A stretch of DNA of 64,000 nt, taken from positions 5,627 through 69,626 of the forward strand of contig JACPKQ010000016.1 in assembly GCA_016186995.1 (NCBI GenBank). Reading direction: 5' to 3'. Below the pieces are notes generated by a model. The model was not told the DNA's origin and searched no databases. It saw only the letters and a list, made by a program, of their open reading frames with translations. Positions 1 to 64,000 of this stretch are shown piece after piece. This DNA comes from Deltaproteobacteria bacterium (GTDB taxonomy: Bacteria; Bdellovibrionota; JACOXK01). Within the stretch, counting starts at the first letter, position 1. The number at the start of each line of letters is the position of its first letter. A program made the position numbers and the translations under genes.

Positions 1-8076: not shown

Positions 8077-8670
8077 ATGGGTGTTGATATCCTTAAAAAT
8101 CCTCAGTTTTATTTCAAGGAAGTTCTTGAAGACGCACTTAAAAATCAAAACATCGAAACAACTCCCGAAGTCTCTTACTATCTTGTCAATCTTCTCACCC
8201 ATTTTATGGAAACAGAAAATCTCTATCAACAAAAAACAGAAAATGGCCTTGAATACGAACCTCTTGCCATTAAATACCACAAAGCCCTTACCTCAGATAC
8301 ATTTAAAAAAATAACACTTCTTAAAGAAACAGGGGATCTTTCTCTTTATATTTCTGGTTTTTTTGGAGACAGCCTTAATAGATCTATTGTTGATATTAGC
8401 TATTATATTGGAATGGGAGAAGCTGCTTATGGAAATCTCTCCTATGCAATAGATAAGGATGTTTTTCAACACATTTTTAAAGAACTCAGTCAAAAATTTA
8501 TAAAATTTGTCGATATCTTAGCTGAAATGAGTCAAAGCACAGCAATTCTTAACAATGAAAGCCTTCTTGTTATATATGAAAAATGGCTCAAAACCAAAAG
8601 TGTGCATCTTTTTAAAAAACTTCAAGAAGAAGGACTTATTCCAGTTGATTTTTCGGATAATCACCAATAA
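8077..8670 (+). CDS. hypothetical protein
   Basis: 197-aa ORF with a Shine-Dalgarno-like GAGGTGAG upstream. No recognisable motif. Confidence 0.45.
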   Translation: MGVDILKNPQFYFKEVLEDALKNQNIETTPEVSYYLVNLLTHFMETENLYQQKTENGLEYEPLAIKYHKALTSDTFKKITLLKETGDLSLYISGFFGDSLNRSIVDISYYIGMGEAAYGNLSYAIDKDVFQHIFKELSQKFIKFVDILAEMSQSTAILNNESLLVIYEKWLKTKSVHLFKKLQEEGLIPVDFSDNHQ

Positions 8671-8681
8671 AAATAAAGAGT

Positions 8682-9413
8682 ATGTTTCGTTTGGTTTTCA
8701 TCCTTTTGTTTTTTCCTTTTTTATTTCTTCAAGCAGAGAATATCGTCTTTAGTAAAACCTGGGGTGAAAACATCCCAGTTCGAGAAAGCCCAACAACAAG
8801 AAGCTCCGAAATTATTACTACAATTCAAACCGCAACATCCATCCAAGTTTTAGGTAAAGCCTCTCAAAAAGTAAAAATTGGATCTGTTGAAGATTATTGG
8901 TACAAAATTCGAATACATTCTGATGGGAAAGAAGGTTGGATTTTTGGTGCCTATCTTCTTCAAGAAGGCTCACAAGAACTTAAAGAAAGCATGAGTTTTA
9001 TTGTACAAAACCTTTATCACTTTTTACCTGACATTCAAAAAACTCTAGAACAGATTAAAAACAATAGAAAAAACATTCTGAGTTTTATCCGATCTTTATC
9101 TAATGAAAAAAGAAGATTCCTTCATTATTATGCTTATCATTTTCTTCTTGAAAAAGATGAATTGGCCGTACCACTTCTTATAGAATTTATGAACCCACAA
9201 GACGAAGCCCTTCATCAAGAAGACGTAAACTATCTTGAAACATGGACATATCTTAACAAACTCATTCCTGCTTTTTTAAACTCTGATTATGCTTCTTATA
9301 AAAAATGGTGGTTTGAACAAAAAAGATTCCAATTTAACCCAAATGATCAAACACTGATGGAAATTTTCACCCACATCAGAAAAAACGAAGATAAACAGTA
9401 TCGAAGTTTTTAA
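8682..9413 (+). CDS. hypothetical secreted protein (signal peptide, SH3b-like segment)
   Basis: N-terminal MFRLVFILLFFPFLFLQA signal; WYKIRIHSDGKEGWIFGAYL resembles bacterial SH3. Confidence 0.45.
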   Translation: MFRLVFILLFFPFLFLQAENIVFSKTWGENIPVRESPTTRSSEIITTIQTATSIQVLGKASQKVKIGSVEDYWYKIRIHSDGKEGWIFGAYLLQEGSQELKESMSFIVQNLYHFLPDIQKTLEQIKNNRKNILSFIRSLSNEKRRFLHYYAYHFLLEKDELAVPLLIEFMNPQDEALHQEDVNYLETWTYLNKLIPAFLNSDYASYKKWWFEQKRFQFNPNDQTLMEIFTHIRKNEDKQYRSF

Positions 9414-9784
9414 CTTTCTGCTTTTTCTTCTAAAACAGAAATAAGAGTCTTAAGATCGTGGATTTCTTCTTCAAGAAGCTCTATTTTTGCTTTTTGTTCG
9501 AGAATAACTTGGTCTTTGTAAGTAGAAGCAGTTTCAGAAACAGAAACAACACTTTGAAGTGCTTCTCTTGTTAAACTAAGAGTTTCATTCAAAGCTTCAT
9601 GATTGAGCGTTTCTTTTTCAAAATCAGCCCACTCTTCGGCATCGCAAAATATATAATATTTGCCTTCATGGAGCTTGTACTTAATTTTTTCGGTTTTAAT
9701 ACGCCTTCTTAAAGTCGATGTAGAAACACCCTTTTTAAGAGAGTATTGCTGAAGGGGCACCCAATTTTTATCAAGCTCATTCAT
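9410..9784 (-). CDS. putative HTH DNA-binding protein with coiled-coil tail
   Basis: N-terminal LKKGVSTSTLRRRIKTEKIKY looks like an excisionase/MerR-type helix-turn-helix. The C-terminal heptad-rich region is EQKAKIELLEEEIHDLKTLISVLEEKAE. It is divergent from the patatin gene. Confidence 0.4.
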   Translation of the reverse strand: MNELDKNWVPLQQYSLKKGVSTSTLRRRIKTEKIKYKLHEGKYYIFCDAEEWADFEKETLNHEALNETLSLTREALQSVVSVSETASTYKDQVILEQKAKIELLEEEIHDLKTLISVLEEKAES

Positions 9785-9839
9785 TGACTTAGAAACCTCC
9801 GTTATGCTTATAATGGCAGCTTAACAAAGGCCTACGAAC

Positions 9840-11027
9840 TTGACTAGGAAAAAAAGTTTAAAAAATAAAAAGAAAATTGCCTTTGTGGCAAGCGGTGGTG
9901 CTGTCAAAGCTGCCTGCTTTCACATGGGTGTGTGTCTCGCCTTAGAAGAAAAAGGGTTTTCTTTTAAAGGGGGAACACTTCAAAGTCCAAAAAAATTAGA
10001 AAACGCTCACTATCCTATTGATATTTATGTAGGCTCAAGCGCAGGTTCGGTACTGACCTCACTCATTGCACAAGGATACACACTTTCAGAAATTGTTGAT
10101 TCTTTTATGCATCGAAAGAAAAAAAGTTCAAAACTTTCTTTCTCTTACATGAATCTTTTTAGTATTGCTCGCCCCCAAATTTATAAAAATATCAAAAAAT
10201 GGTTTTCTTCTAAAAAAGTTGCCAATGGAACCATTGAAGCTTTTTTTAAAAATTTTATTACTTTAAATAGCCCTTTAACAACAGAAGGAATCGAAAAATA
10301 TCTTAGAACTAAAGCTCTTAAAACAAATAAATTTCAAGATCTTTGCGTTGAACTGTATATTGTAGCAACAAAACTGGATCATTCTGCCAAAACTATTTTT
10401 GGCCCCCGTTCTTTAACTGAAGGTGGATATTGTGCAAAACATCATTGTGATTACAATACAATAACACCTATTTCTATAGCTAGTGCTGCCTCTGCATCGT
10501 TACCACCTTTTTATCAACCCTATCCTGTGAAAAAAAAGAAAAAAATAATTTACTATACAGATGGAGAAATCAAAGCAACTCTTTCAACCCATGTTGCTAA
10601 AGATGCAGGGGCAGATCTTATTATTGCTTCCTACACACACCAACCTTATCACTATACTAAAAGCATAGGTTCTCTCATTGATTACGGTATGCCTTCTATT
10701 ATGATTCAGTCCGTCTACCAAGCCATTGAACAAAAAATTCAAACATCACGACGAATTTATAAAGATAAGGGATTTGTTCTTGATACCGTCAGCCAATTTT
10801 TTAAAAAAAACCATCTTCCCGAAGATAAAAGAAAACTTCTGTGTGATCAGCTATCTCAAACACTCGATTATAATGAGAATCGAGATTATATTTACATTCA
10901 CCCAGAACCTAAAGATCATCAGCTTTTCTTTGGAGACCACTTCAACCTTTCTCCTAAAATCATGGAGCAAACTGTAAAAAGTGGTTTTAAAGCGGCCATA
11001 AGGGTTTTAAAGGATTATTCCTTTTAA
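9840..11027 (+). CDS. patatin-like phospholipase
   Basis: The oxyanion Gly-rich motif FVASGGAVKAACFHMG and the GxSxG nucleophile elbow VGSSAGSV are present. The catalytic Asp region (DGG-like) is probably YTDGEI. Confidence 0.7.
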   Translation: MTRKKSLKNKKKIAFVASGGAVKAACFHMGVCLALEEKGFSFKGGTLQSPKKLENAHYPIDIYVGSSAGSVLTSLIAQGYTLSEIVDSFMHRKKKSSKLSFSYMNLFSIARPQIYKNIKKWFSSKKVANGTIEAFFKNFITLNSPLTTEGIEKYLRTKALKTNKFQDLCVELYIVATKLDHSAKTIFGPRSLTEGGYCAKHHCDYNTITPISIASAASASLPPFYQPYPVKKKKKIIYYTDGEIKATLSTHVAKDAGADLIIASYTHQPYHYTKSIGSLIDYGMPSIMIQSVYQAIEQKIQTSRRIYKDKGFVLDTVSQFFKKNHLPEDKRKLLCDQLSQTLDYNENRDYIYIHPEPKDHQLFFGDHFNLSPKIMEQTVKSGFKAAIRVLKDYSF

Positions 11028-11165
11028 GTTTAAGAGGCCAGGCCAGTTTTTTTAAAGAGAACAAAATTGGGCAGCCTGGGGCTTCTCTAGAAAAATAAAA
11101 ATTTAGTATTTTCAATAACTTATCTGATTAAAATACTGGCATAAAGTCTGCAACCCTCTCTTTGT

Positions 11166-12485
11166 ATGAAAAGGATGAGGTTGCTTAAAGGAGGCAAGGG
11201 CTTTGCCTATTCCCTAAAAAGAATAATAAAATTAGGTGTTTACTCAAGTTTAAGCTCTGTTTTTGCCTTAAGCTTATATGCCAATTATCGCCATAAATCA
11301 AAAATAGATGGATTTAAAGAATTTAAGCAGATTAAAGAGGTAACGCAAACTCTCACTAATACCTTTGCTGAAACCGTCACAGAACAACTTTCACAACACC
11401 TCCAAGTTAATCCTCAAAAATTTGAAACCTTATCAGATAAAGGGAAAATAAGATTTTTAGAAAATCTTCTTAACGATCCTGAAGGAAGGGTTTCTCAAAA
11501 TTTTAAAGTACCTAAAAATCTTAAAAACCAAGTGCTTTTTTGGTTTAAAGTTTTTAACATTTATTCAAATACAGATATTATTCTTCACAATATTAACGAA
11601 CCTTGGAAGATTTATACCGTTGTTGATACCTCAGGACTTTCGGGGAAAGAACGCTTCCTCAAAGTAAGGGAAGCTCTTAAACAGTTTCCACAATATCAAA
11701 ATCAAATTCGTCAACAGCAAGGAATGAAAAACTCAGTTGCTTTTGCTCTTGAAAAATCGGGCCGCTACATGAAAAATATGGAAAAGATTTTTAGAGAAAA
11801 CAAATTGCCTGTAGAACTTGTAAGACTTCCTATTGTAGAATCTTCTTTCAATCCTCAAGCTTATTCTAAGGTAGGTGCTGCAGGACTTTGGCAATTTATG
11901 AGAAAAACAGGAAAACACTTTTTAGAGAGTATTAATACTCATATTGATGAAAGACTCAGCCCATTTAAAGCAACTGAGGCAGCTGCACAACTTTTAAAAG
12001 AAAATTTTCAAATTTTGGGATCATGGCCTCTGGCCGTTTCTGCTTATCACCATGGACCTGGCCTCATCCTTAAAGCCAAAAAGGTTCTTGGAACAAATGA
12101 CCTTGGGGTCATGATCTCAACATTTAACCACCCTCAATATCAATTTGCTTCTAAAAACTACTACACTGAGTTTTTAGCTGCTGTTTATACTGAGAAATAC
12201 CATGACAAACTCTTTGAAGATTTAGAAAAAGAAAAACCCCTCAAATACGACGATGTTATTCTGGGATACTCTATGCGTGTAAAAGCAATCATGGACATTT
12301 GTCGTATTTCTTTAGAAGAACTTAAACTCTATAACCCAGACCTCAAAACCCAAGCTTTTCAATCAAGTTATTATTTACCAGAAAACCACTGGTTAAAACT
12401 CCCTCAGGGTAAGAAAAAATACATGGATCAGTTCCATAAAGAAGCTGAAGAAGCCAGAAAATTTATGGAAGGATTAAAATCTTAA
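11166..12485 (+). CDS. lytic murein transglycosylase (SLT domain, MltD-like)
   Basis: VESSFNPQAYSKVGAAGLWQFMRKTG matches the SLT catalytic motif (ES-x-FNP ... AGA-x-GLMQ). Confidence 0.7.
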   Translation: MKRMRLLKGGKGFAYSLKRIIKLGVYSSLSSVFALSLYANYRHKSKIDGFKEFKQIKEVTQTLTNTFAETVTEQLSQHLQVNPQKFETLSDKGKIRFLENLLNDPEGRVSQNFKVPKNLKNQVLFWFKVFNIYSNTDIILHNINEPWKIYTVVDTSGLSGKERFLKVREALKQFPQYQNQIRQQQGMKNSVAFALEKSGRYMKNMEKIFRENKLPVELVRLPIVESSFNPQAYSKVGAAGLWQFMRKTGKHFLESINTHIDERLSPFKATEAAAQLLKENFQILGSWPLAVSAYHHGPGLILKAKKVLGTNDLGVMISTFNHPQYQFASKNYYTEFLAAVYTEKYHDKLFEDLEKEKPLKYDDVILGYSMRVKAIMDICRISLEELKLYNPDLKTQAFQSSYYLPENHWLKLPQGKKKYMDQFHKEAEEARKFMEGLKS

Positions 12486-12510
12486 AATGGCATAATAACA
12501 AGCTTGCTTC

Positions 12511-12586
12511 TGAATTGGGGGCATATTTTTTGCTCCTAAACGTGCGCAAAAAACAGCGCCCCAATTCTCTCATGGATTTGAATTCC
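12511..12586. repeat. 74-bp hairpin-forming repeat (copy 1), inverted relative to the copy at 19634..19707
   Basis: gcttctgaattgggggcatattttttgctcctaaacgtgcgcaaaaaacagcgccccaattctctcatggattt. Its reverse complement is identical to 19634..19707. It is internally palindromic (gggggcatattttttgc / gcaaaaaacagcgcccc). Confidence 0.8.
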
Positions 12587-14430
12587 TATGGTAGAAAAAG
12601 TGTTGCGTAGCCTGGTGGAAAATAAAGTGTTGTGAGCCCTCTAAAAAATCCGTCTTTAGAATAGAAAGAAATAACTTCCTCACCTTGGGGAATGTTTAAA
12701 AAGCTCATCCGATGATGTCCTTTGACATCTGTGTTTTGACTTAAAAAATCAATTCCTCTTTCACGCATGTAAAAGTTAAAAGATACGTTGTTTGTTGTAT
12801 AAACTCGAAGCTCTTCATTAAAGAAAGAAAAATCTGCCCACAAATTACCTGCTTGGGGATTAAGTGGTAGTGGAAGTTTTTGATCTTCTAAAGAAAAAAG
12901 TGAGGGTAAATAAACAAAACTCAAACTTGGTTTATATTTTATATTTCCTAAAAAGTATTCTGGGTGTTCGAGCTCCAACTCTACAAAATCTTGAAAGGTT
13001 GCAATAGGACCTAAAGAAAAAGAACCTTCTTCATTTGTTTGTGTTTGAACAGGGTATCCTGCAACCCTCACTTGTACTTGAGTAACCCCTCCTTCATTTT
13101 CATTTCTTACAAGAGAAGTTTTTAAAACCTTTCCTTTTAGATAAATAGGGCTTTTCTCTTGAAGTACAAGTTCTGTCACTATGCCCTCTTTATGAGAGAA
13201 TCTTATAAAACCTATAAACTCTTGCCCTGCATAAGCCTCAAGAGTCCACATGCCTTCTTGTACAAAAGAAAAAGTAAAAATCCCTTCTTGAGATGATAAA
13301 GACTCTTCTCCACTTTCTTTGAGAACAAGCCTTACCCCTTTAAGGGGGAATCCAAATTTATCTAAAACCTGCCCATGAAGTTGGTTTGTATTTTCTTTAC
13401 GATCCACTAAAGCGACATCAACATATCGGCTGGTGTCCATGTAAAGTGGTACTCTTTGAACAACTTCTTTATTATTGAGAATTTCAAGATAACCATCAAA
13501 ATAATAAAGCTCATCAATATAGTAAAAGCCTTCTAAATTTGTTTTAAGAATAATATCTGTTCCTTCTAACCTTAGCTCAACGTGAGGAGCTGGTGTTGTA
13601 TAAGGATTAAGAGAAGAATATCCATTGAGTACTCTTCCAGAAAGAGCATAACTTTTTGGCTTATGCTGACCTATAAATAAATAAACATTTTTTAAATCTT
13701 CTTCTAAGTTAACAGGGTTAGCAGAATATACAGCTGTTGTTCTTAATGGATAAGATTCTCCCGTTTTAGGAGATTTCTTATCACTAAAATAACGGGCCAC
13801 AAGATGCCCTTGAACTTTTTTAGAAAACATAAATGAAAATCGAGAAACACCCTTTTCTAAAATATGGTGAGCAAGAAGGCGCGAGGTTGGTTTAGGAAGG
13901 CCGTCGGAACCGACGTCATCGTATAAACCAACCTCAAAATGACCCACATCATTTGTGTCGCGATTGTAATCGATCACCTGTCCTGAAATTATCCACTGCG
14001 CTTTTTGGGTCACGACTTGCGGTAGGAAAGTTTTTTTATTTTCCAAATTTTGCGTAGCAACCACAAGTGGGGTTTGGTCAGTACTTTGAGGGCTTGTTTG
14101 GGTTGTGGCTACAATTGTTTGCGGTGTCAGATGATCAAGGCTTTTTTGCAAATATCCTAGTTCGAAATTATTTCTTACACGATAAACCCGAGCTAATGCA
14201 TAATGATCAACACTATCAACAACAGTATTGAGAGGTTTTATATTTTTAATATTTTTTTCAAAGTTATTATACTCACCTTGAAGTACTAAACTCTGTTTTC
14301 GAATTTTTGTTTTGATATTTTTAACAAGTGGGGTTTTAAAATAAAGAAGTCCGGCAGCAGGCACCGCGAGCGGTACAAAAAGAAGAAACACAAGGAACTT
14401 CAACTTAAGATATTTTTCAATCGTCACCAA
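12586..14430 (-). CDS. large secreted protein with carboxypeptidase-regulatory-like beta-sandwich repeats
   Basis: 614 aa with an N-terminal signal/anchor. Recurrent GxVLD/GKVLK...V.V.G segments suggest Ig-like/CarD-like folds. No catalytic motif seen. Confidence 0.5.
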   Translation of the reverse strand: MVTIEKYLKLKFLVFLLFVPLAVPAAGLLYFKTPLVKNIKTKIRKQSLVLQGEYNNFEKNIKNIKPLNTVVDSVDHYALARVYRVRNNFELGYLQKSLDHLTPQTIVATTQTSPQSTDQTPLVVATQNLENKKTFLPQVVTQKAQWIISGQVIDYNRDTNDVGHFEVGLYDDVGSDGLPKPTSRLLAHHILEKGVSRFSFMFSKKVQGHLVARYFSDKKSPKTGESYPLRTTAVYSANPVNLEEDLKNVYLFIGQHKPKSYALSGRVLNGYSSLNPYTTPAPHVELRLEGTDIILKTNLEGFYYIDELYYFDGYLEILNNKEVVQRVPLYMDTSRYVDVALVDRKENTNQLHGQVLDKFGFPLKGVRLVLKESGEESLSSQEGIFTFSFVQEGMWTLEAYAGQEFIGFIRFSHKEGIVTELVLQEKSPIYLKGKVLKTSLVRNENEGGVTQVQVRVAGYPVQTQTNEEGSFSLGPIATFQDFVELELEHPEYFLGNIKYKPSLSFVYLPSLFSLEDQKLPLPLNPQAGNLWADFSFFNEELRVYTTNNVSFNFYMRERGIDFLSQNTDVKGHHRMSFLNIPQGEEVISFYSKDGFFRGLTTLYFPPGYATLFLP

Positions 14431-14564
14431 AGCCCTCTACCTTATTTTTATCACATCCAGGTTGGATATTCAAAAAATTTTCTTATGAATAATCATTTTT
14501 ATGAATAATCACAGGATATCCACAATGGTGCACTTGATTAATACAGTTCATAAGGATAAATGGT

Positions 14565-15509
14565 TTGGGGATGACAAGCATTATGAACAAATACTTAGAT
14601 GGAAAAAGATATTACTCCTTTGGACAACATCTTAAAGAACACTTTGGTGAGAAAGTTTATAAAGTTTCTTTGGATGGGGGATTTACTTGTCCCAACCGGG
14701 ATGGCACTTTAGGGCATGGTGGTTGCACATTTTGTAGCCAAGATGGTTCTTTAGCTCCAGGGGCTGATCCTTACATTGGACTCAAAGAACAAATTGAAAA
14801 AGGAAAAGTTTTTCTCGGTCAAAGGTATGGTGCTAAGAAATTTTTAGCTTATTTTCAATCTTTTTCAAATACCTATGGCGATGTTTTAGAACTTGAAAAA
14901 AAATATCGACTTGCTTTAAATCAAAAAGATATTGTAGGGCTTTCAGTTGCGACCCGCCCTGATTGCGTTCCTGATAAAACACTTGACCTGATAGCTGACA
15001 TTTCAAAAGATCATTACACCTGGTTAGAATTTGGGCTTCAAACGATGCATGATAATATTAATAAATCTTTAAACCGTCTTCATACTTTTAAAGACTTTGT
15101 ATCGGCTGTTGAGCGGGCTCACAAAAGAAATTTAAGAATTTGTGCTCATATTATTCTTTTTCTACCCGGAGAAACTAGAAAGCACATGGAAGAGACCATT
15201 CAGACCCTTTCCAAAATGCCTGTAACAGGCATTAAAGTACATCTCCTTCATGTTATTAAAAAAACAGCCCTTGCCTCCCAACATGCCAAGGGAGAAATCA
15301 GCCTTCCCTCGCAAAAAGAATATGTTGAAACCGTGGCTGATTTTGTAGAGCTTTTACCCCCTCATCTTATTATTCAAAGACTTACAGGGGAAACCTCTAA
15401 AGAGGAAATGATCGCCCCTCTGTGGGCTCTTAACAAAAATCAAATACTTAAAGAAATTAATGATACCCTTATTCAAAGAAATACTTGCCAAGGAAGCCGT
15501 TTCTATTAA
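14565..15509 (+). CDS. radical SAM protein, TIGR01212/YhcC-like
   Basis: Cys cluster CPNRDGTLGHGGCTFC near the N-terminus and a ~310-aa size typical of this family. Confidence 0.7.
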   Translation: MGMTSIMNKYLDGKRYYSFGQHLKEHFGEKVYKVSLDGGFTCPNRDGTLGHGGCTFCSQDGSLAPGADPYIGLKEQIEKGKVFLGQRYGAKKFLAYFQSFSNTYGDVLELEKKYRLALNQKDIVGLSVATRPDCVPDKTLDLIADISKDHYTWLEFGLQTMHDNINKSLNRLHTFKDFVSAVERAHKRNLRICAHIILFLPGETRKHMEETIQTLSKMPVTGIKVHLLHVIKKTALASQHAKGEISLPSQKEYVETVADFVELLPPHLIIQRLTGETSKEEMIAPLWALNKNQILKEINDTLIQRNTCQGSRFY

Positions 15510-15544
15510 AAAATAAATAGCTAGTTTAACGAATAGGAGGTGTT

Positions 15545-15982
15545 ATGAGAAAAATATTTTTTTTAATTTTAACGAGCTGCATGCTTTTAAGTCTTTCAAT
15601 TTGGGCTGTTGATATTGATTGTGATGTGTGCGGAATGGTCATTAAAGATAAAGCTCCAAATCACTTTATTCTTAAAAAAGCAGTAGCTTCTGAAAAAGCT
15701 CTCAATGCATGCTCAATCCCTTGTGTAAAAAAGGCAAAAAAAAGCTCGGCTCAATATACAAAGATAGAGGTTCCAGATTTTAATCATCCAGGAAAGTTTC
15801 TGGACGGTGAGAAAGCTTTTTTCCTTATCAAAAGCAAAAATGTTAAAAAAGACTTAGGTGATATGGTAATGCCTCCTCATGTGGTGGCATTTACAACAAA
15901 AGAAGAAGCTCTTGCTTCTCAGAAAAAATATGGTGATGGCGAAGTGGTGCAAGGATTAGAAAAAGCTTTAAAAGAGATTTAA
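15545..15982 (+). CDS. NosL-like / YHS-like metal-binding lipoprotein (putative copper chaperone)
   Basis: Signal peptide, then DIDCDVCGMVIKDKAPNHF (C-x2-C-G-M motif as in NosL/YHS domains). The C-terminus VVAFTTKEEALASQKKYG is NosL-like. Confidence 0.4.
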   Translation: MRKIFFLILTSCMLLSLSIWAVDIDCDVCGMVIKDKAPNHFILKKAVASEKALNACSIPCVKKAKKSSAQYTKIEVPDFNHPGKFLDGEKAFFLIKSKNVKKDLGDMVMPPHVVAFTTKEEALASQKKYGDGEVVQGLEKALKEI

Positions 15983-15996
15983 TAAAAATAAGTTTT

Positions 15997-16449
15997 ATGA
16001 AAAAAATACTAAAAAATATCATACTCGGTATGGGTTGTTTGCTCCTTCTCGTCTCATGTGGGCCCATGAATAAAAAACTAGCAAATCTTGATTCTGACAC
16101 TTCTTCTTTTGTAAAACCGGGTGAGGGCAAAAATCTTTCAAAAAATGCTCAGTTTTATATTTATAACTCACTTTTTCATTCGAAACCTATTTTAGGAGAT
16201 AATGAAATCACAATGAGATTTGTTTACGCCAATACTTTGGTATCACTTTCTGACAAAGCAAAGATCACCGTTATTTATAGCATGCCTGAAATGCCGCAAA
16301 TGGGTGAAGAAAAAGAAAATGCCACATTACAATCTGATGGAACTTTTTTAACAACACTTTTTTTTTCGATGGCAGGCCGTTGGCATATTATTTTAAAAAT
16401 AGAGGATGACTCCGTTCAGGATGAATATGCTTTTGAAATTACTCTCTAA
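15997..16449 (+). CDS. lipoprotein, FixH/YtkA-like domain
   Basis: Lipobox LLLLVSCG. The C-terminal motif GRWHIILKIEDDSVQDEYAFEITL is shared in form with the ORF at 17384 (GDWKFDISIARDQNDTFGKTININK). Confidence 0.35.
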   Translation: MKKILKNIILGMGCLLLLVSCGPMNKKLANLDSDTSSFVKPGEGKNLSKNAQFYIYNSLFHSKPILGDNEITMRFVYANTLVSLSDKAKITVIYSMPEMPQMGEEKENATLQSDGTFLTTLFFSMAGRWHIILKIEDDSVQDEYAFEITL

Positions 16450-17374
16450 GAAATATGTTCTTATTTTTACTTTTTTTTCCCTCATTTGGTCTGGATGGCT
16501 CCTAGCCTCAAGTTGTCATGGTGGAGGAGGCGGAGAAACCCTTGTTTTACCCTCCGGACAACGTTATCAATTCGGCTTTTCAACCTCTTATCGCTTCATT
16601 CAAGGTTCTTTTGATTCTTATGGTGGGTATACTTCTCAGTCTAAAAACTCTTCCATCAGCTCCACAACCACGTCATGGAGTGGTGGGGTAAGGCTGAGTG
16701 AGTCGTGGCAACTTTCATGGGCCCTTCCTCTTACTTATAATAAATATGTTTATTCAGGAAAAGATCACTCAAGGGCTTCTTTTGGGGATCCAGTTTTTGA
16801 AACAAGATATACATTTTTAGAAGATGTCCGTTTTTTATGGTATCAGCCAGAGCTTAGTTTTTATGGTGGAATACGACTTCCTTTTGGAACTTCAACTTAT
16901 AATTCATCTGACCCTTATGGAGCTGACGTTGTTGGGGAAGGTCTCAGTTTTGTTCACAGTGGAATGAGTGCCGCCAAACTTTTCCGTCCTTTTAAACTTA
17001 CAGTGAATTGGATTTTTTACTACCCATTAGAAAAAGAAGTGGACCAGATTCGAAATAGAAGTGTGGCTCCCTATGATTTTAAAAGTGGCAATCGTATTGT
17101 GCTCAATGGGGTTGCAAATTATCTCATTAGCAATCACTGGGCGACAGCCCTCGGTATCAAAGGATTTTGGATTTTAAAATCAAAAAAAGATCAAAATGTT
17201 GTAGAAGGATCTTCCGCACGATTATTTTCAATGACAGCTTCTCTTGGTTATGCGTACGATGTCTCATGGGGAATGGCTTTAAATTATGAGACCCCATTTC
17301 CATTTTATAAATATGGCGTTAATCAACCCAATTCCCACACACTTTCACTGTCCGTTAATTATGGGATATTTTAA
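16406..17374 (+). CDS. outer-membrane beta-barrel protein (porin/channel-like)
   Basis: Signal peptide, alternating amphipathic strands rich in Tyr/Gly/Ser, and an aromatic C-terminal residue (…NYGIF). Confidence 0.45.
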   Translation: MTPFRMNMLLKLLSKKYVLIFTFFSLIWSGWLLASSCHGGGGGETLVLPSGQRYQFGFSTSYRFIQGSFDSYGGYTSQSKNSSISSTTTSWSGGVRLSESWQLSWALPLTYNKYVYSGKDHSRASFGDPVFETRYTFLEDVRFLWYQPELSFYGGIRLPFGTSTYNSSDPYGADVVGEGLSFVHSGMSAAKLFRPFKLTVNWIFYYPLEKEVDQIRNRSVAPYDFKSGNRIVLNGVANYLISNHWATALGIKGFWILKSKKDQNVVEGSSARLFSMTASLGYAYDVSWGMALNYETPFPFYKYGVNQPNSHTLSLSVNYGIF

Positions 17375-17383
17375 GGAGGTTTT

Positions 17384-17779
17384 ATGAAAAAAATTCTATT
17401 CGTAATGAGTTTTGTGATGTTGGTCATCGTACCACCTATCATTGCCTCTGATGAGGGTGCCTTAGATCCTGCAGAGTTAACAGTTCAGGAAATATATCAA
17501 GTGAGTGGCAACTGGTCTTCTCTCAAACGCGGGTGGAATACTTTGATCCTAAAAATTTCGGATTCTCAAAACCAATCTATATCTCAAGCCAAGGTTACAG
17601 TGAAGTATGATATGGCCACAATGCCTATGAATCCACCAGATAATCCTGTCGTAGAAAAAGAGGGTGGAGTTTATGAAAAAAGTATCTTTTTGGGAATGGG
17701 GGGAGATTGGAAATTTGATATTTCCATTGCCCGAGATCAAAATGATACATTCGGCAAAACAATAAATATTAATAAATAA
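17384..17779 (+). CDS. FixH/YtkA-like periplasmic protein (paralog of 15997..16449)
   Basis: Signal peptide. MPMNPP plus the C-terminal GGDWKFDISIA motif parallel the upstream lipoprotein. Confidence 0.35.
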   Translation: MKKILFVMSFVMLVIVPPIIASDEGALDPAELTVQEIYQVSGNWSSLKRGWNTLILKISDSQNQSISQAKVTVKYDMATMPMNPPDNPVVEKEGGVYEKSIFLGMGGDWKFDISIARDQNDTFGKTININK

Positions 17780-17856
17780 CCCACTCCCACACGAGCTTTC
17801 CGTTAATACAGAATTGAGGAAAAAAGGGGTTTGTGTTATGTTAGCAAGCGATTCCC

Positions 17857-19611
17857 ATGAAAAAAGAGTCTCTTCTTAAAAATCTGTGGCCTTTATTGGT
17901 AAAAAACAAAAAATCCTATTTTGCTGGCATTTTCTTTTTGGTTACAACCGTTGTTTTAAGTGTTCGCATTCCTTATTTTCTTAAAGAAGCTATTGATGCT
18001 ATTCGTATTCAAGACAGTACAACTATCCAAAAAATGGCTTTTCTTATCATAGGCGCTTCTTTTATCTTTTCCATAACACGTGTGTTTTCTAGAATTCTCA
18101 TGTTCAATCCAGGAAGACGAATTGAGTATGAAATTAGAAATAAATTTTTCGAAAAACTTTTGAATTCACCCCTTAAATATTTTCAAACAACAAGCATTGG
18201 TGATCTTATGTCACGTGCCACCAATGATCTTCATTCATTTAGAGCCATGATTGGTTTTGCAGGGTTAGGGCTTTTCAATGCTGTTCTTACTTTTGCTTTT
18301 GTTTTAGTTTCTATGTTTAGTTTAAGTTGGAAGCTAACATTGGTTTGTATTATTCCATTTCCTATTCTTATTTATGGTCTTAAAAACATTATTAAAAAAT
18401 TCTATCTCTATGCCAATGCATGCCAAGAAGGAATGGCAGATTTAAGCACAAAAGTTCAAGAAAACTTTAATGGTATTCATGTTATTAAGTCTTATGTTCA
18501 AGAACATAACAAATATGAAGACTTTAAAAAACTGAATCAACAATATTTCTCAGATTGTTTAAGACTAGCCAAAGTTGAAAGTGTCATCTTTCCCCTTTTT
18601 AGAGATCTCCCAAATCTCATACTACCTCTTATTCTTGTAACAGGTGGTTATTCTATTATTGGTGGGAACCTTTCTTTAGGAACTCTTGCTGCTTTTGTGA
18701 TTTATCTCAAACAACTTGCAAACCCAACCATGACTTTTGGATGGGTTATTAACATTTTACAACGCGGAAGAAGTGCCTTTCATCGCATTATAGAAGTCAT
18801 TCACGCCCCCATTGAACTAGAAAATACTCAAACTCAAAACCCTATTGTAGGAGAAGTTGAATTTCAAAATGTGAGTTTTCGCTACTTAGAAAATCAGGAA
18901 AACATTCTTGAGAATATTTCTTTTAAACTCAAACCAGGACAATCATTGGGCATTCTTGGAAAAACAGGGGCTGGTAAATCAACCCTTGTAAACCTTTTAA
19001 TGAGAAATGAAAAACCCGTATCTGGAAATGTTCTTTTAGATGGAAAACCCATTGACCACTATGCTTTAAAAGCTTTGAGAGATTCTATAGGCTACGTACC
19101 TCAGTCCTCGTTTCTCTTTTCAAAAACGCTTAGGGAAAATATTTATTTTGGGCTCAAAGAAGAAAATGAAAATGAAAATCTTTTAAACAAAGCCATCCAG
19201 AAAAGCCACTTGGCATATGATCTTGACCAGCTCTATCAAGGTGTACAAACAGTTGTTGGGGAAAAAGGAGTTACTCTTTCAGGAGGACAAAAACAGAGAA
19301 CAGCCATATCACGTGCCATCATTGGAAGCCACCAAATTTATATTTTTGATGACGCTTTTTCTTCTGTAGACCATGAAACAGAAGAAGAAATTTTAAAAAA
19401 TCTAAAAGATATCTTTCATGATAAAATCTGTATTTTTATTTCTCATAGAATTTCAACCTTAAAACTGTGTGACAAAATTATTTATCTTAAACAAGGTGGT
19501 ATTTCTGAAAGAGGCACCCATGAAGAACTGTTAGAAAATAAAAAAGATTATTTTAGAACTTTTACACTACAGAATTTGGATGGGCTGGATCCTTCGATAG
19601 GCTCTGGATGA
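17857..19611 (+). CDS. ABC exporter, fused permease-ATPase (half transporter 1)
   Basis: Six-TM N-terminal domain, Walker A GKTGAGKST, signature LSGGQKQR, Walker B IYIFDDAFS. Confidence 0.85.
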   Translation: MKKESLLKNLWPLLVKNKKSYFAGIFFLVTTVVLSVRIPYFLKEAIDAIRIQDSTTIQKMAFLIIGASFIFSITRVFSRILMFNPGRRIEYEIRNKFFEKLLNSPLKYFQTTSIGDLMSRATNDLHSFRAMIGFAGLGLFNAVLTFAFVLVSMFSLSWKLTLVCIIPFPILIYGLKNIIKKFYLYANACQEGMADLSTKVQENFNGIHVIKSYVQEHNKYEDFKKLNQQYFSDCLRLAKVESVIFPLFRDLPNLILPLILVTGGYSIIGGNLSLGTLAAFVIYLKQLANPTMTFGWVINILQRGRSAFHRIIEVIHAPIELENTQTQNPIVGEVEFQNVSFRYLENQENILENISFKLKPGQSLGILGKTGAGKSTLVNLLMRNEKPVSGNVLLDGKPIDHYALKALRDSIGYVPQSSFLFSKTLRENIYFGLKEENENENLLNKAIQKSHLAYDLDQLYQGVQTVVGEKGVTLSGGQKQRTAISRAIIGSHQIYIFDDAFSSVDHETEEEILKNLKDIFHDKICIFISHRISTLKLCDKIIYLKQGGISERGTHEELLENKKDYFRTFTLQNLDGLDPSIGSG

Positions 19612-19633
19612 CAGGGAACAAATGAATCCATGA

Positions 19634-19707
19634 GAGAATTGGGGCGCTGTTTTTTGCGCACGTTTAGGAGCAAAAAATATGCCCCCAATTCAGAAGCAAG
19701 GTTGTAT
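19634..19707. repeat. 74-bp hairpin repeat (copy 2), inverted relative to 12511..12586
   Basis: Exact reverse complement of the 12511..12586 element. Confidence 0.8.
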
Positions 19708-19715
19708 TTAAAATA

Positions 19716-19770
19716 CTGGATTCCCGCCTCCGCGGGAATGACAGAAGGGGCCTGCAGGGATGACAGAGGA
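19716..19770. repeat. palindromic element 'ctggattcccgcctccgcgggaatgacagaa...gggatgacagagg'
   Basis: Perfect palindrome ggattcccg/cgggaatcc around a short loop. Same family as 1835..1893, 31145..31173 and 37839..37894, and related to the cores of 50204..50362 and 54170..54335. Confidence 0.7.
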
Positions 19771-19773
19771 TTT

Positions 19774-21537
19774 ATGAGTATGAGCGAAAATAAAAACTTT
19801 CTCACAGATAAAAAAAAAAAAAAAAAATTTTGGGGGTTTTTAAAACCCTATAAAAAAACTATATTCTTAAGTCTTGCCCTTATCTTTTGCATTGCAAGTT
19901 TAGGGCTGATTCAACCCCTTCTTATTAAGAAAGCGATTGATGATTACATAGCACACAAGGACGTATCAAGCCTTCTTGTGGTTTCCTCTACACTTTTGCT
20001 TGTGATCGGGGTCGAATACGGTCTTCGTTGTATGCAAGTTTTTCTCATGCAAAAAACTGGAGAAGAAACAATTCGAGATATCCGCAATGCACTTTATGCA
20101 CACATTCAAAGTCTCAAAACAGATTTTTTCTCAAAACAACCTATTGGACGCCTTGTCACCCGATGCACAACAGACATTGAAGCCCTTACAGAAATGTTTA
20201 CCTCAGGGCTTGTCGCTATCCTTGCCGATCTTTTTATGATTATAGGTATTGTTTTTATGCTTTTTTATCTGAGTCCTCAAATGACTCTGGCGAGTTTTCT
20301 TGTACTTCCCTTTCTTGTTATAGCAGCCCTTTATTTTCAAAAAAAGATGCGCTCTGCTTTTAGAAACATTCGAAAATACGTTGGAAATTTAAATGGATAT
20401 CTTCAAGAAAACCTAAATGGCATGGATGTTGTGCAGACCTTTAATCAAGAAGAACAAGCCTTTAAAGAGTTTAATGATCTCAACTTTAAAATTATGGGCT
20501 TTCACTTTCAAAATATTACCTATGACGCCATTCTTTACTCTATTGTTGAAGCCTTAAGTGCTATTACAATGGGGTTGATCATTTGGTTTAGTTCTGGAAG
20601 TCTTATTCAAGGGTTGATTACTGCAGGAACTCTTGTTGCTTTTATAGAATATATTCAAAGGTTTTTTATTCCTATTCGAGACTTGTCACAAAAATATGCC
20701 ATTATGCAATCAGGTTTGGCCTCCCTTGAAAGAATTTTTGCTCTTCTTGAAACAAAAGAGTTGATTCCTGTTTCTGCACAAGCTTTGATTCCTCACAAAG
20801 TAGAAGGATACATAGAATTTAAAAATATTTCTTTTTCTTACAAAGAAAATGAGCCTGTTTTAAAAAACGTTTCTTTCAAAATACAAAATGGTGAAAAAGT
20901 AGCCTTTGTAGGCCCTACAGGAAGTGGTAAATCAACCATTATGAAACTGATCACACGCCTTTATGATGTTAACGATGGGGAAATTTTGCTTGATGGTATT
21001 GATGTTCGAAACTTAAATCTAAAGTTTTTAAGAAAAAATGTGTGCCTTGTTTCTCAAGACTTTTTCATTTTTTCTGGAAGTGTTTCAGAAAATGTAAGTT
21101 TAGGAGATCCTTCTATTACAAAAGAAAACGTTATAGAAGCCTGTAAGGCTGTTGGTATTCATGAATTTATTCTTTCACTTACGCAAGGGTATGGCACAAA
21201 ATTAGCCGAAAAAGGAAGTAATATTTCTGTGGGCCAACGACAACTCATTTCTTTTGCAAGGGCTTTTGCCTTTAACCCGAAAGTACTTATTTTGGATGAA
21301 GCCACATCTAATATTGATACCCATACAGAAATTTTGATTCAAAAAGCTTTGGAAAAATTGATTGAAGGAAGAACGTCCATGATTATTGCACACCGCCTTT
21401 CAACCATTAGAAATGTAGACCGTATTTTTGTTCTTCATAAGGGAAAAATTATTGAAAATGGATCTCATGAACAACTAGTCAGAGAAAAAGGGCTTTATCA
21501 CAAACTTTATTCACTTCAATTCCAACCTCATTTATAA
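19774..21537 (+). CDS. ABC exporter, fused permease-ATPase (half transporter 2), A18 tract in codons 12-18
   Basis: Start chosen at MSMSENKNFLTDKKKKKKFWGFLKPYKK. The upstream part of the ORF (from 19630) is a translation of the repeats. Walker A GPTGSGKST, signature VGQRQL, Walker B LILDEATS. Confidence 0.8.
   Translation: MSMSENKNFLTDKKKKKKFWGFLKPYKKTIFLSLALIFCIASLGLIQPLLIKKAIDDYIAHKDVSSLLVVSSTLLLVIGVEYGLRCMQVFLMQKTGEETIRDIRNALYAHIQSLKTDFFSKQPIGRLVTRCTTDIEALTEMFTSGLVAILADLFMIIGIVFMLFYLSPQMTLASFLVLPFLVIAALYFQKKMRSAFRNIRKYVGNLNGYLQENLNGMDVVQTFNQEEQAFKEFNDLNFKIMGFHFQNITYDAILYSIVEALSAITMGLIIWFSSGSLIQGLITAGTLVAFIEYIQRFFIPIRDLSQKYAIMQSGLASLERIFALLETKELIPVSAQALIPHKVEGYIEFKNISFSYKENEPVLKNVSFKIQNGEKVAFVGPTGSGKSTIMKLITRLYDVNDGEILLDGIDVRNLNLKFLRKNVCLVSQDFFIFSGSVSENVSLGDPSITKENVIEACKAVGIHEFILSLTQGYGTKLAEKGSNISVGQRQLISFARAFAFNPKVLILDEATSNIDTHTEILIQKALEKLIEGRTSMIIAHRLSTIRNVDRIFVLHKGKIIENGSHEQLVREKGLYHKLYSLQFQPHL
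19810..19827 (+). repeat. A18 homopolymer inside coding sequence (encodes KKKKKK)
   Basis: gat(a)18ttttggggg read directly from the sequence. Confidence 0.9.
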
Positions 21538-21624
21538 TGGATTGTGTTCAAAAATTCAGACTTTTTGAACACTACCTTTAATGGTTCATTGGACAACTCT
21601 TTTTGTGCCTGGCATTCTCATGCC

Positions 21625-22356
21625 ATGTCGCAAACACTTATACTTCTTCTAACAGCATTAATAACCTCTATCCTTTCAGGTGCGCTTGGAATGGGTGGAG
21701 GCATCCTTCTTTTTGCTGTGATGGCTCAGTACTTTCCTTTACAAATATTAGTTCCTCTTCATGGGCTCATTCAGTTAGGAAGTAATACTTCTAGGGTTAT
21801 TTACAGCTATAAATCTGTAAATCGAGGTTTAACCTTGCAATTTGCTCTAGGAGCACTTTTTGGGGCTGCCTTAGGTTCTCAATTTGTTATTCAAGTTCCA
21901 GAAAATTTTTATAAAATTGGTTTAGGATTTTTTATTTTGATTATTACTTTCTTAAATCTTCCTAAACCGAAGAAAAAATTTTTTCTAAAATGGCCCATAT
22001 TAGGAAGTATAGCTACTTTTTTAAGCCTTTTTGTAGGTGCGACAGGGCCATTACTTGCCCCCTACTACCTTTCAGAAAAGCTAAAAAGAGAAACACTTGT
22101 GGCAACCAAAGCTGCATGCCAAATTTTTATTCATCTTCTTAAAGTTATCACATTCTTTCTATTAGGCTTTGTTGTTAGCCCTCACCTTTTACTTCTTAGT
22201 GGTATGCTCATTATGGTTTTTATCGGAAACTACTTGGGTAAAATCATTCTTCATCGAATTTCAGAAAAATCTTTCGTTTGGTTATTTAAAGTGCTCATTA
22301 TTCTGCTTTCTCTAAGAATGATTTTTCAAGGGTTCTCAAATATATTTGCAAAATAA
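21625..22356 (+). CDS. TauE/SafE (TSUP) family membrane transporter
   Basis: MSQTLILLLTALITSILSGALGMGGGILLFAVMAQYF is the canonical TSUP N-terminus. A second half-repeat follows at ATFLSLFVGATGPLLAPYYL. Confidence 0.7.
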   Translation: MSQTLILLLTALITSILSGALGMGGGILLFAVMAQYFPLQILVPLHGLIQLGSNTSRVIYSYKSVNRGLTLQFALGALFGAALGSQFVIQVPENFYKIGLGFFILIITFLNLPKPKKKFFLKWPILGSIATFLSLFVGATGPLLAPYYLSEKLKRETLVATKAACQIFIHLLKVITFFLLGFVVSPHLLLLSGMLIMVFIGNYLGKIILHRISEKSFVWLFKVLIILLSLRMIFQGFSNIFAK

Positions 22357-22461
22357 ATAACCAAAATTCTGGTTTGAACTTTTCATTTCCCTATCGTTCG
22401 TTGACAAGAAAATGGGCCCTTGATACGACTTCGTAAGTACTTTTAATTCCCAAGGAATTTT

Positions 22462-22857
22462 ATGTTTGAAGACTTCGCACACGTTCTTATTATGCTCATC
22501 GTAGGGGTTGTTTTTGTACCCTTAACATTGTTTGTAGGAAAGTTTGTCCGACCTCATAACCCTTATGCAGAAAAAGAGACAACTTATGAATGTGGAGAGG
22601 AACCACAAGGAAGTGCTTGGGTTCAATTTAACCTTCGATTTTATACCATTGCCATTCTTTTCATTATTTTTGAAGTTGAAGTAGCTCTGATATTTCCTGT
22701 TATTGCTGTATTTAGAGAAAAAGCATCTCAATCAACATGGGATACAGGGCTTTTAGTTTTTATAGAAATTCTTGTTTTTGTTCTTATATTAGTCTTAGGG
22801 CTTATCTACGCCTGGGTCAAAAAGGATCTTAACTGGATTAAAAAACTGACAACTTAA
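22462..22857 (+). CDS. nuoA: NADH-quinone oxidoreductase subunit A (cluster 1)
   Basis: YECGEEPQGSAWVQFNLRFYTIAILFIIFEVEVALIFP is the NuoA/ND3 signature. Confidence 0.85.
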   Translation: MFEDFAHVLIMLIVGVVFVPLTLFVGKFVRPHNPYAEKETTYECGEEPQGSAWVQFNLRFYTIAILFIIFEVEVALIFPVIAVFREKASQSTWDTGLLVFIEILVFVLILVLGLIYAWVKKDLNWIKKLTT

Positions 22858-22859
22858 TT

Positions 22860-23862
22860 ATGGAAACACTTGCAGGTTTTTTAGCAGAACTCACAAACAA
22901 TGTGCTTCCCTTTTGGGCTTATAGTCTCATTGCCATTCTACTTATTTTGGGTGTTGTGGCTCTTCCATTTGCAGGCATTGCCACTTATCTGGAAAGAAAG
23001 GTTTCGGCTGATATTCAAGCACGCATTGGCCCCAATCGTGTGGGCCCCTTTTATTCTTGCCCCCATGATTGTTATTGTAGGAAGTTTCGCTTCTTTTGTT
23101 GTTATTCCTTTTTCAGAAAAAATTATTATTTCAGATTTAAACATCGGTTTTCTTTATCTTCTTGCGATGGGTTCTCTTGTAGGGTTGGGTATTATTATGG
23201 GAGGTTGGGCCTCTAACAACAAATGGTCTCTTTTAGGCGGAATGCGTTCTGCAGCCCAAGTTATTTCTTATGAAATACCAAGTGCTTTAGCAGGCCTTTC
23301 AGTTGTGCTTGTTTCTGGAAGTTTGAGTTTTGGAACAATTGTAAGAGAGCAATCTCACTTGAACTGGTATATTTTTCATAATCCTTTTCTTTTTATCAAT
23401 TTTTTTATTTTTTTCACTGCTGCTTTAGCCGAAGTCAATCGAACACCCTTTGATATTCCAGAAGCAGAATCAGAACTTGTTGGAGGGTTCCATACAGAAT
23501 ATTCAGGTATGCGTTTTGCTATTTTCTTTATGGCAGAATACGCTGATATTTTTGTCATTTGTGCTATTTCTTCTGCTCTCTTTTTAGGTGGATGGTACTT
23601 ACCTTTCATTCCACTTGATGCTCTTTCTACAAACTTAAAAGTTTTTGTTCAGTTTTTTGTTGTCACTACAAAGACCCTCATTCTTTTTTATGTTGTCATG
23701 TGGTTAAGATGGACTTTGCCACGATATCGTGTGGATCAGCTGCTTGCTATTTGCTGGAAGTTTTTAACCCCACTTGCTTTTACAATGTTGATCTTTACAG
23801 CTCTTTGGGTTCTTGTTTTTCAAGGACGTGGGCTTGTACAAATGATTCAGGAGTTATTTTAA
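22860..23862 (+). pseudogene. nuoH: NADH-quinone oxidoreductase subunit H (cluster 1), disrupted by an out-of-frame internal deletion
   Basis: Frame 1 reads METLAGF...ARIGPNRVGPF and then degenerates. The NuoH sequence resumes in another frame (ORF 22900..23862: ...FILAPMIVIVGSFASFVVIPF...GGWASNNKWSLLGGMRSAAQVISYEI...). Relative to the intact copy at 32452, about 28 codons (LGLFQPIADGIKF...KILF) are missing at ~23046. Confidence 0.6.
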
Positions 23863-23863
23863 A

Positions 23864-24358
23864 ATGACAGATATTATTTTGCTCATTTTTGGCTTAATAA
23901 CCGTAGTTTCAGCTGCTCTCGCTGTTTTTCATCCTCACATTGTTTATGCAGCCTTTTCCCTCATGCTTACTTTTTTTGGAGTGGCTGGACTTTATGTTTT
24001 TTTACAAGCAGATTTTGTAGCTGGGGTTCAGGTGCTTATTTATGTAGGTGGCATTCTCATCCTTTTTCTTTTTGCCATTATGCTTTCCCATAAACTTTTT
24101 GGAAGTCCCCTTAGGGATTTACAAAAAAAATTGATTCCTGCTCTTGGCTTAAGCCTCCCCATTTTTTTTATTATTGCTTATGTGATTTTTTCAACAAATT
24201 GGAATCTTGTTTCTCAAACAGGACAAAATGAAACTGTTTCAAGTTTAGGGCATTTAATCCTTGATCAATATATTTTACCCTTTGAACTTGCCTCCATTCT
24301 TCTTTTAGGGGCCCTCATAGGGGCTGTGTATTTAGTGAGGTCTTCAGATGATAAATAA
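23864..24358 (+). CDS. nuoJ: NADH-quinone oxidoreductase subunit J (cluster 1)
   Basis: 164-aa hydrophobic protein; position and ...VQVLIYVGGILILFLFAIML match NuoJ/ND6. Confidence 0.75.
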   Translation: MTDIILLIFGLITVVSAALAVFHPHIVYAAFSLMLTFFGVAGLYVFLQADFVAGVQVLIYVGGILILFLFAIMLSHKLFGSPLRDLQKKLIPALGLSLPIFFIIAYVIFSTNWNLVSQTGQNETVSSLGHLILDQYILPFELASILLLGALIGAVYLVRSSDDK

Positions 24359-24656
24359 TCTTTATTTCTTCCTTACTATAAGTGCTCTTCTCTTCAGCTT
24401 GGGTATTACCGCTATTTTTTATAGAAAAAATATTATCGCAATTCTTATTGGGGTGGAACTTGTTCTTAATGCAGCTTCTTTAAATTTTGTCGCTTTTTCA
24501 AGATTTACACAATCTCATCTTCATGGCCAAGTCTTTGCTTTATTTATTATTATCATTGCAGCTGCTGAAGCAGCCGTTGCACTGGCTATTGTTTTAAGAC
24601 TTTTTCAAACAAAAGAAACCATTGATGTGGAGGAAGCAAACGCGCTTAGAAATTAA
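24348..24656 (+). CDS. nuoK: NADH-quinone oxidoreductase subunit K (cluster 1)
   Basis: 102 aa; ILIGVELVLNAASLNFVAF...IIIAAAEAAVALAIVL is the NuoK/ND4L signature. Confidence 0.85.
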   Translation: MINNLYFFLTISALLFSLGITAIFYRKNIIAILIGVELVLNAASLNFVAFSRFTQSHLHGQVFALFIIIIAAAEAAVALAIVLRLFQTKETIDVEEANALRN

Positions 24657-26818
24657 TGGACATGATCAAACTTTCATTACTTATCGTAACTCTTCCACTC
24701 ATAGCTTTCACCATTCAAATTCTTGTGGGTAAGCGCCTACCTCGAGATGGAGATTTTATTTCTCTTGCAAGTATTTTTGTTTCTTGGATTTTATCCCTTA
24801 AGCTTTTGTGGAATGCTTTTTCTCTTTATGATCCACAACTTAAAATCACAAAAGAATGGCTTTGGTTTGATTTGGCGCGGTTTTCAAGTGATTTAGACAT
24901 TTTTGCTTTAAAACTTCCTGTGGGCATTCTTTTAGATAATGTTTCAATTCTTATGCTTGTGGTTGTGACAACGGTCAGTTTTCTTGTGCACTTTTATTCA
25001 ATAGGTTATATGAAGGGTGACGCTCATTATTCACGATTTTTTGCCTATCTTTCTCTGTTTTCTTTTTCCATGCTTGGGCTGGTACTGACAGACAATCTTT
25101 TTGTTCTTTATATTTTTTGGGAGCTTGTTGGGGTGTGCTCTTATCTTTTGATTGGTTTTTGGTTTGAAAAGAGAAGTGCTGCTAATGCTTGTAAGAAGGC
25201 TTTTTTAACAACACGTGTGGGAGATATTGGCCTGTTCATTGGTATCATGATGGTCTTCACCACATTAGGAAGTGTTTCTTATTCCTCAATCTTTGAAGCG
25301 AAAGCTTCCGGGCTTTTTTCTGGTGTTTTCGGAACGATTGCCGGGCTTTGTATTTTTATGGGTGCTGTTGGGAAAAGTGCTCAGTTCCCACTTCACATTT
25401 GGTTACCTGATGCCATGGAAGGCCCAACACCGGTAAGCGCTCTTATTCACGCTGCCACCATGGTTGCCGCTGGTGTTTATCTTGTGGTTCGTCTTTTTGT
25501 CTTTTTTACTCCCGATGCGCTTCTCACAATCGCTTATGTGGGTGGATTCACCGCTTTGTTCGCCGCCACGATGGCTCTAACCCATCAAGATATAAAAAAA
25601 GTTTTAGCTTATTCAACTGTTTCCCAATTAGGGCTTATGATGCTCGCCTTAGGTGTGGGTGCCTACACAGCGGGTTTCTTCCATCTTGTGACTCACGCTT
25701 CTTTTAAAGCTTGTCTCTTCCTTGTTTCAGGAAGCGTGATTCATGCTCTTCATGGTGAACAAAATCTTTTTAAAATGGGTGGGCTTCGGAAAAAAATGCC
25801 CCTTACCTTTGGAACGTGCCTTATAGCAACACTTGCTATTGCAGGAGTTCCTTTATTTTCAGGTTTTGTGAGTAAAGATCAAATTTTAGCAGGCACTCTC
25901 TCTTTTGCTTATAACCATCCTCCACATTCTCTTCTTGCTTTTTTCGGTTTTGGGGCTTCGGCTCTTACAGCTTTTTATATGTTTCGGTTACTCTTTCTAA
26001 CTTTTTTTGGAAAACCACGCGATGAAAAACTTTATTCTCATGCACATGAATCATCTTTTGTAATAACACTTCCCCTTATTATTTTAGCTATTCTAAGTTT
26101 GGGGTTTATCTACGAAAAACAAAATTGGTTTGAACACCTTATTCAAAAGCCTCAACTCATTGCTATAAAATCAAGTGTTGTTGTGGCACCTAATTCCGAG
26201 ACACTACCTATTTTTAAAAAAATCAAAGAAAAAACAAAAGAGAATGTGGATCCTTCGGCTACGCCTCAGGATGACAGAGAGGTTCTCGGGGATGACGTAA
26301 AAGATCAACCACAAGTTGCCTATGTTGAGCCTCATAAAACAGAAAATGAAAAGAAAGCACACACACAAGCTATGGTTGCCTCTGTATTCTTTGCCTTTTT
26401 TTCTATTTTCTTAGCATGGCTCTTTTACATTCAAAGAGTTATAGATCCGGAAAAAGTTTCAGAAAAATATAAATCTGTTTATAATACATTAGTAAATCTT
26501 TATTGGATTGATGAGGCTTATCAATTTCTTTTTATTGGACCACTTATTAAAATAAACAATTTTCTCTATAAAAAAATAGATTCAGAAATTATTGACCAAG
26601 GGTTTATCGATAGGAGCGCTTTAATCACCGTCAAAACAGCACACGCGCAAGGCGATTTTGATAATACTGTCATTGACCGTGGTGTTGATGGCACAGCCCA
26701 CACTGTGTTTTCGGGGGGACTAAAACTTGTTCGAATCCAAACAGGCCAAGTTCAAGATTATCTTAAGATTGGTTTAGGTCTTGTGATTATTTTACTGATT
26801 GCATTTATACTGATGTAG
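24656..26818 (+). CDS. nuoL: NADH-quinone oxidoreductase subunit L (cluster 1), with ~100-aa charged insertion
   Basis: WLPDAMEGPTPVSALIHAATMVAAGVYL is the antiporter-like core. 720 aa versus 625 aa for the cluster-2 copy. The extra low-complexity segment KKIKEKTKENVDPSATPQDDREVLGDDVKDQPQVAYVEPHKTENEKK lies before the C-terminal helix. Confidence 0.85.
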   Translation: MDMIKLSLLIVTLPLIAFTIQILVGKRLPRDGDFISLASIFVSWILSLKLLWNAFSLYDPQLKITKEWLWFDLARFSSDLDIFALKLPVGILLDNVSILMLVVVTTVSFLVHFYSIGYMKGDAHYSRFFAYLSLFSFSMLGLVLTDNLFVLYIFWELVGVCSYLLIGFWFEKRSAANACKKAFLTTRVGDIGLFIGIMMVFTTLGSVSYSSIFEAKASGLFSGVFGTIAGLCIFMGAVGKSAQFPLHIWLPDAMEGPTPVSALIHAATMVAAGVYLVVRLFVFFTPDALLTIAYVGGFTALFAATMALTHQDIKKVLAYSTVSQLGLMMLALGVGAYTAGFFHLVTHASFKACLFLVSGSVIHALHGEQNLFKMGGLRKKMPLTFGTCLIATLAIAGVPLFSGFVSKDQILAGTLSFAYNHPPHSLLAFFGFGASALTAFYMFRLLFLTFFGKPRDEKLYSHAHESSFVITLPLIILAILSLGFIYEKQNWFEHLIQKPQLIAIKSSVVVAPNSETLPIFKKIKEKTKENVDPSATPQDDREVLGDDVKDQPQVAYVEPHKTENEKKAHTQAMVASVFFAFFSIFLAWLFYIQRVIDPEKVSEKYKSVYNTLVNLYWIDEAYQFLFIGPLIKINNFLYKKIDSEIIDQGFIDRSALITVKTAHAQGDFDNTVIDRGVDGTAHTVFSGGLKLVRIQTGQVQDYLKIGLGLVIILLIAFILM

Positions 26819-26827
26819 GAGGACTTT

Positions 26828-28393
26828 ATGCATAGTTGGTTTGGACAACACACTCTTTCGCTGATTACTTTTATTCCCATCATAGGAATATTACTTGTAT
26901 TAAGTATACCCAAAACAAAAGAAACGGTTCTAAAATATACAGCCCTTGCTTTTGCAACTACTCCTTTTGTTCTTTCTCTTTATGTTTACCAGTATTTTGA
27001 TTTGACTTCTTCTAAAATGCAGTTTGTAGAGCAACTCAACTGGATCCCAAGTTTTAATATTGAGTATTTTTTAGGAATCGATGGGCTTTCACTTCCTATG
27101 ATTCTTTTAACAGGACTTCTCTCTGCTCTTTGCATTATTGCATCATGGAATATTAAAAAAGGTCTTAAGGGTTATCTTGCTCTCTTTTTACTTTTAGAAA
27201 CAGGAATGCTTGGGGTTTTTTGTGCTCTTGATTTCTTTCTTTTTTTTATTTTTTGGGAAGTCATGCTTCTTCCTATGTATTTTCTTATTGGTATTTGGGG
27301 TGGTCCTAAAAAAGAATATGCAGCCATCAAGTTCTTCCTTTATACACTTGTTGGATCTGTTCTTATGCTTGTAGCTTTGATTGCTTTTTATCTCAACACA
27401 GATCCCCACACTTTTAATCTTATTAAACTTTCAGAACCTGGTATTTTAGTAGGCAATCAAATTTCACTTTTTGGAATCTCCTTATCTTTCCACAGTTTTA
27501 AAATACTCCTGTGGATATTTTTGTTTATCGGATTTGCTATTAAAGTCCCACTCTTTCCATTTCATACATGGTTGCCTTTAGCACACGTTGAGGCACCTAC
27601 TGCTATTTCTGTAATTCTTGCAGGCGTTCTTTTAAAAATGGGAACTTACGGATTGCTTAGAATTTCCTATCCTATTTTACCAGGAGAAACTCTTTACTTT
27701 ATTAAAGATATTCCGCTTCTTCCTCTTTTAGGGGTGGTGAATATTATTTATGGCGCCTGCTGTGCCATGGCCCAAATTACTTTACCTGAAGAAAAAGGTG
27801 GGAACGATCTTAAAAAACTGATCGCTTACTCCAGTATCAGCCATATGGGGTATGTCATTTTAGGAATGAGTGCCATGACAAGTGAAGCTATGCACGGAGC
27901 TGTGTTTCAAATGTTTAATCACGGAACTATCACTGCCATGCTCTTCTTACTTGTAGGTGTCATTTATGACCAAGCTCACCATAGAAAAATTGATGGCTTT
28001 GGAGGTTTGGCAACAAAAGTACCCGTGCTCACAGGTATTGTATCAGTTGCCTTTTTTGCGGCACTGGGTTTACCAGGGCTTTCTGGTTTTATCTCTGAAG
28101 CTCTTGTATTTTTAGGATCTTTTAAATCAACTCTCCCAGGGCTTCGTACTTTTACAGTCTTAGCTACTTTGGGTATTATTTTAAATGCTGCTTTTTTACT
28201 GTGGGCATTGCAAAAAATATTTTTAGGCACACTCAACACTCAATATGAAAACTTTCAAGATATGACAAAACGAGAGCTTATTACACTTGTTCCACTCACT
28301 GTGGTTGTCATTTTTTTAGGCGTGTATCCAACACCGATGCTTGATCTTATGCAACGAACTTTAAATAATTTATTGCACTTAATGGGAGTTTAA
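26828..28393 (+). CDS. nuoM: NADH-quinone oxidoreductase subunit M (cluster 1)
   Basis: FPFHTWLPLAHVEAPTAISVILAGVLLKMGTYGLLR is the NuoM/ND4 motif. Confidence 0.85.
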   Translation: MHSWFGQHTLSLITFIPIIGILLVLSIPKTKETVLKYTALAFATTPFVLSLYVYQYFDLTSSKMQFVEQLNWIPSFNIEYFLGIDGLSLPMILLTGLLSALCIIASWNIKKGLKGYLALFLLLETGMLGVFCALDFFLFFIFWEVMLLPMYFLIGIWGGPKKEYAAIKFFLYTLVGSVLMLVALIAFYLNTDPHTFNLIKLSEPGILVGNQISLFGISLSFHSFKILLWIFLFIGFAIKVPLFPFHTWLPLAHVEAPTAISVILAGVLLKMGTYGLLRISYPILPGETLYFIKDIPLLPLLGVVNIIYGACCAMAQITLPEEKGGNDLKKLIAYSSISHMGYVILGMSAMTSEAMHGAVFQMFNHGTITAMLFLLVGVIYDQAHHRKIDGFGGLATKVPVLTGIVSVAFFAALGLPGLSGFISEALVFLGSFKSTLPGLRTFTVLATLGIILNAAFLLWALQKIFLGTLNTQYENFQDMTKRELITLVPLTVVVIFLGVYPTPMLDLMQRTLNNLLHLMGV

Positions 28394-28399
28394 AAAGTC

Positions 28400-29872
28400 A
28401 TGTTAGAAACATTATCATTCATCCTTCCTGAACTTTCCCTAACACTCACTTTGTGTACTCTTTTACTTGTCGGACTTAAATTTAAAAATAAATTTCTTCT
28501 TTATAGTCTTGTCAAAATGGGTGTATTGGCTACTTTTATTTTTCTTGTGTGGGGTGGTGGTGGATATTTAAATAGTGTTTCTATTTTTTCCAACAGTTTA
28601 AGTATCGATCCTTTATCTCGATTTTTTAAAATACTCATTCTTTTCCCAACACTTTTTTGTTCTTGGTTTGCTTTAAATTCTTACGAACTTCACGAAAAAT
28701 CCCATATTGAAGCGCTTCTCCTCATATTAGGAAGCACTTTAGGAATGTTTTTTCTTGTAAGCAGCAGTGATCTTCTTATGATTTATCTCTCACTTGAGAC
28801 GGTAAGCATTTTCTCTTATGTTTTAGCAGGTATTCGAAAAAAACATGCTCTTTCCAATGAAGCTTCCGTCAAATACATGATTTTCGGTACTTTTGTAAGT
28901 GGTGGTATGCTGTATGGTTTGAGTCTTCTTTATGGCATGACAGGGTCTCTCAACCTTTTAGATATTGCTACCCAACTTAAAGATTACAACACCCATGATT
29001 TTTCACTTTTATTTATATCTCTTCTTATTTTTGGTGGATTTGCTTACAAAATTTCTGCGGTTCCGTTTCATATGTGGACGCCAGATGTCTATGAAGGAGC
29101 GCCCACACCTATTACAACCTTTTTCTCAACAGCTCCTAAAGTTGCTGGATTTGCAGTTCTTATTCGATTTTTTTATGTTGTTTTTTCAACTCAGATGACA
29201 GAAGGGGGTGTTACAATATGGGCAACTACTGATTTACACTGGCCTGAGATAGTAGCTCTTCTTTCAGCTATAACTATGACAGTAGGTAACTTTGCTGCTC
29301 TTTCTCAAACTAATGTCAAAAGACTTTTAGCTTACTCAACCATTGCTCATTCTGGATATATCCTCATGGGTTTTGTCGTTCTTGGGGTGGAGGGGCTTGA
29401 AGCCGTCCTCTTTTATACCCTTGTTTATATTTTTATGAAATTAGGAGCCTTTTTTGTAACTCAATGTGTAGGTAATAAATTTAAAAATGAAGAACTGAGC
29501 TCATTTAAAGAAATTGGGTGGAAATCCCCTCTTCTAGGAATCAGCATGACCCTTTTTCTTTTTGCTCTTATTGGACTTCCTCCTACAAGTGGCTTTATAG
29601 GAAAATTTTATCTTTTTAATGCTGCTCTTCACAAAGGTTTACTCTGGCTTGTCATTGTTGCTATTTTTAATTCTGTCGTTTCTCTTTATTATTACGCGAA
29701 AATTCTTAAGGCACTGTACCTTGAGAAAAGCGAAAAAGAGTTTTCATTTACACTTAACTTCTTTGACTCCTACGTTCTTGTCTTTCTTTCGGTAGCTGTT
29801 ATGCTCCTGGGGATTTACGTTGAACCTTTCATCCACTGGGTTAAAGCATCAGTTTATTTTATTGTTGGATAA
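28400..29872 (+). CDS. nuoN: NADH-quinone oxidoreductase subunit N (cluster 1)
   Basis: VPFHMWTPDVYEGAPTPITTFFSTAPKVAGFAVLIR is the NuoN/ND2 motif. Confidence 0.85.
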   Translation: MLETLSFILPELSLTLTLCTLLLVGLKFKNKFLLYSLVKMGVLATFIFLVWGGGGYLNSVSIFSNSLSIDPLSRFFKILILFPTLFCSWFALNSYELHEKSHIEALLLILGSTLGMFFLVSSSDLLMIYLSLETVSIFSYVLAGIRKKHALSNEASVKYMIFGTFVSGGMLYGLSLLYGMTGSLNLLDIATQLKDYNTHDFSLLFISLLIFGGFAYKISAVPFHMWTPDVYEGAPTPITTFFSTAPKVAGFAVLIRFFYVVFSTQMTEGGVTIWATTDLHWPEIVALLSAITMTVGNFAALSQTNVKRLLAYSTIAHSGYILMGFVVLGVEGLEAVLFYTLVYIFMKLGAFFVTQCVGNKFKNEELSSFKEIGWKSPLLGISMTLFLFALIGLPPTSGFIGKFYLFNAALHKGLLWLVIVAIFNSVVSLYYYAKILKALYLEKSEKEFSFTLNFFDSYVLVFLSVAVMLLGIYVEPFIHWVKASVYFIVG

Positions 29873-29875
29873 AAA

Positions 29876-30256
29876 ATGGCGTATCAAACTCACGAATACA
29901 TTGCCGTTGGAATGCTTTTTCTTTTTGCAGCACTCGTTGCTACTTTAATCTTGATTGCTACACATCTTTTGGGTCCTAAAATTAAAGACCCAGCTAAAAT
30001 GCGTCCTTATGAGTGTGGCCCTGAGCCACAGGGAACGCCACGTCATCAATTTTCTGTTCATTTCTATATCATTGCCATTTTCTTCATTCTTTTTGATATT
30101 GAGGCTGTTTTTATGTATCCATGGGCTGTGATGTTTAAAAAGTTTTTAATCCTGCAAGGATTTGTCATTATTCTTGATATGGTTGTATTCATTGGTATTT
30201 TAGCTGTTGGTTTTATTTATATTTGGAAAAAGAAGGCACTTGAATGGGATTTATAG
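29876..30256 (+). CDS. nuoA: NADH-quinone oxidoreductase subunit A (cluster 2)
   Basis: YECGPEPQGTPRHQFSVHFYIIAIFFILFDIEAVFMYP. Confidence 0.85.
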   Translation: MAYQTHEYIAVGMLFLFAALVATLILIATHLLGPKIKDPAKMRPYECGPEPQGTPRHQFSVHFYIIAIFFILFDIEAVFMYPWAVMFKKFLILQGFVIILDMVVFIGILAVGFIYIWKKKALEWDL

Positions 30257-30696
30257 ACAGAATTAAAGACGGAAAGCTAGAGGTTTCCGCCGATGATATG
30301 AAATCATGCGTGTGGGAATTTAAAGAAGCGGGGTTTTCTTATCTTTCTGATCTTACAGCCAGAGACAATTATCCAGAAAAGCCTCGGTTTCATGTCATTT
30401 ATATTCTTACTCATATGAAAGAAGGAAAATCTATTATTCTTAAAGTTCCTCTTCCAGAAGAAAACCTTCATATTTTGACCATTACTGATATTTGGCCTGG
30501 TGCTAATTGGTTAGAAAGAGAAGCCTTTGATATGTTTGGAATTATTTTTGATGGACATCCCAACCTTACAAGAATTTTGGCTTCGAGCTCTCAAAGCTGG
30601 AGTGGGCGTGGGACAGAAGACTACCCATTAAGAAAAGATTACAACCTTATCCAACGCCCTGGAGATGATAAAACAGAAAAAAATGAAAAATACTGA
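30244..30696 (+). CDS. nuoC: NADH-quinone oxidoreductase subunit C (30 kDa subunit), short form
   Basis: LTITDIWPGANWLEREAFDMFGIIFDGHPNLTRIL is the NuoC signature. No nuoB before it and no nuoD after it. Confidence 0.75.
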   Translation: MGFIDRIKDGKLEVSADDMKSCVWEFKEAGFSYLSDLTARDNYPEKPRFHVIYILTHMKEGKSIILKVPLPEENLHILTITDIWPGANWLEREAFDMFGIIFDGHPNLTRILASSSQSWSGRGTEDYPLRKDYNLIQRPGDDKTEKNEKY

Positions 30697-31144
30697 TCAG
30701 AAATACATTGAAGAAATTTTTTCTAGATACCCTAACAAGCGGGCAGCAACCCTCCCACTTTTAACGCTTGCACAAGAAAGATTTGGATACATTTCAAAAG
30801 AAGCCTGTGTGTGGGTTGCAGAGCTTATTGGGGTTTCCCCTATGGAAGTTCATGAAACAGCAAGTTTTTACACCCTGTATTATTTAGAACCTGTGGGCAA
30901 AAATAAAATTAAACTATGCACTAATGTTTCTTGCATGCTTTTAGGGGCTAAAAAAATTGAAAAAACCTTAAAAAGAAAATTGGGTTTAAAAAAGAAAGGC
31001 ACTACAGAAGATAAAAAATTTCATTTTGAAACAGCAGAATGTTTAGGTTATTGCGATAAAGCCCCTGTGATGCAGATAAATACCGAAACATTTGAAAAAA
31101 TTTCTGATGAAAAGGTAGATGAAATTTTAAAAAAATATGAATAG
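30665..31144 (+). CDS. nuoE: NADH-quinone oxidoreductase subunit E (24 kDa, [2Fe-2S])
   Basis: Cys ligands in CTNVSCMLLGAKK...TAECLGYCDKAPVMQIN. Confidence 0.8.
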   Translation: MIKQKKMKNTDQKYIEEIFSRYPNKRAATLPLLTLAQERFGYISKEACVWVAELIGVSPMEVHETASFYTLYYLEPVGKNKIKLCTNVSCMLLGAKKIEKTLKRKLGLKKKGTTEDKKFHFETAECLGYCDKAPVMQINTETFEKISDEKVDEILKKYE

Positions 31145-31173
31145 TGGATTCCCGCCTTTGCGGGAATGACATT
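31145..31173. repeat. palindromic element ggattcccgcctttgcgggaatgacattgg between nuoE and nuoF
   Basis: 9-bp perfect stems ggattcccg/cgggaatcc; family of 19716..19770. Confidence 0.7.
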
Positions 31174-31180
31174 GGATTTT

Positions 31181-32455
31181 ATGGAAAAATATTTTCTTAA
31201 AAATATTGGTAAAAAAGACTCACACAAGCTTTCTACTTATGAAGAAAGTGGTGGGTATCAAACTATTCAAAAAGTTTTTAAACTTGAACCCCAAAAAGTC
31301 GTGGAAGAAGTAAAAATCTCTGGTCTTCGTGGATTAGGGGGTGCAGGATTTCCTACAGGAATGAAATGGGGTTTTATTCCTAAAAATATTTCTCCCAGAT
31401 ATCTTGTCTGCAATGCAGATGAAGGGGAGCCAGGCACTTTTAAAGACAGATGGCTTATGGATAACGACCCCCACCTTCTCTTAGAAGGTATTATGATAGC
31501 AAGTTACGCACTTGATATTCATACAGCTTATATTTTTATTCGCGGTGAGTTTTACAATGCAACTCAAAAAGTAAAAGAAGCCATCAAAGAATGTTATGAA
31601 CAAAAATATTTGGGTAAAAATATTTTTGGGAAGAGTTTTGATCTTGATATTTATGTTCATAGTGGCGCAGGGGCTTATATTTGCGGTGAAGAAACTGCAC
31701 TTTTAGAAGCTTTGGAGGGCAAACGCGGACTTCCACGAGTAAAACCACCCTTTCCAGCCATTGAAGGGCTTTTTGGAAAACCGACAGTTATTAATAACGT
31801 TGAAACCCTATGTGGAGTTAAGCTTATCTTAGAACATGGGGCGAAGTGGTACAAAAGTGTGGGAACTGAAAAAAATCCTGGTTACAAACTTTTCCCAATT
31901 AGTGGACATGTGAACAAACCGGGCGTTTATGAACTTCCTTTTGGAATGCCAGTTCAAGAAATTATTGAAAAATATGGTGGTGGAGTCCCAGAAGGAAGAA
32001 AAATTAAAGGGGTTATTCCAGGTGGATCAAGCTCTGGTGTTTTAACAGCTTCGGAACTTAATACACCTATGGATTTTGAAACCTTCCGTGGAAAAGGGAT
32101 GATTCTAGGAACCGCTTCTATCATTGTGATGGATGAAACAACAGATATGGTTGAGATTCTTCATAACATTATGCATTTTTATGCTGAAGAATCTTGTGGG
32201 CAGTGTACACCTTGTCGAGAAGGCACGATGTGGAGCTATAAAATTTTGAATCGTCTCATGAAAGACGAAGGAACACGGGAAGATATTGAAACCTTAAAAA
32301 GAATAGCGAAAAATATCAGTGGCACAACACTGTGTGCCTTAGCTGATGGTGCTGCCATTCCTTTAAAAGGATTTGTAGAAAAATTTCCAGAAGATTTTGA
32401 AAAAAGAATACGAGCACCTAGAAGAGAAACACCTAAACCGGTGATTATGCGATGA
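31181..32455 (+). CDS. nuoF: NADH-quinone oxidoreductase subunit F (51 kDa, FMN/NADH-binding)
   Basis: GLRGLGGAGFPTGMKWGF (FMN site), NADEGEPGTFKDR, and the C-terminal Cys cluster ESCGQCTPCREG. Start chosen at MEKYFLKN, after the repeat. Confidence 0.85.
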   Translation: MEKYFLKNIGKKDSHKLSTYEESGGYQTIQKVFKLEPQKVVEEVKISGLRGLGGAGFPTGMKWGFIPKNISPRYLVCNADEGEPGTFKDRWLMDNDPHLLLEGIMIASYALDIHTAYIFIRGEFYNATQKVKEAIKECYEQKYLGKNIFGKSFDLDIYVHSGAGAYICGEETALLEALEGKRGLPRVKPPFPAIEGLFGKPTVINNVETLCGVKLILEHGAKWYKSVGTEKNPGYKLFPISGHVNKPGVYELPFGMPVQEIIEKYGGGVPEGRKIKGVIPGGSSSGVLTASELNTPMDFETFRGKGMILGTASIIVMDETTDMVEILHNIMHFYAEESCGQCTPCREGTMWSYKILNRLMKDEGTREDIETLKRIAKNISGTTLCALADGAAIPLKGFVEKFPEDFEKRIRAPRRETPKPVIMR

Positions 32456-33507
32456 CGCTTACTATTTTGTTAGTTACATTACTTAAAGTTCTTGTTCTTT
32501 CTTTTGTTGTCATCAATGTTGTTCCACTCATGACATGGGTTGAAAGAAGAGGAAGTGCTTTTATACAAGGCCGTATTGGTCCAAATCGTGTAGGGCCTTT
32601 GGGGCTTTTTCAACCTATAGCCGATGGTATCAAATTCATCATGAAAGAGGATACTTATTATCCTCATGTTGATAAAATTCTTTTTATCATTGCCCCAGCT
32701 TTAGCCCTCATTCCTGCTATATTAGCGTTTGCCGCCATTCCTTTTGGCCCACAATTTACGTTGTGGGGATACACAACCGCTCTTCAAATTGCTGATATCA
32801 ATATTGGGGTTATTTATGTTTTGGCTATCGCCTCTTTAAGTATTTATGGAATTCTTTTAGGTGGCTGGGCCTCTAATAATAAATACAGCTTTTTAGGAAG
32901 CGTTCGAAGCAGTGCTCAGATGATTTCATACGAAGTTGCCTTGGGCCTTTCTATTGTAGGGCTTCTGATGATTTATGAAACCACTAGTTTAAAAGACATG
33001 GTCTTAGCACAATCAGTTCCTTTGTGGGGAGTTTTACCTAAATGGGGAATTTTTACTCAACCTGTGGCTTTTCTTCTTTTTTGGATTTGTATATTTGCCG
33101 AAACAAACAGACTTCCTTTTGATTTACCAGAAGGCGAGACGGAGCTTGTAGCAGGCTATCACACCGAATATTCAGGAATGAAGTTTGCACTTTTTTTTAT
33201 GTCTGAATATATGGCTATGTTTACAGGAAGCGCCCTTGCGGCCACCCTTTTTTTAGGTGGCTGGGCTTTCCCACCCGGCATTCAGGAATGGATTCTCAAC
33301 TTTGGCCTTTCTAGAAATTTATTTGCTTTTATATGCTTTATCAATTTTATGATTAAGGTTGCGTTCTTCTTATGGTGTTTTGTATGGGTGAGGTGGACCT
33401 TCCCACGATTTAGATATGATCAACTTATGAAATTAGGTTGGAAGTTTATGATACCTGTTGCTCTTTTAAATATTTTAGCTACAGGATTTGTCATATACGG
33501 GGCTTAA
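32452..33507 (+). CDS. nuoH: NADH-quinone oxidoreductase subunit H (cluster 2, intact)
   Basis: GRIGPNRVGPLGLFQPIADGIKF...GGWASNNKYSFLGSVRSSAQMISYEV...TNRLPFDLPEGETELVAGYHTEYSGM. Confidence 0.85.
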   Translation: MTLTILLVTLLKVLVLSFVVINVVPLMTWVERRGSAFIQGRIGPNRVGPLGLFQPIADGIKFIMKEDTYYPHVDKILFIIAPALALIPAILAFAAIPFGPQFTLWGYTTALQIADINIGVIYVLAIASLSIYGILLGGWASNNKYSFLGSVRSSAQMISYEVALGLSIVGLLMIYETTSLKDMVLAQSVPLWGVLPKWGIFTQPVAFLLFWICIFAETNRLPFDLPEGETELVAGYHTEYSGMKFALFFMSEYMAMFTGSALAATLFLGGWAFPPGIQEWILNFGLSRNLFAFICFINFMIKVAFFLWCFVWVRWTFPRFRYDQLMKLGWKFMIPVALLNILATGFVIYGA

Positions 33508-33511
33508 AACG

Positions 33512-33997
33512 ATGGAACACATACTTTTTTATGTTATAAGTGGTTTAGCAATTATAAGTGCTTTAAGCGTTATTCTGAATAAAAACCCTGTTTATTCAGC
33601 TTTATCACTTGTAGGTTTTCTTTTTGTTCAAGCCATCCTTTTTGTACTTCTCAAAGCTTATTTTATAGCTATTGTACAGGTGCTTGTTTATACGGGTGCC
33701 ATTATGGTGCTTTTTGTTTATGTTGTTATGGTTATGAAGCTAAATGAAGAACTTCTTCCTCGTATTCGCTTAAGACCTTTTAGTCTTTTTCTTGCTGGGC
33801 TTTTTGCTTCTTATCTATTTTATATTTTTTCAAAAACACCCACTTTTTCACATCCTGTTTTAAAAACAGGCGATATTTCAGAAATAGGAGAGCTTTTATT
33901 TTCAAAATATGTACTTCCTTTTGAAGTCATTAGCTTATTGTTACTTGTTGCTATGGTAGGGGCTGTTGTTTTAAATAGGAAAAGCAAACATGAATGA
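33512..33997 (+). CDS. nuoJ: NADH-quinone oxidoreductase subunit J (cluster 2)
   Basis: Paralog of 23864..24358 (VQVLVYTGAIMVLFVYVVMV). Start at MEHILFYV just after the nuoH stop. Confidence 0.75.
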   Translation: MEHILFYVISGLAIISALSVILNKNPVYSALSLVGFLFVQAILFVLLKAYFIAIVQVLVYTGAIMVLFVYVVMVMKLNEELLPRIRLRPFSLFLAGLFASYLFYIFSKTPTFSHPVLKTGDISEIGELLFSKYVLPFEVISLLLLVAMVGAVVLNRKSKHE

Positions 33998-34283
33998 GTA
34001 TTTTATTTTAGCAAGTATTCTTTTTGCACTTGGAGTCACAGGTGTTCTTATGAGACGCAATCTTTTGGTTATTCTTATGTCTGTTGAGATCATGCTTGCA
34101 AGTAGTAATCTTGCTTTGATTGCAGCTTCTTCTCATGTTGGCAATTTACACGGACATATTTTTGTACTTTTTAATATTGCTGTTGCCGCTGCTGAAGCAG
34201 CTGTAGGCCTTGCTTTGATTGTTATTATTTATAAAAATAAAAAGACCGAAAACGTTGATCAGTTTACATCACTTCACGGATAA
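33990..34283 (+). CDS. nuoK: NADH-quinone oxidoreductase subunit K (cluster 2)
   Basis: ILMSVEIMLASSNLALIAAS...NIAVAAAEAAVGLALIVI. Confidence 0.85.
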   Translation: MNEYFILASILFALGVTGVLMRRNLLVILMSVEIMLASSNLALIAASSHVGNLHGHIFVLFNIAVAAAEAAVGLALIVIIYKNKKTENVDQFTSLHG

Positions 34284-34423
34284 TTAAAAAAACAGCCCAT
34301 CTAAAGCACCACCCCCAAACTGAAAACCCCAATCCCACTTCTGTCTTTAAAATTTCTTTACTTGCCAGCCCAAGAGGAGGCGTGTAGCTTTGTTCAAGTC
34401 ATTGAGATTATAGGGGAAACCTG

Positions 34424-36301
34424 ATGTCTTCATACTTGATTTACGTTGCACTTTTAAGCCCTTTTTTAGGGTTTTTAATACAGATTTTTTTAGGTGGAAA
34501 GCTTTCCAAAACTATTTCTGGAACAATATCTTCTCTTGCTGTTTTTGTTTCGTTTTTAGCAAGTCTTTTTCTCTTTTTTGAGTTCCACAATGTCAGCTTT
34601 TCCCATACACTTTTCTCTTGGTTTGATATTGGAGATTTCAAAGCAGATTTTTCCGTAAAAATAGACCAGCTATCCCTTCTTATGATGCTTGTTGTAACAG
34701 GTATCAGTACTTTAATTCATATTTATTCAACAGGTTACATGCACGAAGATCCGCTTTTTTCTCGTTACTTTGGTTACTTAAATCTTTTTGTATTTATGAT
34801 GCTTACCCTTATTATGGCAGACAATCTTCTTCTTATGTTTGTGGGCTGGGAGGGTGTTGGTTTGTGCTCTTATCTTTTGATTGGTTTTTGGTTTGAAGAT
34901 GATTTTAAAGCTTTTTGTGGAAAAAAAGCATTTATTGTTAATAGAATTGGGGATGCTGCCTTTATTTTAGGAATTTTTCTTATTTTTTCTTTATTTGGAA
35001 CGCTTGAGTTTGAATCTCTTTACACTTCTACTTTAAACCGCTCCCCTGAAATGGGCTTTGGTCTTCTTTCTTGCATCACTCTTTTTCTTTTTATAGGCGC
35101 AACAGGAAAAAGCGCACAAATTCCTCTTTATGTATGGTTACCAGATGCCATGGCAGGCCCAACCCCTGTTTCAGCTCTTATTCATGCTGCTACCATGGTA
35201 ACAGCCGGTGTGTATATGATTTGTCGCTTGAGCTTTTTTTATGATCTAACACCCATTGTTCAAAATATTATTATTGTGATCGGAATGGCTACAGCGATTC
35301 TTTCAGGACTGATTGCTCTTACACAAAAAGATATTAAAAAAGTTTTAGCTTATTCAACGGTTTCTCAATTGGGCTATATGTTTGTTGCAGCTGGCCTCGC
35401 AGCTTATGGGGCTGCCATGTTTCATCTGACAACACATGCTTTTTTCAAAGCCCTTCTTTTTCTTTGTTCAGGAAGTGTCATTCATGCCATGAACGGGGAG
35501 CAAGATATGTTTAAAATGGGCGGGCTTAAAAATGTCATGCCTATTACTTACCTTTCTTTTCTTGTGGGGGCCTTAGCGCTTTCAGGTATTCCCCCTTTGG
35601 CGGGTTTCTTCAGTAAAGATACTATACTTGCATTTGCCTTTGCAAAATCCCCCCTTCTTTGGGGATTAACTGCTTTCACAGCACTTCTCACTTCTTTTTA
35701 TATTTTTAGAGCTTTATCTCTCACCTTTCATGGAAAATTAGGCAATATTCATGCTCATGAATCCCCTAGTTCTATGACTGTTCCTCTTGTTTTGCTTTCT
35801 TGTGGAACATTGCTCGTTGGTTTTTTAGGACTACCCCCCATGTTTTCTCACCTTTTTCATGTTGAAAATCTGTTTGAAAAATTCTTGGGATGGGAATCCT
35901 CTCTTCACCTTTCAGGGCAAACAGAGTGGTTTTTGATGGGTGCGTGCTCAGCATTGGTCATACTCACCGCCTACACAGCCACAAAGCTTTTTAGTGGAGA
36001 CAAAGCAAAAGTAACAGCGCTGAAAAACAAATTTTCAAAACTTCACACACTTTCAGAAAATAAATTTTATGTGGATGAGTTTTACGATCTTGTTTTTGTG
36101 AAAACTGCACACAAGAAAGCTCAGTTTTTTTGGGAAAAAATTGATATTTTTGTGATTGATGGAATAGTCAACGGCGTTGGATCACTAGGAAGAAATCTTT
36201 CAATACTCTTGAGCCTTATTCAAACGGGAAGGGTCATTAATTATGCCTTTATGATGTTTTTAGGTATGATTTTAATTCTTCTTTATTTAGTGAAGTTGTA
36301 A
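34424..36301 (+). CDS. nuoL: NADH-quinone oxidoreductase subunit L (cluster 2)
   Basis: WLPDAMAGPTPVSALIHAATMVTAGVYM. Preceded by an unusual 140-nt intra-operon gap. Confidence 0.85.
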   Translation: MSSYLIYVALLSPFLGFLIQIFLGGKLSKTISGTISSLAVFVSFLASLFLFFEFHNVSFSHTLFSWFDIGDFKADFSVKIDQLSLLMMLVVTGISTLIHIYSTGYMHEDPLFSRYFGYLNLFVFMMLTLIMADNLLLMFVGWEGVGLCSYLLIGFWFEDDFKAFCGKKAFIVNRIGDAAFILGIFLIFSLFGTLEFESLYTSTLNRSPEMGFGLLSCITLFLFIGATGKSAQIPLYVWLPDAMAGPTPVSALIHAATMVTAGVYMICRLSFFYDLTPIVQNIIIVIGMATAILSGLIALTQKDIKKVLAYSTVSQLGYMFVAAGLAAYGAAMFHLTTHAFFKALLFLCSGSVIHAMNGEQDMFKMGGLKNVMPITYLSFLVGALALSGIPPLAGFFSKDTILAFAFAKSPLLWGLTAFTALLTSFYIFRALSLTFHGKLGNIHAHESPSSMTVPLVLLSCGTLLVGFLGLPPMFSHLFHVENLFEKFLGWESSLHLSGQTEWFLMGACSALVILTAYTATKLFSGDKAKVTALKNKFSKLHTLSENKFYVDEFYDLVFVKTAHKKAQFFWEKIDIFVIDGIVNGVGSLGRNLSILLSLIQTGRVINYAFMMFLGMILILLYLVKL

Positions 36302-37909
36302 ATGGATTTATTGTTAAAACATTTTTTAAGCATTACTATTTTCTTACCGGCCCTTTTTGGCCTTTTTCTTTTTTTTATACCTCAAAGTAAAACAAGGTTT
36401 TTAAAATTTGTTTCTTTAAACGGAAGTATTCTTACCTTTTTAATGACCCTTGGCATTTTGTGTTATTTTACAGGAACGGCTGAAGTACAATTTGTTGAAA
36501 AATATTCCTGGATACCTCTTTTTGGGGTTTCTTATTTTATTGGTATCGATGGTTTAAGCCTTTATCTTTTTATTCTTACAAGTTTTTTGACACCCCTTGT
36601 TCTTCTTTATGTATCTCCTGAAGAAAAAAAGCTAAAACCCTTTTTGATTCTTATTTTATTTTTAGAAACGGCTATGCTCGGTACTTTTGCAGCGCTTGAC
36701 CTTATTCTTTTCTACATTTTTTGGGAGGCCATGCTCATCCCCATGTATTTTATGATTGGAGTGTGGGGTGGGGAAGAAAGGCTGTACGCAACGATCAAGT
36801 TTTTGCTTTATACCATTCTAGGAAGCTTCTTAATGTTAGTTGCCTTGATTGCACTTGTGATGATTCACCATTCAACAACAGGTGTTTTTACAACAAATCT
36901 TTTAAAACTTTATGGCACACCATTAGGCTCTTTAGAAATGTGGTTGTTTTTAGGATTTGCTCTTGCCTTTCTTATTAAAGTGCCCCTTTTTCCTTTTCAT
37001 ACATGGTTGCCTGATGCACACGTTCAGGCTCCCACAGAAGGAAGCGTCATTTTAGCAGGGATTTTACTTAAAATGGGTATGTATGGACTTTTTCGTTTTG
37101 CTTTGCCTTTATTCCCTCAAGCAAGCATGGCGGTGACACCTTATGTTGTTACCCTTGCGCTTATAGGAATTATTTATGGTGCTTTTCTGGCCTGGGCTCA
37201 AAAAGATCTTAAAAAACTTGTGGCCTATTCAAGTGTCAGTCACTTAGGTTATGCAGTGCTAGGGCTTTTTGTTTTAAACCATACAGGGGTTACAGGAAGC
37301 TTAGTTCAAAATATCTCTCACGGGCTTGCCACAGGGGCACTCTTTTTTATTGTTGGAATGATTTACAAACGTACTCACACAAAGAAAATTGAAGAATTGG
37401 GTGGGCTTGCAAGTTCATGTCCTAAACTTTTCTTTTTCTTTCTCATTGCAACATTGGCAAGTATTGGTTTACCCCTTACAAGTGGTTTTGTAGGTGAGAT
37501 CCTTTGTCTTTTTGGAGCTTTCCAAGAATATGGCGTACAGGGTTTTGCGTGGGGTGGGGAAACTTTGATCAACATAAGAAATATTATTTTTGGAACAGTG
37601 GGCATTCTTGGCGTACTTATGGGTGCTATCTACATGCTTAATATGTTTCAAAAAGTAATGTTTGGAAAACCAAAATTTGAAGATTTGAAAGATCTTGAAT
37701 GGAAAGAGGTTTTAGTTTTAACACCTTTAATTATTATGATTTTCTCAATTGGGGTGTACCCAAAATTGCTCACAAACAAGATGGAAAATTCTATCGATCA
37801 TCTTGTTAAAAACGTTTATAAATATTCGTTAACAACTTTGTCATTCCCACCCGAAGCTCTCGGCACAAGCGGGAACCCAGAAAGCGAAGCTACCTCTAAA
37901 AAGGATTAA
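36302..37909 (+). CDS. nuoM: NADH-quinone oxidoreductase subunit M (cluster 2) with repeat-encoded C-terminal tail
   Basis: FPFHTWLPDAHVQAPTEGSVILAGILLKMGMYGLFR. The last ~23 aa (LSFPPEALGTSGNPESEATSKKD) are encoded by palindromic element 37839..37894 and are absent from the cluster-1 NuoM. Confidence 0.85.
   Translation: MDLLLKHFLSITIFLPALFGLFLFFIPQSKTRFLKFVSLNGSILTFLMTLGILCYFTGTAEVQFVEKYSWIPLFGVSYFIGIDGLSLYLFILTSFLTPLVLLYVSPEEKKLKPFLILILFLETAMLGTFAALDLILFYIFWEAMLIPMYFMIGVWGGEERLYATIKFLLYTILGSFLMLVALIALVMIHHSTTGVFTTNLLKLYGTPLGSLEMWLFLGFALAFLIKVPLFPFHTWLPDAHVQAPTEGSVILAGILLKMGMYGLFRFALPLFPQASMAVTPYVVTLALIGIIYGAFLAWAQKDLKKLVAYSSVSHLGYAVLGLFVLNHTGVTGSLVQNISHGLATGALFFIVGMIYKRTHTKKIEELGGLASSCPKLFFFFLIATLASIGLPLTSGFVGEILCLFGAFQEYGVQGFAWGGETLINIRNIIFGTVGILGVLMGAIYMLNMFQKVMFGKPKFEDLKDLEWKEVLVLTPLIIMIFSIGVYPKLLTNKMENSIDHLVKNVYKYSLTTLSFPPEALGTSGNPESEATSKKD
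37839..37894. repeat. palindromic element (inverse orientation copy of the 1835..1893 family) forming the 3' end of nuoM-2
   Basis: tgtcattcccacccgaagctctcggcacaagcgggaacccagaaagcgaagctacc aligns at roughly 75% identity (by eye) to the reverse complement of 1835..1893. Confidence 0.7.
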
Positions 37910-37910
37910 A

Positions 37911-39326
37911 ATGGTAGAAACAAGTTTAAAATTGATGCCACTTCTTGCTCTTGCAGGTGGATCTTTTTTAGTTTTACTTTACGAAGTTTTTTCAAAAAAA
38001 TTAAAATCCTATTCTTTTTTTCTTTCACTTCTTATTCTTGGTATAAGCGGTTATTATATAATAACTCTTTTTGGAAGCGGTGAAATCACTCTTTTTGAAG
38101 GATTTCTCACCCTTAATAATTACTGGCTTTTTGTAGCAGGCCTTATTGTTTTTGTAAGTTTCTTTACCCTTCTTCTTTCTTACCCTTACAAAGGTCTTAA
38201 AAATGAATACTACTTTCTTATTTTAATAGCAGCGCTTGGCATGAGTCTTATCCCTGCAACATGGAATTTTTTGACTCTCTTTTTAGGAGTAGAACTTCTT
38301 TCTCTTTGTTTTTATATTCTTGTAACATACCAAACCAGTAATTTGAGAGCCAATGAAGCAGCTCTTAAATATTTTATATTGGGCGCTTTTGCAGCTGGTT
38401 TTTTTGTTTTTGGAATTGCTCTTATTTATGCAGCGACAGGCTCTTTCTCAATGAAAGATACATCTTCTATACTTCTTACCCCGGAAGTAAATATGACTTA
38501 CCTCACAATAGGGATTGCTTTTATAATTGTGGCTTTAGGTTTTAAAATAGCATCTGCTCCTTTTCACATGTGGACACCTGATGCCTATGAAGGAGCTCCA
38601 ACACCCATTACTTCTTTTATGGCAACAGGGGTTAAAGTTGCTGCCTTTGCAGCTCTTTATCAGATCTTTTTTGTTTACTTGGCTCCGCTTAAAACACATT
38701 GGGAGTTTGTCTTTTATGCTTTGTGTATTTTAACCATGTTTGTTGGAAATTTAGGGGCTCTTATTCAAAAAAATGTGAAAAGACTTTTAGCTTATTCTTC
38801 TATTGCTCATGCAGGTTATCTCCTCATTCCTTTTGTAAGCTATACTTTTAATACAAAAATAGAGGCATCCACTTCTCTTTTTTATTATTTAGTTATTTAC
38901 TGCATTATGAACATCGGTGCTTTTGCAATTGTTATTGCTTTAGGTCAAGAAGACATAGATGATTATGCAGGGCTTAGCTCCAAAAAACCTTTGACCGCTT
39001 TAGTTTTTTCGCTTTTTCTTCTTTCTTTAGCAGGTTTTCCACCCACAGCAGGATTTTTAGCTAAGTTTTTTATTTTTGCTGCAGCTCTTCAAACAAAATT
39101 TTATTGGCTCGTTGTTTTAGCTGTTATTAACGCTTTTATAGCCATTTATTACTACACAAAAATTATTGTCACTATGTATATGAAAGAATCTGAAGTATCC
39201 GAGACAAAAACATCTTTTCACCCTTTACTTATTGTGACTCTTGTTATTATGGCAGCACTCACACTTTACCTAGGCATAAAACCAGATCTTCTTTTAAATT
39301 TAATCAAAAACTCTTTGTTTTTTTAA
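37911..39326 (+). CDS. nuoN: NADH-quinone oxidoreductase subunit N (cluster 2)
   Basis: APFHMWTPDAYEGAPTPITSFMATGVKVAAFAALYQ. Confidence 0.85.
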   Translation: MVETSLKLMPLLALAGGSFLVLLYEVFSKKLKSYSFFLSLLILGISGYYIITLFGSGEITLFEGFLTLNNYWLFVAGLIVFVSFFTLLLSYPYKGLKNEYYFLILIAALGMSLIPATWNFLTLFLGVELLSLCFYILVTYQTSNLRANEAALKYFILGAFAAGFFVFGIALIYAATGSFSMKDTSSILLTPEVNMTYLTIGIAFIIVALGFKIASAPFHMWTPDAYEGAPTPITSFMATGVKVAAFAALYQIFFVYLAPLKTHWEFVFYALCILTMFVGNLGALIQKNVKRLLAYSSIAHAGYLLIPFVSYTFNTKIEASTSLFYYLVIYCIMNIGAFAIVIALGQEDIDDYAGLSSKKPLTALVFSLFLLSLAGFPPTAGFLAKFFIFAAALQTKFYWLVVLAVINAFIAIYYYTKIIVTMYMKESEVSETKTSFHPLLIVTLVIMAALTLYLGIKPDLLLNLIKNSLFF

Positions 39327-39355
39327 TGTGGTTGGCTCTCAAAGCGGCTGGCACA

Positions 39356-39667
39356 TTAATAAGTTTTTTTAAAGCTTCTGAGCTTGACGTAGCCTGCAAC
39401 AACTTTTTCTGGATTAAGCCCAATATATTTGGAATACTGTCTTAAAAACCCTTTAAGATAAACAAGGGCAGGAAATACATCTAAATCTTCCTCTTCAATA
39501 GCTCTTAAATAGTTTTTCCCAACTCGAGTTTTATCTGCAATTTCATCTAACGAAATCTTTCGAAACTCTCTTACTTGTCTTAAAAACTCACCTGTAAAGA
39601 ACTCTTTTTGATTCATTTCACTTTCAAAAGAATGAACACTTTGTTCTGAAGTCAGTTCTTCACTCAT
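39356..39667 (-). CDS. helix-turn-helix protein, RodZ N-terminal-like
   Basis: LRQVREFRKISLDEIADKTRVGKNYLRAIEEED is an XRE-type HTH as found in the RodZ N-terminus. Short (103 aa), with no transmembrane segment. Confidence 0.5.
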   Translation of the reverse strand: MSEELTSEQSVHSFESEMNQKEFFTGEFLRQVREFRKISLDEIADKTRVGKNYLRAIEEEDLDVFPALVYLKGFLRQYSKYIGLNPEKVVAGYVKLRSFKKTY

Positions 39668-39755
39668 AATGACGAAACACTAATCAAACGTGTTGTTTAA
39701 GTCAATCAAACAGGCCTTTTGACAATGGCATAAAACATAACTAAAAACTCATCTC

Positions 39756-40592
39756 ATGCCAAAAGTTTCTATTATTATTCCTACTCACAACCGAGCACTT
39801 TTTGTAAAAGAAGCTATTCAATCTATCCTCTGTCAAACCTTTCAAGATTTTGAACTCATTGTTGTTGATGATGGCTCTCATGATCATACTTTTGAGACAC
39901 TTCATACCTTTAAAGACAAAATGATTTATCATTACCAAAAAAACAAAGGTGTCAGTGCTGCAAGAAATAAGGGTATTTCTCTAGCTAAAGGCGACTGGGT
40001 TTGTTTTCTTGATTCTGATGATCTTTGGACAAAGGAGAAACTTCAAATACAACTTAAAGAAACTGAAAACAGTGGTTTTCTTGTTTCTTACACAGAAGAA
40101 ATCTGGCATCGAAAAGGAAAAAGAGTCAATCCTAAAGATAAACATCAAAAGTTTTCTGGCTATATTTATGAAAAATGCCTTCCTCTTTGCATTATTAGCT
40201 CTTCTTCGGTCATGATTCATAAATCTGTTTTTGGAAAGGCGGGGTTTTTTGATGAAAGCCTCCCCGCCTGCGAAGATTATGATTTATGGCTTAGAATTTC
40301 AGCACATTTCCCTATACATCTTATTCGGAAACCACTCATTATCAAAAGAAATGGTCATGAAGAACAACTTTCTCAAAAATATTGGGGATTAGACCGCTTT
40401 CGCATTCTAGCATTGGAAAAAATGCTTTTATCTCACAAGATCTCTTCTTATGAAAAAAAGAAAACCCTTGAAGAGCTCTATTGTAAAAGTCGCATTTTTG
40501 CCCAGGGTGCCCTTAAGAGGAAAAAAATCTTAGAAGGGGCCCATTATTATCAAAAAACTCTTAAAGCTCAGTTTAAGCTGACTTTTACTTGA
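39756..40592 (+). CDS. family-2 glycosyltransferase
   Basis: MPKVSIIIPTHNRALFVKEAIQSI...VVDDGSHD...DSDD has the GT-A fold DxD motifs. Confidence 0.75.
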   Translation: MPKVSIIIPTHNRALFVKEAIQSILCQTFQDFELIVVDDGSHDHTFETLHTFKDKMIYHYQKNKGVSAARNKGISLAKGDWVCFLDSDDLWTKEKLQIQLKETENSGFLVSYTEEIWHRKGKRVNPKDKHQKFSGYIYEKCLPLCIISSSSVMIHKSVFGKAGFFDESLPACEDYDLWLRISAHFPIHLIRKPLIIKRNGHEEQLSQKYWGLDRFRILALEKMLLSHKISSYEKKKTLEELYCKSRIFAQGALKRKKILEGAHYYQKTLKAQFKLTFT

Positions 40593-40625
40593 GCGTTCTA
40601 TCGCAACGTTGTAGAGTGAAGGTAT

Positions 40626-41639
40626 ATGGCTCTTATTTCGAAAAAGATTACAATAGGTTGTGATATTGGTGCTCACTCTATTAAATGGGCAGAAGTTCAA
40701 CAAAAGGGTTCAGAATACCGCCTTCTTTCTTTTTATGAAAAACCCCTTCCTCATAATGCAATAGTCAATGGCAAAATTAGAGATTTTGCAGCCGTTGCCA
40801 AAAGTCTTAAAGAAATCGTCAAAAAATCAAAAAAACCCAAAAAAATATGTATTTCTATTCAAGGCTCTCAAGTTGTTACTAAAAAAATTCAGGTTCCAAG
40901 CTTCACACGTGAAGAAAGCACACCTTGCATTGAATGGGAAATCGAACAATACATTCCTTTTGATAAAGAAGGTGTCTACCTTGATTATTATAAATTAGGA
41001 GATTCTCATGTTGTTTTTGTCGCGGCCGAAAAAAATCTGGTAGATACTTACACACAGTTTTTAACAGATCTTGAAACCCCTGTAGATACCGTTGAAACAA
41101 ATTGTATGGCATTAGAAAAAATCTGGAAAACAAACTATCCAGAAGATTTTGATAAAACAGCAGCTATCATTTCACTTGGGGCAAGCTATTCAGAGCTTTC
41201 TATCTTTCAAAACCACCATTTACATTGGAATTATCCCATATTTTCAAATGGAAGTACGCTCACCCACATGATTCAAAAAAAACTTAAACTGACTTTTGAA
41301 GAGGCTGAAAATCTCAAACAAGGTGCCCAAGATAAAGCTCCAAAAGAAATAGATGATGTGATTTTTGAATATTTGGATGAAATGGGAGAAGAGGTTTTAA
41401 AAGCTTTAAAAACATTTATATCTTTTGAGCCTTCTGTATCTTTAGATAAAATATACATTACAGGCGGGGTTTCAAAAATGGGGGATTTAGTTTCTCGATT
41501 GAGTGAAAAATGTGGCTTTCAACTTATACCTTTAGAAATTTTCAAAAATATCAAAAAACACAAAAAGCTTAACATTAAATCACTTAACAGTGTGGAGAAA
41601 CAAGCAGCGATAGCTGTAGGGTTGGCCCTAAGAACATAA
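40626..41639 (+). CDS. pilM: type IV pilus assembly protein PilM (actin-like ATPase fold)
   Basis: ITIGCDIGAHSIKWAEV N-terminus, ~340 aa, followed by pilNOPQ. Confidence 0.75.
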   Translation: MALISKKITIGCDIGAHSIKWAEVQQKGSEYRLLSFYEKPLPHNAIVNGKIRDFAAVAKSLKEIVKKSKKPKKICISIQGSQVVTKKIQVPSFTREESTPCIEWEIEQYIPFDKEGVYLDYYKLGDSHVVFVAAEKNLVDTYTQFLTDLETPVDTVETNCMALEKIWKTNYPEDFDKTAAIISLGASYSELSIFQNHHLHWNYPIFSNGSTLTHMIQKKLKLTFEEAENLKQGAQDKAPKEIDDVIFEYLDEMGEEVLKALKTFISFEPSVSLDKIYITGGVSKMGDLVSRLSEKCGFQLIPLEIFKNIKKHKKLNIKSLNSVEKQAAIAVGLALRT

Positions 41640-42169
41640 TGCCACAACTCAATCTTTATAAAAAAGCCCCTTCTCAAAGTACCCTTAAATTTTGGCTTAT
41701 CTTATGTCTGTGTCTTTTAGGAGAAACTCTTTTATTTATTTATCTTACAAGCCTTCAAGATAGTAGGGTGGCTTCACTTCAAGAACAACATGAAACGTTT
41801 GCCAAAAATGAACAAAGGCTTGCTAATAAACTTGAAATTGAGCGAAAAAAACTTCTTTCAAAAGTACCGCCGCCTATTCAGAAAATTTCAATGCAAGAAG
41901 TTATTGAGAGCAAAAAAAGATCTATTGAGCTTCTTCAAAAAGTAACAATAACTCTTCCACGCCAAGCCTGGCTTGAGAAAATTGAAGAGGAAAGTGATCA
42001 CTTTAAAATAGTTGGGTTTGCACTTAATCACGAGATGATTTCAAACTATATTGATAATCTTGAAAAAACAAACGAGTTTTATGAAATTAATTTACTTTAT
42101 TCAGAAAAACAAATAAAAACACGTATTCATAAATTCGCTATAACGTGTTTTTATAAAAAAAGAACATGA
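41639..42169 (+). CDS. pilN: type IV pilus assembly protein PilN
   Basis: Single N-terminal transmembrane helix, coiled coil, ~175 aa; position between pilM and pilO. Confidence 0.6.
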   Translation: MPQLNLYKKAPSQSTLKFWLILCLCLLGETLLFIYLTSLQDSRVASLQEQHETFAKNEQRLANKLEIERKKLLSKVPPPIQKISMQEVIESKKRSIELLQKVTITLPRQAWLEKIEEESDHFKIVGFALNHEMISNYIDNLEKTNEFYEINLLYSEKQIKTRIHKFAITCFYKKRT

Positions 42170-42696
42170 ATCAAAGTTTAAAACAAAAGTTGATTGTTGT
42201 GCTTTGTATTTGCTTTCTAGCACTGATCTATTTTTCGCTTATTTATTCACCAACACAGGATGTACAACTGACTTTAGAATCAAACATTAAAAAACTTGAT
42301 GGGCTTACCACCCAACACAAAAAAGAATTGGAAGAGCTTGAAAAACGTGTTTCTTTGCCCTCTGACAAAAAAGATATGGATTCTACCATTTCTCATGCTT
42401 TACCTAACAAAGTTGAAGTCGCAAGCTTTCTTAAAGACATTTCAAAAATAGGACAAAGTCTTAAAATTCAATTTTTAGAATTTAGACCCCAAGAAAAAGT
42501 TCAAAAAACTAATTATATTCTCATTCCTTTTCATGTTAAAATTCAAGGCAAGTTTCCACAAGTACTTGGATTCTTTGACAAAATTACCGACACTGATAAA
42601 CTGATTACAGTAAGTGGGTTAAAGTTAACGTTGGCAGAAAAAGATGCATCGTTAGTTAAAGCAGATGCTGTTATAACAACGTTTCAAAGATTCTAA
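42166..42696 (+). CDS. pilO: type IV pilus assembly protein PilO
   Basis: N-terminal transmembrane helix plus coiled coil, 176 aa; synteny. Confidence 0.6.
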   Translation: MNQSLKQKLIVVLCICFLALIYFSLIYSPTQDVQLTLESNIKKLDGLTTQHKKELEELEKRVSLPSDKKDMDSTISHALPNKVEVASFLKDISKIGQSLKIQFLEFRPQEKVQKTNYILIPFHVKIQGKFPQVLGFFDKITDTDKLITVSGLKLTLAEKDASLVKADAVITTFQRF

Positions 42697-42733
42697 CCCT
42701 TCACTTTGTTCAGGGTGACAGGGGCAGAGGGCA

Positions 42734-43084
42734 ATGAAAAAAAAACTTATCTGTTTATCGGTTGCCTTTGTTATTTGTGGCACATCTTTTGCTGTCACCC
42801 AAAACACGCATCGGAATCCTTTTGAACCCATACACGTGAGTCAAAAAAGAAAAAAAAGTTTAAATACTCTCGATCTTTCCTCATTTAAAATACGTGGTCT
42901 CATCACAAACCACAGTGCAGTTCTCGAAGCACAAGGTGCAAGTTTCATAGTCATCGTTGGGTCTAAGATTGGCTATCAAGGTGCTGAGATCATAGCTATT
43001 AAGGACGATCACCTTGTGTTAAAGTTAAATTATAAAAATAAGGACGATCAATGGTTCCGAAAAACGTGGAAATGGTCTATTTAA
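42734..43084 (+). CDS. pilP: PilP-like lipoprotein
   Basis: Signal peptide; small beta-rich protein immediately before the secretin. Confidence 0.45.
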   Translation: MKKKLICLSVAFVICGTSFAVTQNTHRNPFEPIHVSQKRKKSLNTLDLSSFKIRGLITNHSAVLEAQGASFIVIVGSKIGYQGAEIIAIKDDHLVLKLNYKNKDDQWFRKTWKWSI

Positions 43085-45012
43085 AGAGATGTTTTGTGGT
43101 TTTGTTTGTTTTACTGTTTGTCTCCCATTGTTCAACGGTAAAACCAAGAAGACCTGAGTTTGCCATTGTTAAACAAATTGAAATCATTGATAAACAAACT
43201 TCTGCTCATGTGGGCATTTTTATTCCAAAAATACAGGACAAATCCGTCACCTACCAAGTTATTAAAGATGATACAGATCCTAATAATCCACCCACCATTA
43301 TCTTAAGTCTTAAAAATGTAGATGTTGCTAATACACCTGTACCTGCAACAAATGATATTAGAACCAATGCTATTCATAAAATTACAACTCGCTATGAAGA
43401 TGTAGCAGAATCCACGCGTGGATTTATCCACATTGCTTTAACAAACGATTACCCTTACCAAGTTATGGAAAAGCCTTTTGGTTATGAAATCAAAATTTTA
43501 AAAGACAAACCTCCTTTAGAGAAGTTTCTTAAAAAAACTGAGGAAAAGACTGAAAAAGCAGAAAAACCTGCAACCCCAGAGCAACCGGAAGCTACACCCA
43601 CAGAAGAACCCCTTGTCGAATCTGAAACAACACCCACAAAAGAAGAAACTCCACAAGAAACACCCTCCTTCGAAAGTTCAGGCCCCATTGAGATTAAAGG
43701 TGCTCTCTTTCAAGGAAATAGCCTTATTATTGAAGCTACCAACTCCATTCAAGAAGCTACTTTAAGCCTTTCTTCCCCACGAGAATATATTTTGAAACTT
43801 CCTAACTCGAGCATAAACTCTGCGACACTTAATTATCTTAAATCTATTAAGGGTAAATTTAATGATGCTATCCAATCCATACAAACACTTTCAATAAACA
43901 ACAATGAAATCTCGATTGCGATTCGAGTGAAAAAAGATGTTTACCCTGTACTTAAGCATACTACAGGAAAAACACTTATTCTTTTTAAAGAACTCCACGC
44001 ACCCTTAGACGATTTTGGAAGTTATCTTGATATTAAAGAAGAAATTTCACAAAAAAAAATAACACTAAACTTAAAAGATATAAAAATTTACGATGCTCTT
44101 AAACTTTTAGCCTCTTACACAGATCTTAACTTTGTACTTGATAAAAACATTGAGGGCCGTACAAATTTAAAACTAAAAGATGTCTCTTGGGATGCAGCTT
44201 TTACTATGCTTCTTCAATCTGAAAGACTTGGTTTTGTAAGAGAAAAAGGGAACATTATACGCGTTGCTAGTCTTTTATCCCTCATAAAAGAAAAAGAATT
44301 AGCCTATCGTGCCCATGCCGCACAAGCTGCTTTACAAGAAAAAGAAGCTGCTGTGTTTCCTCTCTCCTACATTGAGGTCTCACAGTTTAAAGGAAAAGTT
44401 GAAGGCTTTTTAAGTGAACAAGGAAATCTTATTATTGATGAATCTTCAAATACCCTCATGGTTTATGACCATCCAAGCCGTATTCAAAAAATTTATGAGC
44501 TTCTTTCTAATGCTGATTTTAAAAGAGCCCACGTTATTCTTAAAGCAGAGATCGTAGAAGCCTCTTCTGAATTTCACAAAGAAATACAAGAACACCTTGA
44601 TAAAGCTATAGAAGTAATGGAAAATTCTCAATTTCAAGGAAACGTCAAAAACTACTACAACCTTGAAGAGTTTTTAAAACGTGCTGAGGCCGACCATAAA
44701 ATCAGCCGGGTTTCCTTTCCTGAGCTTTCTGCATTAGATAGAAAAAACACATCTGTTTCTGCAACTGTTAAAACAGAAAACAAAAATACTGTTTTTAAAC
44801 TTTCGGTTTTACCAAGAATTATTGAAAACGATGATATTCTTTTAGAAGTAAAGTTTGAAAAAGAACATCCACTTTCTGATAAAAGTGAAGTTTTTATTAA
44901 TGCCCAAACTCACCTTCTTACTAAAAATAATAACACCTCTGTTGTGGGAGGTTTTACAACCTCAGGAAAAGAATTTTTTATCTTGATTACCCCTACTATC
45001 AAGAATATTTAG
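43051..45012 (+). CDS. pilQ: type IV pilus secretin PilQ-like, compact C-terminal secretin domain
   Basis: Lipoprotein-like start (VLFVLLFVSHCS), Pro/Glu/Thr-rich linker, and N0/N1-type domain (VFPLSYIEVSQFKGKVEGFLSEQGNLIIDESSNTLMVYDH...). The secretin-type VILKAEIVEASSEF and the terminal FILITPTI are present. Confidence 0.6.
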   Translation: MVPKNVEMVYLKRCFVVLFVLLFVSHCSTVKPRRPEFAIVKQIEIIDKQTSAHVGIFIPKIQDKSVTYQVIKDDTDPNNPPTIILSLKNVDVANTPVPATNDIRTNAIHKITTRYEDVAESTRGFIHIALTNDYPYQVMEKPFGYEIKILKDKPPLEKFLKKTEEKTEKAEKPATPEQPEATPTEEPLVESETTPTKEETPQETPSFESSGPIEIKGALFQGNSLIIEATNSIQEATLSLSSPREYILKLPNSSINSATLNYLKSIKGKFNDAIQSIQTLSINNNEISIAIRVKKDVYPVLKHTTGKTLILFKELHAPLDDFGSYLDIKEEISQKKITLNLKDIKIYDALKLLASYTDLNFVLDKNIEGRTNLKLKDVSWDAAFTMLLQSERLGFVREKGNIIRVASLLSLIKEKELAYRAHAAQAALQEKEAAVFPLSYIEVSQFKGKVEGFLSEQGNLIIDESSNTLMVYDHPSRIQKIYELLSNADFKRAHVILKAEIVEASSEFHKEIQEHLDKAIEVMENSQFQGNVKNYYNLEEFLKRAEADHKISRVSFPELSALDRKNTSVSATVKTENKNTVFKLSVLPRIIENDDILLEVKFEKEHPLSDKSEVFINAQTHLLTKNNNTSVVGGFTTSGKEFFILITPTIKNI

Positions 45013-45083
45013 GTTATCCCATGAACCTCATCATTGGCATACACCTCATTGACGCATGAGTTTTATTCTTCTATTCGTAAGGA

Positions 45084-46196
45084 ATGATTCGTTATTTAAC
45101 GGCTGGAGAATCTCACGGTGTGGGTTACACACTCATCATCGATGGTTTTCCAGCAGGGTTTAAAATTGATTTTAACCATCTTCAAAGTTTTTTAAACAAA
45201 AGACAAAATTTCTTTGGAAGAAGCACCAGAAGTTGTTGGGAGGAAAATCTTTTTAGAATTCTCTCAGGCGTTTCTGAAGGTGTCACAACAGGAGCTCCAC
45301 TTAGTTTTTTTATTGAAAATAATAGTAAATCTCAAAAAAAACCTTTTAAAGATCATCTTAAAACTCCACGGCCAGGTCATGCAGATTTAGCTGGCATGCT
45401 CAAGTTTGATCATAAAAATGTTGAATTAGTATGGGAACGAGCCAGTGGAAGAGAAACCGTTGTAAGAACTTTGTGTGGTGCACTCTCACTTCAATTTTTA
45501 AAAGAATTTGAAATAGACTCTCTTTCTCATGTTACAAACATTGGAGGCGTTAAAACTCCACCTTCAAAAAATACTTTTTCTTCACTTAAAAATGCACTTT
45601 CTTCTTCGAATTTGCTTTGTTCTGATTCAGAAATAGAAGAATTGATGAAAGAAAAAATAAAATCAGCAGAAAAAGAAAAAACAAGCTTGGGGGGAATTTT
45701 TGAATTAAGAATGACGCATTTACCTATTGGGCTTGGTTCTTATACCCAGTGGGATCAAAAACTAGATGCCTTGATTGCGCATGATCTTATGAGCATTCAA
45801 GGTATTAAAGGTGTTCAATTTGGGATTGGGTTTCTTTATGGAGAAACACCTGGTCACCAGGCTCATGATGAAATCATAAGCACTACACAAAGAAAAACAA
45901 ATAATGCAGGTGGTATCGAGGGGGGCATGACAAACGGGGAAGAAATAATAGTTTCTTGTACTGTAAAACCACCGGCAACACTTTTAAAACCTCTTTCTTC
46001 AATCGATGTAGATACCCAGGAAAAAACTAAAGCGTTTGTAAGCCGAAGTGATGTGTGCTTTGTTCCTTCTGCTGCCGTTGTAGGAGAGGCTGTTTTAGGA
46101 ATTCAAATATTAAACGCTTTTCTTAAAAAATTTGGGGGTGATTCTCTATCACAAACAAAAAAACATTATGAAACTTATTGCAAACAAATTAAGTAA
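45084..46196 (+). CDS. aroC: chorismate synthase
   Basis: MIRYLTAGESHGVGYTLIIDGFPAG...RPGHADLAG... are chorismate synthase signatures. Confidence 0.85.
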   Translation: MIRYLTAGESHGVGYTLIIDGFPAGFKIDFNHLQSFLNKRQNFFGRSTRSCWEENLFRILSGVSEGVTTGAPLSFFIENNSKSQKKPFKDHLKTPRPGHADLAGMLKFDHKNVELVWERASGRETVVRTLCGALSLQFLKEFEIDSLSHVTNIGGVKTPPSKNTFSSLKNALSSSNLLCSDSEIEELMKEKIKSAEKEKTSLGGIFELRMTHLPIGLGSYTQWDQKLDALIAHDLMSIQGIKGVQFGIGFLYGETPGHQAHDEIISTTQRKTNNAGGIEGGMTNGEEIIVSCTVKPPATLLKPLSSIDVDTQEKTKAFVSRSDVCFVPSAAVVGEAVLGIQILNAFLKKFGGDSLSQTKKHYETYCKQIK

Positions 46197-47202
46197 AGTT
46201 TATTTAGGTCACAATGAACTTTCTTTCATTTCTCAAACTTTAAATAAAAATTCTTATTCTTGTTTTTTCTTTGTTATTTCTCATTCAGTTCCTAAAACTT
46301 ATATAAAAAAAATAATTGGTTCTTTAAACAAAGAATATATTCTTTTTTATATTAAAGACGGGGAAACAAATAAAAACTTTTCTCAATTTAAAAAAATATT
46401 AAATGAATTGTTTAAAAATAAATTAGATCGGGAAAGTGTACTTATTTCTATTGGTGGTGGATCACTCAATGATTTAGCTGGTTTTTGTGCCTCTATTTAC
46501 CTTCGCGGTATTGATTGGATGACAATTCCCACAACGCCTCTTTCTCAAATGGATGCATCCATGGGTGGAAAAACAGCACTTAATTATCAAGGTAAAAATA
46601 CAATTGGGAGTTTCTATCTTCCCCACTCCATTTTTATTGATACTATTTTTTTAAAAACAGTTTCTAAAACCATTTTAAAAGAAAGCTTTTCAGAAATGAT
46701 AAAAATGGCTTTGGGTTTTGATCAAAAACTTTATTCATTACTTTTAAAAAAAGATCTTTCTCAAACAAACAATCTTCACAGAGTTTTTACAAGATGTATC
46801 CAACTTAAAGAAAAGGTTGTCATTCAAGATTTCAGAGAAAAAAAAGGTTTAAGACAAAAACTTAATTTTGGTCACACTTTAGGTCATGTTTTTGAGCAAT
46901 CTCAAAAAATAAGCCATGGCAAAGCAGTTCAAGAAGGTTTAAAAACAGCGCTTTTTCTTTCTAAAAAGTTGCGATGTTGCACCCCAAAAACATATGATAA
47001 GTGTATAGAATTATTAAATAAATTTAATACCAATGGGATGACTACATTTCCCCCTTCTCAAACCATTAAGAAATTTCTTTATAAAGATAAAAAAAGAAAA
47101 AAGGGTGAGATTGATTTTATCTTTTTAGAAAAAATAGGTACACTCAAAGTAAAGAAAATTCAGATTTCAGAGTTAATAAATTATGTATCAAGCTATTCTT
47201 AA
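46168..47202 (+). CDS. aroB: 3-dehydroquinate synthase
   Basis: ISIGGGSLNDLAGFCASIYLRGIDWMTIPTTPLSQMDASMGGKTALN is the NAD/metal-binding core of DHQS. Confidence 0.8.
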   Translation: MKLIANKLSKVYLGHNELSFISQTLNKNSYSCFFFVISHSVPKTYIKKIIGSLNKEYILFYIKDGETNKNFSQFKKILNELFKNKLDRESVLISIGGGSLNDLAGFCASIYLRGIDWMTIPTTPLSQMDASMGGKTALNYQGKNTIGSFYLPHSIFIDTIFLKTVSKTILKESFSEMIKMALGFDQKLYSLLLKKDLSQTNNLHRVFTRCIQLKEKVVIQDFREKKGLRQKLNFGHTLGHVFEQSQKISHGKAVQEGLKTALFLSKKLRCCTPKTYDKCIELLNKFNTNGMTTFPPSQTIKKFLYKDKKRKKGEIDFIFLEKIGTLKVKKIQISELINYVSSYS

Positions 47203-47932
47203 TTTTTATGTTTCTCTTTTTCTTATAATGAGCGTGGCATGTCCACTTTTAATATCTTTACTGTATTCTTTATTCTTTAAAAAAATTTCATCTGAGATGG
47301 ATCACCACGTTGGTGGATCTCTTCTTCTTCATAAAAAATTAAGAAATTGGTGGATTGCAATTATAAGTCCCTTGGAAAGTACTCTTTTTAAAACAAAACT
47401 TTCTTCAAATACTTTAACTCTTAGTGGGCTATTTTTAAGCTTTGTATCGGGCATCCTTTTTTCTTATGGATATATTAGTTTAGCCGGAGCAGCTCTGATT
47501 CTTAATGCTGTTTTTGATATTTTAGATGGTCGAATTGCACGTCGAAGAAACAAAGCAACAAGAATGGGTGCTTTTTTAGATAGTTTTTGTGACCGAATAG
47601 GTGAAATTTTTATTTTTACTGGGCTTCTTCTTTTTTTTAGACTCACTTCTGTTTTTCATATTGTTCTCATTATTCTTTTAACTTCATTTTTGATTAGTTA
47701 TGCACGAGCACGGGCTGAAGGCCTTGGATTTTATACAAAGGTAGGGCTTATCCAAAGGGCCGAAAGACTTTTCATTTTGATCATAGCAAGCTGCACAAGC
47801 CCTTTTTTTGAGGTTTTTGGGTTTGGAGAGTTTACAATACTTATTGCAGCTCTTGATATTTTAGCAATTTTAAGTGTTTTTACGCTGTTTCAAAGGTGTT
47901 TTTCTATATATTCTTCACTGCGTTCAGAATGA
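47183..47932 (+). CDS. CDP-alcohol phosphatidyltransferase family protein
   Basis: DILDGRIARRRNKATRMGAFLDSFCDRIGE matches D-G-x2-AR...G-x3-D-x3-D. The stop codon is provided by the first repeat of the 47920..48181 array. Confidence 0.7.
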   Translation: MYQAILNFYVSLFLIMSVACPLLISLLYSLFFKKISSEMDHHVGGSLLLHKKLRNWWIAIISPLESTLFKTKLSSNTLTLSGLFLSFVSGILFSYGYISLAGAALILNAVFDILDGRIARRRNKATRMGAFLDSFCDRIGEIFIFTGLLLFFRLTSVFHIVLIILLTSFLISYARARAEGLGFYTKVGLIQRAERLFILIIASCTSPFFEVFGFGEFTILIAALDILAILSVFTLFQRCFSIYSSLRSE

Positions 47933-48181
47933 CAGAGGGGCCGTCCGCAATGACAGAAACTTCGAGTCTATGTGCAGATGACCTTGGCCTGTCATCGCGA
48001 GGGTTCTTAAAGAACCCGTGGCGATCTCAACACGCAAGTGTTGTCCTAGAATTGCTAAAGCAATTCTAGGAGATTGCTTCGCTACGCTCGCAATGACACG
48101 TATCCATGAGAGAGTAGGGACTGGGTGTTTTGTTGCACGTTCAGGAAACAAAACACCCTCCCTACTCAGAACCCAAGTCTG
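47920..48181. repeat. tandem mosaic of three palindromic element types
   Basis: cagaatgacagagg/gcaatgacagaaacttcgag (compare 7917-7940), then tgtcatcgcgagggttcttaaagaacccgtggcgatc...gcttcgctacgctcgcaatgacacg (family of 5396..5480), then gagagtagggactgggtgtttt...aaaacaccctccctactcagaacccaag hairpin (compare 7942-7990). Confidence 0.7.
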
Positions 48182-48805
48182 TTATGGCAGATGAACTGTA
48201 ACACCTGAGGCTAAAGGCACTGTTTCTTGAGGTTTGTTTTGAGATTGTGAGAAAAAATAAATAGCTCCTGTTACAGCTAAAGCACTTCCCACCCAAAACC
48301 ACGAATTTTTAAAAAAGCTTTTTTCTTGTAAAGCCTCTTCTTCTTCATTAAAAAAAGAATGCATTAGATCCCATTCTTCTTGTGAAACACTTTGTGAAAG
48401 AATCGGTGCTTCTTTTGAATCAGTACCTTTTTGAGATTGTGGTTTTATTTTTTTAAAAAGCTCTACTACTTTTGGAGAAAAAGCCTTTTCATCAATTTTA
48501 AAATGACTATCAAGTTCAAAAACTTTTCTAAATGCCCCCTCTGCCTTATAAAGTTCATTTTTACTTAAATGGGCCACCCCAAGTAAAAAATAGGCATGAG
48601 CAACATCTTTAAATTTTTTGAGGTTATTTTCATCATGAATGTGAATGGCTTTGTTCAAAGTCTGTATAGATTCATCCAACTTAAACTCATGAAAAAGCTT
48701 TTGCCCTTTTTCAAGGGTCTCTGAAAACTGAGGCTCTGCGTAGGAAATATTAGCAGCTAGAAAAATAAGTATCCAGATCAGATTGCCACGGTTCACTTCA
48801 TTCAC
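48182..48805 (-). CDS. secreted TPR-like protein
   Basis: Signal peptide LIWILIFLAANISYA, helical repeat-like middle, and a C-terminal transmembrane/anchor helix. Confidence 0.45.
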   Translation of the reverse strand: MNEVNRGNLIWILIFLAANISYAEPQFSETLEKGQKLFHEFKLDESIQTLNKAIHIHDENNLKKFKDVAHAYFLLGVAHLSKNELYKAEGAFRKVFELDSHFKIDEKAFSPKVVELFKKIKPQSQKGTDSKEAPILSQSVSQEEWDLMHSFFNEEEEALQEKSFFKNSWFWVGSALAVTGAIYFFSQSQNKPQETVPLASGVTVHLP

Positions 48806-48835
48806 CTCGCAATGACAAAAGCGGTGATACTACCC

Positions 48836-50137
48836 TCACCAACTGCTTGTCAATTGTGCAACTTTATCACAAATCTCTTCTTCTTTTACAGAAATGAGAT
48901 TGCCATTTTGTTTGAGAATTTTGCCACTTACAACCACCGTTTCAATGGCTTGAGGTGAAAGAGAATAAACAATATTATTAATCAGATTCTCTTTTTTATT
49001 TGGATACAGCGAAATATCCTTAAGATTTAACCCTACAAAATCACAGTGATAATTCTTTTCTAATTTTCCAATAGATAAACCTAAAACCTTACCCCCATTC
49101 TCAGTACCCATTTTAAAACTGGTTTTGGCTCCACAAACTGAACCGTCAAGATTATACACTTTTTGAAGAAGAGAAGTCATTCGCATTTCATCAAAAACAC
49201 TTGTTCGGTTATTAGAACAAGCCCCATCTGTTCCTAAACCAATCACAACATTGTTTTTTAAATATTTTAAAATAGGAGAAACACCGTCACCCAAAAACAT
49301 ATTGCTTGTGGGGTTGTAAGCAAGCTTAACCTCATTTTCACCCATAAGTTTTATTTCTTCATCTGTCACCCACACACAGTGTACACCCACTAGTTTTTGA
49401 GAACACACCCCCAAAGAATCTAAAAATAAAATGGGAGTTTTCCCAAACTTTTTCTTTACTTGTTCTACCTCATAAGGAGCTTCTGCAATATGCATGTGAA
49501 GAAAACAATTTTTTTTCTTTGCAATATCCAATCCTGCTTCAATCATTTCAACGCTTGCGCCATGAAGACTGTGCGGGGCTGGATAAATATGAACCATAGA
49601 ATTATTTTCATATTTTTCAACTAAAGAAAGACATCGCGCATGGGCATCTGAAACCTTTTCTTGGTATTGTTTGGGGGCTCCCTTCCAATCATACATGGTG
49701 CGAGCCATCACAAAACGAATTCCTACCTCTTGAGCTGCTTTAACCACCGCTTCTGCATTTTCATTGCCTCCATTATGAATATAGAAAAAATCGCACACTG
49801 TTGTAACCCCGTATTTAACCATTTCACTAAACGCAAAAAGAGCTCCTATATAAATACCTTCGCTATTTAAAAGTTTTGAATATTTATAAATGCCATCATC
49901 ACGCCACTTTTCAAAAGGAAGATCATTAGCAAATCCTCGTATTAAGGATTGAAAAGAATGAGTGTGGACATTCACAGTACCCGGAATAAGAACCTGATCT
50001 TTAAATTGAACAACATCTTTAGATTTGGGGTCTTGAGAAAGAATATCTGTGATTTTTCCATCTTTACATACAAGAGTGTGGTTCTCTTTAAATTCTCCAT
50101 CTACATAGACAAGTGGCGCTTTAAAAAATGTGCTCAT
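48836..50137 (-). CDS. amidohydrolase-family deaminase/chlorohydrolase (MtaD/guanine-deaminase-like)
   Basis: Metal-binding VNVHTHSFQS (HxH), then later HMHIAE and GTDGACSNN, typical of the TIM-barrel amidohydrolase superfamily. Confidence 0.7.
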   Translation of the reverse strand: MSTFFKAPLVYVDGEFKENHTLVCKDGKITDILSQDPKSKDVVQFKDQVLIPGTVNVHTHSFQSLIRGFANDLPFEKWRDDGIYKYSKLLNSEGIYIGALFAFSEMVKYGVTTVCDFFYIHNGGNENAEAVVKAAQEVGIRFVMARTMYDWKGAPKQYQEKVSDAHARCLSLVEKYENNSMVHIYPAPHSLHGASVEMIEAGLDIAKKKNCFLHMHIAEAPYEVEQVKKKFGKTPILFLDSLGVCSQKLVGVHCVWVTDEEIKLMGENEVKLAYNPTSNMFLGDGVSPILKYLKNNVVIGLGTDGACSNNRTSVFDEMRMTSLLQKVYNLDGSVCGAKTSFKMGTENGGKVLGLSIGKLEKNYHCDFVGLNLKDISLYPNKKENLINNIVYSLSPQAIETVVVSGKILKQNGNLISVKEEEICDKVAQLTSSW

Positions 50138-50203
50138 AAGACTAGCTCATATCCATAAAAAATTGAGTTCTACTTAACTTAAAGTTCGAGGTCTTGCGAG
50201 AAA

Positions 50204-50362
50204 ATGATCTGTATCTGGAGCGGAAGTAAAGCGCAGCCCAAAGTTTGTAAATACTCAAAATACTGGATCCCGGATAGTGCCTCGCACTTCCGGGATGACA
50301 GAAAATTCGTGTGGGACAAATACAGCGAGCCATGGAGCGAAAGATATAGATCATTTTAAGAA
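50204..50362. repeat. ~155-bp structured repeat (copy A) with terminal inverted repeats and central ggatcccgga...tccgggat hairpin
   Basis: Aligns along its length to 54170..54335 at roughly 80% identity by eye. Its terminal stems differ between copies but stay complementary (tgatctgtatc/gatatagatca versus ggttactatc/gatagtaacc). Confidence 0.75.
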
Positions 50363-50422
50363 CCTAACCTCTTTAGTAGCAGTCACTTGACCTCATTTCA
50401 AGGCTCGACTAGGATGCCCTCC

Positions 50423-51346
50423 ATGCGTAAATACCTGTTTGTTTTTATGGCGTTTCTGCTTGTGTTCACAGGTTCTCTTTATTATTTCAAACCTCACACA
50501 GAGAACACTAACAAGCCACACACACTTCAAGATGAGTTAGGTCGAAGTGTTACTTTGCCGGAAAGCAAAGAACGCCTTATTTCCCTAGCACCTAATATTA
50601 CTGAAATACTTTTTGCTTTGGGTATGGGTTCATCTGTTGTAGGTGTTTCAGACTTTAGTGATTATCCTCCCGAGGCTGTCAAGCTTCCTAAAGTAGGTGG
50701 CTTTGCAGGGCCTAATATAGAACTCATTGCAGAACTTAAGCCTGATCTTGTGATTGCAACAGCTGATGGCAACCCAGAACAATCTGTAACAAAACTTAAT
50801 AAAATTTCTGTACCCAGCTTTGTTATTAATCCAAGAAGCTATGATGGCATTGTTCAGTCCATTGGGAAGTTGGGTATTATTTTAGATAGAAAAGAAGTTG
50901 CAGAAAAAATTGCAGAAGCCATGAATGCCACAAAGGTTTACATACAAACCCAAGTAACACCCTTAAAACAACCTAAAGTACTTTTTCAATTAAATGCAAA
51001 ACCTATTATGAGTGCTAATAAAAATACTTTTGTACATGATCTTATCTCCATTGCAGGTGGCATTAATATTGCAGCTGAATCAGGTATTAATTATCCAAAA
51101 TTAAACGCAGAAGCTATTGTTCAGAAAAATCCAGATATTATTATTGTAGCTTCAGACGAAAACCAATTTAAAGTTATTCAAGAACAGTGGAAAACATTCT
51201 CCAGTGTCTCTGCCGTCAAAAATAAAAAAATTTATCACATTAATCCAAACATTATTTTAAGACCTTCCCCAAGGGTCACTCAAGGACTCATACAACTTTT
51301 TAAAATTTTTCACATACCCACCTCCCTTGAAAAAAATAAAGGGTGA
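50423..51346 (+). CDS. ABC transporter periplasmic binding protein, iron-siderophore/cobalamin (BtuF/FhuD) class
   Basis: Signal peptide; the class-III SBP fold is suggested by ISLAPNITEILFALG...PDLVIA and the single long hinge helix. Confidence 0.7.
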   Translation: MRKYLFVFMAFLLVFTGSLYYFKPHTENTNKPHTLQDELGRSVTLPESKERLISLAPNITEILFALGMGSSVVGVSDFSDYPPEAVKLPKVGGFAGPNIELIAELKPDLVIATADGNPEQSVTKLNKISVPSFVINPRSYDGIVQSIGKLGIILDRKEVAEKIAEAMNATKVYIQTQVTPLKQPKVLFQLNAKPIMSANKNTFVHDLISIAGGINIAAESGINYPKLNAEAIVQKNPDIIIVASDENQFKVIQEQWKTFSSVSAVKNKKIYHINPNIILRPSPRVTQGLIQLFKIFHIPTSLEKNKG

Positions 51347-51355
51347 CGTTTAAGG

Positions 51356-52324
51356 GTGTTAAGCGCTAAAAAAATTATTCTAACTTGTTCTTATTTATTT
51401 TTTTTTCTTGCTATTTGTTTTTTAATATCCATTAAAAGTGGGGCAGTCTCATTTTCTTGGGGTGAGGTTTTTGACTTTTCAAATAAAATTATTACTTCTA
51501 TTCGTATTCCACGTGTCATTTTAAGTTTGATTGTGGGGGCATCGCTTTCTCTTGCTGGTGTTGTGTTTCAGGCTATTCTTAAAAACCCACTTGCAGACCC
51601 CTATGTGCTGGGTGTTTCAAGTGGAGGGGCCGTTGGGAGCACTTTAGCTGTTCTTTTAGGGCTTGTTTTTTTACAACCACTTTATGCTTTTTTTGGATCT
51701 TTTTTAAGTATTGTTTTTGTGCTTTTTGTTGCAAAAAGAACAAGCTCACATTCTCTTATTTTAACAGGTGTCATTCTTAATTTTTTTCTAGCCTCCCTAC
51801 TCACTTTATTTTTATCGCTCGCCTCTCCAGCACAACTGAGTTCTTCTTACACATGGATTTTAGGAAGTCTCTCCTTTTCTTCATGGGATCTCTTATTAAA
51901 ACTTTTACCTTTTATTTTGATAAGTATACTTTTTCTTTATTATTGTTCACATCTTCTTAATATTTTAAGTTTGGGAGAGGAAAAGGCATTGACGCTGGGT
52001 GTATCCGTTCAAAAATGGAATCTTATTCTTCTTCTTATAACTTCTTTTTTAACAGCTATTGTTGTTTCTTTAAGTGGTATTATTGGTTTTGTGGGGCTTA
52101 TTATTCCCCACACAGCAAGAAATATATGGGGAAGTGATCATCGCATTCTTATTCCTACTTCCCTTCTTTTAGGAGGAAGTTTTGTAATGATAGCAGATAC
52201 TTTAGCACGCACTCTTTTTTTACCTGCTGAAATTCCTGTGGGTGTTTTAACCGCCATTATTGGAGCCCCTCTTTTTATTTATTTTTTAAAAAAAGGTTAT
52301 GATTTTCAAAGCGCAAGAAATTGA
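51356..52324 (+). CDS. FecCD-family ABC permease
   Basis: RIPRVILSLIVGASLSLAGVVFQAILKNPLADPYVLGVSSGGAVG is the FecCD/BtuC signature. Confidence 0.8.
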   Translation: MLSAKKIILTCSYLFFFLAICFLISIKSGAVSFSWGEVFDFSNKIITSIRIPRVILSLIVGASLSLAGVVFQAILKNPLADPYVLGVSSGGAVGSTLAVLLGLVFLQPLYAFFGSFLSIVFVLFVAKRTSSHSLILTGVILNFFLASLLTLFLSLASPAQLSSSYTWILGSLSFSSWDLLLKLLPFILISILFLYYCSHLLNILSLGEEKALTLGVSVQKWNLILLLITSFLTAIVVSLSGIIGFVGLIIPHTARNIWGSDHRILIPTSLLLGGSFVMIADTLARTLFLPAEIPVGVLTAIIGAPLFIYFLKKGYDFQSARN

Positions 52325-53060
52325 TTTTTGGATCGAGGAAAAAAAGATCCTCAGTAATATCTCACTTAATATTGGAAGTGGTTCTTTCACTGCACTTCTA
52401 GGCCCCAATGGAGCTGGTAAATCAACTCTTCTTAAGATTTTTTCAAGAGTTTTAGAACCTTCACAAGGAAAACTCTTTTTTGAAGATAAAGAAATTAATT
52501 CAGTATCTTTACGAGATTTTTCAAAAAATGTATCTTACCTTCCACAAAACTTTCACTTTCCATTTGCTATTCAGGTTTTAGATCTTGTCCTTTTGGGAAG
52601 AACGCCTCACCAAAATTTTTTAACTTTTAATAACCAAAAAGATTTATATATTTCTATTTCAGCATTAAAAAAAACAGGTGTTGAACATTTGCAAGATCGA
52701 TATTTTCAAACTTTAAGCGGTGGGGAAAAACAAAAAGTGCTTCTCGCTAAATGCCTTGCGCAAGAAACAAAAGTGTTGTGTCTTGATGAACCTACAACAT
52801 TTTTAGATTTAAAACATCAGATTGAGTTTTCTGATCTTCTTAAAAAGCTTAAAAGTGAAAATAACTTCACTGTTATCCTAGCAACCCATGATTTAAGTTT
52901 TTTAAAAAATTGCTGTGATCATACTGTCTTTTTAAAACAAGGAGAAGTGGTCCAATATGGAAACACAAAAGAACTTCTTACAACATCTAATATTGCAAAA
53001 CTCTTTGATTTACCTAAAGCTTCGCTTAAAGGATTTCCTTTAGAAGAATACCCTCATTGA
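52299..53060 (+). CDS. ABC transporter ATP-binding protein (FecE/BtuD-like)
   Basis: Walker A GPNGAGKST, signature LSGGEKQKV, Walker B LCLDEPT. Confidence 0.8.
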   Translation: MIFKAQEIDFWIEEKKILSNISLNIGSGSFTALLGPNGAGKSTLLKIFSRVLEPSQGKLFFEDKEINSVSLRDFSKNVSYLPQNFHFPFAIQVLDLVLLGRTPHQNFLTFNNQKDLYISISALKKTGVEHLQDRYFQTLSGGEKQKVLLAKCLAQETKVLCLDEPTTFLDLKHQIEFSDLLKKLKSENNFTVILATHDLSFLKNCCDHTVFLKQGEVVQYGNTKELLTTSNIAKLFDLPKASLKGFPLEEYPH

Positions 53061-53804
53061 TAAAGAGTGTTGTAGTTCTCTTTTTTTAAGACTTTGTTCA
53101 AAACCATAAAAAAAGCCTAATTTATAAAGCGCCCAACCAGCACCTAAAGAATAAGATTGGAAAGAAGGTGTGGTATTAAAATGCCCACCCCCTCTAAACG
53201 AAAGACCAGTTTTTTCATGATGAATTTCGGCACCCGTTTGAAGTGAAAAATTCTTTTCTGAAAAATTTTTTGAAACATCTGAAGAAAGAAGAAGAATATC
53301 ATAAATATTTAATTGAACACCCACTCCTAAAATTTTGGAATCACTTAAAAGATCCTCTCCTACAAGTCCAACATGAATATTTGAGTGCACTTCTAAAAGC
53401 CCCCCTGCCTTAAGATTCACATGGTTGAAAGTATCATTAAAAGTATAATCGCTTCCTATTCCTAAAGAAAAAACACCCCATCTTTTTGCCAAAGCCCCTT
53501 GTATAACGTTTTGAGGACTTTCCACATCAAAATCCTTTCTTGAATATCCCAAAGCAGCCCCGTAAAAAGATGTTTTTGAATCAACAACTGAAGCATTCCA
53601 AGATCGCACCCCAGGTTTTACATCAACATAAGCTTCAATAGAATATTTATCCGTAAAGGCGAAAGAAGCTGGATTTGAGCTTAAACTTTCATTTAAAGAT
53701 ATAACCCCTCTTAAAGCACCTGATAGCCCTAAAGACCGTGGGCCCACAGCACTTACAGAAGAAACTAAAGCTCCTAAAAATAAAACAGATAACGGCAATT
53801 TCAT
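53040..53804 (-). CDS. outer-membrane beta-barrel protein
   Basis: Signal peptide MKLPLSVLFLGALVSSVSA, alternating beta-strand pattern, terminal aromatic (…MRVFF). Confidence 0.5.
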   Translation of the reverse strand: MKLPLSVLFLGALVSSVSAVGPRSLGLSGALRGVISLNESLSSNPASFAFTDKYSIEAYVDVKPGVRSWNASVVDSKTSFYGAALGYSRKDFDVESPQNVIQGALAKRWGVFSLGIGSDYTFNDTFNHVNLKAGGLLEVHSNIHVGLVGEDLLSDSKILGVGVQLNIYDILLLSSDVSKNFSEKNFSLQTGAEIHHEKTGLSFRGGGHFNTTPSFQSYSLGAGWALYKLGFFYGFEQSLKKRELQHSLSMRVFF

Positions 53805-53822
53805 ATCTTCACAAGCTAGCAT

Positions 53823-54459
53823 ACATACGTTACCCCCTCAACAAAGGTCTTTGTAATGGTGCTTAACAACACGCCTCAATTCTCTCATGGATTTGAATCT
53901 CCTTGTCATTTCCGCTCTGAGGTGAAGCCAATAGCTGGAATCCAGTATTAATTTTAAGCTCTTGAAATGGTAACAAAAGATAGGGATAGTACTTCCTTCG
54001 GGTACGGCGTCACTTTTTTCCTGCGAAAAAGTGCGCCTCGCGTCTCAGTCAATCTGCCACATATTCTATGTGGACCAAGCCAGATTTCCTTCCGACACGA
54101 CCCTCTGTAAGCACTATCCCTATCTTTTGCCCTATAGATTTATTTCGAGTTCATGTGAAGAAATGGTTACTATCTGGAGCGGAAGTAAAGCGGAGCCCAA
54201 AATTTGTAAATATTCAGAATTCTCTCATCCCGGACAGTGCTTTAGCACTTACGGGATAACGAAGAATTCATGTGGAACAATTACAGCGAGCCATGAAGCG
54301 AAAGATAGTAACCATTTTAAGAACTTAATTTGGAAAAGAAGAATACTAGATTCCTGCTTGTGCGCTTTGCGCTATCAGCGGGAAGGATGTTCTCAAAGGT
54401 GGGTTGACTTTGAATACTTAATTATGCTAAAAATTGGCGCCTTTGTGGGGAGGAACTAA
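53823..54459. repeat. 640-nt non-coding repeat mosaic including copy B (54170..54335) of the 155-bp element and a fragment of the 74-bp element (53868-53900)
   Basis: The alignment to 50204..50362 is described above. caattctctcatggatttgaat matches 12565-12586. The predicted ORFs in this region are low-complexity and overlap repeats. Confidence 0.7.
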
Positions 54460-54468
54460 GTGATTTAT

Positions 54469-54834
54469 ATGAATAAAACAAAACTTAAAAAATTCGAAAA
54501 AATACTGACAACCCAGTTAGAAGAACTTTTTCGAGGGGCTATCCAAGTAGCTGATGATACTATTCTTTCTGACGAAAAAGGAAAGCTTGATAATGTCGAT
54601 TTAGCTTCCATTGAAATAGATTGGATCAATTCTCTAAGAATTAAAGATAGGGAACGAAATCTCATGCTTAAAATCAAACAAGCCCTTAGAAGAATTGATG
54701 ACGGCTCCTTTGGGGTTTGTGATAGTTGTGGTGAAGAAATTAATGAAAAACGTCTTTTAGCGCGCCCTGTCACAACACATTGTGTTGAGTGTAAAGAAAT
54801 AGCTGAGGAAACCGAACAAAGAAAAGGTTTATGA
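54469..54834 (+). CDS. DksA/TraR-family C4 zinc-finger protein
   Basis: The C-terminal CDSCGEEINEKRLLARPVTTHCVECK is the four-Cys finger of DksA/TraR, preceded by a coiled-coil-like segment. Confidence 0.7.
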   Translation: MNKTKLKKFEKILTTQLEELFRGAIQVADDTILSDEKGKLDNVDLASIEIDWINSLRIKDRERNLMLKIKQALRRIDDGSFGVCDSCGEEINEKRLLARPVTTHCVECKEIAEETEQRKGL

Positions 54835-55697
54835 ACCTTACAAAGGTTGTCATTCCAGCAGCTGGACGTGGCACAAGGTTACTTCCAGCAACAAAAGCTG
54901 TTCAAAAAGAACTTATTCCTATTATTGATAAACCAACCGTTGAGTATGCTGTAGAAGAAGCTTTAAAATCTGATTTCAAAGAGGTTCTTTTTATCACTTC
55001 AGATAAAGAAGGAAGTATTAAAAATTATTTTCTAGAAGATAAGAATCTCAATCACTATCTTGAAGAAAAAAAGAAATATGATCTTTTAGAAGAACTTCCT
55101 CAATATCACCAATCTTTACGTTTTCATTCGGCTCACCAACCTGAAGCCGGCGGATTAGGAGCCGCTGTTCTTTTGGCAGAGGATTTTGTTCAGAACGAAG
55201 CCTTTACCGTTACACTTGTTGATGACATTATTGATGCCGATGTTCCGGTACTTAAACAAATTAAAAATGTTTTTAGTAAAACCCGCTCTTCCATTATATC
55301 CGTTATGGAAGTAAGTGATATTGAAGTTCCTATGTATGGCATTGTTGAAGGAGAAGAAGTGGAGCCAGGTCTTTATAAAATTAAAAGGGTTGTGGAAAAA
55401 CCTAAAGCAAGCGAAACAACATCAAGACTCGCTATTATTGGAAGATATCTCTTAACCCCAGGTATTTTTGAATGCCTTAAAATAACCCCTCGGGGCAAAA
55501 GTAACGAAATTCAACTTACAGATGCCATAAGCCTCCTTTTGCAAAAGGAAGAAATATATGCTTATAAATTTAAAGGGACGCGTATTGACGCAGGTGATAA
55601 ACTAGGGCTTCTTAAAGCCCAACTTTATTTTGGGGCTAAAAACAGATTATGGAAAGCAGAACTCAAAAAATATGTGGATTTTCTCTTTTCTTCTTAA
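54831..55697 (+). CDS. galU: UTP--glucose-1-phosphate uridylyltransferase
   Basis: KVVIPAAGRGTRLLPATKAVQKELIPIIDKPTVEYAVEEA is the canonical GalU N-terminus. Confidence 0.85.
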   Translation: MNLTKVVIPAAGRGTRLLPATKAVQKELIPIIDKPTVEYAVEEALKSDFKEVLFITSDKEGSIKNYFLEDKNLNHYLEEKKKYDLLEELPQYHQSLRFHSAHQPEAGGLGAAVLLAEDFVQNEAFTVTLVDDIIDADVPVLKQIKNVFSKTRSSIISVMEVSDIEVPMYGIVEGEEVEPGLYKIKRVVEKPKASETTSRLAIIGRYLLTPGIFECLKITPRGKSNEIQLTDAISLLLQKEEIYAYKFKGTRIDAGDKLGLLKAQLYFGAKNRLWKAELKKYVDFLFSS

Positions 55698-56593
55698 TTC
55701 CTTTTCTTTCCCATTCCTATTTTACAACTCCAACTTATGTTTTTGAACACGGAGCAACTTCAAGACAAATCATAAGAACTCTAAAAATAGATTATAAAAT
55801 TAAATTTTCCGAAAACTCTCAATCTTGTCTTCAATCGCTTTATCTCTCATCCCCAGATTCTTATCGCATGGAATTACAATGTGGGGATGAGAAAAAAAAT
55901 TTTGGTAGCTCATCTGATTTCTCTTTTGGTTTGTGGAAAATCCTTTTTTCATCATCTGAAAATGCCATATTTAGTGCGCTTCAGGAAAAAAATATTCTTG
56001 AAACTTTTTCCGGAACGCTTCCTCTGCCCCTCTTTAAAAAAGAGAAGTTTATTCTTAAAAAGAACCCTCTTACAAACGAAAAAAATCTTGAAAAAACAGA
56101 TTTAAAAGAATTAGAAGAGCGTTTTGAACCGGAAAACATTGTTTATATTGATAATATAGAATTTAAAAAATTTACTACTGCACGGGCCCAATTTTTACCT
56201 GTTAAGTTTGAAGACGGTTTTGCACAAAAAATATTTTTACCTCAAAATGACATGGCTTATATTTTAATGGATTTTACAAATCGTGCTGAAAAAATTTATC
56301 CATCTCCTCTTATTTTTAGATTTTTTCACGAAGAGGTTTTATATCAAGTGCGTTTCGAAGACTATCATCTTCATAAAGGTGTTTTAAGAATACCTAAAAA
56401 AATAACAGTTTCAGAAATTGAAAGGAAAGAAATAGAAGAAGGCTTTGAAGAAACTGAAACCTCTTTTGCACAAATGGAATTCGAACAAGTTCTTGTAAAC
56501 ATACGCATTTCTCCAGATTTTTTTAATATTAAAGAAAATTCAAGCCTTTCTCATAATGAGATGGAAAAACTCTTAGATCTTTGTTATCGCTAA
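55649..56593 (+). CDS. hypothetical protein (hydrophobic N-terminus), overlapping galU 3' end by 49 nt; start uncertain
   Basis: 314-aa ORF with no recognisable motif; signal-like FSLFFLIPFLSHSYF. Confidence 0.4.
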   Translation: MESRTQKICGFSLFFLIPFLSHSYFTTPTYVFEHGATSRQIIRTLKIDYKIKFSENSQSCLQSLYLSSPDSYRMELQCGDEKKNFGSSSDFSFGLWKILFSSSENAIFSALQEKNILETFSGTLPLPLFKKEKFILKKNPLTNEKNLEKTDLKELEERFEPENIVYIDNIEFKKFTTARAQFLPVKFEDGFAQKIFLPQNDMAYILMDFTNRAEKIYPSPLIFRFFHEEVLYQVRFEDYHLHKGVLRIPKKITVSEIERKEIEEGFEETETSFAQMEFEQVLVNIRISPDFFNIKENSSLSHNEMEKLLDLCYR

Positions 56594-56596
56594 AAC

Positions 56597-57946
56597 ATGA
56601 CTCTTTTAAAAACTCTTGAAACCATTGATAGCTTTATCTGGGGGCTCCCCCTTATTACTCTTCTTGTAGGAACAGGTTTATTTCTTACTATAAGACTTAA
56701 TTTTGTTCAGTTTCTTCACTGGAGACATGCACTTGATCTGATTCGAGGAAAGTACGACAATAAAAATGACGAGGGAGACATCTCTCATTTCCAAGCGTTA
56801 AGCGCAGCTCTTTCAGCCACCATTGGTCTTGGAAACATTGCTGGGGTTGCACTAGCTATTACTATGGGTGGCCCTGGTGCTGTTTTTTGGATGTGGGTTA
56901 CAGCACTTGTGGGTATGGCTACAAAGTACACAAGCTGTACTTTAGCTGTAAAATATAGATTGACTCACAAAAATGGTTCTATAAGTGGTGGGCCCATGTA
57001 TTTTATTGAAAAAGGATTGGGCCCACGTTTCAAGTTTCTTTCTGTATTTTTCTCTTTTGCTTGTATTTTTGCAGCCTTTGGAATGGGAAATATGTTTCAA
57101 GCTAATCAAGTAGCCAAAGCTCTTTTTGACGGCTTTCACATACCTCACTACATGACAGGAATTATTTTAGCCGTCTTAGCTTATCTTGTAATCATTGGTG
57201 GTATCAAACGAATTGGTCAAGTGGCCTCTCGCCTTGTCCCTTTTATGTGTCTTCTTTACATAGTAGCCGCCATCCTTATTCTGATTATTAAAATAGATGT
57301 TCTTGTAAACTCTTTTCTTCTCATTATGACCTCCGCTTTTACAGGAACAGCAGCCATAGGTGGATTTGCTGGAGTTGCTGTTTCAAAAACAATCGTTAAA
57401 GGTGTGGCCCGGGGTATTTTTTCCAATGAAGCTGGGCTTGGTTCTTCCCCTATTGCCCATGCTGCAGCCAAAACAAAAGAACCCGTTCGAGAAGGACTTG
57501 TTGCTATGGCAGAACCTTTTATTGATACTATTATTATTTGCTCAATGACCGCTCTTGTTATCGTATCTACAGGAGTGTGGACAGAAGCAGAAGGTATAGC
57601 AGGAATTGCTCTCACTATCAAAGCTTTTGAATCTGTTTTACCTCATTTTGGGGGTTATATTGTTATTTTTTCTGCGACACTTTTTGCTTTTTCAACCATG
57701 ATTAGTTGGTCCTATTATGGGGAAAGAAGTGCTGAATATATTTTAGGAGAAAAAGCTGTTTATGCTTTTAAAATGGCTTATGTTTTTCTCATTGTAGTGG
57801 GTGCTGTTTATGAGCTTACACCTATCATCTTGTTTTGCGATATAGCTAATGCCTGTATGGCAATCCCAACACTTTTTGCTTTAGTAGCTTTAAGTGGTAT
57901 TGTAAAAAAACTAACTCAAGATTATTTTGAAAGAACTTTTTCTTAA
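56597..57946 (+). CDS. sodium:alanine (AGCS-family) symporter
   Basis: ISHFQALSAALSATIGLGNIAGVALAITMGGPGAVFWMW is the AGCS signature. Confidence 0.85.
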   Translation: MTLLKTLETIDSFIWGLPLITLLVGTGLFLTIRLNFVQFLHWRHALDLIRGKYDNKNDEGDISHFQALSAALSATIGLGNIAGVALAITMGGPGAVFWMWVTALVGMATKYTSCTLAVKYRLTHKNGSISGGPMYFIEKGLGPRFKFLSVFFSFACIFAAFGMGNMFQANQVAKALFDGFHIPHYMTGIILAVLAYLVIIGGIKRIGQVASRLVPFMCLLYIVAAILILIIKIDVLVNSFLLIMTSAFTGTAAIGGFAGVAVSKTIVKGVARGIFSNEAGLGSSPIAHAAAKTKEPVREGLVAMAEPFIDTIIICSMTALVIVSTGVWTEAEGIAGIALTIKAFESVLPHFGGYIVIFSATLFAFSTMISWSYYGERSAEYILGEKAVYAFKMAYVFLIVVGAVYELTPIILFCDIANACMAIPTLFALVALSGIVKKLTQDYFERTFS

Positions 57947-59903
57947 TATTATTGTCCCCCTTCCTCTTAAGTCCGTCTACGTTTATAAACTCCCTGAAAA
58001 CTTAAAAGACCAATACTCCTTCGGAAAAAGAGTTCTTATCCCTTTTGGGAAACGAAAAACTTATGGATATGCACTAGAACTTCTTTCTGAAAAACCCAAT
58101 GACATTAAAAATATTAAAGAAATTTTGGGGTTTTCTGAAGAACCTGAAATTTTTGATATTCACATGATCCGATTTTTTAACTGGATCTCCAATTATTATC
58201 ACCACCCTCTAGGACAAGTTATCAAAACAGCAACCCCTCAATTTAAAAACTTTCGCCCTCTTAAGGAAAAGAATATAAAACACAAACCTGAAGAACCCCT
58301 TGTGTTTCAAGAAGATCAAAAAAAGGTTTTTGAAACTATCTCAGAAACTTTGAATAAAAAAACTTTCAAAACCTTTCTTATTCATGGTGTTACTGGAAGT
58401 GGAAAAACAGAAATTTATTTACAACTTATTGAAAAAAACCTTTTGCTGGGCAAATCAAGTATTGTCTTAGTTCCAGAAATATCTCTCACACCACAAATGG
58501 AATCCCGATTTAAAAAACGCTTTGGAAATAAAATTACAACCTATCACTCAGGGCTTTCGGGGAGAGAACGCTATTGGAATTGGAGAAAAGCAAAAGAAGG
58601 AAGTGTTTCTATTATTTTAGGAACTCGAAGTGCTATTTTTGCTCCTTTTAAAGATTTAGGCCTTATTATTATCGATGAAGAACACGATTCTTCATTTAAA
58701 CAAGAATCAGGCCTCCTTTATAATGCACGCAACCTTGCGTTAGTCCGAGGTCAACTTGAAAACTTTCCTGTGGTTTTAGGATCAGCAACCCCCAGTCTTG
58801 AATCTTATTATGCAGCACAAAAAGGAAAATATACTTATCTTCACTTGCCCTCTCGAATCAACAAACGCCCCTTACCCCAAGTTAAAATTTTAAGTCTTCA
58901 AAATAAAACGGAGCTTATGAGCTTCGAACTTAAAAAACACATTGAAAAGGTTTTAGAAAAAAAAGAGCAAGTTCTTCTTTTTTTAAATCGTCGTGGATTT
59001 TCTCATTTTCTTCTTTGTACACATTGCGGATATACAGCAAAATGCTCTCATTGTAGTGTTACCCTTACTTACCATAAAAAAAACAACCATCTTAAATGCC
59101 ATCACTGTAACGCAACAAAGGCAACTTTTACACAATGTCCAGAATGTCATAACGAAAAAATTAAAGATATTGGCTCGGGAACAGAAAAAATTGAAGAGAT
59201 GATTCAAAAAATGTTTCCTCAAGCGTGCGTTGCTCGCCTTGATCGAGATAAAACAAATAAAAAAGGGGTACTTCAAGACACACTTTCAAAAATGGGGAAA
59301 AAAGAGATTGATATTCTTATTGGAACACAAATGATCACAAAAGGTCATGACTTTCCAGATATCACACTTGTGGGCATTTTGATGGCTGACTCTTCTTTAA
59401 ACCTTCCTGATTTTAGAGCGGGGGAAAGAACATTCCAACTTATAACTCAGGTGGCAGGTCGTGCTGGACGTGGGGAAAAACCAGGTTTTGTCTATATTCA
59501 AACCTTTAACCCTGATTTATATATTTTGAAACATGCTCAAACTCATGACTTTGAAAGTTTTGCACAAAAAGAACTCTTGAGTAGGGAAAGCTTACTTTAT
59601 CCCCCTTTTTCAAGGTTGTGTAACATTCGAATTCAAGGAAAAAACTATGAAAAAACATGGGAATGTGCAGTGCATATTAAAAATAGACTTTTAAAATATA
59701 AAGATTCTAAAAAAATAGAAATGAGAGGCCCTTCTCCTGCCCCTCTTTCCAAAGTTCAAGGCAGATTCCGTTTCCACATACTTTTAAAAGCCCAAACAAC
59801 AAAAATTTTACACCAAAACCTTCTTCTTATCTCCCAAAACTTAGAAGAACCTTCTTATAATGTTCAACTCTCGTTAGATATTGACCCTTTGAATCTCTTA
59901 TAA
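57927..59903 (+). CDS. priA: primosomal protein N' (replication restart helicase)
   Basis: Walker A GVTGSGKTE, DEEHD, and Cys-rich zinc-binding region CTHCGYTAKCSHC...HLKCHHC. Confidence 0.85.
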   Translation: MKELFLNIIVPLPLKSVYVYKLPENLKDQYSFGKRVLIPFGKRKTYGYALELLSEKPNDIKNIKEILGFSEEPEIFDIHMIRFFNWISNYYHHPLGQVIKTATPQFKNFRPLKEKNIKHKPEEPLVFQEDQKKVFETISETLNKKTFKTFLIHGVTGSGKTEIYLQLIEKNLLLGKSSIVLVPEISLTPQMESRFKKRFGNKITTYHSGLSGRERYWNWRKAKEGSVSIILGTRSAIFAPFKDLGLIIIDEEHDSSFKQESGLLYNARNLALVRGQLENFPVVLGSATPSLESYYAAQKGKYTYLHLPSRINKRPLPQVKILSLQNKTELMSFELKKHIEKVLEKKEQVLLFLNRRGFSHFLLCTHCGYTAKCSHCSVTLTYHKKNNHLKCHHCNATKATFTQCPECHNEKIKDIGSGTEKIEEMIQKMFPQACVARLDRDKTNKKGVLQDTLSKMGKKEIDILIGTQMITKGHDFPDITLVGILMADSSLNLPDFRAGERTFQLITQVAGRAGRGEKPGFVYIQTFNPDLYILKHAQTHDFESFAQKELLSRESLLYPPFSRLCNIRIQGKNYEKTWECAVHIKNRLLKYKDSKKIEMRGPSPAPLSKVQGRFRFHILLKAQTTKILHQNLLLISQNLEEPSYNVQLSLDIDPLNLL

Positions 59904-59926
59904 AGTAGACGTATACTTGGGGTAAG

Positions 59927-61039
59927 ATGAAAAAAAATGCTTTCAAACTCACAATACTTGATCAATATTTTTTAAAAAAATTTATTTTTTACTTTTTTAC
60001 TTGCTATATTATTTTCATCTCTTTCTATTTTATCATCTCATTTATGACAGACTCTGATTATTTAAAAAGTGAATTTCTTCTTGTTTTAAAAGAGTATATT
60101 TATCTACTACCATCCGTGGTTTATATTCTTATGATCCCAGTCATTCTTTTGGCCGCTTTGTTTACCTTCTCATTTTTCGCTAGAAATTCAGAACTCATCG
60201 CAATACAAGCCAATGGAGTAAGTTCATATAGACTTTTTTCTTTGTTAATACTTACAACACTTTTCTTGGGGGGTATTGTGCTTATAATTTCTGACAGACT
60301 CACTGAAAAGTATTTTGAAAAAGCTATTCAAATTAAATACGTGGAAATAAGAAAAGACCGTAGCTTCTCTTTTTTTAAAACTGGAAAACTTTGGTATCGA
60401 TCAGATAATATTATTTTAAATATTGATTCATTTGATCATATCAATAATACTTTTCACAATGTTACTGCTTACACTGTAGATGAAAGTTTTAAATTAATCA
60501 GCCACATAGATGCTCACAGTTGTAGGTTTTCAAACAACCAGTGGGTTCTTTATGATGGTATGGAGTTCTCATACGAAAACACAAACAATGTTTTTCCTAC
60601 CATAAATAAATTCCACTCTAAAACTATTAAAATTAACAAAAAACCAGACGATTTTGGTATTTTACAAAAAAGGAAATTTGGTTTTTATTCTATTAAAGAT
60701 CTTAAAGAAATTATTAAAAAAAATGAAAAACTCGGAGTATCTACACTTTATTACAAAACACAATTACATAGTAAATTTTCTCAACTTTTTAGCTTGCTTG
60801 TTATGATTTTTTTAGCCATCCCCTTTGCTTTTACAAACTACAAAAAAATATCTAATACTCATAATATCGTTGTAGGTCTTGCAATCTCCTTTATTTTTGG
60901 AAGTTTTCACTCAACCTTTACATCACTCGGAAGTTCTGGTGTTTTATATCCTTTTATAGCTGCTTGGGGGGCTAATATTATTTTTATATTTATTGGTGCT
61001 TATATTTTTTGGCACAAGAGGGAAGAATGGCAATTTTAA
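59927..61039 (+). CDS. LptF/LptG-family LPS export permease (YjgP/YjgQ)
   Basis: 370 aa. N-terminal three-TM bundle, large periplasmic beta-jellyroll insert, and C-terminal TMs, as in the LptF/G architecture. Confidence 0.65.
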   Translation: MKKNAFKLTILDQYFLKKFIFYFFTCYIIFISFYFIISFMTDSDYLKSEFLLVLKEYIYLLPSVVYILMIPVILLAALFTFSFFARNSELIAIQANGVSSYRLFSLLILTTLFLGGIVLIISDRLTEKYFEKAIQIKYVEIRKDRSFSFFKTGKLWYRSDNIILNIDSFDHINNTFHNVTAYTVDESFKLISHIDAHSCRFSNNQWVLYDGMEFSYENTNNVFPTINKFHSKTIKINKKPDDFGILQKRKFGFYSIKDLKEIIKKNEKLGVSTLYYKTQLHSKFSQLFSLLVMIFLAIPFAFTNYKKISNTHNIVVGLAISFIFGSFHSTFTSLGSSGVLYPFIAAWGANIIFIFIGAYIFWHKREEWQF

Positions 61040-61542
61040 AAATAGTAACAATTCCAGATCCAATTCTTAGAAAAAAGCTTGCGTCTGTAAAAAATATTAA
61101 TAAAAAAATGGTTCAATTAGCTCATGATATGTTGGAAACAATGTATAACGCACCAGGAATAGGTCTTGCCGCAAACCAAGTAGGTTTTGATTATCAACTC
61201 GCTGTTATTGATGCTACAAGAAGCCCAGAAGAAAAAGGAAAAAATCCTATTATTCTATTCAACCCAAAACTTCTAGAAAAAAAAGGAAAAATTATAAATG
61301 ATGAGGGTTGTTTAAGCATCCCTAGGATTTATGATCGGGTCATGCGAGCTCAAAAAGTAAAAGTTTCTTATCAAAATGAGCACGGAAAAGAAAAAATTAT
61401 CGAAGCCGATGGCCTTTTAGCACAAGCTCTTCAGCATGAAATCGATCATCTTAACGGAAATCTTTACATCGATTTACTCAGCTCTCTTAAACGCAATTTG
61501 ATCCTTAAAAAATATAAAAAACTTAAAAATGAAAAAAAATAA
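61027..61542 (+). CDS. def: peptide deformylase
   Basis: GIGLAANQVG, EGCLSIP and QHEIDHLNG are the three Def motifs. Confidence 0.9.
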   Translation: MAILKIVTIPDPILRKKLASVKNINKKMVQLAHDMLETMYNAPGIGLAANQVGFDYQLAVIDATRSPEEKGKNPIILFNPKLLEKKGKIINDEGCLSIPRIYDRVMRAQKVKVSYQNEHGKEKIIEADGLLAQALQHEIDHLNGNLYIDLLSSLKRNLILKKYKKLKNEKK

Positions 61543-62476
61543 AATAAAAATTCTTTTTTTGGGAACCCCCTTTTTTTCTGTTCCAAGCTTAGAAGCTCTC
61601 CACAAAAGCGAACTTTGTGAACTTATAGGTATAGTGACCCAACCCGATCGCCCTCAAGGGAGAGGACAAAAATTAAAACCTGGTGCTGTCAAAGAATATG
61701 CCTTAAAAAATAAAATTCCTTGTTTTCAATTTCAATCTATAAACTCTTCTAAAGCTTTGAATGAGTTAAAAAAATTAAAACCTTCACTTATTTTTGTGGT
61801 TTCTTTTGGACAAATTCTCTCAGAAGAAATTTTAAACTTAAGCCCTTTGGGTTGTTTGAATGCTCACGCTTCTCTTTTACCCCAATATCGAGGTGCTGCT
61901 CCTATTAATTGGGTTTTGATTCGTGGAGAAAAAGAAACAGGGGTGTGTATTATTAAACTTATTAAAAAGTTGGATGCCGGTCCCGTTGTTATTCAAGAAA
62001 AGGTTAAAATCTCTCACAATGACAACTATGAAACGCTTTATAAAAAACTTGCCTCTCTTTCTGCAAAACTTATTCTTAAAACCCTAGTGCTTGCCCAAAA
62101 AAACCAACTTAAATTTCAAGAACAAGATCACAATAAAGCTACTTATGCTCCAAAAATCGAAAAAACTCAGTGTCACATCAATTGGAATGATAAAGCTTCT
62201 CATATCCATAATTTTATACGGGGACTTTCGCCTATTCCTTGTGCATTTACGTTTTTTGAAGGACAAAGATTTAAGGTTTATGCTTCTCAAATATCAAAAA
62301 TAAAAGCTAACAACAAACCTGGTACTATTGAAGAATGCAACCCAACTGGTATTTTAGTAAATACACAGGACAAGAGGCTTTTCTTGACAGAAATCCAGCT
62401 AGAAAATAAGAAGAAAATGTCTGCCTCCCTTTTTCTACAGGGGAAAAAACTTAAAAAAGGAACCTGTCTTGGATAA
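61529..62476 (+). CDS. fmt: methionyl-tRNA formyltransferase
   Basis: KILFLGTP...VTQPDRPQGRG...LNAHASLLPQYRGAAPI are formyltransferase motifs. def-fmt are coupled. Confidence 0.9.
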   Translation: MKKNKIKILFLGTPFFSVPSLEALHKSELCELIGIVTQPDRPQGRGQKLKPGAVKEYALKNKIPCFQFQSINSSKALNELKKLKPSLIFVVSFGQILSEEILNLSPLGCLNAHASLLPQYRGAAPINWVLIRGEKETGVCIIKLIKKLDAGPVVIQEKVKISHNDNYETLYKKLASLSAKLILKTLVLAQKNQLKFQEQDHNKATYAPKIEKTQCHINWNDKASHIHNFIRGLSPIPCAFTFFEGQRFKVYASQISKIKANNKPGTIEECNPTGILVNTQDKRLFLTEIQLENKKKMSASLFLQGKKLKKGTCLG

Positions 62477-63128
62477 AAAATATAAAATTGCCCCAAGCAT
62501 TCTTTCTGCTGATTTTTCAAGACTTGGAGAAGAAATAAAAGCAACAGAAAAAGCTGGTGTTGATCTTTTCCACATTGATGTTATGGATGGACATTTTGTT
62601 CCTAACATCACTATGGGGCCTATCATGGTGGAGGCTGCACGAAAAGTAACAAAACTCCCTCTAGATACCCACCTTATGATTGAAAATCCAGAAAAATACA
62701 TTGAAGCTTTTATCAAAGCAGGTTCTACAGGCATAAGTGTTCATATTGAAACCTGTAAAAATCTTCCGGAAACCCTTCACATGATCCACAATTTTGGAGC
62801 AAAACCTGGCATTGCTATTAATCCCGACACACCTATCGAAAAACTCACCCCTTTCCTTGAAAAAACCCAATACATCCTTGTTATGAGTGTTCACCCGGGT
62901 TTTGGAGGACAAAAATTTATTGAATCAACTTATGAAAAAATTAAAAAACTTGCCCATCTTATAAAAAAATCAAAACAAAAAATTGATATTGCTATTGATG
63001 GTGGGGTTGGACTGGACAATATTAAAAAACTTAAAGACGCAGGGGTTAATATTTTTGTGGCTGGAAGTGCAATTTTTAAAAGTAGGGATTATGCAGAAAC
63101 AATTCAAAAAATGAGGGGGGCTTTATGA
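62469..63128 (+). CDS. rpe: ribulose-phosphate 3-epimerase
   Basis: IAPSILSADFSRLGEEI...HIDVMDGHFVPNIT...VHPGFGGQKF. Confidence 0.9.
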   Translation: MDKKYKIAPSILSADFSRLGEEIKATEKAGVDLFHIDVMDGHFVPNITMGPIMVEAARKVTKLPLDTHLMIENPEKYIEAFIKAGSTGISVHIETCKNLPETLHMIHNFGAKPGIAINPDTPIEKLTPFLEKTQYILVMSVHPGFGGQKFIESTYEKIKKLAHLIKKSKQKIDIAIDGGVGLDNIKKLKDAGVNIFVAGSAIFKSRDYAETIQKMRGAL

Positions 63129-63529
63129 CTCCTAAAAAAGAAGACGTTGAAAAAATAGAAGGCTTTCTTAAAAAGCTTAAAATCGATCCTCAAAAAGCAC
63201 AACAAGGAGACAATGCATGGCTTATACGCCAAGGTAATGCCCATATTTTTGTTCTTGTTGCGGGTGGTTTTCTTATTTTTCAATCTCCAATGATAGCTAC
63301 ACCCAAAACAAATATTCAAACACTTTACAGACTTTTGCTAGAACTCAATGATAATGCTTCAGAAACTTTGGGTACCGCTTTTGGTATTAATACCCACAAC
63401 GAGATTGTTCTTAAATCACTTTATCCGTTTCAAAGCCTTAGTTTTGAAGCTTTTTCTTACTTCATTACAAGCATTGCCCATGTTGCTGATAAATATCGAA
63501 AACAACTCAAAGAAAAGTTTGATGTTTAA
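63125..63529 (+). CDS. YbjN-like hypothetical protein
   Basis: 134 aa, mixed alpha/beta, no catalytic motif; resembles YbjN (putative sensory-transduction regulator) proteins in length and composition. Confidence 0.35.
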   Translation: MTPKKEDVEKIEGFLKKLKIDPQKAQQGDNAWLIRQGNAHIFVLVAGGFLIFQSPMIATPKTNIQTLYRLLLELNDNASETLGTAFGINTHNEIVLKSLYPFQSLSFEAFSYFITSIAHVADKYRKQLKEKFDV

Positions 63530-63530
63530 A

Positions 63531-64000
63531 ATGAAAAATAAAATTTTTCTCGACGGAGAAATACTAAAACTGAGCGATGTTGAAAAAGTTTCTTTGGGTG
63601 GTGCAAAAGTAAGTATCTCACCTCAAGCCATCTCTAAAATCCAAAATGGGAGAAAATTCATTGAAAACATTATTGATGGAAAACATATTGTTTATGGTGT
63701 GAACACAGGATTTGGACACCTTTCAAATAAAAAAATAAAAAATAATGAACTTGCTCAACTACAAAAAAATCTTATAAGAAGCCACTGCACAGGAATAGGT
63801 AATATTTGTTCCAAAGAAGTGGTTCGGGCTATGATGTTGTTACGCGCTAATACGCTTGCTAAAGGAAACTCTGGAGTGCGTCTTGAGGTTATAGAAAAAA
63901 TCATTGAGCTTCTCAATAAAGATACTTATCCCATTATTTATGAACAAGGCTCTGTAGGCGCTAGCGGGGATTTGGCACCCCTAGCACAATTAGCGCTGTG
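63531..64000 (+). CDS. hutH: histidine ammonia-lyase (N-terminal part; continues past window end)
   Basis: VYGVNTGFGHL and the MIO-forming GSVGASGDLAPLA motif (Ala-Ser-Gly triad). Confidence 0.85.
   Translation, partial: MKNKIFLDGEILKLSDVEKVSLGGAKVSISPQAISKIQNGRKFIENIIDGKHIVYGVNTGFGHLSNKKIKNNELAQLQKNLIRSHCTGIGNICSKEVVRAMMLLRANTLAKGNSGVRLEVIEKIIELLNKDTYPIIYEQGSVGASGDLAPLAQLAL

Follow-up and report, generated by a model that had tools for sequence, protein, structure and literature searches.

Identical inverted repeats around a 7-kb gene block as probable copies of a dispersed intergenic hairpin repeat in a relative of Bdellovibrio

The two arms (A and B) of a perfect inverted repeat that brackets a 7-kb block of genes are probably two copies of a lineage-specific, non-autonomous, dispersed intergenic repeat, and not a switch. 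They were found in a 64-kb stretch of DNA (the window) from an uncultured bacterium represented by a metagenome-assembled genome (MAG) labelled 'Deltaproteobacteria'; this genome is compact (35 % GC), and the nearest named relatives are Bdellovibrio. The family has five copies in the 64 kb: two identical, one full-length and diverged, and two deleted.

The longest exact match between both sites was 76 bp (CTTGCTTCTGAATTGGGGGCATATTTTTTGCTCCTAAACGTGCGCAAAAAACAGCGCCCCAATTCTCTCATGGATT), with 12503–12578 (+) being the reverse complement of 19625–19700. The perfect inverted repeat reported in the preliminary description was thereby confirmed, but its positions (12511–12586 and 19634–19707) were ∼8 bp off and its length is 76 bp, not 74 bp. 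A repeat search of the window extended the pair to 12493–12578 and 19625–19710 (86 nt, 97 % identity); the second-longest inverted repeat was far shorter and weaker (57 nt, 77 %), and zero matches were expected by chance when the repeat motifs were searched in shuffled sequence. Exact identity between A and B ends abruptly on both sides, and their family-conserved flanks are far more diverged. Such sharp limits are consistent with a patch of gene conversion or with a copying unit of the size of the core.

Copy A occupies the 100-bp gap between two convergent genes, which end at 12485 and 12586. The first (11166–12485, +; Pfam PF01464) encodes an SLT lytic transglycosylase that is 100 % identical to an NCBI MAG protein, and its stop codon touches the 5′ edge of the copy or overlaps it; the second (12586–14430, −) encodes a 614-aa secreted protein, CarboxypepD_reg-like according to Pfam, with orthologues in relatives L010 and L015 at 43–44 % identity. 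Copy B lies inside a 162-bp gap between the end of ABC exporter 1 (17857–19611, +; Pfam ABC_membrane and ABC_tran) and the ATG of ABC exporter 2 (19774–21537, +), both of which are half-transporters. The start at 19774 was taken as the true one: the alignment with the L010 homologue (68 % identity) starts at residue 3, and the L009 homologue begins at the same ATGAGTATG. A 48-codon extension of ABC exporter 2 to 19630, given in the ORF listing, crosses copy B, is not conserved and was rejected. Between the arms lie eight intact genes of housekeeping type. Both the positions of the arms relative to the genes and the earlier gene calls (radical SAM, YtkA-like lipoproteins and two ABC exporters) were upheld, the gene calls by agreement with Pfam.

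The family was defined from five copies on one contig and was scored with a covariance model (CM). The core of copy A (12503–12578, +; exact match) scored 112.5 bits over 12496–12585; the whole unit probably spans ∼12479–12585 and carries a terminal motif, aTCTTAAAATGG, at 12479–12490, with the 5′ edge somewhere within 12479–12503, as the unit boundaries are uncertain. Copy B (core 19625–19700, −; exact match; 113.5 bits over 19618–19707; unit ∼19615–19714) is antisense to the ABC exporter operon. Copy D (48094–48184, −; 83 bits, E = 5.6e-20), which was absent from the preliminary description, is full-length but diverged, belongs to a second subfamily and is placed immediately 3′ of the stop codon of a TPR gene. 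The two partial copies of the dispersed family that had been described before were found at 7935–8001 (copy C, −; 34.3 bits, E = 1e-6), an internally deleted chimera that forms the right subterminal part of a 350-bp composite element, X1, and at 53839–53900 (copy E, +; 20-mer match with one mismatch; weak CM match, E = 0.4), a remnant of the 3′ part that retains the 5′ frame, the 3′ arm of the hairpin and TCTCATGGATTTGAAT. Divergence is graded among the copies and includes deletion derivatives; members other than the A/B pair are 60–80 % alike, versus the perfect identity of A and B. The family was not found in 185,579 species genomes, JGI metagenome contigs, viral contigs, plasmids or phages, nor within the 32 kb searched in the DNA of relatives.

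The unit core (∼76–107 bp) consists of a single-stranded 5′ flank (CTTGSTTCT), a stem of ∼20 bp with varying arm sequences and preserved complementarity, a conserved loop (TCCTRAACGTGC) and a conserved, single-stranded 3′ flank (TCTCATGGAT). The hairpin-forming character ascribed to the element was borne out by folding: the internal hairpin reached −15.5 and −16.6 kcal/mol on the two DNA strands (z = −3.8 and −5.4, significant on both), and the RNA fold proposed in the preliminary description gave −25.9 kcal/mol (z = −3.0). Of the 20 stem pairs, 5 differ on both sides between the A/B and D types and are still paired, a covariation drawn from two independent full-length sequences only, and the loop and flanks are invariant. 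Copy D, in which these five pairs are compensated relative to copy A, forms a 21-bp hairpin (DNA fold −19.9/−20.5 kcal/mol); folding is lost in copy C (z = −0.1). Terminal inverted repeats were not found in the 76-bp core, the sole palindrome being the internal hairpin, and no target-site duplication was established around the family copies.

By analogy with REP hairpins in E. coli operons, the hairpin could be a selected RNA-level element, namely a bidirectional terminator or 3′-end stabiliser between convergent genes and an intra-operon attenuator for the ABC1:ABC2 ratio. The stability of the RNA fold, the covarying stem, the location of A and D between convergent genes, where each immediately follows a stop codon, and a weak terminator-like pattern (12505–12523, then TATTTTTT, element sense) speak for such a role, which was nevertheless judged improbable. 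On neither strand is the main hairpin followed by a U-tract, and the terminator-like match, an 8-bp stem rich in wobble pairs, competes with it. The copies have no consistent orientation relative to genes: B runs antisense to its operon, and both C and E are located in divergent promoter regions. Moreover, relatives cope with gaps of 0–20 bp in which the element is missing, deleted and non-folding copies persist, and no Rfam family matches the repeat.

At three copy positions (A, B and D) the relatives have no element, and the spacers measure −9 to ∼55 bp. Homologues of the SLT and 614-aa genes are separated at the copy A junction by −9 bp (L013), +2 bp (L012) or +20 bp (L015) against 100 bp in the window. 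At the copy B junction, a spacer of ∼55 bp separates ABC1 and ABC2 in L009 (89 % aa identity), against 162 bp, and the two genes overlap by 4 bp in L010. The copy D junction measures 9 bp in L017 (79 % identity) versus 249 bp, and there a hairpin of the SRM type described below is conserved alone. Gene order and orientation around the arms are unchanged in the relatives recovered. This synteny comparison, which the preliminary description had proposed, indicates that the assembled orientation of the block is ancestral and that both repeats are later insertions, since the relatives share order and orientation and have no element.

The arms had been interpreted as an inversion device that swaps promoter contexts; recombination between them would flip the 7-kb segment, give two population states and change how the 614-aa gene and the ABC exporter pair are transcribed. 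Their 76 bp of perfect inverted identity exceeds the minimum of roughly 25–30 bp that Shen and Huang reportedly established in 1986 for RecA-dependent recombination in E. coli, and the perfection of A and B among members that are otherwise 60–80 % alike could mean ongoing exchange between the arms. Homologous, RecA-mediated inversion across 76 bp is possible in principle, but it is unsupported, and a switch is very unlikely. The ancestral orientation was seen in every relative recovered, and both arms are insertions that these relatives do not have. Neither an invertase nor an integrase or transposase was found among the ∼50 ORFs scanned in the window; no promoter-like sites were found in or beside the repeat, nor a promoter at the edges of the segment; and GC skew showed no reversal limited to the block. 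Inversion would also part ABC1 from ABC2, genes that adjoin or overlap in relatives, and transcription of ABC2 would then have to come from read-through of the 614-aa gene; splitting a co-transcribed exporter pair would be harmful rather than regulatory. Programmed switches (Hin/Gin/Cin, FimB/FimE, the invertible promoters of Bacteroides and Clostridioides, shufflons) likewise have a segment bracketed by inverted repeats, but these are 14–30 bp recombinase sites around a promoter or gene 5′ end, served by a serine or tyrosine recombinase that is adjacent or dedicated to them, and the segments, usually 0.2–2 kb long, contain a promoter or alternative gene ends. In the present case eight intact genes in a 7-kb block, with no recombinase or promoter, are bracketed by repeats from a dispersed family.

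Empty sites in relatives are also a property of Correia elements (CREE) and other bacterial MITEs (such as ERIC, RUP and Nezha), which the repeat resembles in being small, non-coding and dispersed, in its intergenic or gene-end insertion, and in its internal-deletion variants; such elements can supply stops or change operon spacing. Another reading considered was that of a classical MITE whose transposase, possibly an enzyme of the IS630/Tc1-mariner type, is encoded elsewhere, with A and B as truncated or one-ended derivatives of ∼350-bp composites with terminal inverted repeats. Two such composites, X1 (7677–8024) and X2 (53955–54327), end in inverted (TA)AGKTCTTRAAATGG with TA just outside each end; copy C is a subterminal part of X1, and copy A, which starts with aTCTTAAAATGG, is flanked by TA at either end. 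This origin remains unlikely, if less so than a switch or a selected RNA element. The core has neither of the two features that define MITEs, terminal inverted repeats and target-site duplication, and TIR-like ends occur here only on X1 and X2. Copy D begins at CTTG right after a conserved stop codon, with the terminal motif missing, and the A/B identity is limited to the core and excludes the putative ends. TA flanks are weak evidence in a genome of 65 % AT, about four chance matches to the 12-mer (≤1 mismatch) lie inside genes, and the window encodes no transposase.

It is extremely unlikely that the metagenome assembler produced the identity of A and B or the linkage across the repeats. The window comes from a MAG contig of 72,920 bp, and run SRR12113424, assembled independently in Logan, shows breaks within family members, from which it follows that the repeats trouble assemblers. 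Each copy, however, is embedded in unique sequence with gene order on both sides matching that of relatives; 76 bp is shorter than the reads and than large assembler k-mers; a collapse would not yield two copies in opposite orientation with distinct flanks; and the 5′ half of copy D is exactly reproduced in a Logan contig.

Four of the five copies (B, C, D and E) are followed on the same strand, 2–11 nt downstream, by TGTCAT and a hairpin; copy A has no neighbouring SRM hairpin. Past the 3′ end of copy B by 11 nt lies an SRM-like hairpin (19583–19614, −; CTGTCATCCAGAGCCTATCGAAGGATCCAG) that matches the CTGTCATYC motif, overlaps the last codons and stop of ABC exporter 1 and is conserved in L009. 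SRM-like hairpins follow copy D after 2 nt (48069–48098, −; TGTCATTGCGAGCGTAGCGAAGCAATCTCC), copy C after 9 nt (7903–7932, −; TGTCATTCTGAGCGTATGCGAAGAATATAA) and copy E after 10 nt (53906–53945, +; TGTCATTTCCGCTCTGAGG..GCTGGAATCCAG). In total 19 hairpins of the GTCAT-plus-stem type were counted in the window, against 5 ± 2 in simulated sequences, and one window hairpin matches the published SRM expression exactly. In Neisseria, the GIY-YIG single-strand nuclease Ssn targets hairpins of the NTS/SRM type. A further hairpin (19716–19743, −; TGTCATTCCCGCGGAGGCGGGAATCCAG) adjoins copy B on its 5′ side and matches the NTS consensus at 26 of 28 positions and dRS3 (ATTCCC-N8-GGGAAT) exactly, as these motifs are defined for Neisseria (PMC11893778, PMC1797815).

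From these hairpins beside four of five copies, one of them a 26/28 NTS match, the intergenic regions resemble the NIME mosaics of Neisseria and the BIME mosaics of E. coli. In NIMEs, as here, 50–150 bp units of several families alternate with 20–30 bp hairpins; copy B has the order hairpin-unit-hairpin, and two window hairpins are exact dRS3 and 2–3 positions off the 28-nt NTS. Array length varies between close relatives here, as it does in NIMEs (PMC1797815). The differences are a host in another phylum with 35 % instead of 52 % GC, a copy A without any flanking hairpin, mostly AT-richer hairpins (TGTCATTGCGAG..., TGTCATTCTGAG...) that do not match the dRS3 pattern, a window in which neither an ssnA gene nor a phage recombinase was seen, and a 76-bp unit without sequence similarity in the public collections searched. 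With the REPs and BIMEs of enterobacteria and pseudomonads, the repeat shares a short extragenic hairpin with a covarying stem and conserved asymmetric flanks, a placement after stop codons, between operon genes and in mosaic clusters with other motifs, and probably recognition as a single-stranded hairpin. REP elements stabilise upstream mRNA. They measure 20–40 nt, have a conserved 5′ GTAG-type tetranucleotide and occur with RAYT Y1 transposases; the present hairpin is ∼56 nt long and its 12-nt loop is conserved, the window yielded no RAYT gene, and the unit is not a REPIN doublet, since the hairpin arms are not themselves palindromic.

As a dispersed intergenic repeat, the element would form, with other modules, the mosaic arrays that fill almost every sizeable intergenic gap. 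Spread would most likely depend on an enzyme that is encoded elsewhere in the genome and recognises the single-stranded hairpin DNA, or on recombination at adjacent SRM hairpins; no mobilising enzyme was found in the window. Copies A and B were probably generated or homogenised recently, by copy-and-paste of the core or gene conversion among family members, and would have landed by happenstance in opposite orientation in two gaps 7 kb apart, which makes the bracketing of the block incidental. The family itself is new; the kind of element is already known. Its effects on the host are probably passive: a stable hairpin would be added to transcript 3′ ends, the ABC1–ABC2 spacer would be lengthened by the inserted copy, and the 76 bp of homology may offer a substrate for rare RecA-dependent inversion or gene conversion.

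The preliminary description of this DNA had reported an exact inverted repeat around a block of about 7 kb. The repeat itself was confirmed; its length was corrected from 74 to 76 bp and its coordinates, which had been about 8 bp off, to 12503-12578 (+; copy A), the exact reverse complement of 19625-19700 (copy B). The shared sequence, obtained as the longest common substring of both sites, is CTTGCTTCTGAATTGGGGGCATATTTTTTGCTCCTAAACGTGCGCAAAAAACAGCGCCCCAATTCTCTCATGGATT. In a repeat search the pair was the longest inverted repeat of the window (86 nt at 97 %; the next was 57 nt at 77 %), and by motif searches none of its sub-motifs was expected by chance. The repeat is also hairpin-forming, as had been proposed: its internal hairpin was folded with -25.9 kcal/mol as RNA (z = -3.0) and with -15.5 and -16.6 kcal/mol as DNA on the two strands (z = -3.8 and -5.4). 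Downstream of the main hairpin the sequence reads AAUUCUCUC on one strand and AAUUCAGAAG on the other. An intrinsic terminator was rejected, since the main hairpin carries no U-tract on either strand and the only stem that scored was a wobble-rich alternative. An integron attC site was likewise rejected by inspection, because the flanks do not fit RYYYAAC / GTTRRRY. No match in the window was found with Rfam 15 at the gathering threshold, and the best match of a permissive search reached 15 bits against a threshold of 97.

The gene calls made previously for the block matched Pfam. Copy A is preceded by a lytic transglycosylase gene (SLT, 11166-12485, +), whose nearest named homologues, after a few uncultured relatives, are from Bdellovibrio (ca. 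40 % identity), and is followed by the gene of a 614-aa secreted protein with a CarboxypepD_reg-like domain (12586-14430, -); it occupies the entire 100-bp gap between the two convergent stop codons. A radical SAM gene (14565-15509, +), two YtkA-like genes and two unassigned ORFs (all +), and ABC half-transporter 1 (ABC1, 17857-19611, +) follow, and ABC half-transporter 2 (ABC2, 19774-21537, +) lies beyond copy B. The ABC1 protein has a 100 % identical counterpart in an NCBI MAG labelled 'Deltaproteobacteria bacterium'. In the ORF listing ABC2 starts at an upstream ATG, 19630, within copy B and in frame; this coding reading of copy B was discarded, as the orthologues begin at the ATG equivalent to 19774, which places copy B in an intergenic spacer of 162 bp. 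ABC2 further contains a run of 18 A (19810-19827; codons 13-18, KKKKKK), which is missing from the orthologues of relatives L009 and L010 (DKELSLKFW at this position); the L009 contig ends exactly at this site, and homopolymers as long as this are classic sites of slipped-strand events, phase variation or assembly error. Downstream, the homologue of NADH dehydrogenase subunit H (PF00146) is distributed over two overlapping ORFs in different frames (22860-23216 and 22900-23862; profile positions 2-40 and 50-298), which points to a frameshift, with sequencing error, pseudogene or recoding as possible explanations. Paralogous genes for nuoL/M/N-like antiporter subunits form two sets, at 24656-29872 and 34424-39326; the direct-repeat families D1-D4 and D11 are conserved coding motifs of these paralogues and not mobile repeats.

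Copies were located by motif searches, by direct reading and with a covariance model built from copies A, B and D. Five copies were found in 64 kb, at 7.9, 12.5, 19.7, 48.1 and 53.9 kb, all of them outside conserved coding sequence and at unlinked intergenic sites, so that the dispersed family proposed earlier was borne out. Copies A (12496-12585, +; 112.5 bits) and B (19618-19707, -; 113.5 bits) have identical cores, and copy D (48094-48184, -; 83 bits, E = 5.6e-20) is a full-length member of a second subfamily. Copy C (7935-8001, -; 34 bits, E = 1e-6) has lost the loop region and its folding and has chimeric arms; copy E (53839-53900, +; E = 0.4) consists of the 3' arm and 3' flank only and was recognised by a 20-mer with one mismatch. 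A comparison of the A/B and D types shows conservation of the loop TCCTRAACGTGC and of the flanks CTTGSKTTCTGA and TCTCATGGAT, with five of the 20 stem pairs changed on both sides and pairing kept, as in GAATTGGGG/CCCCAATTC to GAGTAGGGA/TCCCTACTC. This pattern, seen between only two independent full-length sequences, is as would be expected of a hairpin recognised by its shape, loop and flanks.

Beyond these five, the covariance model detected no copy in the window, nor did it detect one in DNA from relatives (32 kb). Searches of species-genome, JGI metagenome and viral contigs with the pattern TTCTGARTWGGGR-N(21-51)-YTCTCATGGA returned only chance matches in coding sequence, without a hairpin, and blastn of the 112-bp unit against plasmids and phages returned no match. 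As no member was found in these collections outside the window and Rfam gave no match, the sequence family is new; small non-autonomous intergenic repeats that carry a hairpin and lie in mosaic arrays are, as a kind of element, well known.

Orthologous sites were testable for copies A, B and D, and all three were empty in relatives; the copies at these sites are thus insertions. At the copy A site the convergent gap between the SLT gene and the 614-aa orthologue measures -9 bp (L013), +2 bp (L012) or +20 bp (L015) in relatives at 54-59 % identity. At the copy B site, the ABC1-ABC2 spacer of L009 (89 % aa identity) is about 55 bp long and lacks the 76-bp unit, and in L010 (56 % identity) the two genes overlap by 4 bp. 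At the copy D site, L017 (79 % identity) has 9 bp between a TPR gene and its convergent neighbour and keeps only a hairpin of the Ssn-related-motif (SRM) type, TGTCATTCTGAACGAAGTGAAGAATATAT; the window has 249 bp here, comprising two more hairpins and copy D, inserted exactly 5' of the TGTCATTCTGAACGAAGTGAAGAATATAT hairpin. The L009 spacer (1835-1895) itself holds three tandem CTGTCATCC heads (minus strand; ggatgacag motifs) with truncated or degenerate hairpins, which indicates that SRM arrays grow and decay at the ABC1-ABC2 junction independently of the 76-bp unit.

The element is therefore not conserved at these sites, and gene order and orientation are. L010 has the order 557-aa gene (-), radical SAM (+), 321-aa gene, ABC1, ABC2, and the block has the same orientation as in the window in all relatives recovered. 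Empty sites and shared gene order together place the arrangement SLT(+), 614-aa(-), radical SAM(+) ... ABC1(+), ABC2(+) before the repeats; as judged by comparison with these relatives, the orientation of the 12.5-19.7 kb block is ancestral.

The block had been interpreted as an inversion device by which promoter contexts are swapped. Given known minimal homology lengths, RecA-dependent exchange across 76 bp, and with it inversion through the A/B arms, is possible in principle; as a switch, the reading is not supported, for the orientation is ancestral, a local recombinase and a sigma-70-like site are lacking, and an operon would be split. About 50 ORFs, nearly all of those of at least 100 aa in the window outside the two nuo clusters, were scanned with Pfam, and no invertase, integrase or transposase was found among them, the block and its surroundings included. 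All matches were to housekeeping functions (GatC, RecG, patatin, TauE, nuo subunits, PilMNOQ, AroC/AroB, an iron/B12-type ABC importer, DksA, PriA, LptF/G and deformylase). No sigma-70-like site was present within or beside copies A and B. Inversion of 12579-19624 would set ABC1 tail-to-tail with SLT and ABC2 behind the 614-aa gene, and would break the ABC1-ABC2 operon, the cistrons of which overlap in L010. GC skew shifts near 12-14 kb with no return at 19.7 kb and is uninformative on a recent inversion. A programmed invertible element differs in having a site-specific recombinase in or beside the segment, and none was found at the 7-kb block, in and around which every ORF of 100 aa or more was scanned. 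A tempting but unsupported interpretation, that of a phase-variable 7-kb block, is removed.

The identity of copies A and B ends sharply, 5' at CTTG and 3' at GGATT, and copy D likewise starts at CTTG, 4 nt past a stop codon conserved in L017. Copies A, C and E have in common TCTTRAAATGG, about 10 nt and AACAAS on the 5' side and TGAATYYCC on the 3' side. Two composites of about 350 bp each also have TTCTTRAAATGG as their inverted termini: X1 (7677-8024), which includes copy C, and X2 (53955-54327), which has the same frame without the hairpin core. Ends resembling terminal inverted repeats are confined to these larger composites; on the 76-bp core there are none, its ends CTTGCTTCT and TCTCATGGATT being non-complementary and the hairpin purely internal. 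Copy A, X1 and X2 are each flanked by TA at either end, which is undiagnostic at 65 % AT without a precise empty site, and no target-site duplication could be established for the unit. The family is modular, and the 76-bp core seems able to be copied or converted alone, which would explain why the identity is limited to 76 bp.

Together with the partial X3 (50185-50366), the composites constitute a group of elements of ca. 350-380 bp, which end in inverted copies of (TA)AGKTCTTRAAATGG. Inside each, a hairpin of about 160 nt containing small CCTGCGA-loop hairpins comes first, and an SRM-like hairpin and a CCATGARR module follow. With RNA fold z values of -8.2 and -6.8 the elements are highly structured. 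They gave no match in Rfam and are all located in divergent promoter regions (RecG/197-aa gene, amidohydrolase/iron-B12-type ABC importer and 260-aa gene/DksA); they could be MITEs or structured RNAs. An independent Logan assembly (L016; run SRR12113424; 2.1 kb, same population, 100 % identity) breaks off, at its ends 1 and 2097, within the copy D hairpin and within X3, which indicates that these repeats fragment short-k assemblies; it gives no linkage across the 76-bp arms.

In four of the five copies a TGTCAT hairpin is located 2-11 nt 3' of TCTCATGGAT on the same strand. Copy B has SRM-like hairpins on both sides, only one of which matches dRS3 (ATTCCC-N8-GGGAAT, as defined in PMC1797815); copies C, D and E are accompanied by one on the 3' side only, and copy A by none. 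Hairpins with GTCAT ahead of a stem no shorter than 5 bp numbered 19 in the window versus 5 +/- 2 in Markov simulations, and about 13 of the 19 were convincing: 1849-1890, 5395-5434, 5447-5477, 7903-7932, 19583-19614, 19716-19743, 26246-26276, 31144-31171, 47906-47934, 47990-48029, 48069-48098, 48778-48817 and 50263-50300. Some overlap coding sequence, namely the last codons and stop of ABC1, the interior of a 720-aa nuo gene (26246-26276) and the start of the TPR gene. The hairpin over the ABC1 stop is common to L009, so some SRM hairpins are older than the 76-bp unit.

Tests for SRM and for the Neisseria Transformation Sequence (NTS) apply to these neighbouring hairpins and not to the 76-bp unit. 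The hairpin adjoining copy B, TGTCATTCCCGCGGAGGCGGGAATCCAG (19716-19743, -), is an exact dRS3 and differs from the NTS CGTCATTCCCGCGMAVGCGGGAATCYRG at two of 28 positions. Exact dRS3 matches occur at 19720-19739 and 31148-31167, with none expected by chance; the strict SRM expression HGTCWYN(0-2)YYVSBRHN(0-5)WNVSBRGN(0-2)RNCYNB matched once, at 31144-31171, which is also dRS3. Matches to the NTS consensus in the window have two and three mismatches, the published limit being one (PMC11893778).

Several related intergenic copies and empty orthologous sites in relatives are what the unit shares with the generic REP/MITE/NIME class. A MITE requires terminal inverted repeats, which the 76-bp core lacks. 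REP/REPIN sequences are imperfect palindromes of 20-40 nt with a GTAG-like 5' tetranucleotide, inverted doublets and a RAYT gene, whereas the hairpin described here spans about 56 nt, its arms are not palindromic and it has no GTAG-type head; no Y1 transposase was detected in the window by Pfam scans. In Neisseria, NIME arrays, which vary between strains, are made of RS repeats (about 50-150 bp) flanked by dRS3 hairpins (PMC1797815). The two exact dRS3 hairpins are a point of likeness, and the 76-bp unit behaves like the RS unit of such a mosaic; an RS unit has dRS3 on both sides, however, and no copy here does.

SsnA, a GIY-YIG nuclease of 94 aa, binds NTS/SRM hairpins and cleaves them in single-stranded form, a few nucleotides to the upstream side (PMC11893778). 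Such hairpins are found in many phyla, the NTS-ssnA-NTS arrangement resembles a mobile element, and ssnA (cd10448 GIY-YIG, about 94 aa) is typically flanked by SRM (PMC11893778). No ssnA or GIY-YIG signature was found in the 64-kb window by six-frame and Pfam scans. The unit may have spread by way of a hairpin intermediate of single-stranded DNA, or recombination at SRM hairpins may have spread it, with catalysis by an enzyme presumably encoded elsewhere in the genome, and the identity of copies A and B would reflect a recent copying or gene-conversion event. Effects on expression would be passive: transcripts would gain hairpins at their 3' ends, and the spacer between ABC1 and ABC2 would be lengthened. 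It is a speculative and rather improbable extension of this view that the 76-bp unit and the TGTCAT hairpins constitute an active, NIME-like, array-building system of the Ssn single-strand-nuclease type in a Bdellovibrio-related lineage far from Neisseria. The insertion point of new units would then lie a few nucleotides 5' of an SRM hairpin, where SsnA cuts single-stranded DNA in Neisseria, and the perfect A/B identity would mark the process as current; rare RecA-dependent A/B inversions would arise as a by-product, splitting the ABC exporter operon and creating low-level heterogeneity in the population.

For annotation, the repeat explains inflated intergenic gaps, a spurious N-terminal extension of ABC2 by 48 codons, an apparently shortened SLT C-terminus and contig breaks in independent assemblies. 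The window represents a compact, AT-rich (35 % GC) Bdellovibrio-related genome, the few intergenic gaps of which are filled with NIME/BIME-like mosaics, among them hairpins that differ very little from the Neisseria NTS. Should an ssnA homologue and hundreds of such units be present in the full genome, the growth of dRS3/RS-type arrays, a question that has stood in Neisseria for more than 20 years, could usefully be studied in it as a second system.

Follow-up and report, generated by a model that had tools for sequence, protein, structure and literature searches.

Poly(A) and poly(T) tracts are enriched at the 5′ starts of genes, where they provide for reversible gene inactivation (PMC2831843, PMC3315296), and selection generally acts against repeats of about 10 bp or more, as reported by Lin & Kussell (2012, PMC3315296). 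In Mycoplasma fermentans p78 (Theiss & Wise 1997), as summarised in PMC2831843 and PMC3711429, the loss of one A causes a frameshift and high-frequency switching to the OFF state. Runs of nine A or T already yield mRNAs with up to six extra nucleotides (PMC5009743), the A11 tract of Citrobacter rodentium tssM1 leads to 20–25% transcriptional frameshifting (PMC4256274), and on an A11 tract, ribosomes of an E. coli system were shown to slide robustly (Koutmou et al. 2015, PMC4363877).

The tract described here is a run of 18 adenines (A18) in the N-terminal codons of ABC2, the second of two ABC half-transporter genes in the window, i.e. the whole stretch of 64,000 nucleotides (64 kb) that was analysed (Table 1). 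As with p78, the affected gene belongs to an ABC transporter operon and has its poly(A) in the 5′ part of the coding sequence; according to the same summaries, the product of p78 is an importer's substrate-binding surface lipoprotein and the tract is A7 or A8, whereas ABC2 encodes the catalytic TMD-NBD subunit of an exporter. Switching of p78 was, in these summaries, shown experimentally in a host-associated mollicute, whereas ABC2, from an uncultivated environmental bacterium, is known from a single record. Listeria monocytogenes inlA (Orsi et al. 2010, PMC2831843) likewise combines an N-terminal homopolymer with a very short frameshift product, of 8 amino acids as compared to 22–26 predicted for ABC2, and in both cases a second slippage would reverse the change. 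The tracts of inlA and 5′ tracts in general comprise 6–7 nt and occur in both states across strains, whereas A18 is far longer and was seen once. Like the tssM1 tract and the poly(A) tracts described for Buchnera and Blochmannia (cited in PMC5009743; PMC5574713), A18 is a long A run in a coding sequence, of the kind where RNA polymerase inserts or omits A's and a single DNA allele gives mRNAs in several frames. In tssM1 the shifted frame gives the needed full-length protein and both products are functional, whereas both alternative frames of ABC2 stop early, so that slippage can only lower or rescue expression without giving a second product. The endosymbiont tracts stand in genomes under weak selection throughout, whereas the source genome here otherwise avoids such runs. 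Finally, A18 resembles the poly(A)-track attenuators, in which at least 11 consecutive A's encode lysine and both stalling and sliding cause early termination at out-of-frame stops (Koutmou et al. 2015, PMC4363877; Arthur et al. 2015, PMC4552401). Those effects were described with reporters and eukaryotic genes.

Table 1. Features of the ABC exporter locus (positions within the 64 kb window).
Feature	Position	Strand	Evidence
ABC1, first half-transporter, TMD+NBD, 584 aa	17857..19611	+	Pfam ABC_membrane and ABC_tran
Degenerate B-type repeat, CTGGATCC...GGATGACAG	19585..19614	+	By-eye comparison with B copies
Repeat element A, hairpin of about 76 nt with 22-nt arms	19625..19700	+	Inverted repeat I1, between the ABC genes
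Repeat element B, REP-like hairpin CTGGATTCCCGC-CTCC-GCGGGAATGACAG	19716..19744	+	Repeat and inverted-repeat comparison
Half copy of element B, GCAGGGATGACAGAGG	19754..19769	+	Direct repeats D1/D2, sequence
ABC2, second half-transporter, 587 aa (or 585 aa from 19780)	19774..21537	+	Pfam, PDB matches, motifs
A18 homopolymer, six AAA Lys codons	19810..19827	+	Sequence, alignments, codon-shuffle test
TAA stop reached with A17 or A20	19841..19843	+	In-silico tract-length series; product of 22–23 residues
TAA stop reached with A19 or A16	19851..19853	+	In-silico tract-length series; product of 25–26 residues

The two adjacent genes contain ABC_membrane and ABC_tran domains with full-length similarity to solved chains, in agreement with an initial annotation of this DNA that had taken ABC2 for an ABC half-transporter. 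The best solved half-transporter match of ABC1 was YheI/BmrC (8t1p_C), and ABC2 matched TmrA (5mkk_A), TM288 (3qf4_B) and YheH (8t1p_D). In ABC1 the Walker B motif is IYIFDDA, where Asp replaces the catalytic Glu, and the signature LSGGQ is canonical, while ABC2 combines the Walker B motif LILDEAT, in which the catalytic Glu is present, with the deviant signature ISVGQ. By these motifs ABC1 is the subunit with the degenerate ATP site, the residues concerned being those which we take to mark this site in TM287/288-type exporters. As judged from the motifs, ABC2 is the only subunit of the pair with a competent catalytic site. The pair thereby resembles TM287/288, TmrAB and BmrCD (YheIH), which are likewise encoded by two adjacent half-transporter genes, the first without the Walker B Glu and the second with the Glu and a deviant signature motif. 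In such exporters the genes usually overlap, whereas here a repeat-filled spacer separates them, and in contrast to these proteins the N-terminal helix of the second subunit contains six consecutive lysines (Lys6). Of 167 alignment columns that are at least 90% conserved, ABC2 differs at only 6, a number not above that of its closest relatives, and the gene is thus functional rather than decaying. A predicted structure of ABC2 was usable overall (pLDDT 79.6), with low confidence for residues 1–20 (32 and 61) and an elbow helix not separable from TM1.

On the plus strand, positions 19807–19833 read GAT, A18, TTTTGG. In the assembled state the tract is in frame, as codons 13–18 counted from the ATG at 19774 or 11–16 from the ATG at 19780. 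Both the uninterrupted run encoding KKKKKK and its position within the first 20 codons had been pointed out in the initial annotation and were seen again here. The ORF of the six-frame translation begins at 19630, with two repeats read as ...YWIPASAGMTEGACRDDRGF...; that it crosses two repeat elements had been recognised before, and both have further copies in the window. No homologue reaches so far upstream, and this part of the ORF is repeat DNA, which ruled out an N-terminal extension from the ATG at 19630; the long ORF is an artefact of ORF calling. The two candidate start codons suggested earlier, 19774 and 19780, were upheld. The deposited MAG protein MBI2608772.1 (585 aa), to which ABC2 is 100% identical, begins at 19780, while a start at 19774 gives a protein exactly collinear with the closest relative P0002, and the NCBI entry and the relatives begin at the MSMSEN/MMSQEH position. 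The same annotation had named a start 3′ of the tract among the findings that would speak against its proposal. This was excluded, because no in-frame ATG, GTG or TTG occurs between the tract and codon 69, a GTG beyond the elbow helix and TM1, and because the alignment across the tract is ungapped in 34 homologues. The GAGG at 19766–19769, which forms the 3′ end of the half B copy, is located 4 nt before the ATG at 19774 and 10 nt before that at 19780 and may act as a Shine-Dalgarno-like site.

Changing the tract length in silico to A16, A17, A19 or A20 truncated the product after 22–26 residues (22 for A17, 26 for A19), with no usable restart, as anticipated by the proposal that a change of one nucleotide would shut off this subunit. 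The stops lie 14 and 24 nt past the tract, and both other frames end after 5–9 codons. ABC2 thus combines a repeat of hypermutable length inside the reading frame with a 5′ position, early stops and the lack of a functional restart, the features expected of a contingency locus. This anatomy fits a slippage switch and makes A18 a candidate of a known kind. Programmed recoding to make a second protein was ruled out, as both other frames stop early without an extended functional product and the downstream hairpin is weak (−7.5 kcal/mol, z −0.63); the candidate site had no Rfam match and is not conserved, A18 being absent in the relatives. A role of the minus-strand T18 as terminator or promoter was also rejected: no minus-strand gene needs one, and the terminator-like predictions on that strand are the repeat hairpins themselves.

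A homopolymer census of the window counted 73 runs of A7, 21 of A8, three of A9 and the single A18, which is the only homopolymer longer than 9, with runs of T, G and C reaching at most 9, 6 and 7, respectively. Examples of the A8/A9 runs are those at 4556–4564 and 44051–44059. With a decay of about 0.15–0.5 per extra base extrapolated from these counts, about 1e-4 or fewer runs of 18 A's are expected, and hence the tract is not due to chance. Codon bias was ruled out as its source as well. AAA makes up 86.6% of the Lys codons, and synonymous shuffling led to an expectation of 8.7 ± 1.7 pure-AAA runs, with one or fewer in 0 of 2000 shuffles; in the actual sequence, AAG is present in all 13 other runs of at least three Lys. 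Long A runs are purged from coding sequence in the source genome, and A18 escaped this purging or was favoured.

The comparison with relatives showed what the tract has replaced. Across 35 sequences the family motif D-x-x-L-[ML]-x-[KR] aligns without gaps, and D12 is kept in ABC2, but the Leu present in 34 of 34 other aligned relatives is Lys. Where the N-terminal (elbow) helix begins, Lys6 takes the place of the family segment K-x-L-x-L-K with the same codon count, so that frame and ancestral six-codon spacing are exactly preserved. The overwriting of a conserved Leu by Lys argues for a cause at the DNA level and not at the protein level. Selection for Lys6 itself, as a positive-inside or lipid-headgroup anchor near TM1 with A18 as a by-product of AAA preference, would be in line with the 87% share of AAA among Lys codons, with K or R at flanking positions 13 and 18 in relatives, and with a cytoplasmic region that is basic in the family. 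We consider this highly improbable, as AAG breaks up all the remaining Lys runs of the window, the overwritten positions are hydrophobic (L, M/L/F) in each of the 34 homologues and nothing similar occurs among 86 homologous loci.

The tract is of recent origin. It is absent from all six closest relatives (61–68% identity), which gives no sign of long-term maintenance, and from the same site in 80 more distant loci, the nearest relative being only 68% identical. In the 86 homologous loci (720 kb), no run longer than 9 was found within −150 to +300 of the gene start and none longer than 12 anywhere. One relative (L001) has AAAAAA at the tract site (GAT AAA AAA TTA...). A non-adaptive accident, in which slippage lengthened a short A run within the permissive N-terminal tail without any regulatory role, could account for such a lineage-specific tract that overwrites a Leu otherwise universal in the alignment, at a locus also struck by mobile repeats and on a contig where another gene, nuoH, is disrupted; the AAAAAA of L001 could resemble its starting point. 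A18 would in this case be transient and mildly deleterious, and may be a first step towards loss of the exporter. We regard this as unlikely, since A runs of at least nine are avoided in all other Lys runs of the genome, unselected drift hardly explains an in-frame run of 18 nt with exactly the ancestral number of codons, and the rest of ABC2 is fully conserved.

The defect in nuoH (around 23,000–23,100), where about 26 codons are missing and the frame is changed, also bears on the reliability of the assembly. The presence of at least this one further frame-breaking anomaly means that single-base accuracy is not guaranteed; it may be a local misassembly, and it weighs against the reading of A18 as a slippage switch. 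MBI2608772.1 is the single record of ABC2, with no second contig of the same species in the protein collection. An exact-protein look-up of contigs gave no contig match, a flank-anchored pattern with a variable gap across the tract found none among metagenome contigs, and a scan of the genome collection for the tract locus returned no close relative (best 42% identical). With one metagenome-assembled contig as the source and homopolymer lengths being error-prone, the tract could be an assembly or sequencing artefact, absent or of wrong length, the true sequence encoding K-x-L-x-L-K or an A-rich segment that is shorter and interrupted. Illumina artefacts are commonly poly-G rather than poly-A. 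This and the length of the tract, which is below read length and typical assembly k-mers so that spanning reads probably support it, make an artefact very doubtful. Moreover, both flanks are homologous to relatives and exactly six codons are replaced with the frame kept, and an assembly error that yields a frame-keeping tract with the exact ancestral codon count is unlikely.

We favour, with about an even chance of being right, the reading that A18 is a genuine and recent homopolymer which makes the output of ABC2 unstable, as a leaky switch or dimmer. From the established behaviour of poly(A) tracts, A18 would be hypermutable and would also act at the RNA and translation levels; it far exceeds the lengths at which DNA and RNA polymerases and ribosomes begin to slip, and ABC2 output should thus be unstable. 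Replication slippage would change the tract length heritably, and any change by a non-multiple of three would end translation after 22–26 codons. In such OFF alleles the sole subunit with the catalytic Glu would be removed and the whole exporter lost, giving ON/OFF behaviour. Slippage of RNA polymerase would produce mRNAs of mixed lengths, by which the ON allele would be attenuated and OFF alleles would be leaky, and sliding of ribosomes on consecutive AAA codons would lower the yield further. By extension from the A11 data, output should be leaky or attenuated rather than cleanly ON or OFF, and the net effect on the exporter would be that of a stochastic switch or dimmer.

The same tract might serve mainly as an expression attenuator, with RNA polymerase slippage and ribosome stalling or sliding setting a low ABC2 output and DNA-level changes being rare or irrelevant. 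Its 18 A's inside the coding sequence exceed the length of about 11–12 or more consecutive A's at which poly(A) leads to less protein in E. coli as well as in eukaryotes (PMC4363877, PMC4552401). The ABC1/ABC2 junction consists of an ATGA overlap or a 4-nt gap in five relatives, as opposed to a 162-nt spacer with structured repeats here. Attenuation may have followed the loss of this overlapping stop/start coupling, the replacement of which by the structured spacer suggests that stoichiometry control was rebuilt. On the other hand, a heterodimer needs its subunits at 1:1, with no obvious gain from lowering the second only, and slippage at the DNA level is unavoidable for a tract of 18 nt. A mainly attenuating function thus appears quite unlikely, and we know of no natural bacterial gene that uses an A18 tract as a translational attenuator.

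If the unstable output of ABC2 were itself selected, A18 would be a contingency locus for bet-hedging with an exporter in a free-living, groundwater-type bacterium. A multidrug-type heterodimeric ABC exporter would then be switched on and off, for example as a hedge against toxin, phage or export cost, and the wider clade might also use homopolymer switches, since the contig of one relative carries, beside the same ABC pair, three G10–G11 tracts between −35-like and −10-like promoter hexamers. That poly-G promoter cassette is absent from the window, and no further copies were found in metagenomes. The product of ABC2, an inner-membrane TMD-NBD exporter subunit, is neither a surface structure nor involved in the biosynthesis of one or in restriction-modification, gene classes that are typical of contingency loci rather than obligatory; as with the tract's absence in the six closest relatives, this speaks against a slippage switch. 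No other simple-repeat candidate was found in the 64 kb window, so that within it the genome shows no general habit of contingency loci. Selection as a contingency locus is a minor possibility, which if true would take classical phase variation beyond host-associated pathogens, into an environmental lineage and, by means of an unusually long coding poly(A), into the core subunit of an inner-membrane exporter. Should the tract length vary in nature, an environmental bacterium would possess a multidrug-type ABC exporter with a phase-variable core subunit, A18 would be one of the longest poly(A) runs that a bacterial coding sequence is known to keep in frame, and the locus would offer a natural test of replication slippage, transcriptional slippage and ribosome sliding combined on one tract. 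If it is invariant, A18 would be a caution for MAG annotation and an example of one extreme exception tolerated by a genome that otherwise purges A runs.

The repeats of the spacer belong to families dispersed in the window, none of which was found in the 86 homologous loci. Other copies of element B are located at about 1849–1890 and at 31144–31171, between nuoE and nuoF, and on the minus strand at about 37839–37880 and 53904–53945. The 9-nt direct repeat GGATGACAG (at 19606 and 19758) was dropped as a target-site duplication of a single insertion, as both copies are 3′ ends of B-type repeats. Element A has an identical copy at about 12497–12578 on the minus strand, and a diverged copy follows a B element near 53890, also on the minus strand. 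ABC1 ends ten residues past the QNL/LQQ motif, whereas its relatives end five past it, and we infer that the degenerate B-type repeat encodes this extra C-terminal tail, GLDPSIGSG, together with the TGA stop at 19609–19611.

The initial annotation had reported an uninterrupted run of 18 adenines (A18) at positions 19810-19827, early in ABC2, the second half-transporter gene of an ABC exporter pair. The sequence read bears this out, as positions 19807-19833 consist of GAT, 18 A and TTTTGG. The window holds 73 runs of A7, 21 of A8, three of A9 and this single A18; the longest runs of the other bases measure 9 (T), 6 (G) and 7 (C), and, apart from this tract, Tandem Repeats Finder detected no simple repeat of note in the window. 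Run counts drop 2-7-fold per added base, by which ~1e-4 or fewer runs of 18 would be expected in 64 kb. The G+C content is 35% throughout the window; the tract is therefore not a local composition anomaly. Across 86 homologous loci (720 kb), runs reach at most 9 within -150 to +300 of the gene start and at most 12 anywhere.

Codon bias was ruled out as the source of A18 by the lysine runs of the window and by shuffling. AAA accounts for 1355 of the 1564 lysine codons (86.6%) in 59 long ORFs, and each of the 13 other runs of three or more lysines in these ORFs contains at least one AAG. When lysine codons were permuted 2000 times among lysine positions, 8.7 ± 1.7 pure-AAA runs were expected, and one or fewer was obtained in none of the 2000 shuffles. 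The genome therefore avoids coding runs of nine or more A's, an avoidance also described in E. coli and yeast (PMC4363877), and A18 is an exception to a rule otherwise enforced by selection in this genome.

The six-frame ORF of ABC2 opens at an ATG at 19630 and, as initially annotated, runs across two repeat elements (...YWIPASAGMTEGACRDDRGF...), both with additional copies in the window. The ATG codons at 19774 and 19780, proposed there as the plausible true start, agree with two further observations: the deposited protein MBI2608772.1 (585 aa, from a 'Deltaproteobacteria bacterium' MAG), which is 100% identical to ABC2, starts at 19780, and a start at 19774 yields a 587-aa protein that lines up exactly with the closest relative, P0002 (MSMSEN... 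versus MMSQEH...). A GAGG lies 4 nt before the first and 10 nt before the second of these codons. The first in-frame ATG, GTG or TTG 3' of the tract is a GTG at codon 69, past the elbow helix and TM1, which rules out a start downstream of the tract, a condition named in the initial annotation as refuting its proposal; translation therefore passes through A18, which forms codons 13-18 or 11-16.

Full-length matches of ABC2 are the structurally solved heterodimer subunits TmrA (5mkk_A), TM288 (3qf4_B) and YheH/BmrD (8t1p_D), and among half-transporters the first gene, ABC1, is matched best by YheI/BmrC (8t1p_C). The Walker B motif of ABC1 (IYIFDDA) has Asp at the position of the catalytic Glu and its signature is the canonical LSGGQ; ABC2 combines the Walker B motif LILDEAT with a deviant signature, ISVGQ. 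We take this pattern to be that of a TM287/288-type heterodimer with one degenerate and one consensus ATP site. Judged by these motifs, the only catalytic Glu of the pair would come from ABC2, and loss of ABC2 should therefore inactivate the whole transporter. Upstream of the pair (14565-17779) lie a conserved radical-SAM gene, a 322-aa protein without Pfam match, two YtkA-like domain proteins and a 145-aa signal-peptide protein with a CDVCGM motif; this synteny is partly common to one relative's locus (L002, 1072-3137), and the neighbours may hint at the role of the exporter. ABC1 itself contains an exact, in-frame triple repeat of GAAAAT (19162-19179) encoding ENENEN, which is probably trivial.

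The closest protein relatives of ABC2 (P0002-P0007) are only 61-68% identical, and the next tier, mostly of Ignavibacteria type, ~47%. Across 35 aligned sequences the N-terminal motif D-x-x-L-[ML]-x-[KR]-[LF]-[LW]-x-[YF]-[ILV]-x-P-Y is ungapped, D12 is invariant and all 34 other sequences have Leu at position 15. Where the window protein reads T-D-KKKKKK-F-W-G-F-L-K-P-Y, its closest relatives read S-D-KELMLK-F-W, S-D-KELSLK-F-W, S-D-RELLFR-F-W, T-D-KQLFWK-F-W and S-D-KKLFLK-F-W. The DNA of L001 (the contig of P0007) at this site is GAT AAA AAA TTA TTT TTA AAA TTT TGG, and that of the window is GAT AAA AAA AAA AAA AAA AAA TTT TGG. The tract swaps exactly six codons with frame and spacing intact and overwrites conserved hydrophobic residues; selection for six lysines at the protein level is extremely improbable. 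In the AlphaFold model of ABC2 (mean pLDDT 79.6; 32 for residues 1-10, 61 for residues 11-20) the tract falls at the N-terminal end of the first helix, which is poorly defined, and this placement is not decisive. Outside the tract, ABC2 deviates at only four columns conserved at 90% or more, always conservatively (R/Q, V/I, I/V, L/V) and no more often than its relatives do, and it is therefore under normal constraint and not decaying.

In an in-silico series of altered A counts, A12, A15, A18, A21 and A24 encoded full-length protein with 4-8 lysines, and the shifted frames ended at early TAA codons, after ...KKKKK(K)NFGGF for A17 and A20 and after ...K(n)ILGVFKTL for A16 and A19. The proposal that a change of ±1 removes the exporter subunit thus holds in silico. 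Programmed recoding for a second protein was ruled out, as neither shifted frame gave an extended alternative product, a small hairpin 3' of the tract (-7.5 kcal/mol, z -0.63) is not significant and the tract region has no Rfam match.

Poly(A) and poly(T) tracts at 5' ends are enriched near gene starts and allow reversible gene inactivation, and the A6/A7 tract of inlA varies ~1000-fold faster than the point-mutation rate (PMC2831843). Simple repeats of at least ~10 bp are generally selected against owing to their mutability, and their N-terminal enrichment in some species has been read as tuning of phase variation (PMC3315296). On runs of 9 A/T, bacterial RNA polymerase slips, and its mRNAs can gain as many as 6 nt (PMC5009743); the A11 tract of tssM1 causes 20-25% transcriptional frameshifting (PMC4256274), and the insertion rate in transcription rises exponentially with run length (PMC5574713). 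On consecutive AAA codons E. coli ribosomes stall and slide, robustly from A11 up, after which translation ends at an out-of-frame stop codon (PMC4363877); reporter output falls by half with tracts of at least 12 A's (PMC4552401). By analogy, A18 would be heritably unstable and give rise to ON and OFF alleles, the former attenuated and the latter leaky because part of the mRNA pool would always be in another frame. The tract would then switch or dim the catalytic subunit stochastically and leakily, and would not be a clean switch of the classical kind. Of the initial interpretation, start, in-frame tract and truncation stand, and the clean classical switch is made less likely by the published slippage and sliding. 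We put at about even the chances that A18 is a real, recent, hypermutable candidate tract through which the exporter is leakily switched ON and OFF or dimmed.

Locations of the exporter genes, the early stops, the repeats, nuoH and the G tracts of a relative
Feature	Position	Strand	Description
ABC1	17857-19611	+	ABC_membrane + ABC_tran
ABC2	19630/19774-21537	+	ABC_membrane + ABC_tran
TAA stop	19841-19843		reached from A17, A20
TAA stop	19851-19853		reached from A16, A19
Element A	19625-19700	+	~76-nt hairpin, 22-nt arms (AATCCATGAGAGAATTGGGGCGCTGTTTTTTGC...GCAAAAAATATGCCCCCAATTCAGAAGCAAG)
Element A	~12497-12578	-	identical copy
Element A	~53840-53895	-	diverged third copy
Element B	19716-19744	+	REP-like hairpin, CTGGATTCCCGC-(4-20 nt loop)-GCGGGAATGACA
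Element B	~1849-1890	+	intergenic
Element B	31144-31171	+	intergenic
Element B	~37839-37880	-	intergenic
Element B	~53904-53945	-	intergenic
Element B	19585-19614	+	degenerate copy
Element B	19754-19769	+	half-copy, apparently contains GAGG before ABC2
nuoH	22860-23862	+	complex I subunit H, split across two frames
L001 G tracts	3296-3306, 4744-4753, 6466-6476		G11, G10, G11

In five relatives ABC1 and ABC2 overlap by ATGA or are 4 nt apart (L001 ~280, L002 ~5001, L004 ~548, L005 ~1841, L006 ~2548). The window has a 162-nt spacer (19612-19773) filled with B-type and A-type repeats, which were not found in the 86 fetched loci of relatives. One B copy is located precisely between the stop codon of nuoE and the start codon of nuoF. 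Element A directly follows a B-type repeat twice, the second pair lying near 53900, which suggests a composite B+A unit. The extra tail of ABC1 (GLDPSIGSG) and its stop look as if derived from the degenerate B copy. The usual stop/start coupling is lost, and the new SD-like GAGG sits in repeat-derived DNA. Such coupling normally keeps the two subunits at a 1:1 ratio. The spacer showed neither a promoter-like site nor a terminator-like site on the plus strand, and co-transcription of both genes is therefore likely. Folding predictions give the spacer RNA (19600-19835) a strong structure (-64.4 kcal/mol, z -2.67); its centroid pairs the SD-like site and first ATG (19768-19775) with 19622-19629, and this pairing might, with low confidence, limit independent initiation of ABC2. 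The coupling has thus been rebuilt in this lineage, which leaves some room for A18 being mainly an RNA- or translation-level attenuator, which we regard as unlikely.

The trustworthiness of the contig is touched by nuoH, whose residues 1-64 lie in the frame of ATG 22860 (Pfam NADHdh positions 2-40) and whose remainder occupies the +1 frame (ORF 22900-23862), with the junction at ~23045-23052. Aligned with NdhA (6nbq_A) it lacks ~26 residues (chain 73-98), and could represent either a real internal deletion and frameshift of an essential subunit or a local misassembly. This defect calls for caution over A18 as well, but 18 nt should be shorter than reads and usual assembly k-mers, relatives have homologous sequence on both sides of the tract, and frame and codon count are kept; an assembly or sequencing artefact is very unlikely, and a ±1 miscount would be more likely than a wholly spurious tract. 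The protein collection contained no second copy of the same species (next match 68% identical), a look-up gave no contig with the exact ABC2 protein, a flank-anchored tract scan of metagenome contigs had no match, and representative genomes contained nothing above 42% identity.

The anatomy of A18 is that of a slippage switch, making it a candidate contingency locus. Both anatomical hallmarks of such loci are present; persistence in relatives was not seen, the nearest being only 68% identical, and ABC2 does not belong to a gene class typical of contingency loci. A non-adaptive accident is a rather unlikely account of the tract. The nearest known case is p78 of M. fermentans, a gene of an ABC transporter operon which likewise has a 5' poly(A) tract and has been demonstrated to switch at high frequency (summarised in PMC2831843 and PMC3711429); p78 differs in three ways, as it encodes an importer's surface lipoprotein, its tract is A7/A8 and its switching has been proven experimentally. 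The mechanism class is well known, and A18 is a single-contig candidate with an unusually long tract in an unusual gene class and organism.

Three G tracts occur in L001 (relative MAG contig JACOXK010000154.1) immediately downstream of its ABC pair, in DNA of 37% G+C. Each lies between a -35-like hexamer (TTGATT, TTGACC, TTGCCT) and the -10-like hexamer TAGAAT, upstream of small signal-peptide proteins (171 aa and 140 aa), and two of the three cassettes have the leader CTTAGGTATCGGTCTTTTT in common. A G tract between -35 and -10 hexamers is the textbook layout of promoter-spacer phase variation, and the L001 tracts look like such cassettes. The window lacks the cassette, and a search of metagenome contigs gave no further copies. 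The L001 tracts modestly raise the prior for homopolymer switches in the broad group.

Follow-up and report, generated by a model that had tools for sequence, protein, structure and literature searches.

Two tandem Nuo-type membrane-arm gene sets in one 17-gene nuo cluster of an uncultured groundwater bacterium

An uncultured groundwater bacterium carries, within the 64-kb stretch of DNA analysed here (the window), 17 nuo genes that all lie on the forward strand at positions 22462-39326, in the order A-H-J-K-L-M-N (set 1) followed by A-C-E-F-H-J-K-L-M-N (set 2), as assigned with Pfam. The genes are of the Nuo type, their functional motifs are intact and their order is conserved in relatives. 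We propose, with moderate confidence, that they form a single unit encoding two Nuo-type membrane arms plus NuoC, NuoE and NuoF, and that NuoB, NuoD, NuoG and NuoI are supplied in trans to give two complex I isoenzymes. According to this model, the tightly packed genes would be co-transcribed, and would provide two complete, anciently diverged membrane arms together with NuoC and with NuoE/NuoF, the pair that oxidises NADH. The Fe-S and quinone-site subunits NuoB, NuoD and NuoI, as well as the bridging subunit NuoG, would be made from genes located elsewhere, and each membrane arm would dock onto such a peripheral arm, so that the two isoenzymes would differ in their membrane part. The peripheral arm could be either common to both membrane arms or one per arm.

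Gene content and layout of the cluster

Every gene of the two sets could be assigned by Pfam (Table 1), in agreement with the first-pass annotation, which had described the first cluster as membrane-arm subunits A, H, J, K, L, M and N and the second as A, C, E, F, H, J, K, L, M and N. Set 2 lies directly downstream of set 1, and the intergenic gaps of the whole cluster range from -32 to +21 nt, with the single exception of the gap between nuoK2 and nuoL2, which contains neither an Rfam match nor a terminator-like site. Terminator-like sites were somewhat more numerous than expected (25 against 16.7), none of them in the intergenic regions of the nuo operon, and promoter-like sites were not enriched (48 against 48.4 expected from shuffled sequence). 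Scans for Rfam families and tRNAs found none, and the other sizeable ORFs of the window are housekeeping genes only, as judged by Pfam.

The paralogues of the two sets share just 32-46% identity, so that a recent duplication is rejected; the membrane subunits had already been described as duplicated yet diverged, with NuoL of 720 versus 625 aa. In NuoL1, whose sequence is identical to NCBI MBI2608778.1, a hydrophilic stretch of about 80 residues is inserted ahead of the C-terminal lateral-helix region. The C-terminal tail of NuoM2 had been called repeat-derived, which is not supported: a scan for tandem repeats returned nothing beyond trivial rows of low score, and no meaningful repeat underlies the tail. 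In set 2, nuoH2 adjoins nuoF2 upstream, with no nuoG between them, and nuoJ2 downstream, with no nuoI between them. NuoC2 has just seven close homologues, the next best match reaching at most 57% identity; the combination of C, E and F without B and D, noted earlier as odd, is indeed rare, yet it has its place in the known range of nuo operons split to varying degrees.

Table 1. Coordinates and characteristics of the nuo genes and adjoining features in the window
Feature	Position	Strand	Characteristics
nuoA1 (131 aa)	22462-22857	+	PF00507, E 2e-31; YECG and FEVE motifs
nuoH1, disrupted in this assembly	22860-23862	+	PF00146 on 3' ORF
nuoJ1	23864-24358	+	PF00499
nuoK1	24348-24656	+	PF00420; both conserved membrane Glu kept
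nuoL1 (720 aa)	24656-26818	+	PF00361 and PF00662; NF005141 NuoL 655 bits, cut-off 556
nuoM1	26828-28393	+	TIGR01972 576 bits, cut-off 264
nuoN1	28400-29872	+	TIGR01770 416 bits, cut-off 333
nuoA2	29876-30256	+	PF00507; begins 3 nt past nuoN1
nuoC2 (150 aa)	30244-30696	+	PF00329, E 3e-35; overlaps nuoA2 and nuoE2; no adjoining B or D
nuoE2	30665-31144	+	PF01257; N1a cysteines CTNVSC, CLGYC
nuoF2	31166-32455	+	PF01512 and PF10589; FMN motif GLGGAGF, N3 motif CGQCTPC
nuoH2	32452-33507	+	PF00146, E 7e-121; all four NuoH motifs
nuoJ2	33488-33997	+	PF00499
nuoK2	33990-34283	+	PF00420
nuoK2/nuoL2 gap	34284-34423		140 nt, sole long gap, K|L module boundary
nuoL2 (625 aa)	34424-36301	+	PF00361, PF00662, PF01010
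nuoM2 (535 aa)	36302-37909	+	PF00361; hydrophilic C-terminal tail of ~30 aa
nuoN2, final gene	37911-39326	+	PF00361
HTH gene after nuoN2	39356-39667	-	Convergent with nuoN2

Conservation in relatives and lesions in set 1

Relatives have the same gene order in at least three assemblies that are independent of each other, namely L044 (GCA_016182335.1; A-H-J-K-L-M-N-A-C-E-F), L045 (L-M-N-A-C-E-F-H-J-K) and the ERZ27297570 contig (K-L-M-N-A-C-E-F-H-J-K), among which NuoC is 64-71% identical. This recurrence argues that the tandem two-set arrangement is a selected one and not a remnant. A search of metagenomes with NuoC2 added two further clade fragments only, and a search of genome contigs with NuoF found no close relative, the best match having 57% identity.

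The true start of nuoH1 is at 22860. Its 5' ORF runs to 23216 (product YLERKVSADIQARIGPNRVGP), and the 320-aa ORF at 22900-23862 is merely the 3' part of the gene. Alignment to the L044 orthologue reveals a frameshifting deletion of about 83 nt near 23049 (83 nt missing), which has removed the GLLQ..AD..K part from the copy in the window. The missing segment, LIMKEDIIPKAADKKLF, is found in Logan contig L047 (SRR12113424), which was assembled independently from the same population and has an intact nuoH1 allele. Two other assemblies are affected in set 1: nuoM1 of L044 has an in-frame deletion of 54 aa that includes a transmembrane helix, and L056, with the order L1-M1-N1-A2-C2, has liv genes upstream of L1 where A1-H1-J1-K1 would be expected. 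With lesions or rearrangements in these three assemblies, it may be that set 1 does not work fully in all of them.

The same defects would fit a redundant, decaying set 1, with only set 2, C/E/F and trans-encoded B/D/G/I making a working complex I. We consider this unlikely, because the population also has the intact H1 allele, the set-1 proteins are 54-77% identical across the clade and keep all functional motifs, and distant lineages have kept set-1-type operons that stand alone (L049, L050 and L054, while L052 has two tandem membrane-only sets). Moreover, the lesions could be effects of assembly or of strain variants.

Identity of the membrane arms and source of the missing subunits

In both sets, the seven membrane subunits A, H, J, K, L, M and N match Nuo families in Pfam. 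L, M, N and H of set 1 score above the NCBIfam Nuo cut-offs, whereas the Mrp and Hyf models reach about half of the Nuo scores on set 1 and stay far under their own cut-offs (130-323 bits for the Mrp models against cut-offs of 540-1100). Neither homologues of MrpE, MrpF and MrpG nor hydrogenase subunits were seen in the window, and none of the features of an Mrp/Mnh antiporter (MrpA/MrpD scores above cut-offs, MrpE/F/G, lack of NuoH) is found in set 1. Judged by their sequences, both sets are genuine Nuo-type and not Mrp or Mbh.

The Glu and Lys residues of the proton path are kept in both sets (TM5 Glu, TM7 Lys, TM8 Lys/His and TM12 Lys/Glu, plus the two Glu of NuoK), according to a regular-expression motif scan complemented by reading by eye where the expression was too strict, as with HA.FKA, the TM8 motif in L1 and L2; in the scan, NuoM1 retains TM5 Glu, TM7 Lys, TM8 Lys and TM12 Glu. 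In solved complex I structures, the TM1-2 and TM5-6 loops of NuoH line the quinone chamber and touch NuoB and NuoD. These loops are 70-72% identical between H1-type proteins and H2, against 45% overall, and their motifs, ER(K)..Q.R.GPN / GLLQ..AD..K and AE.NR.PFD..E.E.ELV.G..TEYS, are kept in H2 as well as in the H1 orthologue, which aligns over its full length with solved NdhA and NuoH chains. The conservation of the proton-channel residues and of the NuoH loops suggests that both membrane arms should be able to dock a NuoB/D/I module made elsewhere. The H1 orthologue has a slight edge against NdhA (274 bits, versus 231 bits against Thermus Nqo8), and H2 gives similar scores against NdhA, mycobacterial NuoH and Nqo8; no conclusion is drawn as to whether set 1 is specifically linked to photosynthetic NDH-1.

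The first-pass annotation had left two alternatives, a trans-encoded Q module or an antiporter-like module. The latter, in which set 1 would be a redox-free, stand-alone Mrp-like cation/proton antiporter, agrees with the absence of linked peripheral-arm genes from the set-1-type operons of L049, L052 and L054, and with the view of the actinomycete nuoAHJKLMN cluster as a proton pump (PMC6676996). It is nevertheless quite improbable, given the low Mrp scores, the lack of MrpE/F/G in the window and the presence of NuoH, which is absent from Mrp, with conserved quinone-chamber loops. Slightly less credit still is given to the proposal that L1-M1-N1 serves as an extension of, or a substitute for, the distal pump module in the set-2 arm, in which case assembly would be modular at K|L and would yield no two separate enzymes. 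The L056 fragment, in which no A1-H1-J1-K1 precedes L1, speaks for it, and so does the K|L junction as a recurrent break point, occupied by the long gap in the window, by a DUF6036/AbiEii-like gene pair in L045 and by an ankyrin gene in L054. However, most clade members have a complete A-H-J-K-L-M-N set 1, and A1-H1-J1-K1 may lie within the 8.8 kb that precede the L056 fragment.

As for the missing genes, tblastn with NuoB, NuoD and NuoG from locus L002 and NuoI from E. coli (a query validated by its matches to H-I-J loci elsewhere) gave no match anywhere in the 64-kb window (best E > 0.5), confirming the earlier statement that neither cluster has nuoB, nuoD, nuoI or nuoG; these genes are also absent from every clade fragment seen. 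Of the N-module, the window has E and F, with intact FMN and Fe-S motifs, and no G, and the folds and cofactor motifs of NuoC, NuoE and NuoF are all intact. Of the two alternatives left earlier, a trans-encoded Q module is favoured on indirect grounds, because the NuoH loops are kept, C/E/F are intact, and operons without B and I, membrane-only operons and stand-alone B-D-I-C operons (the last in soil contigs) exist elsewhere; NuoB, NuoD, NuoG and NuoI of both assemblies would then be encoded in other parts of the genome.

There is very little probability that the clade has no nuoB, nuoD, nuoI or nuoG at all, C/E/F feeding the arms by an unconventional route, or else that both arms surround one peripheral arm as a two-armed or extended pump. 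True absence with a non-canonical connection of NuoC/E/F to the membrane arms, taken on its own, is hardly credible: it accords with the absence of B/D/I/G from the window and the clade fragments seen, but NuoC, NuoH and NuoA keep their NuoD/NuoB-binding features, cluster N3 of NuoF has no electron acceptor without NuoG, and operons with only B-D-I-C exist. Unlinked B and I are, in addition, documented in Acidobacteria (bioRxiv 10.1101/197269).

Significance and comparison with known systems

The locus is a comparative-genomics observation in uncultured bacteria. Should both membrane arms take turns on a single peripheral arm, nature would here offer a case of combinatorial complex I assembly, with a constant redox module and an exchangeable module for pumping and quinone entry. 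The loci form a graded series, from the canonical 14 genes through those without B and I and those without B, D, G and I to membrane-only sets, and together with the B-D-I-C operons they offer a concrete genome set for the gain, loss and sharing of complex I modules.

Set 1 has homologous antiporter-like subunits (PF00361) in common with Mrp/Mnh antiporters and group-4 membrane-bound hydrogenases but, unlike them, it includes NuoH, NuoA and NuoJ, and its scores are those of Nuo proteins and not of Mrp or Hyf. Aquifex aeolicus has multiple nuo loci and complex I isoforms, with duplicated membrane subunits and single-copy peripheral subunits encoded apart; its gene partition and lineage differ from those of the window. 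Isolated nuoE-nuoF pairs occur in the Aquificaceae MAGs L033, L035, L036 and L041. Partial nuoAHJKLMN operons occur beside a second nuo set in marine actinomycetes (Salinispora, Streptomyces, Kocuria) and in Bdellovibrionota, and the two sets of Peredibacter share 37.5-41.5% identity (PMC13147790, PMC6676996). Set 1 resembles them in its seven-gene, membrane-only content and order; none of the described clusters is among the best 120 matches of L1 or M1. Their second set has the complete 14-gene complement, whereas the second set in the window is without B, D, G and I and follows set 1 immediately, within one operon.

In Acidobacteria, nuo operons without nuoB and nuoI are known, these genes being unlinked (bioRxiv 10.1101/197269), and among the closest NuoF relatives are about 30 Bryobacterales loci with A-C-D-E-F-G-H-J-K-L-M-N, also without B and I. 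Set 2 shares with the acidobacterial nuoACD(EFG)HJKLMN the adjacency of A and C without B and of H and J without I, acidobacterial NuoF has about 50% identity to F2, and for nearly all genes of these loci the best-matching query comes from set 2. However, the acidobacterial operons keep nuoD and nuoG, which set 2 lacks, and have no tandem membrane-only set ahead. The 'split' operon of Bdellovibrio (PMC4758237) and NUO-2 of Nitrospina gracilis (nuoACHIJKLMN, nuoEGD and lone nuoB2 and nuoF2; PMC3578206) likewise have the subunits of one enzyme distributed over several loci, as would be the case here, but their partition is different, since the window has two membrane arms in one operon and only C, E and F of the peripheral arm. 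The operon is an extreme case of the gene splitting already known in other bacteria.

Organization of the tandem nuo locus

The nuo locus comprises 17 consecutive genes, recognized by ORF listing and Pfam, which bear out the two tandem sets of the first-pass annotation. Its claim that nuoB, nuoD, nuoG and nuoI are lacking also held within the 64-kb window, where tblastn with NuoB, NuoD and NuoG queries (from the fetched locus L002) and E. coli NuoI gave no match (best E > 0.5); the NuoI query was validated by its matches to NuoI at many loci with H-I-J order. Neighboring genes overlap or are separated by ≤21 nt, with a 140-nt gap between nuoK2 and nuoL2 as the sole exception, and nuoN1 lies 3 nt from nuoA2; this tight spacing points to a single transcription unit. 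Promoter and terminator consensus scans gave no signal in the operon's intergenic regions. The flanks are unrelated to nuo (Pfam), with two ABC exporters and a TauE-family gene upstream, and a convergent HTH gene, a glycosyltransferase, pilMNOPQ, aroC and aroB downstream; the remaining sizeable ORFs of the window are housekeeping genes only. Two further stretches, one of them just 5' of the paired exporters, contain ORFs without Pfam match.

Features of the window and of related loci (positions refer to the sequence named)
Sequence	Feature	Position	Strand
Window	overlapping ORFs (147-240 aa), no Pfam match	1267-4050	both
Window	radical SAM gene, two YtkA-like proteins, two ORFs without Pfam match	14565-17779	
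Window	paired ABC exporters	17857-21537	
Window	nuoA-H-J-K-L-M-N (set 1), then nuoA-C-E-F-H-J-K-L-M-N (set 2)	22462-39326	+
Window	ORF with NuoH1 N-terminal motifs	22860-23216	
Window	NuoH1 ORF (320 aa)	22900-23862	
Window	NuoL1 insertion (residues ~515-600)	~26200-26450	
Window	K2-L2 gap	34284-34423	
L044 (GCA_016182335.1)	A-H-J-K-L-M-N-A-C-E-F		
L044	shortened NuoM1 orthologue	6680-8077	
L045	L-M-N-A-C-E-F-H-J-K		
L045	DUF6036/AbiEii-like gene pair	8997-9745	
ERZ27297570 contig	K-L-M-N-A-C-E-F-H-J-K		
L056	livK/H/M/G-like ABC transporter genes and 276-nt spacer	323-4484	
L054	ankyrin-repeat gene	9215-9922	
L052 (GCA_040960315.1)	two membrane-only A-H-J-K-L-M-N sets	7688-22049	
L080	B-D-I-C operon	7574-10381	
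L081, L091	lone nuoC homologues	~10001-10340	

Two membrane arms and the subunits they would require

The membrane subunits had been described as duplicated but diverged, and indeed the paralogues share only 36% (A), 41% (H), 32% (J), 40% (K), 46% (L), 41% (M) and 34% (N) identity, so that the duplication is, by sequence comparison, ancient. The same annotation offered an antiporter-like module as one reading of set 1, which is disfavored, as the Mrp/Mnh/Hyf models score about half of the Nuo models and far under their own cut-offs. The NCBIfam Nuo cut-offs are passed by NuoL1 (655 bits versus 556), NuoM1 (576 versus 264), NuoN1 (416 versus 333) and NuoH, scored on its orthologue (341 versus 305). 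NuoL1 also carries a charged hydrophilic insertion of variable length, its orthologues totaling 649-731 aa.

A motif scan and reading of the sequences showed that the Glu and Lys residues of the proton paths, like both NuoK glutamates, are kept in both sets. In solved structures, the quinone chamber is lined by the TM1-2 and TM5-6 loops of NuoH, which also contact NuoB and NuoD. The H1 orthologue can be aligned over its whole length with NdhA and NuoH chains of known structure, and its type shares 45% identity with H2 overall, rising to 72% and 70% in these respective loops. A motif scan also found the N1a, FMN and N3 motifs of NuoE2 and NuoF2 intact. Such retention would be sensible only with a NuoB/D/I module and NuoG somewhere. 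We consider two complex I isoenzymes, with B, D, G and I supplied in trans from outside the operon, the most likely reading, held with moderate confidence; NuoG would act as the bridge.

Conservation and lesions in close relatives

Only seven close NuoC2 homologues (64-93% identity) were found among 5.8 billion proteins, with a sharp drop thereafter, and their contigs keep the order of the window; the tandem arrangement is real and conserved. Set 1 is damaged or rearranged in three assemblies. In the window, nuoH1 is short of 83 nt near 23049 when aligned to the 362-aa L044 orthologue, which shifts the frame: the main ORF lacks the N-terminal motifs, and an overlapping ORF supplies them (METLAGF...YLERKVSADIQARIGPNRVGP) before going out of frame. 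Run SRR12113424, from the same sample, yields two independently assembled Logan contigs that bear on this region; L046 matches the window as far as 23035, and L047 opens with 48 nt missing from the window, encoding LIMKEDIIPKAADKKLF, and then rejoins it. Therefore, an intact nuoH1 allele is present in the same population, and the 83-nt loss is a strain difference or else was introduced by the assembly.

In L044, the NuoM1 orthologue has lost 54 aa in frame, removing one transmembrane helix, with no N bases there. In L056, another clade member, the liv genes and spacer lie directly 5' of L1-M1-N1-A2-C2, in the place expected for A1-H1-J1-K1; a relative with 87% NuoL identity has K1 and L1 side by side. 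The K/L junction is a recurrent break point. Foreign genes occupy it in L054 and L045, at the position of the window's sole long gap. These lesions and breaks may mean that set 1 is eroding or that modules are exchanged, or they may be noise from assembly.

Complex I loci partitioned by module

Set-1-type operons of seven genes stand alone in L049 and L050, both of the GWA2_38_16 lineage, and in L054, from a 4.5-Mb contig. In L052, one of two tandem sets is the orthologue of set 1 and the other that of set 2; a 55-aa Trm112-like gene separates them, C, E and F are missing, and nothing lies between A2 and H2. Among 78 other metagenome NuoC loci, B lies 5' and D 3' of C almost always, apart from the acidobacterial type, nuoC genes on their own and isolated B-D-I-C operons. 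The latter occur in soil metagenome contigs (L072, L075-L078, L080) with no further nuo gene within about 7-10 kb; that of L080 neighbors transketolase and sulfite-oxidase-family genes. Around the lone nuoC homologues of L081 and L091, no other nuo gene was detected in 20.3 and 15.0 kb, respectively. From these split loci, complex I genes are often partitioned by module.

Neither the A-C-E-F-H arrangement nor the 17-gene tandem turned up in a literature search. Membrane-only nuoAHJKLMN clusters are known in Salinispora, Streptomyces and Kocuria (PMC6676996) and in all Bdellovibrionota, where a second, full set sharing 37.5-41.5% identity accompanies them (PMC13147790); "split" nuo operons are a named category (PMC4758237), and the NUO-2 genes of Nitrospina are scattered over several loci (PMC3578206). 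Outside the clade, the nearest NuoF relatives are in a Nitrospirales MAG (57% identity, A-B-C-D-E-F-G) and in ~30 Bryobacterales/Terriglobia genomes (~50%, A-C-D-E-F-G-H-J-K-L-M-N). The loci of the ~30 genomes give no NuoB match at E ≤ 1e-3, and their H-J spacing leaves no room for I; they are exactly of the nuoACDHJKLMN type published for peatland Acidobacteria, where one such operon has nuoEFG (Hausmann et al., bioRxiv 10.1101/197269). The window thus represents an extreme point on a series of module-partitioned complex I loci.

Follow-up and report, generated by a model that had tools for sequence, protein, structure and literature searches.

Two neighbouring genes of a respiratory operon raise the question whether a complex I subunit has gained protein sequence from a hairpin repeat. 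The genes are nuoM-2 (36302..37909, + strand) and nuoN-2 (37911..39326, + strand), located in a window of 64,000 nt (the whole stretch of DNA analysed) from an uncultured Bdellovibrionota-like metagenome-assembled genome. In the reading that we favour, to which we assign a probability of roughly 0.8, a REP-like, long-loop repeat copy of the NTS/SRM type was fixed in the last codons of nuoM-2 and added the peptide LSFPPEALGTSGNPESEAT to its product as a tolerated passenger.

The 3' end of nuoM-2 and its repeat copy

The nuoM-2 gene (assigned from the ORF list and Pfam) encodes an antiporter-like subunit M of complex I with 535 amino acids, including the tail. The product matches PF00361 (Proton_antipo_M; E 3e-74), and its matches to NuoM/ND4 entries in the PDB cover residues 7-504 (top match 8qby_M, E 6e-114). 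The catalytic residues E142, K226, K257 and E399 do not vary among 43 aligned homologs, and all hallmarks of NuoM/ND4 are present, namely the Proton_antipo_M domain, 14 transmembrane (TM) helices, the Glu of TM5, the Lys of TM7 and TM8, and the Glu of TM12. The helix count is based on 14 hydrophobic spans and on the helices of the AF2 model, which has a mean pLDDT of 91.5 for the whole protein.

The protein ends in ...KYSLTTLSFPPEALGTSGNPESEATSKKD, with the layout KYSLTT-LSFPPEALGTSGNPESEAT-SKKD*, in which LSFPPEALGTSGNPESEAT comprises the 19 residues of codons 513-531 (37838-37894). The stop codon TAA occupies positions 37907-37909, and nuoN-2, which is assigned from the ORF list and its orthologous order in the related loci L001, L002 and L128, starts 1 nt further on with an ATG at 37911. 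The last four codons and the stop codon (SKKD and TAA; 37895..37909, + strand) also hold the ribosome-binding site AAGGA of nuoN-2; judged by comparison with orthologous gene ends, this segment probably represents the original 3' terminus of nuoM-2.

Between these parts lies a block of 57 nt (37839..37895, + strand; TGTCATTCCCACCCGAAGCTCTCGGCACAAGCGGGAACCCAGAAAGCGAAGCTACCT), which was recognised by its identity to a sister copy, its GC content and its absence from orthologs as a decayed long-loop copy of the TGTCATTCCC...GCGGGAAYCCAG hairpin repeat. The block is identical to the reverse complement of positions 1834-1890 at 44 of 57 positions (chance expectation for the whole window ~4e-12). 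Its GC content is 57.9%, compared with 35.7% in the gene, so that it ranks among the 0.2% most GC-rich 57-mers of the window, and the decamer TGTCATTCCC occurs four times in the window (0.1 expected). The proposal of a first-pass annotation that the C-terminal tail of NuoM-2 is repeat-encoded was thus confirmed by the match and the GC anomaly, with the correction that the repeat accounts for 19 residues (513-531) and not for ~23, because SKKD lies outside it. The description of this copy as a palindrome is no longer convincing: it folds no better than shuffled sequence (RNA -11.6 kcal/mol, z = 0.0; DNA z = +0.2) and retains only stem remnants of about five pairs (TTCCC/GGGAA plus an inner CCGA/TCGG). 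All three of its forward frames are open. Neither a target-site duplication nor another insertion footprint was found at the copy, the terminator and promoter scan returned no terminator-like or promoter-like sites overlapping the element, and the window had no Rfam matches at the gathering threshold. We infer both the mechanism of insertion and the exact boundaries of the element.

The paralog NuoM-1 had previously been taken as the reference for a shorter C-terminus. It does end earlier, by 28 residues measured from the TM14 motif instead of the ~25 originally given, but with only 41% identity to NuoM-2 it was rejected as key evidence, and the relevant comparison is with orthologs. Six NuoM orthologs with 69-70% identity from at least five assemblies (P0002, P0124-P0128) terminate in KYSLNIKR*, and another one (P0003) terminates in TYSLNVKRTL*, so that 4-6 residues follow YSL in orthologs; P0004 and P0005 carry unrelated tails. 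Because the closest orthologs lack the tail, it represents a lineage-specific gain, and the concern that orthologs might share it was removed. Deletion of the 57 nt would leave KYSLTT-SKKD*, close to both orthologous ends. The pattern of presence and absence in these sequences suggests that the repeat is mobile.

The tail lies past all homology to solved NuoM/ND4 structures, which ends at about residue 504. The positive-inside count (16 Lys/Arg residues in inside loops, 3 outside) indicates an N-out/C-out topology with 14 TM helices, in agreement with that described for NuoM (PMC3046159). Since the tail follows TM14, it should be periplasmic, and the cytoplasmic location suggested earlier was rejected. 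The AF2 model assigns residues 511-520 a pLDDT of 63 and residues 521-535 one of about 45-46; as modelled, the tail should hang in the periplasm as a disordered, mildly acidic segment past TM14 and a short amphipathic helix. Counted from the G-x-Y/F-P motif, the region after TM14 comprises 48 residues in NuoM-2 and 19-86 residues (median 46) among 100 homologs. The C-terminal region of NuoM is naturally hypervariable, with length and sequence unconstrained across homologs, and since the hydrophilic tail has a normal length, a functional consequence is not implied. The tail is presumably translated in vivo; its tryptic peptide is YSLTTLSFPPEALGTSGNPESEATSK.

Other copies and the repeat family

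The sister copy (1834..1890, - strand) lies within a gene for a 167-aa protein (ORF 1538..2041, - strand), and its extended hairpin still folds (RNA -25.7 kcal/mol, z -4.4; DNA z -2.5). It encodes the peptide ...LSFPSLATGTSGNPDSAAT..., which is absent from the ortholog P0122. Translation bore out the earlier statement that both copies are read in the same frame. Pfam gave no confirmation that the 167-aa protein is 'TadE-like'. The sister copy has a single stop-free forward frame, which is the one in use; the common frame therefore reflects a survival filter and was rejected as evidence for anything past that filter, and with two copies it has little statistical weight. In their central 13 nt, the two copies have almost nothing in common.

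Two short canonical hairpins and one more long-loop copy were found in the window. The hairpin TGTCATTCCCGCAAAGGCGGGAATCCAC (31144..31171, - strand; DNA fold z -4.8) is the only match of the window to the published SRM pattern (0.07 matches expected per shuffle). On the + strand it begins right after the stop codon of nuoE-2 and ahead of nuoF-2 (gene identities from Pfam), so that the operon of nuoM-2 also holds an untranslated repeat copy just across a stop codon. The hairpin TGTCATTCCCGCGGAGGCGGGAATCCAG (19716..19743, - strand; DNA fold z -4.8) is located between two ABC-transporter genes and has two mismatches to the NTS consensus. The related long-loop copy TGTCATCCCGGAAGTGCGAGGCACTATCCGGGATCCAG (50261..50300, - strand) is intergenic and was identified by alignment with both 57-nt copies.

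On its sequence features, the nuoM-2 repeat is a member of the TGTCATTCCCGC...GCGGGAATCCAG hairpin superfamily, of the type of the Neisseria Transformation Sequence (NTS, containing dRS3) and the Ssn-related motif (SRM), which are hairpin repeats tied to the GIY-YIG single-strand nuclease Ssn (PMC11893778, Nat Commun 2025). The likeness consists of an oriented 5' flank (C/T)GTCAT, a stem ATTCCCGC/GCGGGAAT and a 3' flank ATCCAG, and 2-3 mismatches separate the two short copies in the window from the 28-nt NTS consensus CGTCATTCCCGCGMAVGCGGGAATCYRG. The 5' flank HGTCWY is present as TGTCAT in the nuoM-2 copy (37839-37844) and in all other copies, and the 3' flank ATCYRG with its critical C is present as GGGAACCCAG in the nuoM-2 copy (one change, T to C) and as GGGAATCCAG in the sister copy. 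The stable stem (ATTCCCGCG / CGCGGGAAT) is found in the sister copy and the two short copies and has been lost from the nuoM-2 copy, which we accordingly interpret as a decayed member of the family. Both 57-nt copies have 21-23 nt between the arms, whereas the loop has 3 nt in NTS and consists of few variable positions in the SRM pattern (PMC11893778), and they alone have a 17-nt 3' extension. The nuoM-2 copy is also intragenic and in an open frame, unlike the mostly extragenic NTS, of which only 2% lie inside genes in N. meningitidis (PMC11893778).

Long-loop elements of the form TGTCATTCCC-N12-26-GCGGGAAYCCAGA were detected on at least 120 metagenome contigs with 31-67% GC, which confirms that the family spans phyla. 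Versions with nested hairpins are common, and some adjoin Ssn-like genes (six Ssn-like GIY-YIG ORFs, 18-330 nt from the elements). A crude screen of these elements for embedded ORFs gave six candidates, comprising three spurious-looking ones, a verified QueA and two that are plausible and unannotated. The Ssn nuclease gene is typically flanked by the repeats (PMC11893778); a search of the 118 kb of the window, L001, L002 and L128 by motif pattern, by tblastn from an Ssn-like query and by Pfam analysis of 10 small ORFs yielded no ssn gene (single-domain GIY-YIG, cd10448). No further 57-nt copies were recovered from the GTDB species genomes, a collection without the window's own genome, where a scan with GGCACAAGCGGGAAYCCAGA yielded four matches in unrelated genomes, as many as expected by chance; the one inspected lacked an upstream TGTCATTCCC. 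A looser pattern in the metagenome scan gave no long-loop match that resembled the 57-nt form past the hairpin core. A 40-aa profile of the two sequences matched only three unrelated repeat proteins of the '...SLAIGTDGNPVISY' type among 1.84 billion representative proteins, and gave no candidate in a 5.8-billion-protein index, a result without weight since the source proteins were likewise unrecovered there. With two copies and no others from these searches, the boundaries of the 57-nt form and its copy number are weakly defined.

Origin of the tail

According to the favoured reading, the 57-nt (19-codon) long-loop variant would have been fixed within the last codons of nuoM-2 in a Bdellovibrionota-related lineage, in forward orientation and in a stop-free frame. 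As the 57 nt are divisible by three, the downstream frame would have stayed intact, and with it SKKD, the stop codon and the close link to nuoN-2. NuoM-2 would thereby have gained LSFPPEALGTSGNPESEAT as a disordered periplasmic tail in a hypervariable region, and drift of the element after insertion would have led to the loss of the stable hairpin. The insertion is most likely a neutral, tolerated passenger.

Alternatively, the repeat may have landed in the nuoM-nuoN spacer, and loss of the original stop codon may have allowed read-through to the next TAA, in which case SKKD would be former spacer. Such a route is consistent with the open state of all three forward frames, with the short hairpin that starts directly past the nuoE-2 stop in the same operon, and with a 282-nt intergenic insert with palindromes at the nuoM-nuoN junction of the P0002/P0124 lineage. 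It is nevertheless unlikely, since the element measures exactly 19 codons, the remainder KYSLTT-SKKD* resembles the orthologous ends in length and character, and a relic stop between KYSL and the element is not visible.

We consider it quite unlikely that a hairpin at the junction was selected for a function as nucleic acid (mRNA stabilisation or processing, or a site for Ssn or recombination), with translation being incidental. The window, L001, L002 and L128/L003 do carry differing palindromic or GC-rich DNA where nuoM ends or meets nuoN, and L002 has a long-loop element immediately 3' of nuoN. However, the nuoM-2 copy folds like shuffled sequence and is free of overlapping terminator-like or promoter-like sites, the nuoM tails of L001 and L002 are without significant structure (z -1.3 and +0.5), and only 6 nt separate the two genes in the P0003 lineage, the one lineage whose junction is tight and free of insertions; recurrence would be equally expected if gene ends were the sole permissive sites in a compact operon. 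A BLAST search against all fetched loci gave no second copy of the L001 tail, for which a repeat origin is therefore not claimed.

Recruitment of the tail for a protein function, e.g. to contact the envelope or an adjacent subunit in the periplasm, appears very improbable. The two carrier proteins share 13 of 19 residues of the peptide, and the frame has stayed open while the DNA hairpin decayed, but the peptide identity mirrors the DNA identity, and the two copies differ in their conserved 3' half by four substitutions, two of which are non-synonymous. Moreover, disorder is predicted by AF2, the closest orthologs function without the tail, and tail length and sequence are unconstrained in NuoM homologs.

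That the tail is an artefact of sequencing or assembly at a repeat, a classic site of misassembly in metagenome-assembled genomes, and that the true protein stops upstream, as the first-pass annotation had considered, is extremely improbable, since an independent Logan assembly (P0123) contains the identical 535-aa protein including the tail, the gene order across the junction (nuoL-nuoM-nuoN-HTH-glycosyltransferase-pilMNOPQ) is kept, a single nucleotide separates the stop codon from the nuoN ATG and the Shine-Dalgarno sequence is in place, and the sister copy is open in the same frame in a protein (P0121) that is on record from NCBI and Logan on two contigs.

Comparison with known repeat systems

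A functional analogy exists with the Rickettsia palindromic elements (RPE), which have been described as 'selfish DNA in protein-coding genes' and are ~100-150 bp long (PMC10969869). In both cases, a palindromic repeat lies in frame in housekeeping genes and yields a conserved peptide from one frame, the sites are permissive (surface-exposed or disordered), and the host protein apparently still functions. As in RPE, two unrelated proteins contain the 19-residue peptide, read in one common frame, and it is absent from the orthologs of either. The nuoM-2 element differs in its length of 57 nt, its NTS/SRM type and its host, whereas RPE constitute other sequence families in Rickettsia; in view of the differences in length and host, we claim a functional analogy alone. 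The nuoM-2 tail is a new and probably neutral instance of a known phenomenon, and it ties the recently defined NTS/SRM hairpins to the older observation of repeats inside genes in Rickettsia.

With a tail-less ortholog at hand, nuoM-2 provides a clean, datable case of residues gained from a selfish hairpin repeat. It also serves as a warning for annotation that C-terminal or loop extensions in repeat-rich uncultured bacteria may be repeat-derived. The knowledge of complex I is unchanged. NuoM naturally varies at its C-terminus, and the tail gained here is probably inert.

Copies of the hairpin superfamily are also in frame in NuoJ of L001, a NuoM loop of L002 and QueA of L127. A wider reading would be that NTS/SRM and related TGTCAT-hairpins of the Bdellovibrionota-related clade behave like RPE and have repeatedly entered complex I membrane subunits in frame, and that the nuoM/nuoN junction was hit independently in most sampled lineages by targeted insertion or by selection of a hairpin at the junction, not by mere tolerance; we regard this extension as doubtful. 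The permissive sites that it names are one loop each of NuoJ and NuoM (TM12-13 in the latter), the C-terminal end of NuoM and possibly NuoL.

Intragenic ERIC and MITE copies likewise create or extend ORFs, as summarised in PMC10969869 from Delihas (2007; PMC2759123). In that summary, small non-autonomous repeats with open frames fuse to host ORFs and alter protein ends, as in nuoM-2, although the elements and the hosts differ.

The repeat further resembles the REP/BIME elements associated with RAYT, which are short imperfect palindromes at gene ends and between convergent genes that are sometimes clustered. By definition, classical REPs lie outside genes; their 5' tetranucleotide is of the GTAG type, and RAYT is a Y1 HUH transposase. 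The 5' motif of the nuoM-2 repeat is GTCAT, not GTAG. Clusters of short imperfect palindromes with a REP/BIME-like appearance are located at positions 47900-48180 and 5395-5480 of the window.

Origin of the NuoM-2 tail

The nuoM-2 ORF (36302..37909, plus strand) encodes a protein of 535 aa in which Pfam recognises Proton_antipo_M (PF00361, E 3e-74); the solved structures that match it best are NuoM/ND4 chains (8qby_M, E 6e-114; E. coli 3rko_M, E 4e-94). It is part of nuo cluster 2 (29876-39326; A-C-E-F-H-J-K-L-M-N), which directly follows cluster 1 (22462-29872) with membrane subunits only (A-H-J-K-L-M-N); nuoB, nuoD, nuoG and nuoI are absent from the two back-to-back clusters (22462-39326). 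The protein ends in ...NSIDHLVKNVYKYSLTT-LSFPPEALGTSGNPESEAT-SKKD, and its TAA stop codon (37907-37909) is followed by the ATG of nuoN-2 at 37911.

The first-pass annotation had proposed that this tail is translated from a repeat copy, which was borne out both by a sister copy and by orthologs without a tail. The 57 nt at 37839-37895 have a G + C content of 57.9%, versus 35.7% in the remaining gene. No other 57-mer of the gene is as GC-rich, and within the AT-rich window (35.2% GC) the block ranks in the top 0.2%. Without gaps, 44 of the 57 positions are identical to the reverse complement of 1834-1890 (chance expectation ~4e-12 over both window strands). The matches cluster in the initial 10 nt (TGTCATTCCC) and the final 34 nt (GGCACAAGCGGGAAYCCAGAWAGCGMAGCYACCT); the middle 13 nt are almost unrelated. 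The window has four occurrences of TGTCATTCCC (0.1 expected), two of them in short perfect hairpins on the minus strand at 19716-19743 (TGTCATTCCCGCGGAGGCGGGAATCCAG) and 31144-31171 (TGTCATTCCCGCAAAGGCGGGAATCCAC), and a further long-loop relative of the 57-nt copies is located at 50261-50300.

The sister copy (1834-1890) lies inside an ORF of 167 aa (1538..2041, minus strand) and is read as LSFPSLATGTSGNPDSAAT, in the same frame as in NuoM-2, as had been noted before. In its ortholog P0122 (64% identity), the position of the repeat peptide is taken by an unrelated linker that is nine residues shorter. The earlier TadE-like label was not confirmed by Pfam; a sub-threshold TadE match was obtained only for the neighbouring ORF 2672..3115. 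Just one of the three forward frames of the sister copy is free of stops (S-F-P...), so the shared frame is what a survival filter would leave; all three frames of the nuoM-2 copy are open, and the agreement between two copies carries no statistical weight beyond that filter.

The tail is present in the database copy of NuoM-2 (P0001, MBI2608789.1, 'MAG: Deltaproteobacteria bacterium') and in the 535-aa protein of an independent Logan assembly (P0123). It is not shared by the closest orthologs, all at 69-70% identity: P0002 and P0124-P0128, from at least five assemblies, one of them named Bdellovibrionota, end in ...KYSLNIKR, and P0003 ends in ...TYSLNVKRTL with the next gene starting 6 nt on (stop codons follow directly). 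The orthologs P0004 (66-68% identity) and P0005 (57-58%) carry unrelated tails. In the DNA alignment, conservation ends at the YSL codons, and without the 57 nt the window protein would end in KYSLTT-SKKD, matching the short orthologous ends in length and character. The tail is therefore a lineage-specific gain.

The simplest history would be an in-frame insertion of the repeat a few codons upstream of the original stop, because 57 nt are exactly 19 codons. Alternatively, the element may have been inserted just past the stop, which was then lost. The hairpin at 31144-31171, in the same operon, starts immediately downstream of the stop codon of nuoE-2, which illustrates that a displacement by a few bases settles if a copy becomes translated or not. 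The same hairpin encloses the first ATG of the nuoF-2 ORF (31166; gaATGaca), for which the in-frame ATG at 31181 is the likelier start.

The description of the nuoM-2 copy as palindromic holds for its ancestry. The sister copy folds strongly (RNA -25.7 kcal/mol, z -4.4; DNA z -2.5), as do the two short hairpins (RNA z -3.1 and -3.5; DNA z -4.8); the nuoM-2 copy has an RNA fold of -11.6 kcal/mol (z 0.0) and a DNA fold z of +0.2. Its stem is reduced to ~5 outer pairs and a small inner CCGA/TCGG stem, and the term therefore refers to its ancestry more than to its present state. Neither a terminator-like nor a promoter-like site overlaps this copy.

Affiliation of the repeat family

The family was traced by searching the literature for the core sequence, which led to its description in 2025 (Nat Commun; PMC11893778). 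It comprises the Neisseria Transformation Sequence (NTS; CGTCATTCCCGCGMAVGCGGGAATCYRG), which includes the old dRS3 repeat, and the degenerate 'Ssn-related motif' (SRM), which adjoins genes of the small GIY-YIG single-strand DNA nuclease Ssn across phyla; in Neisseria, such repeats are seldom intragenic (2%; PMC11893778). Of the two short hairpins in the window, one has 2 and the other 3 mismatches to the NTS consensus, and the published SRM pattern matches one of them (0.07 matches expected per shuffled window). Long-loop versions, scanned for in metagenomes with the pattern TGTCATTCCC-N12-26-GCGGGAAYCCAGA, were present on at least 120 contigs with 31-67% GC; on many of the contigs listed the loop itself encloses a second hairpin, and six Ssn-like ORFs (YYVYILASKRNGTLYIGVT...) were located 18-330 nt from a long-loop element among them. 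The NTS/SRM matches and the long-loop elements near Ssn-like ORFs place the window elements in the NTS/SRM superfamily. The two 57-nt copies represent a long-loop variant whose 3' extension of 17 nt is private to them; the nested architecture recurs in an element downstream of nuoN in a related genome (L002 7591-7645). A search of the window and three orthologous loci, 118 kb in total, revealed no ssn gene.

That palindromic repeats can add peptides in frame to housekeeping proteins has been clear since the work on Rickettsia palindromic elements (RPE), and ERIC and other MITEs act likewise (reviewed in PMC10969869). The first-pass finding was correctly interpreted and is confirmed overall; what is new is the host lineage, the terminus of a complex I subunit as target, and the long-loop variant.

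Topology and consequences for the protein

Homology to all solved NuoM/ND4 chains stops at about residue 504. An AlphaFold model of NuoM-2 built from 43 homologs had a mean pLDDT of 91.5, with 63 at residues 511-520 and ~46 at residues 521-535. The periplasmic TM12-13 loop is ~12 residues (GVQGFAWGGETLI; residues ~409-421, window ~37526-37565; pLDDT 65-70) longer than in the closest orthologs, and no repeat match to this insert was found.

Hydropathy predicts 14 membrane spans, with 16 Lys/Arg in the odd (inside) loops versus 3 in the even loops, and thus an N-out/C-out topology. The prediction fits the published 14-helix model of L, M and N, which places the additional lateral helix of NuoL, past a fifteenth span, on the cytoplasmic side (PMC3046159). 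With this predicted topology the tail should be periplasmic, and not cytoplasmic, the location that the first-pass annotation had suggested modelling. Among 100 homologs bearing the TM14 G-x-Y/F-P motif, 19-86 residues (median 46) follow the motif, compared with 48 in NuoM-2 and 27-29 in its tail-less orthologs. A hydrophilic tail of such size is ordinary among NuoM homologs, and its effect on the protein is most likely none.

Palindromes elsewhere in nuo genes and the window

Something has been inserted at the nuoM end in most sampled lineages. In the related locus L002, the tail of NuoM (P0005) contains a decayed CGTCATTACGAGCC...GGCAATCT copy of the same family as window 48062-48097, and the periplasmic TM12-13 loop contains TGTCATCGCGAGG...CCCGTGGCGATC in frame (L002 5766-5806), of the same family as window 5395-5436 and 47989-48027. 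In L001, TGTCATCCTGAGTGAAACGAAGGATCTCAG is in frame in a NuoJ loop, and the NuoM tail is GC-rich and partly palindromic, though a repeat could not be demonstrated there. The tail-less L128 and L003 have kept the short NuoM end, with a 282-nt palindrome-bearing spacer from the nuoM stop to the start of nuoN (L128 11507-11788, also L003 1650-1740; inverted repeats include 19-nt arms at 11568-86 and 11626-44). In the window, an SRM-like sequence (CGTCATCCCCGAGAACCTCTCTGTCATCCTGAGGCGTAGCCGAAGGATCCAC; 26251-26300, minus strand) lies in reverse orientation in nuoL-1 (24656..26818), inside a putative lineage-specific insertion (peptide VDPSATPQDDREVLGDDV; fold z only -1.1). Outside the clade, a verified QueA on a metagenome contig (L127; PF02547, E 4e-129) exceeds the Pfam model in length by ~95 residues; it has an NTS-like element in frame (LDSRLRLRGND) and one or more further inserts encoded by palindromes (CHCEEQRRRSNL).

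The inserts at the nuoM end could mark a hotspot; on a more novel but rather unlikely reading, Ssn-type hairpins would have colonised complex I genes in the manner of RPEs, with the junction as a true hotspot. The same pattern is equally expected if a compact, essential operon tolerates such DNA at gene ends and in variable loops alone. The last residues (...SLRSE) and TGA stop of a 249-aa ORF (47183..47932) derive from a hairpin half-site (GCGTTCAGAATGACAG, 47915-47935), so that here too a repeat has shaped the end of a protein.

Foreign genes (DUF6036/AbiEii-like, AAA_14/DUF4143, chloramphenicol acetyltransferase) sit between nuoK and nuoL of two orthologous operons (L128 2483-7595, L001 2835-5365), where the window has a gap of only ~140 nt. 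At 47900-48180 and 5395-5480, several different palindromes of the TGTCAT type (TGTCATCGCGAGG...GTGGCGATC; TGTCATTGCGAGC...GCAATC) form BIME-like clusters between convergent genes. An 86-nt repeat in two copies of 97% identity (12493-12578, minus; 19625-19710, plus) forms a long hairpin (GAATTGGGGC...GCCCCCAATTC; loop GCACGTTYAGGA), an architecture similar to that at ~48100-48170; it had no Rfam match and may represent a MITE or else a small RNA. A ~180-nt repeat at 50185-50367 and 54144-54328 (two blocks, 83% identity) is located upstream of two different genes, and one copy holds the SRM-like hairpin at 50261-50300.
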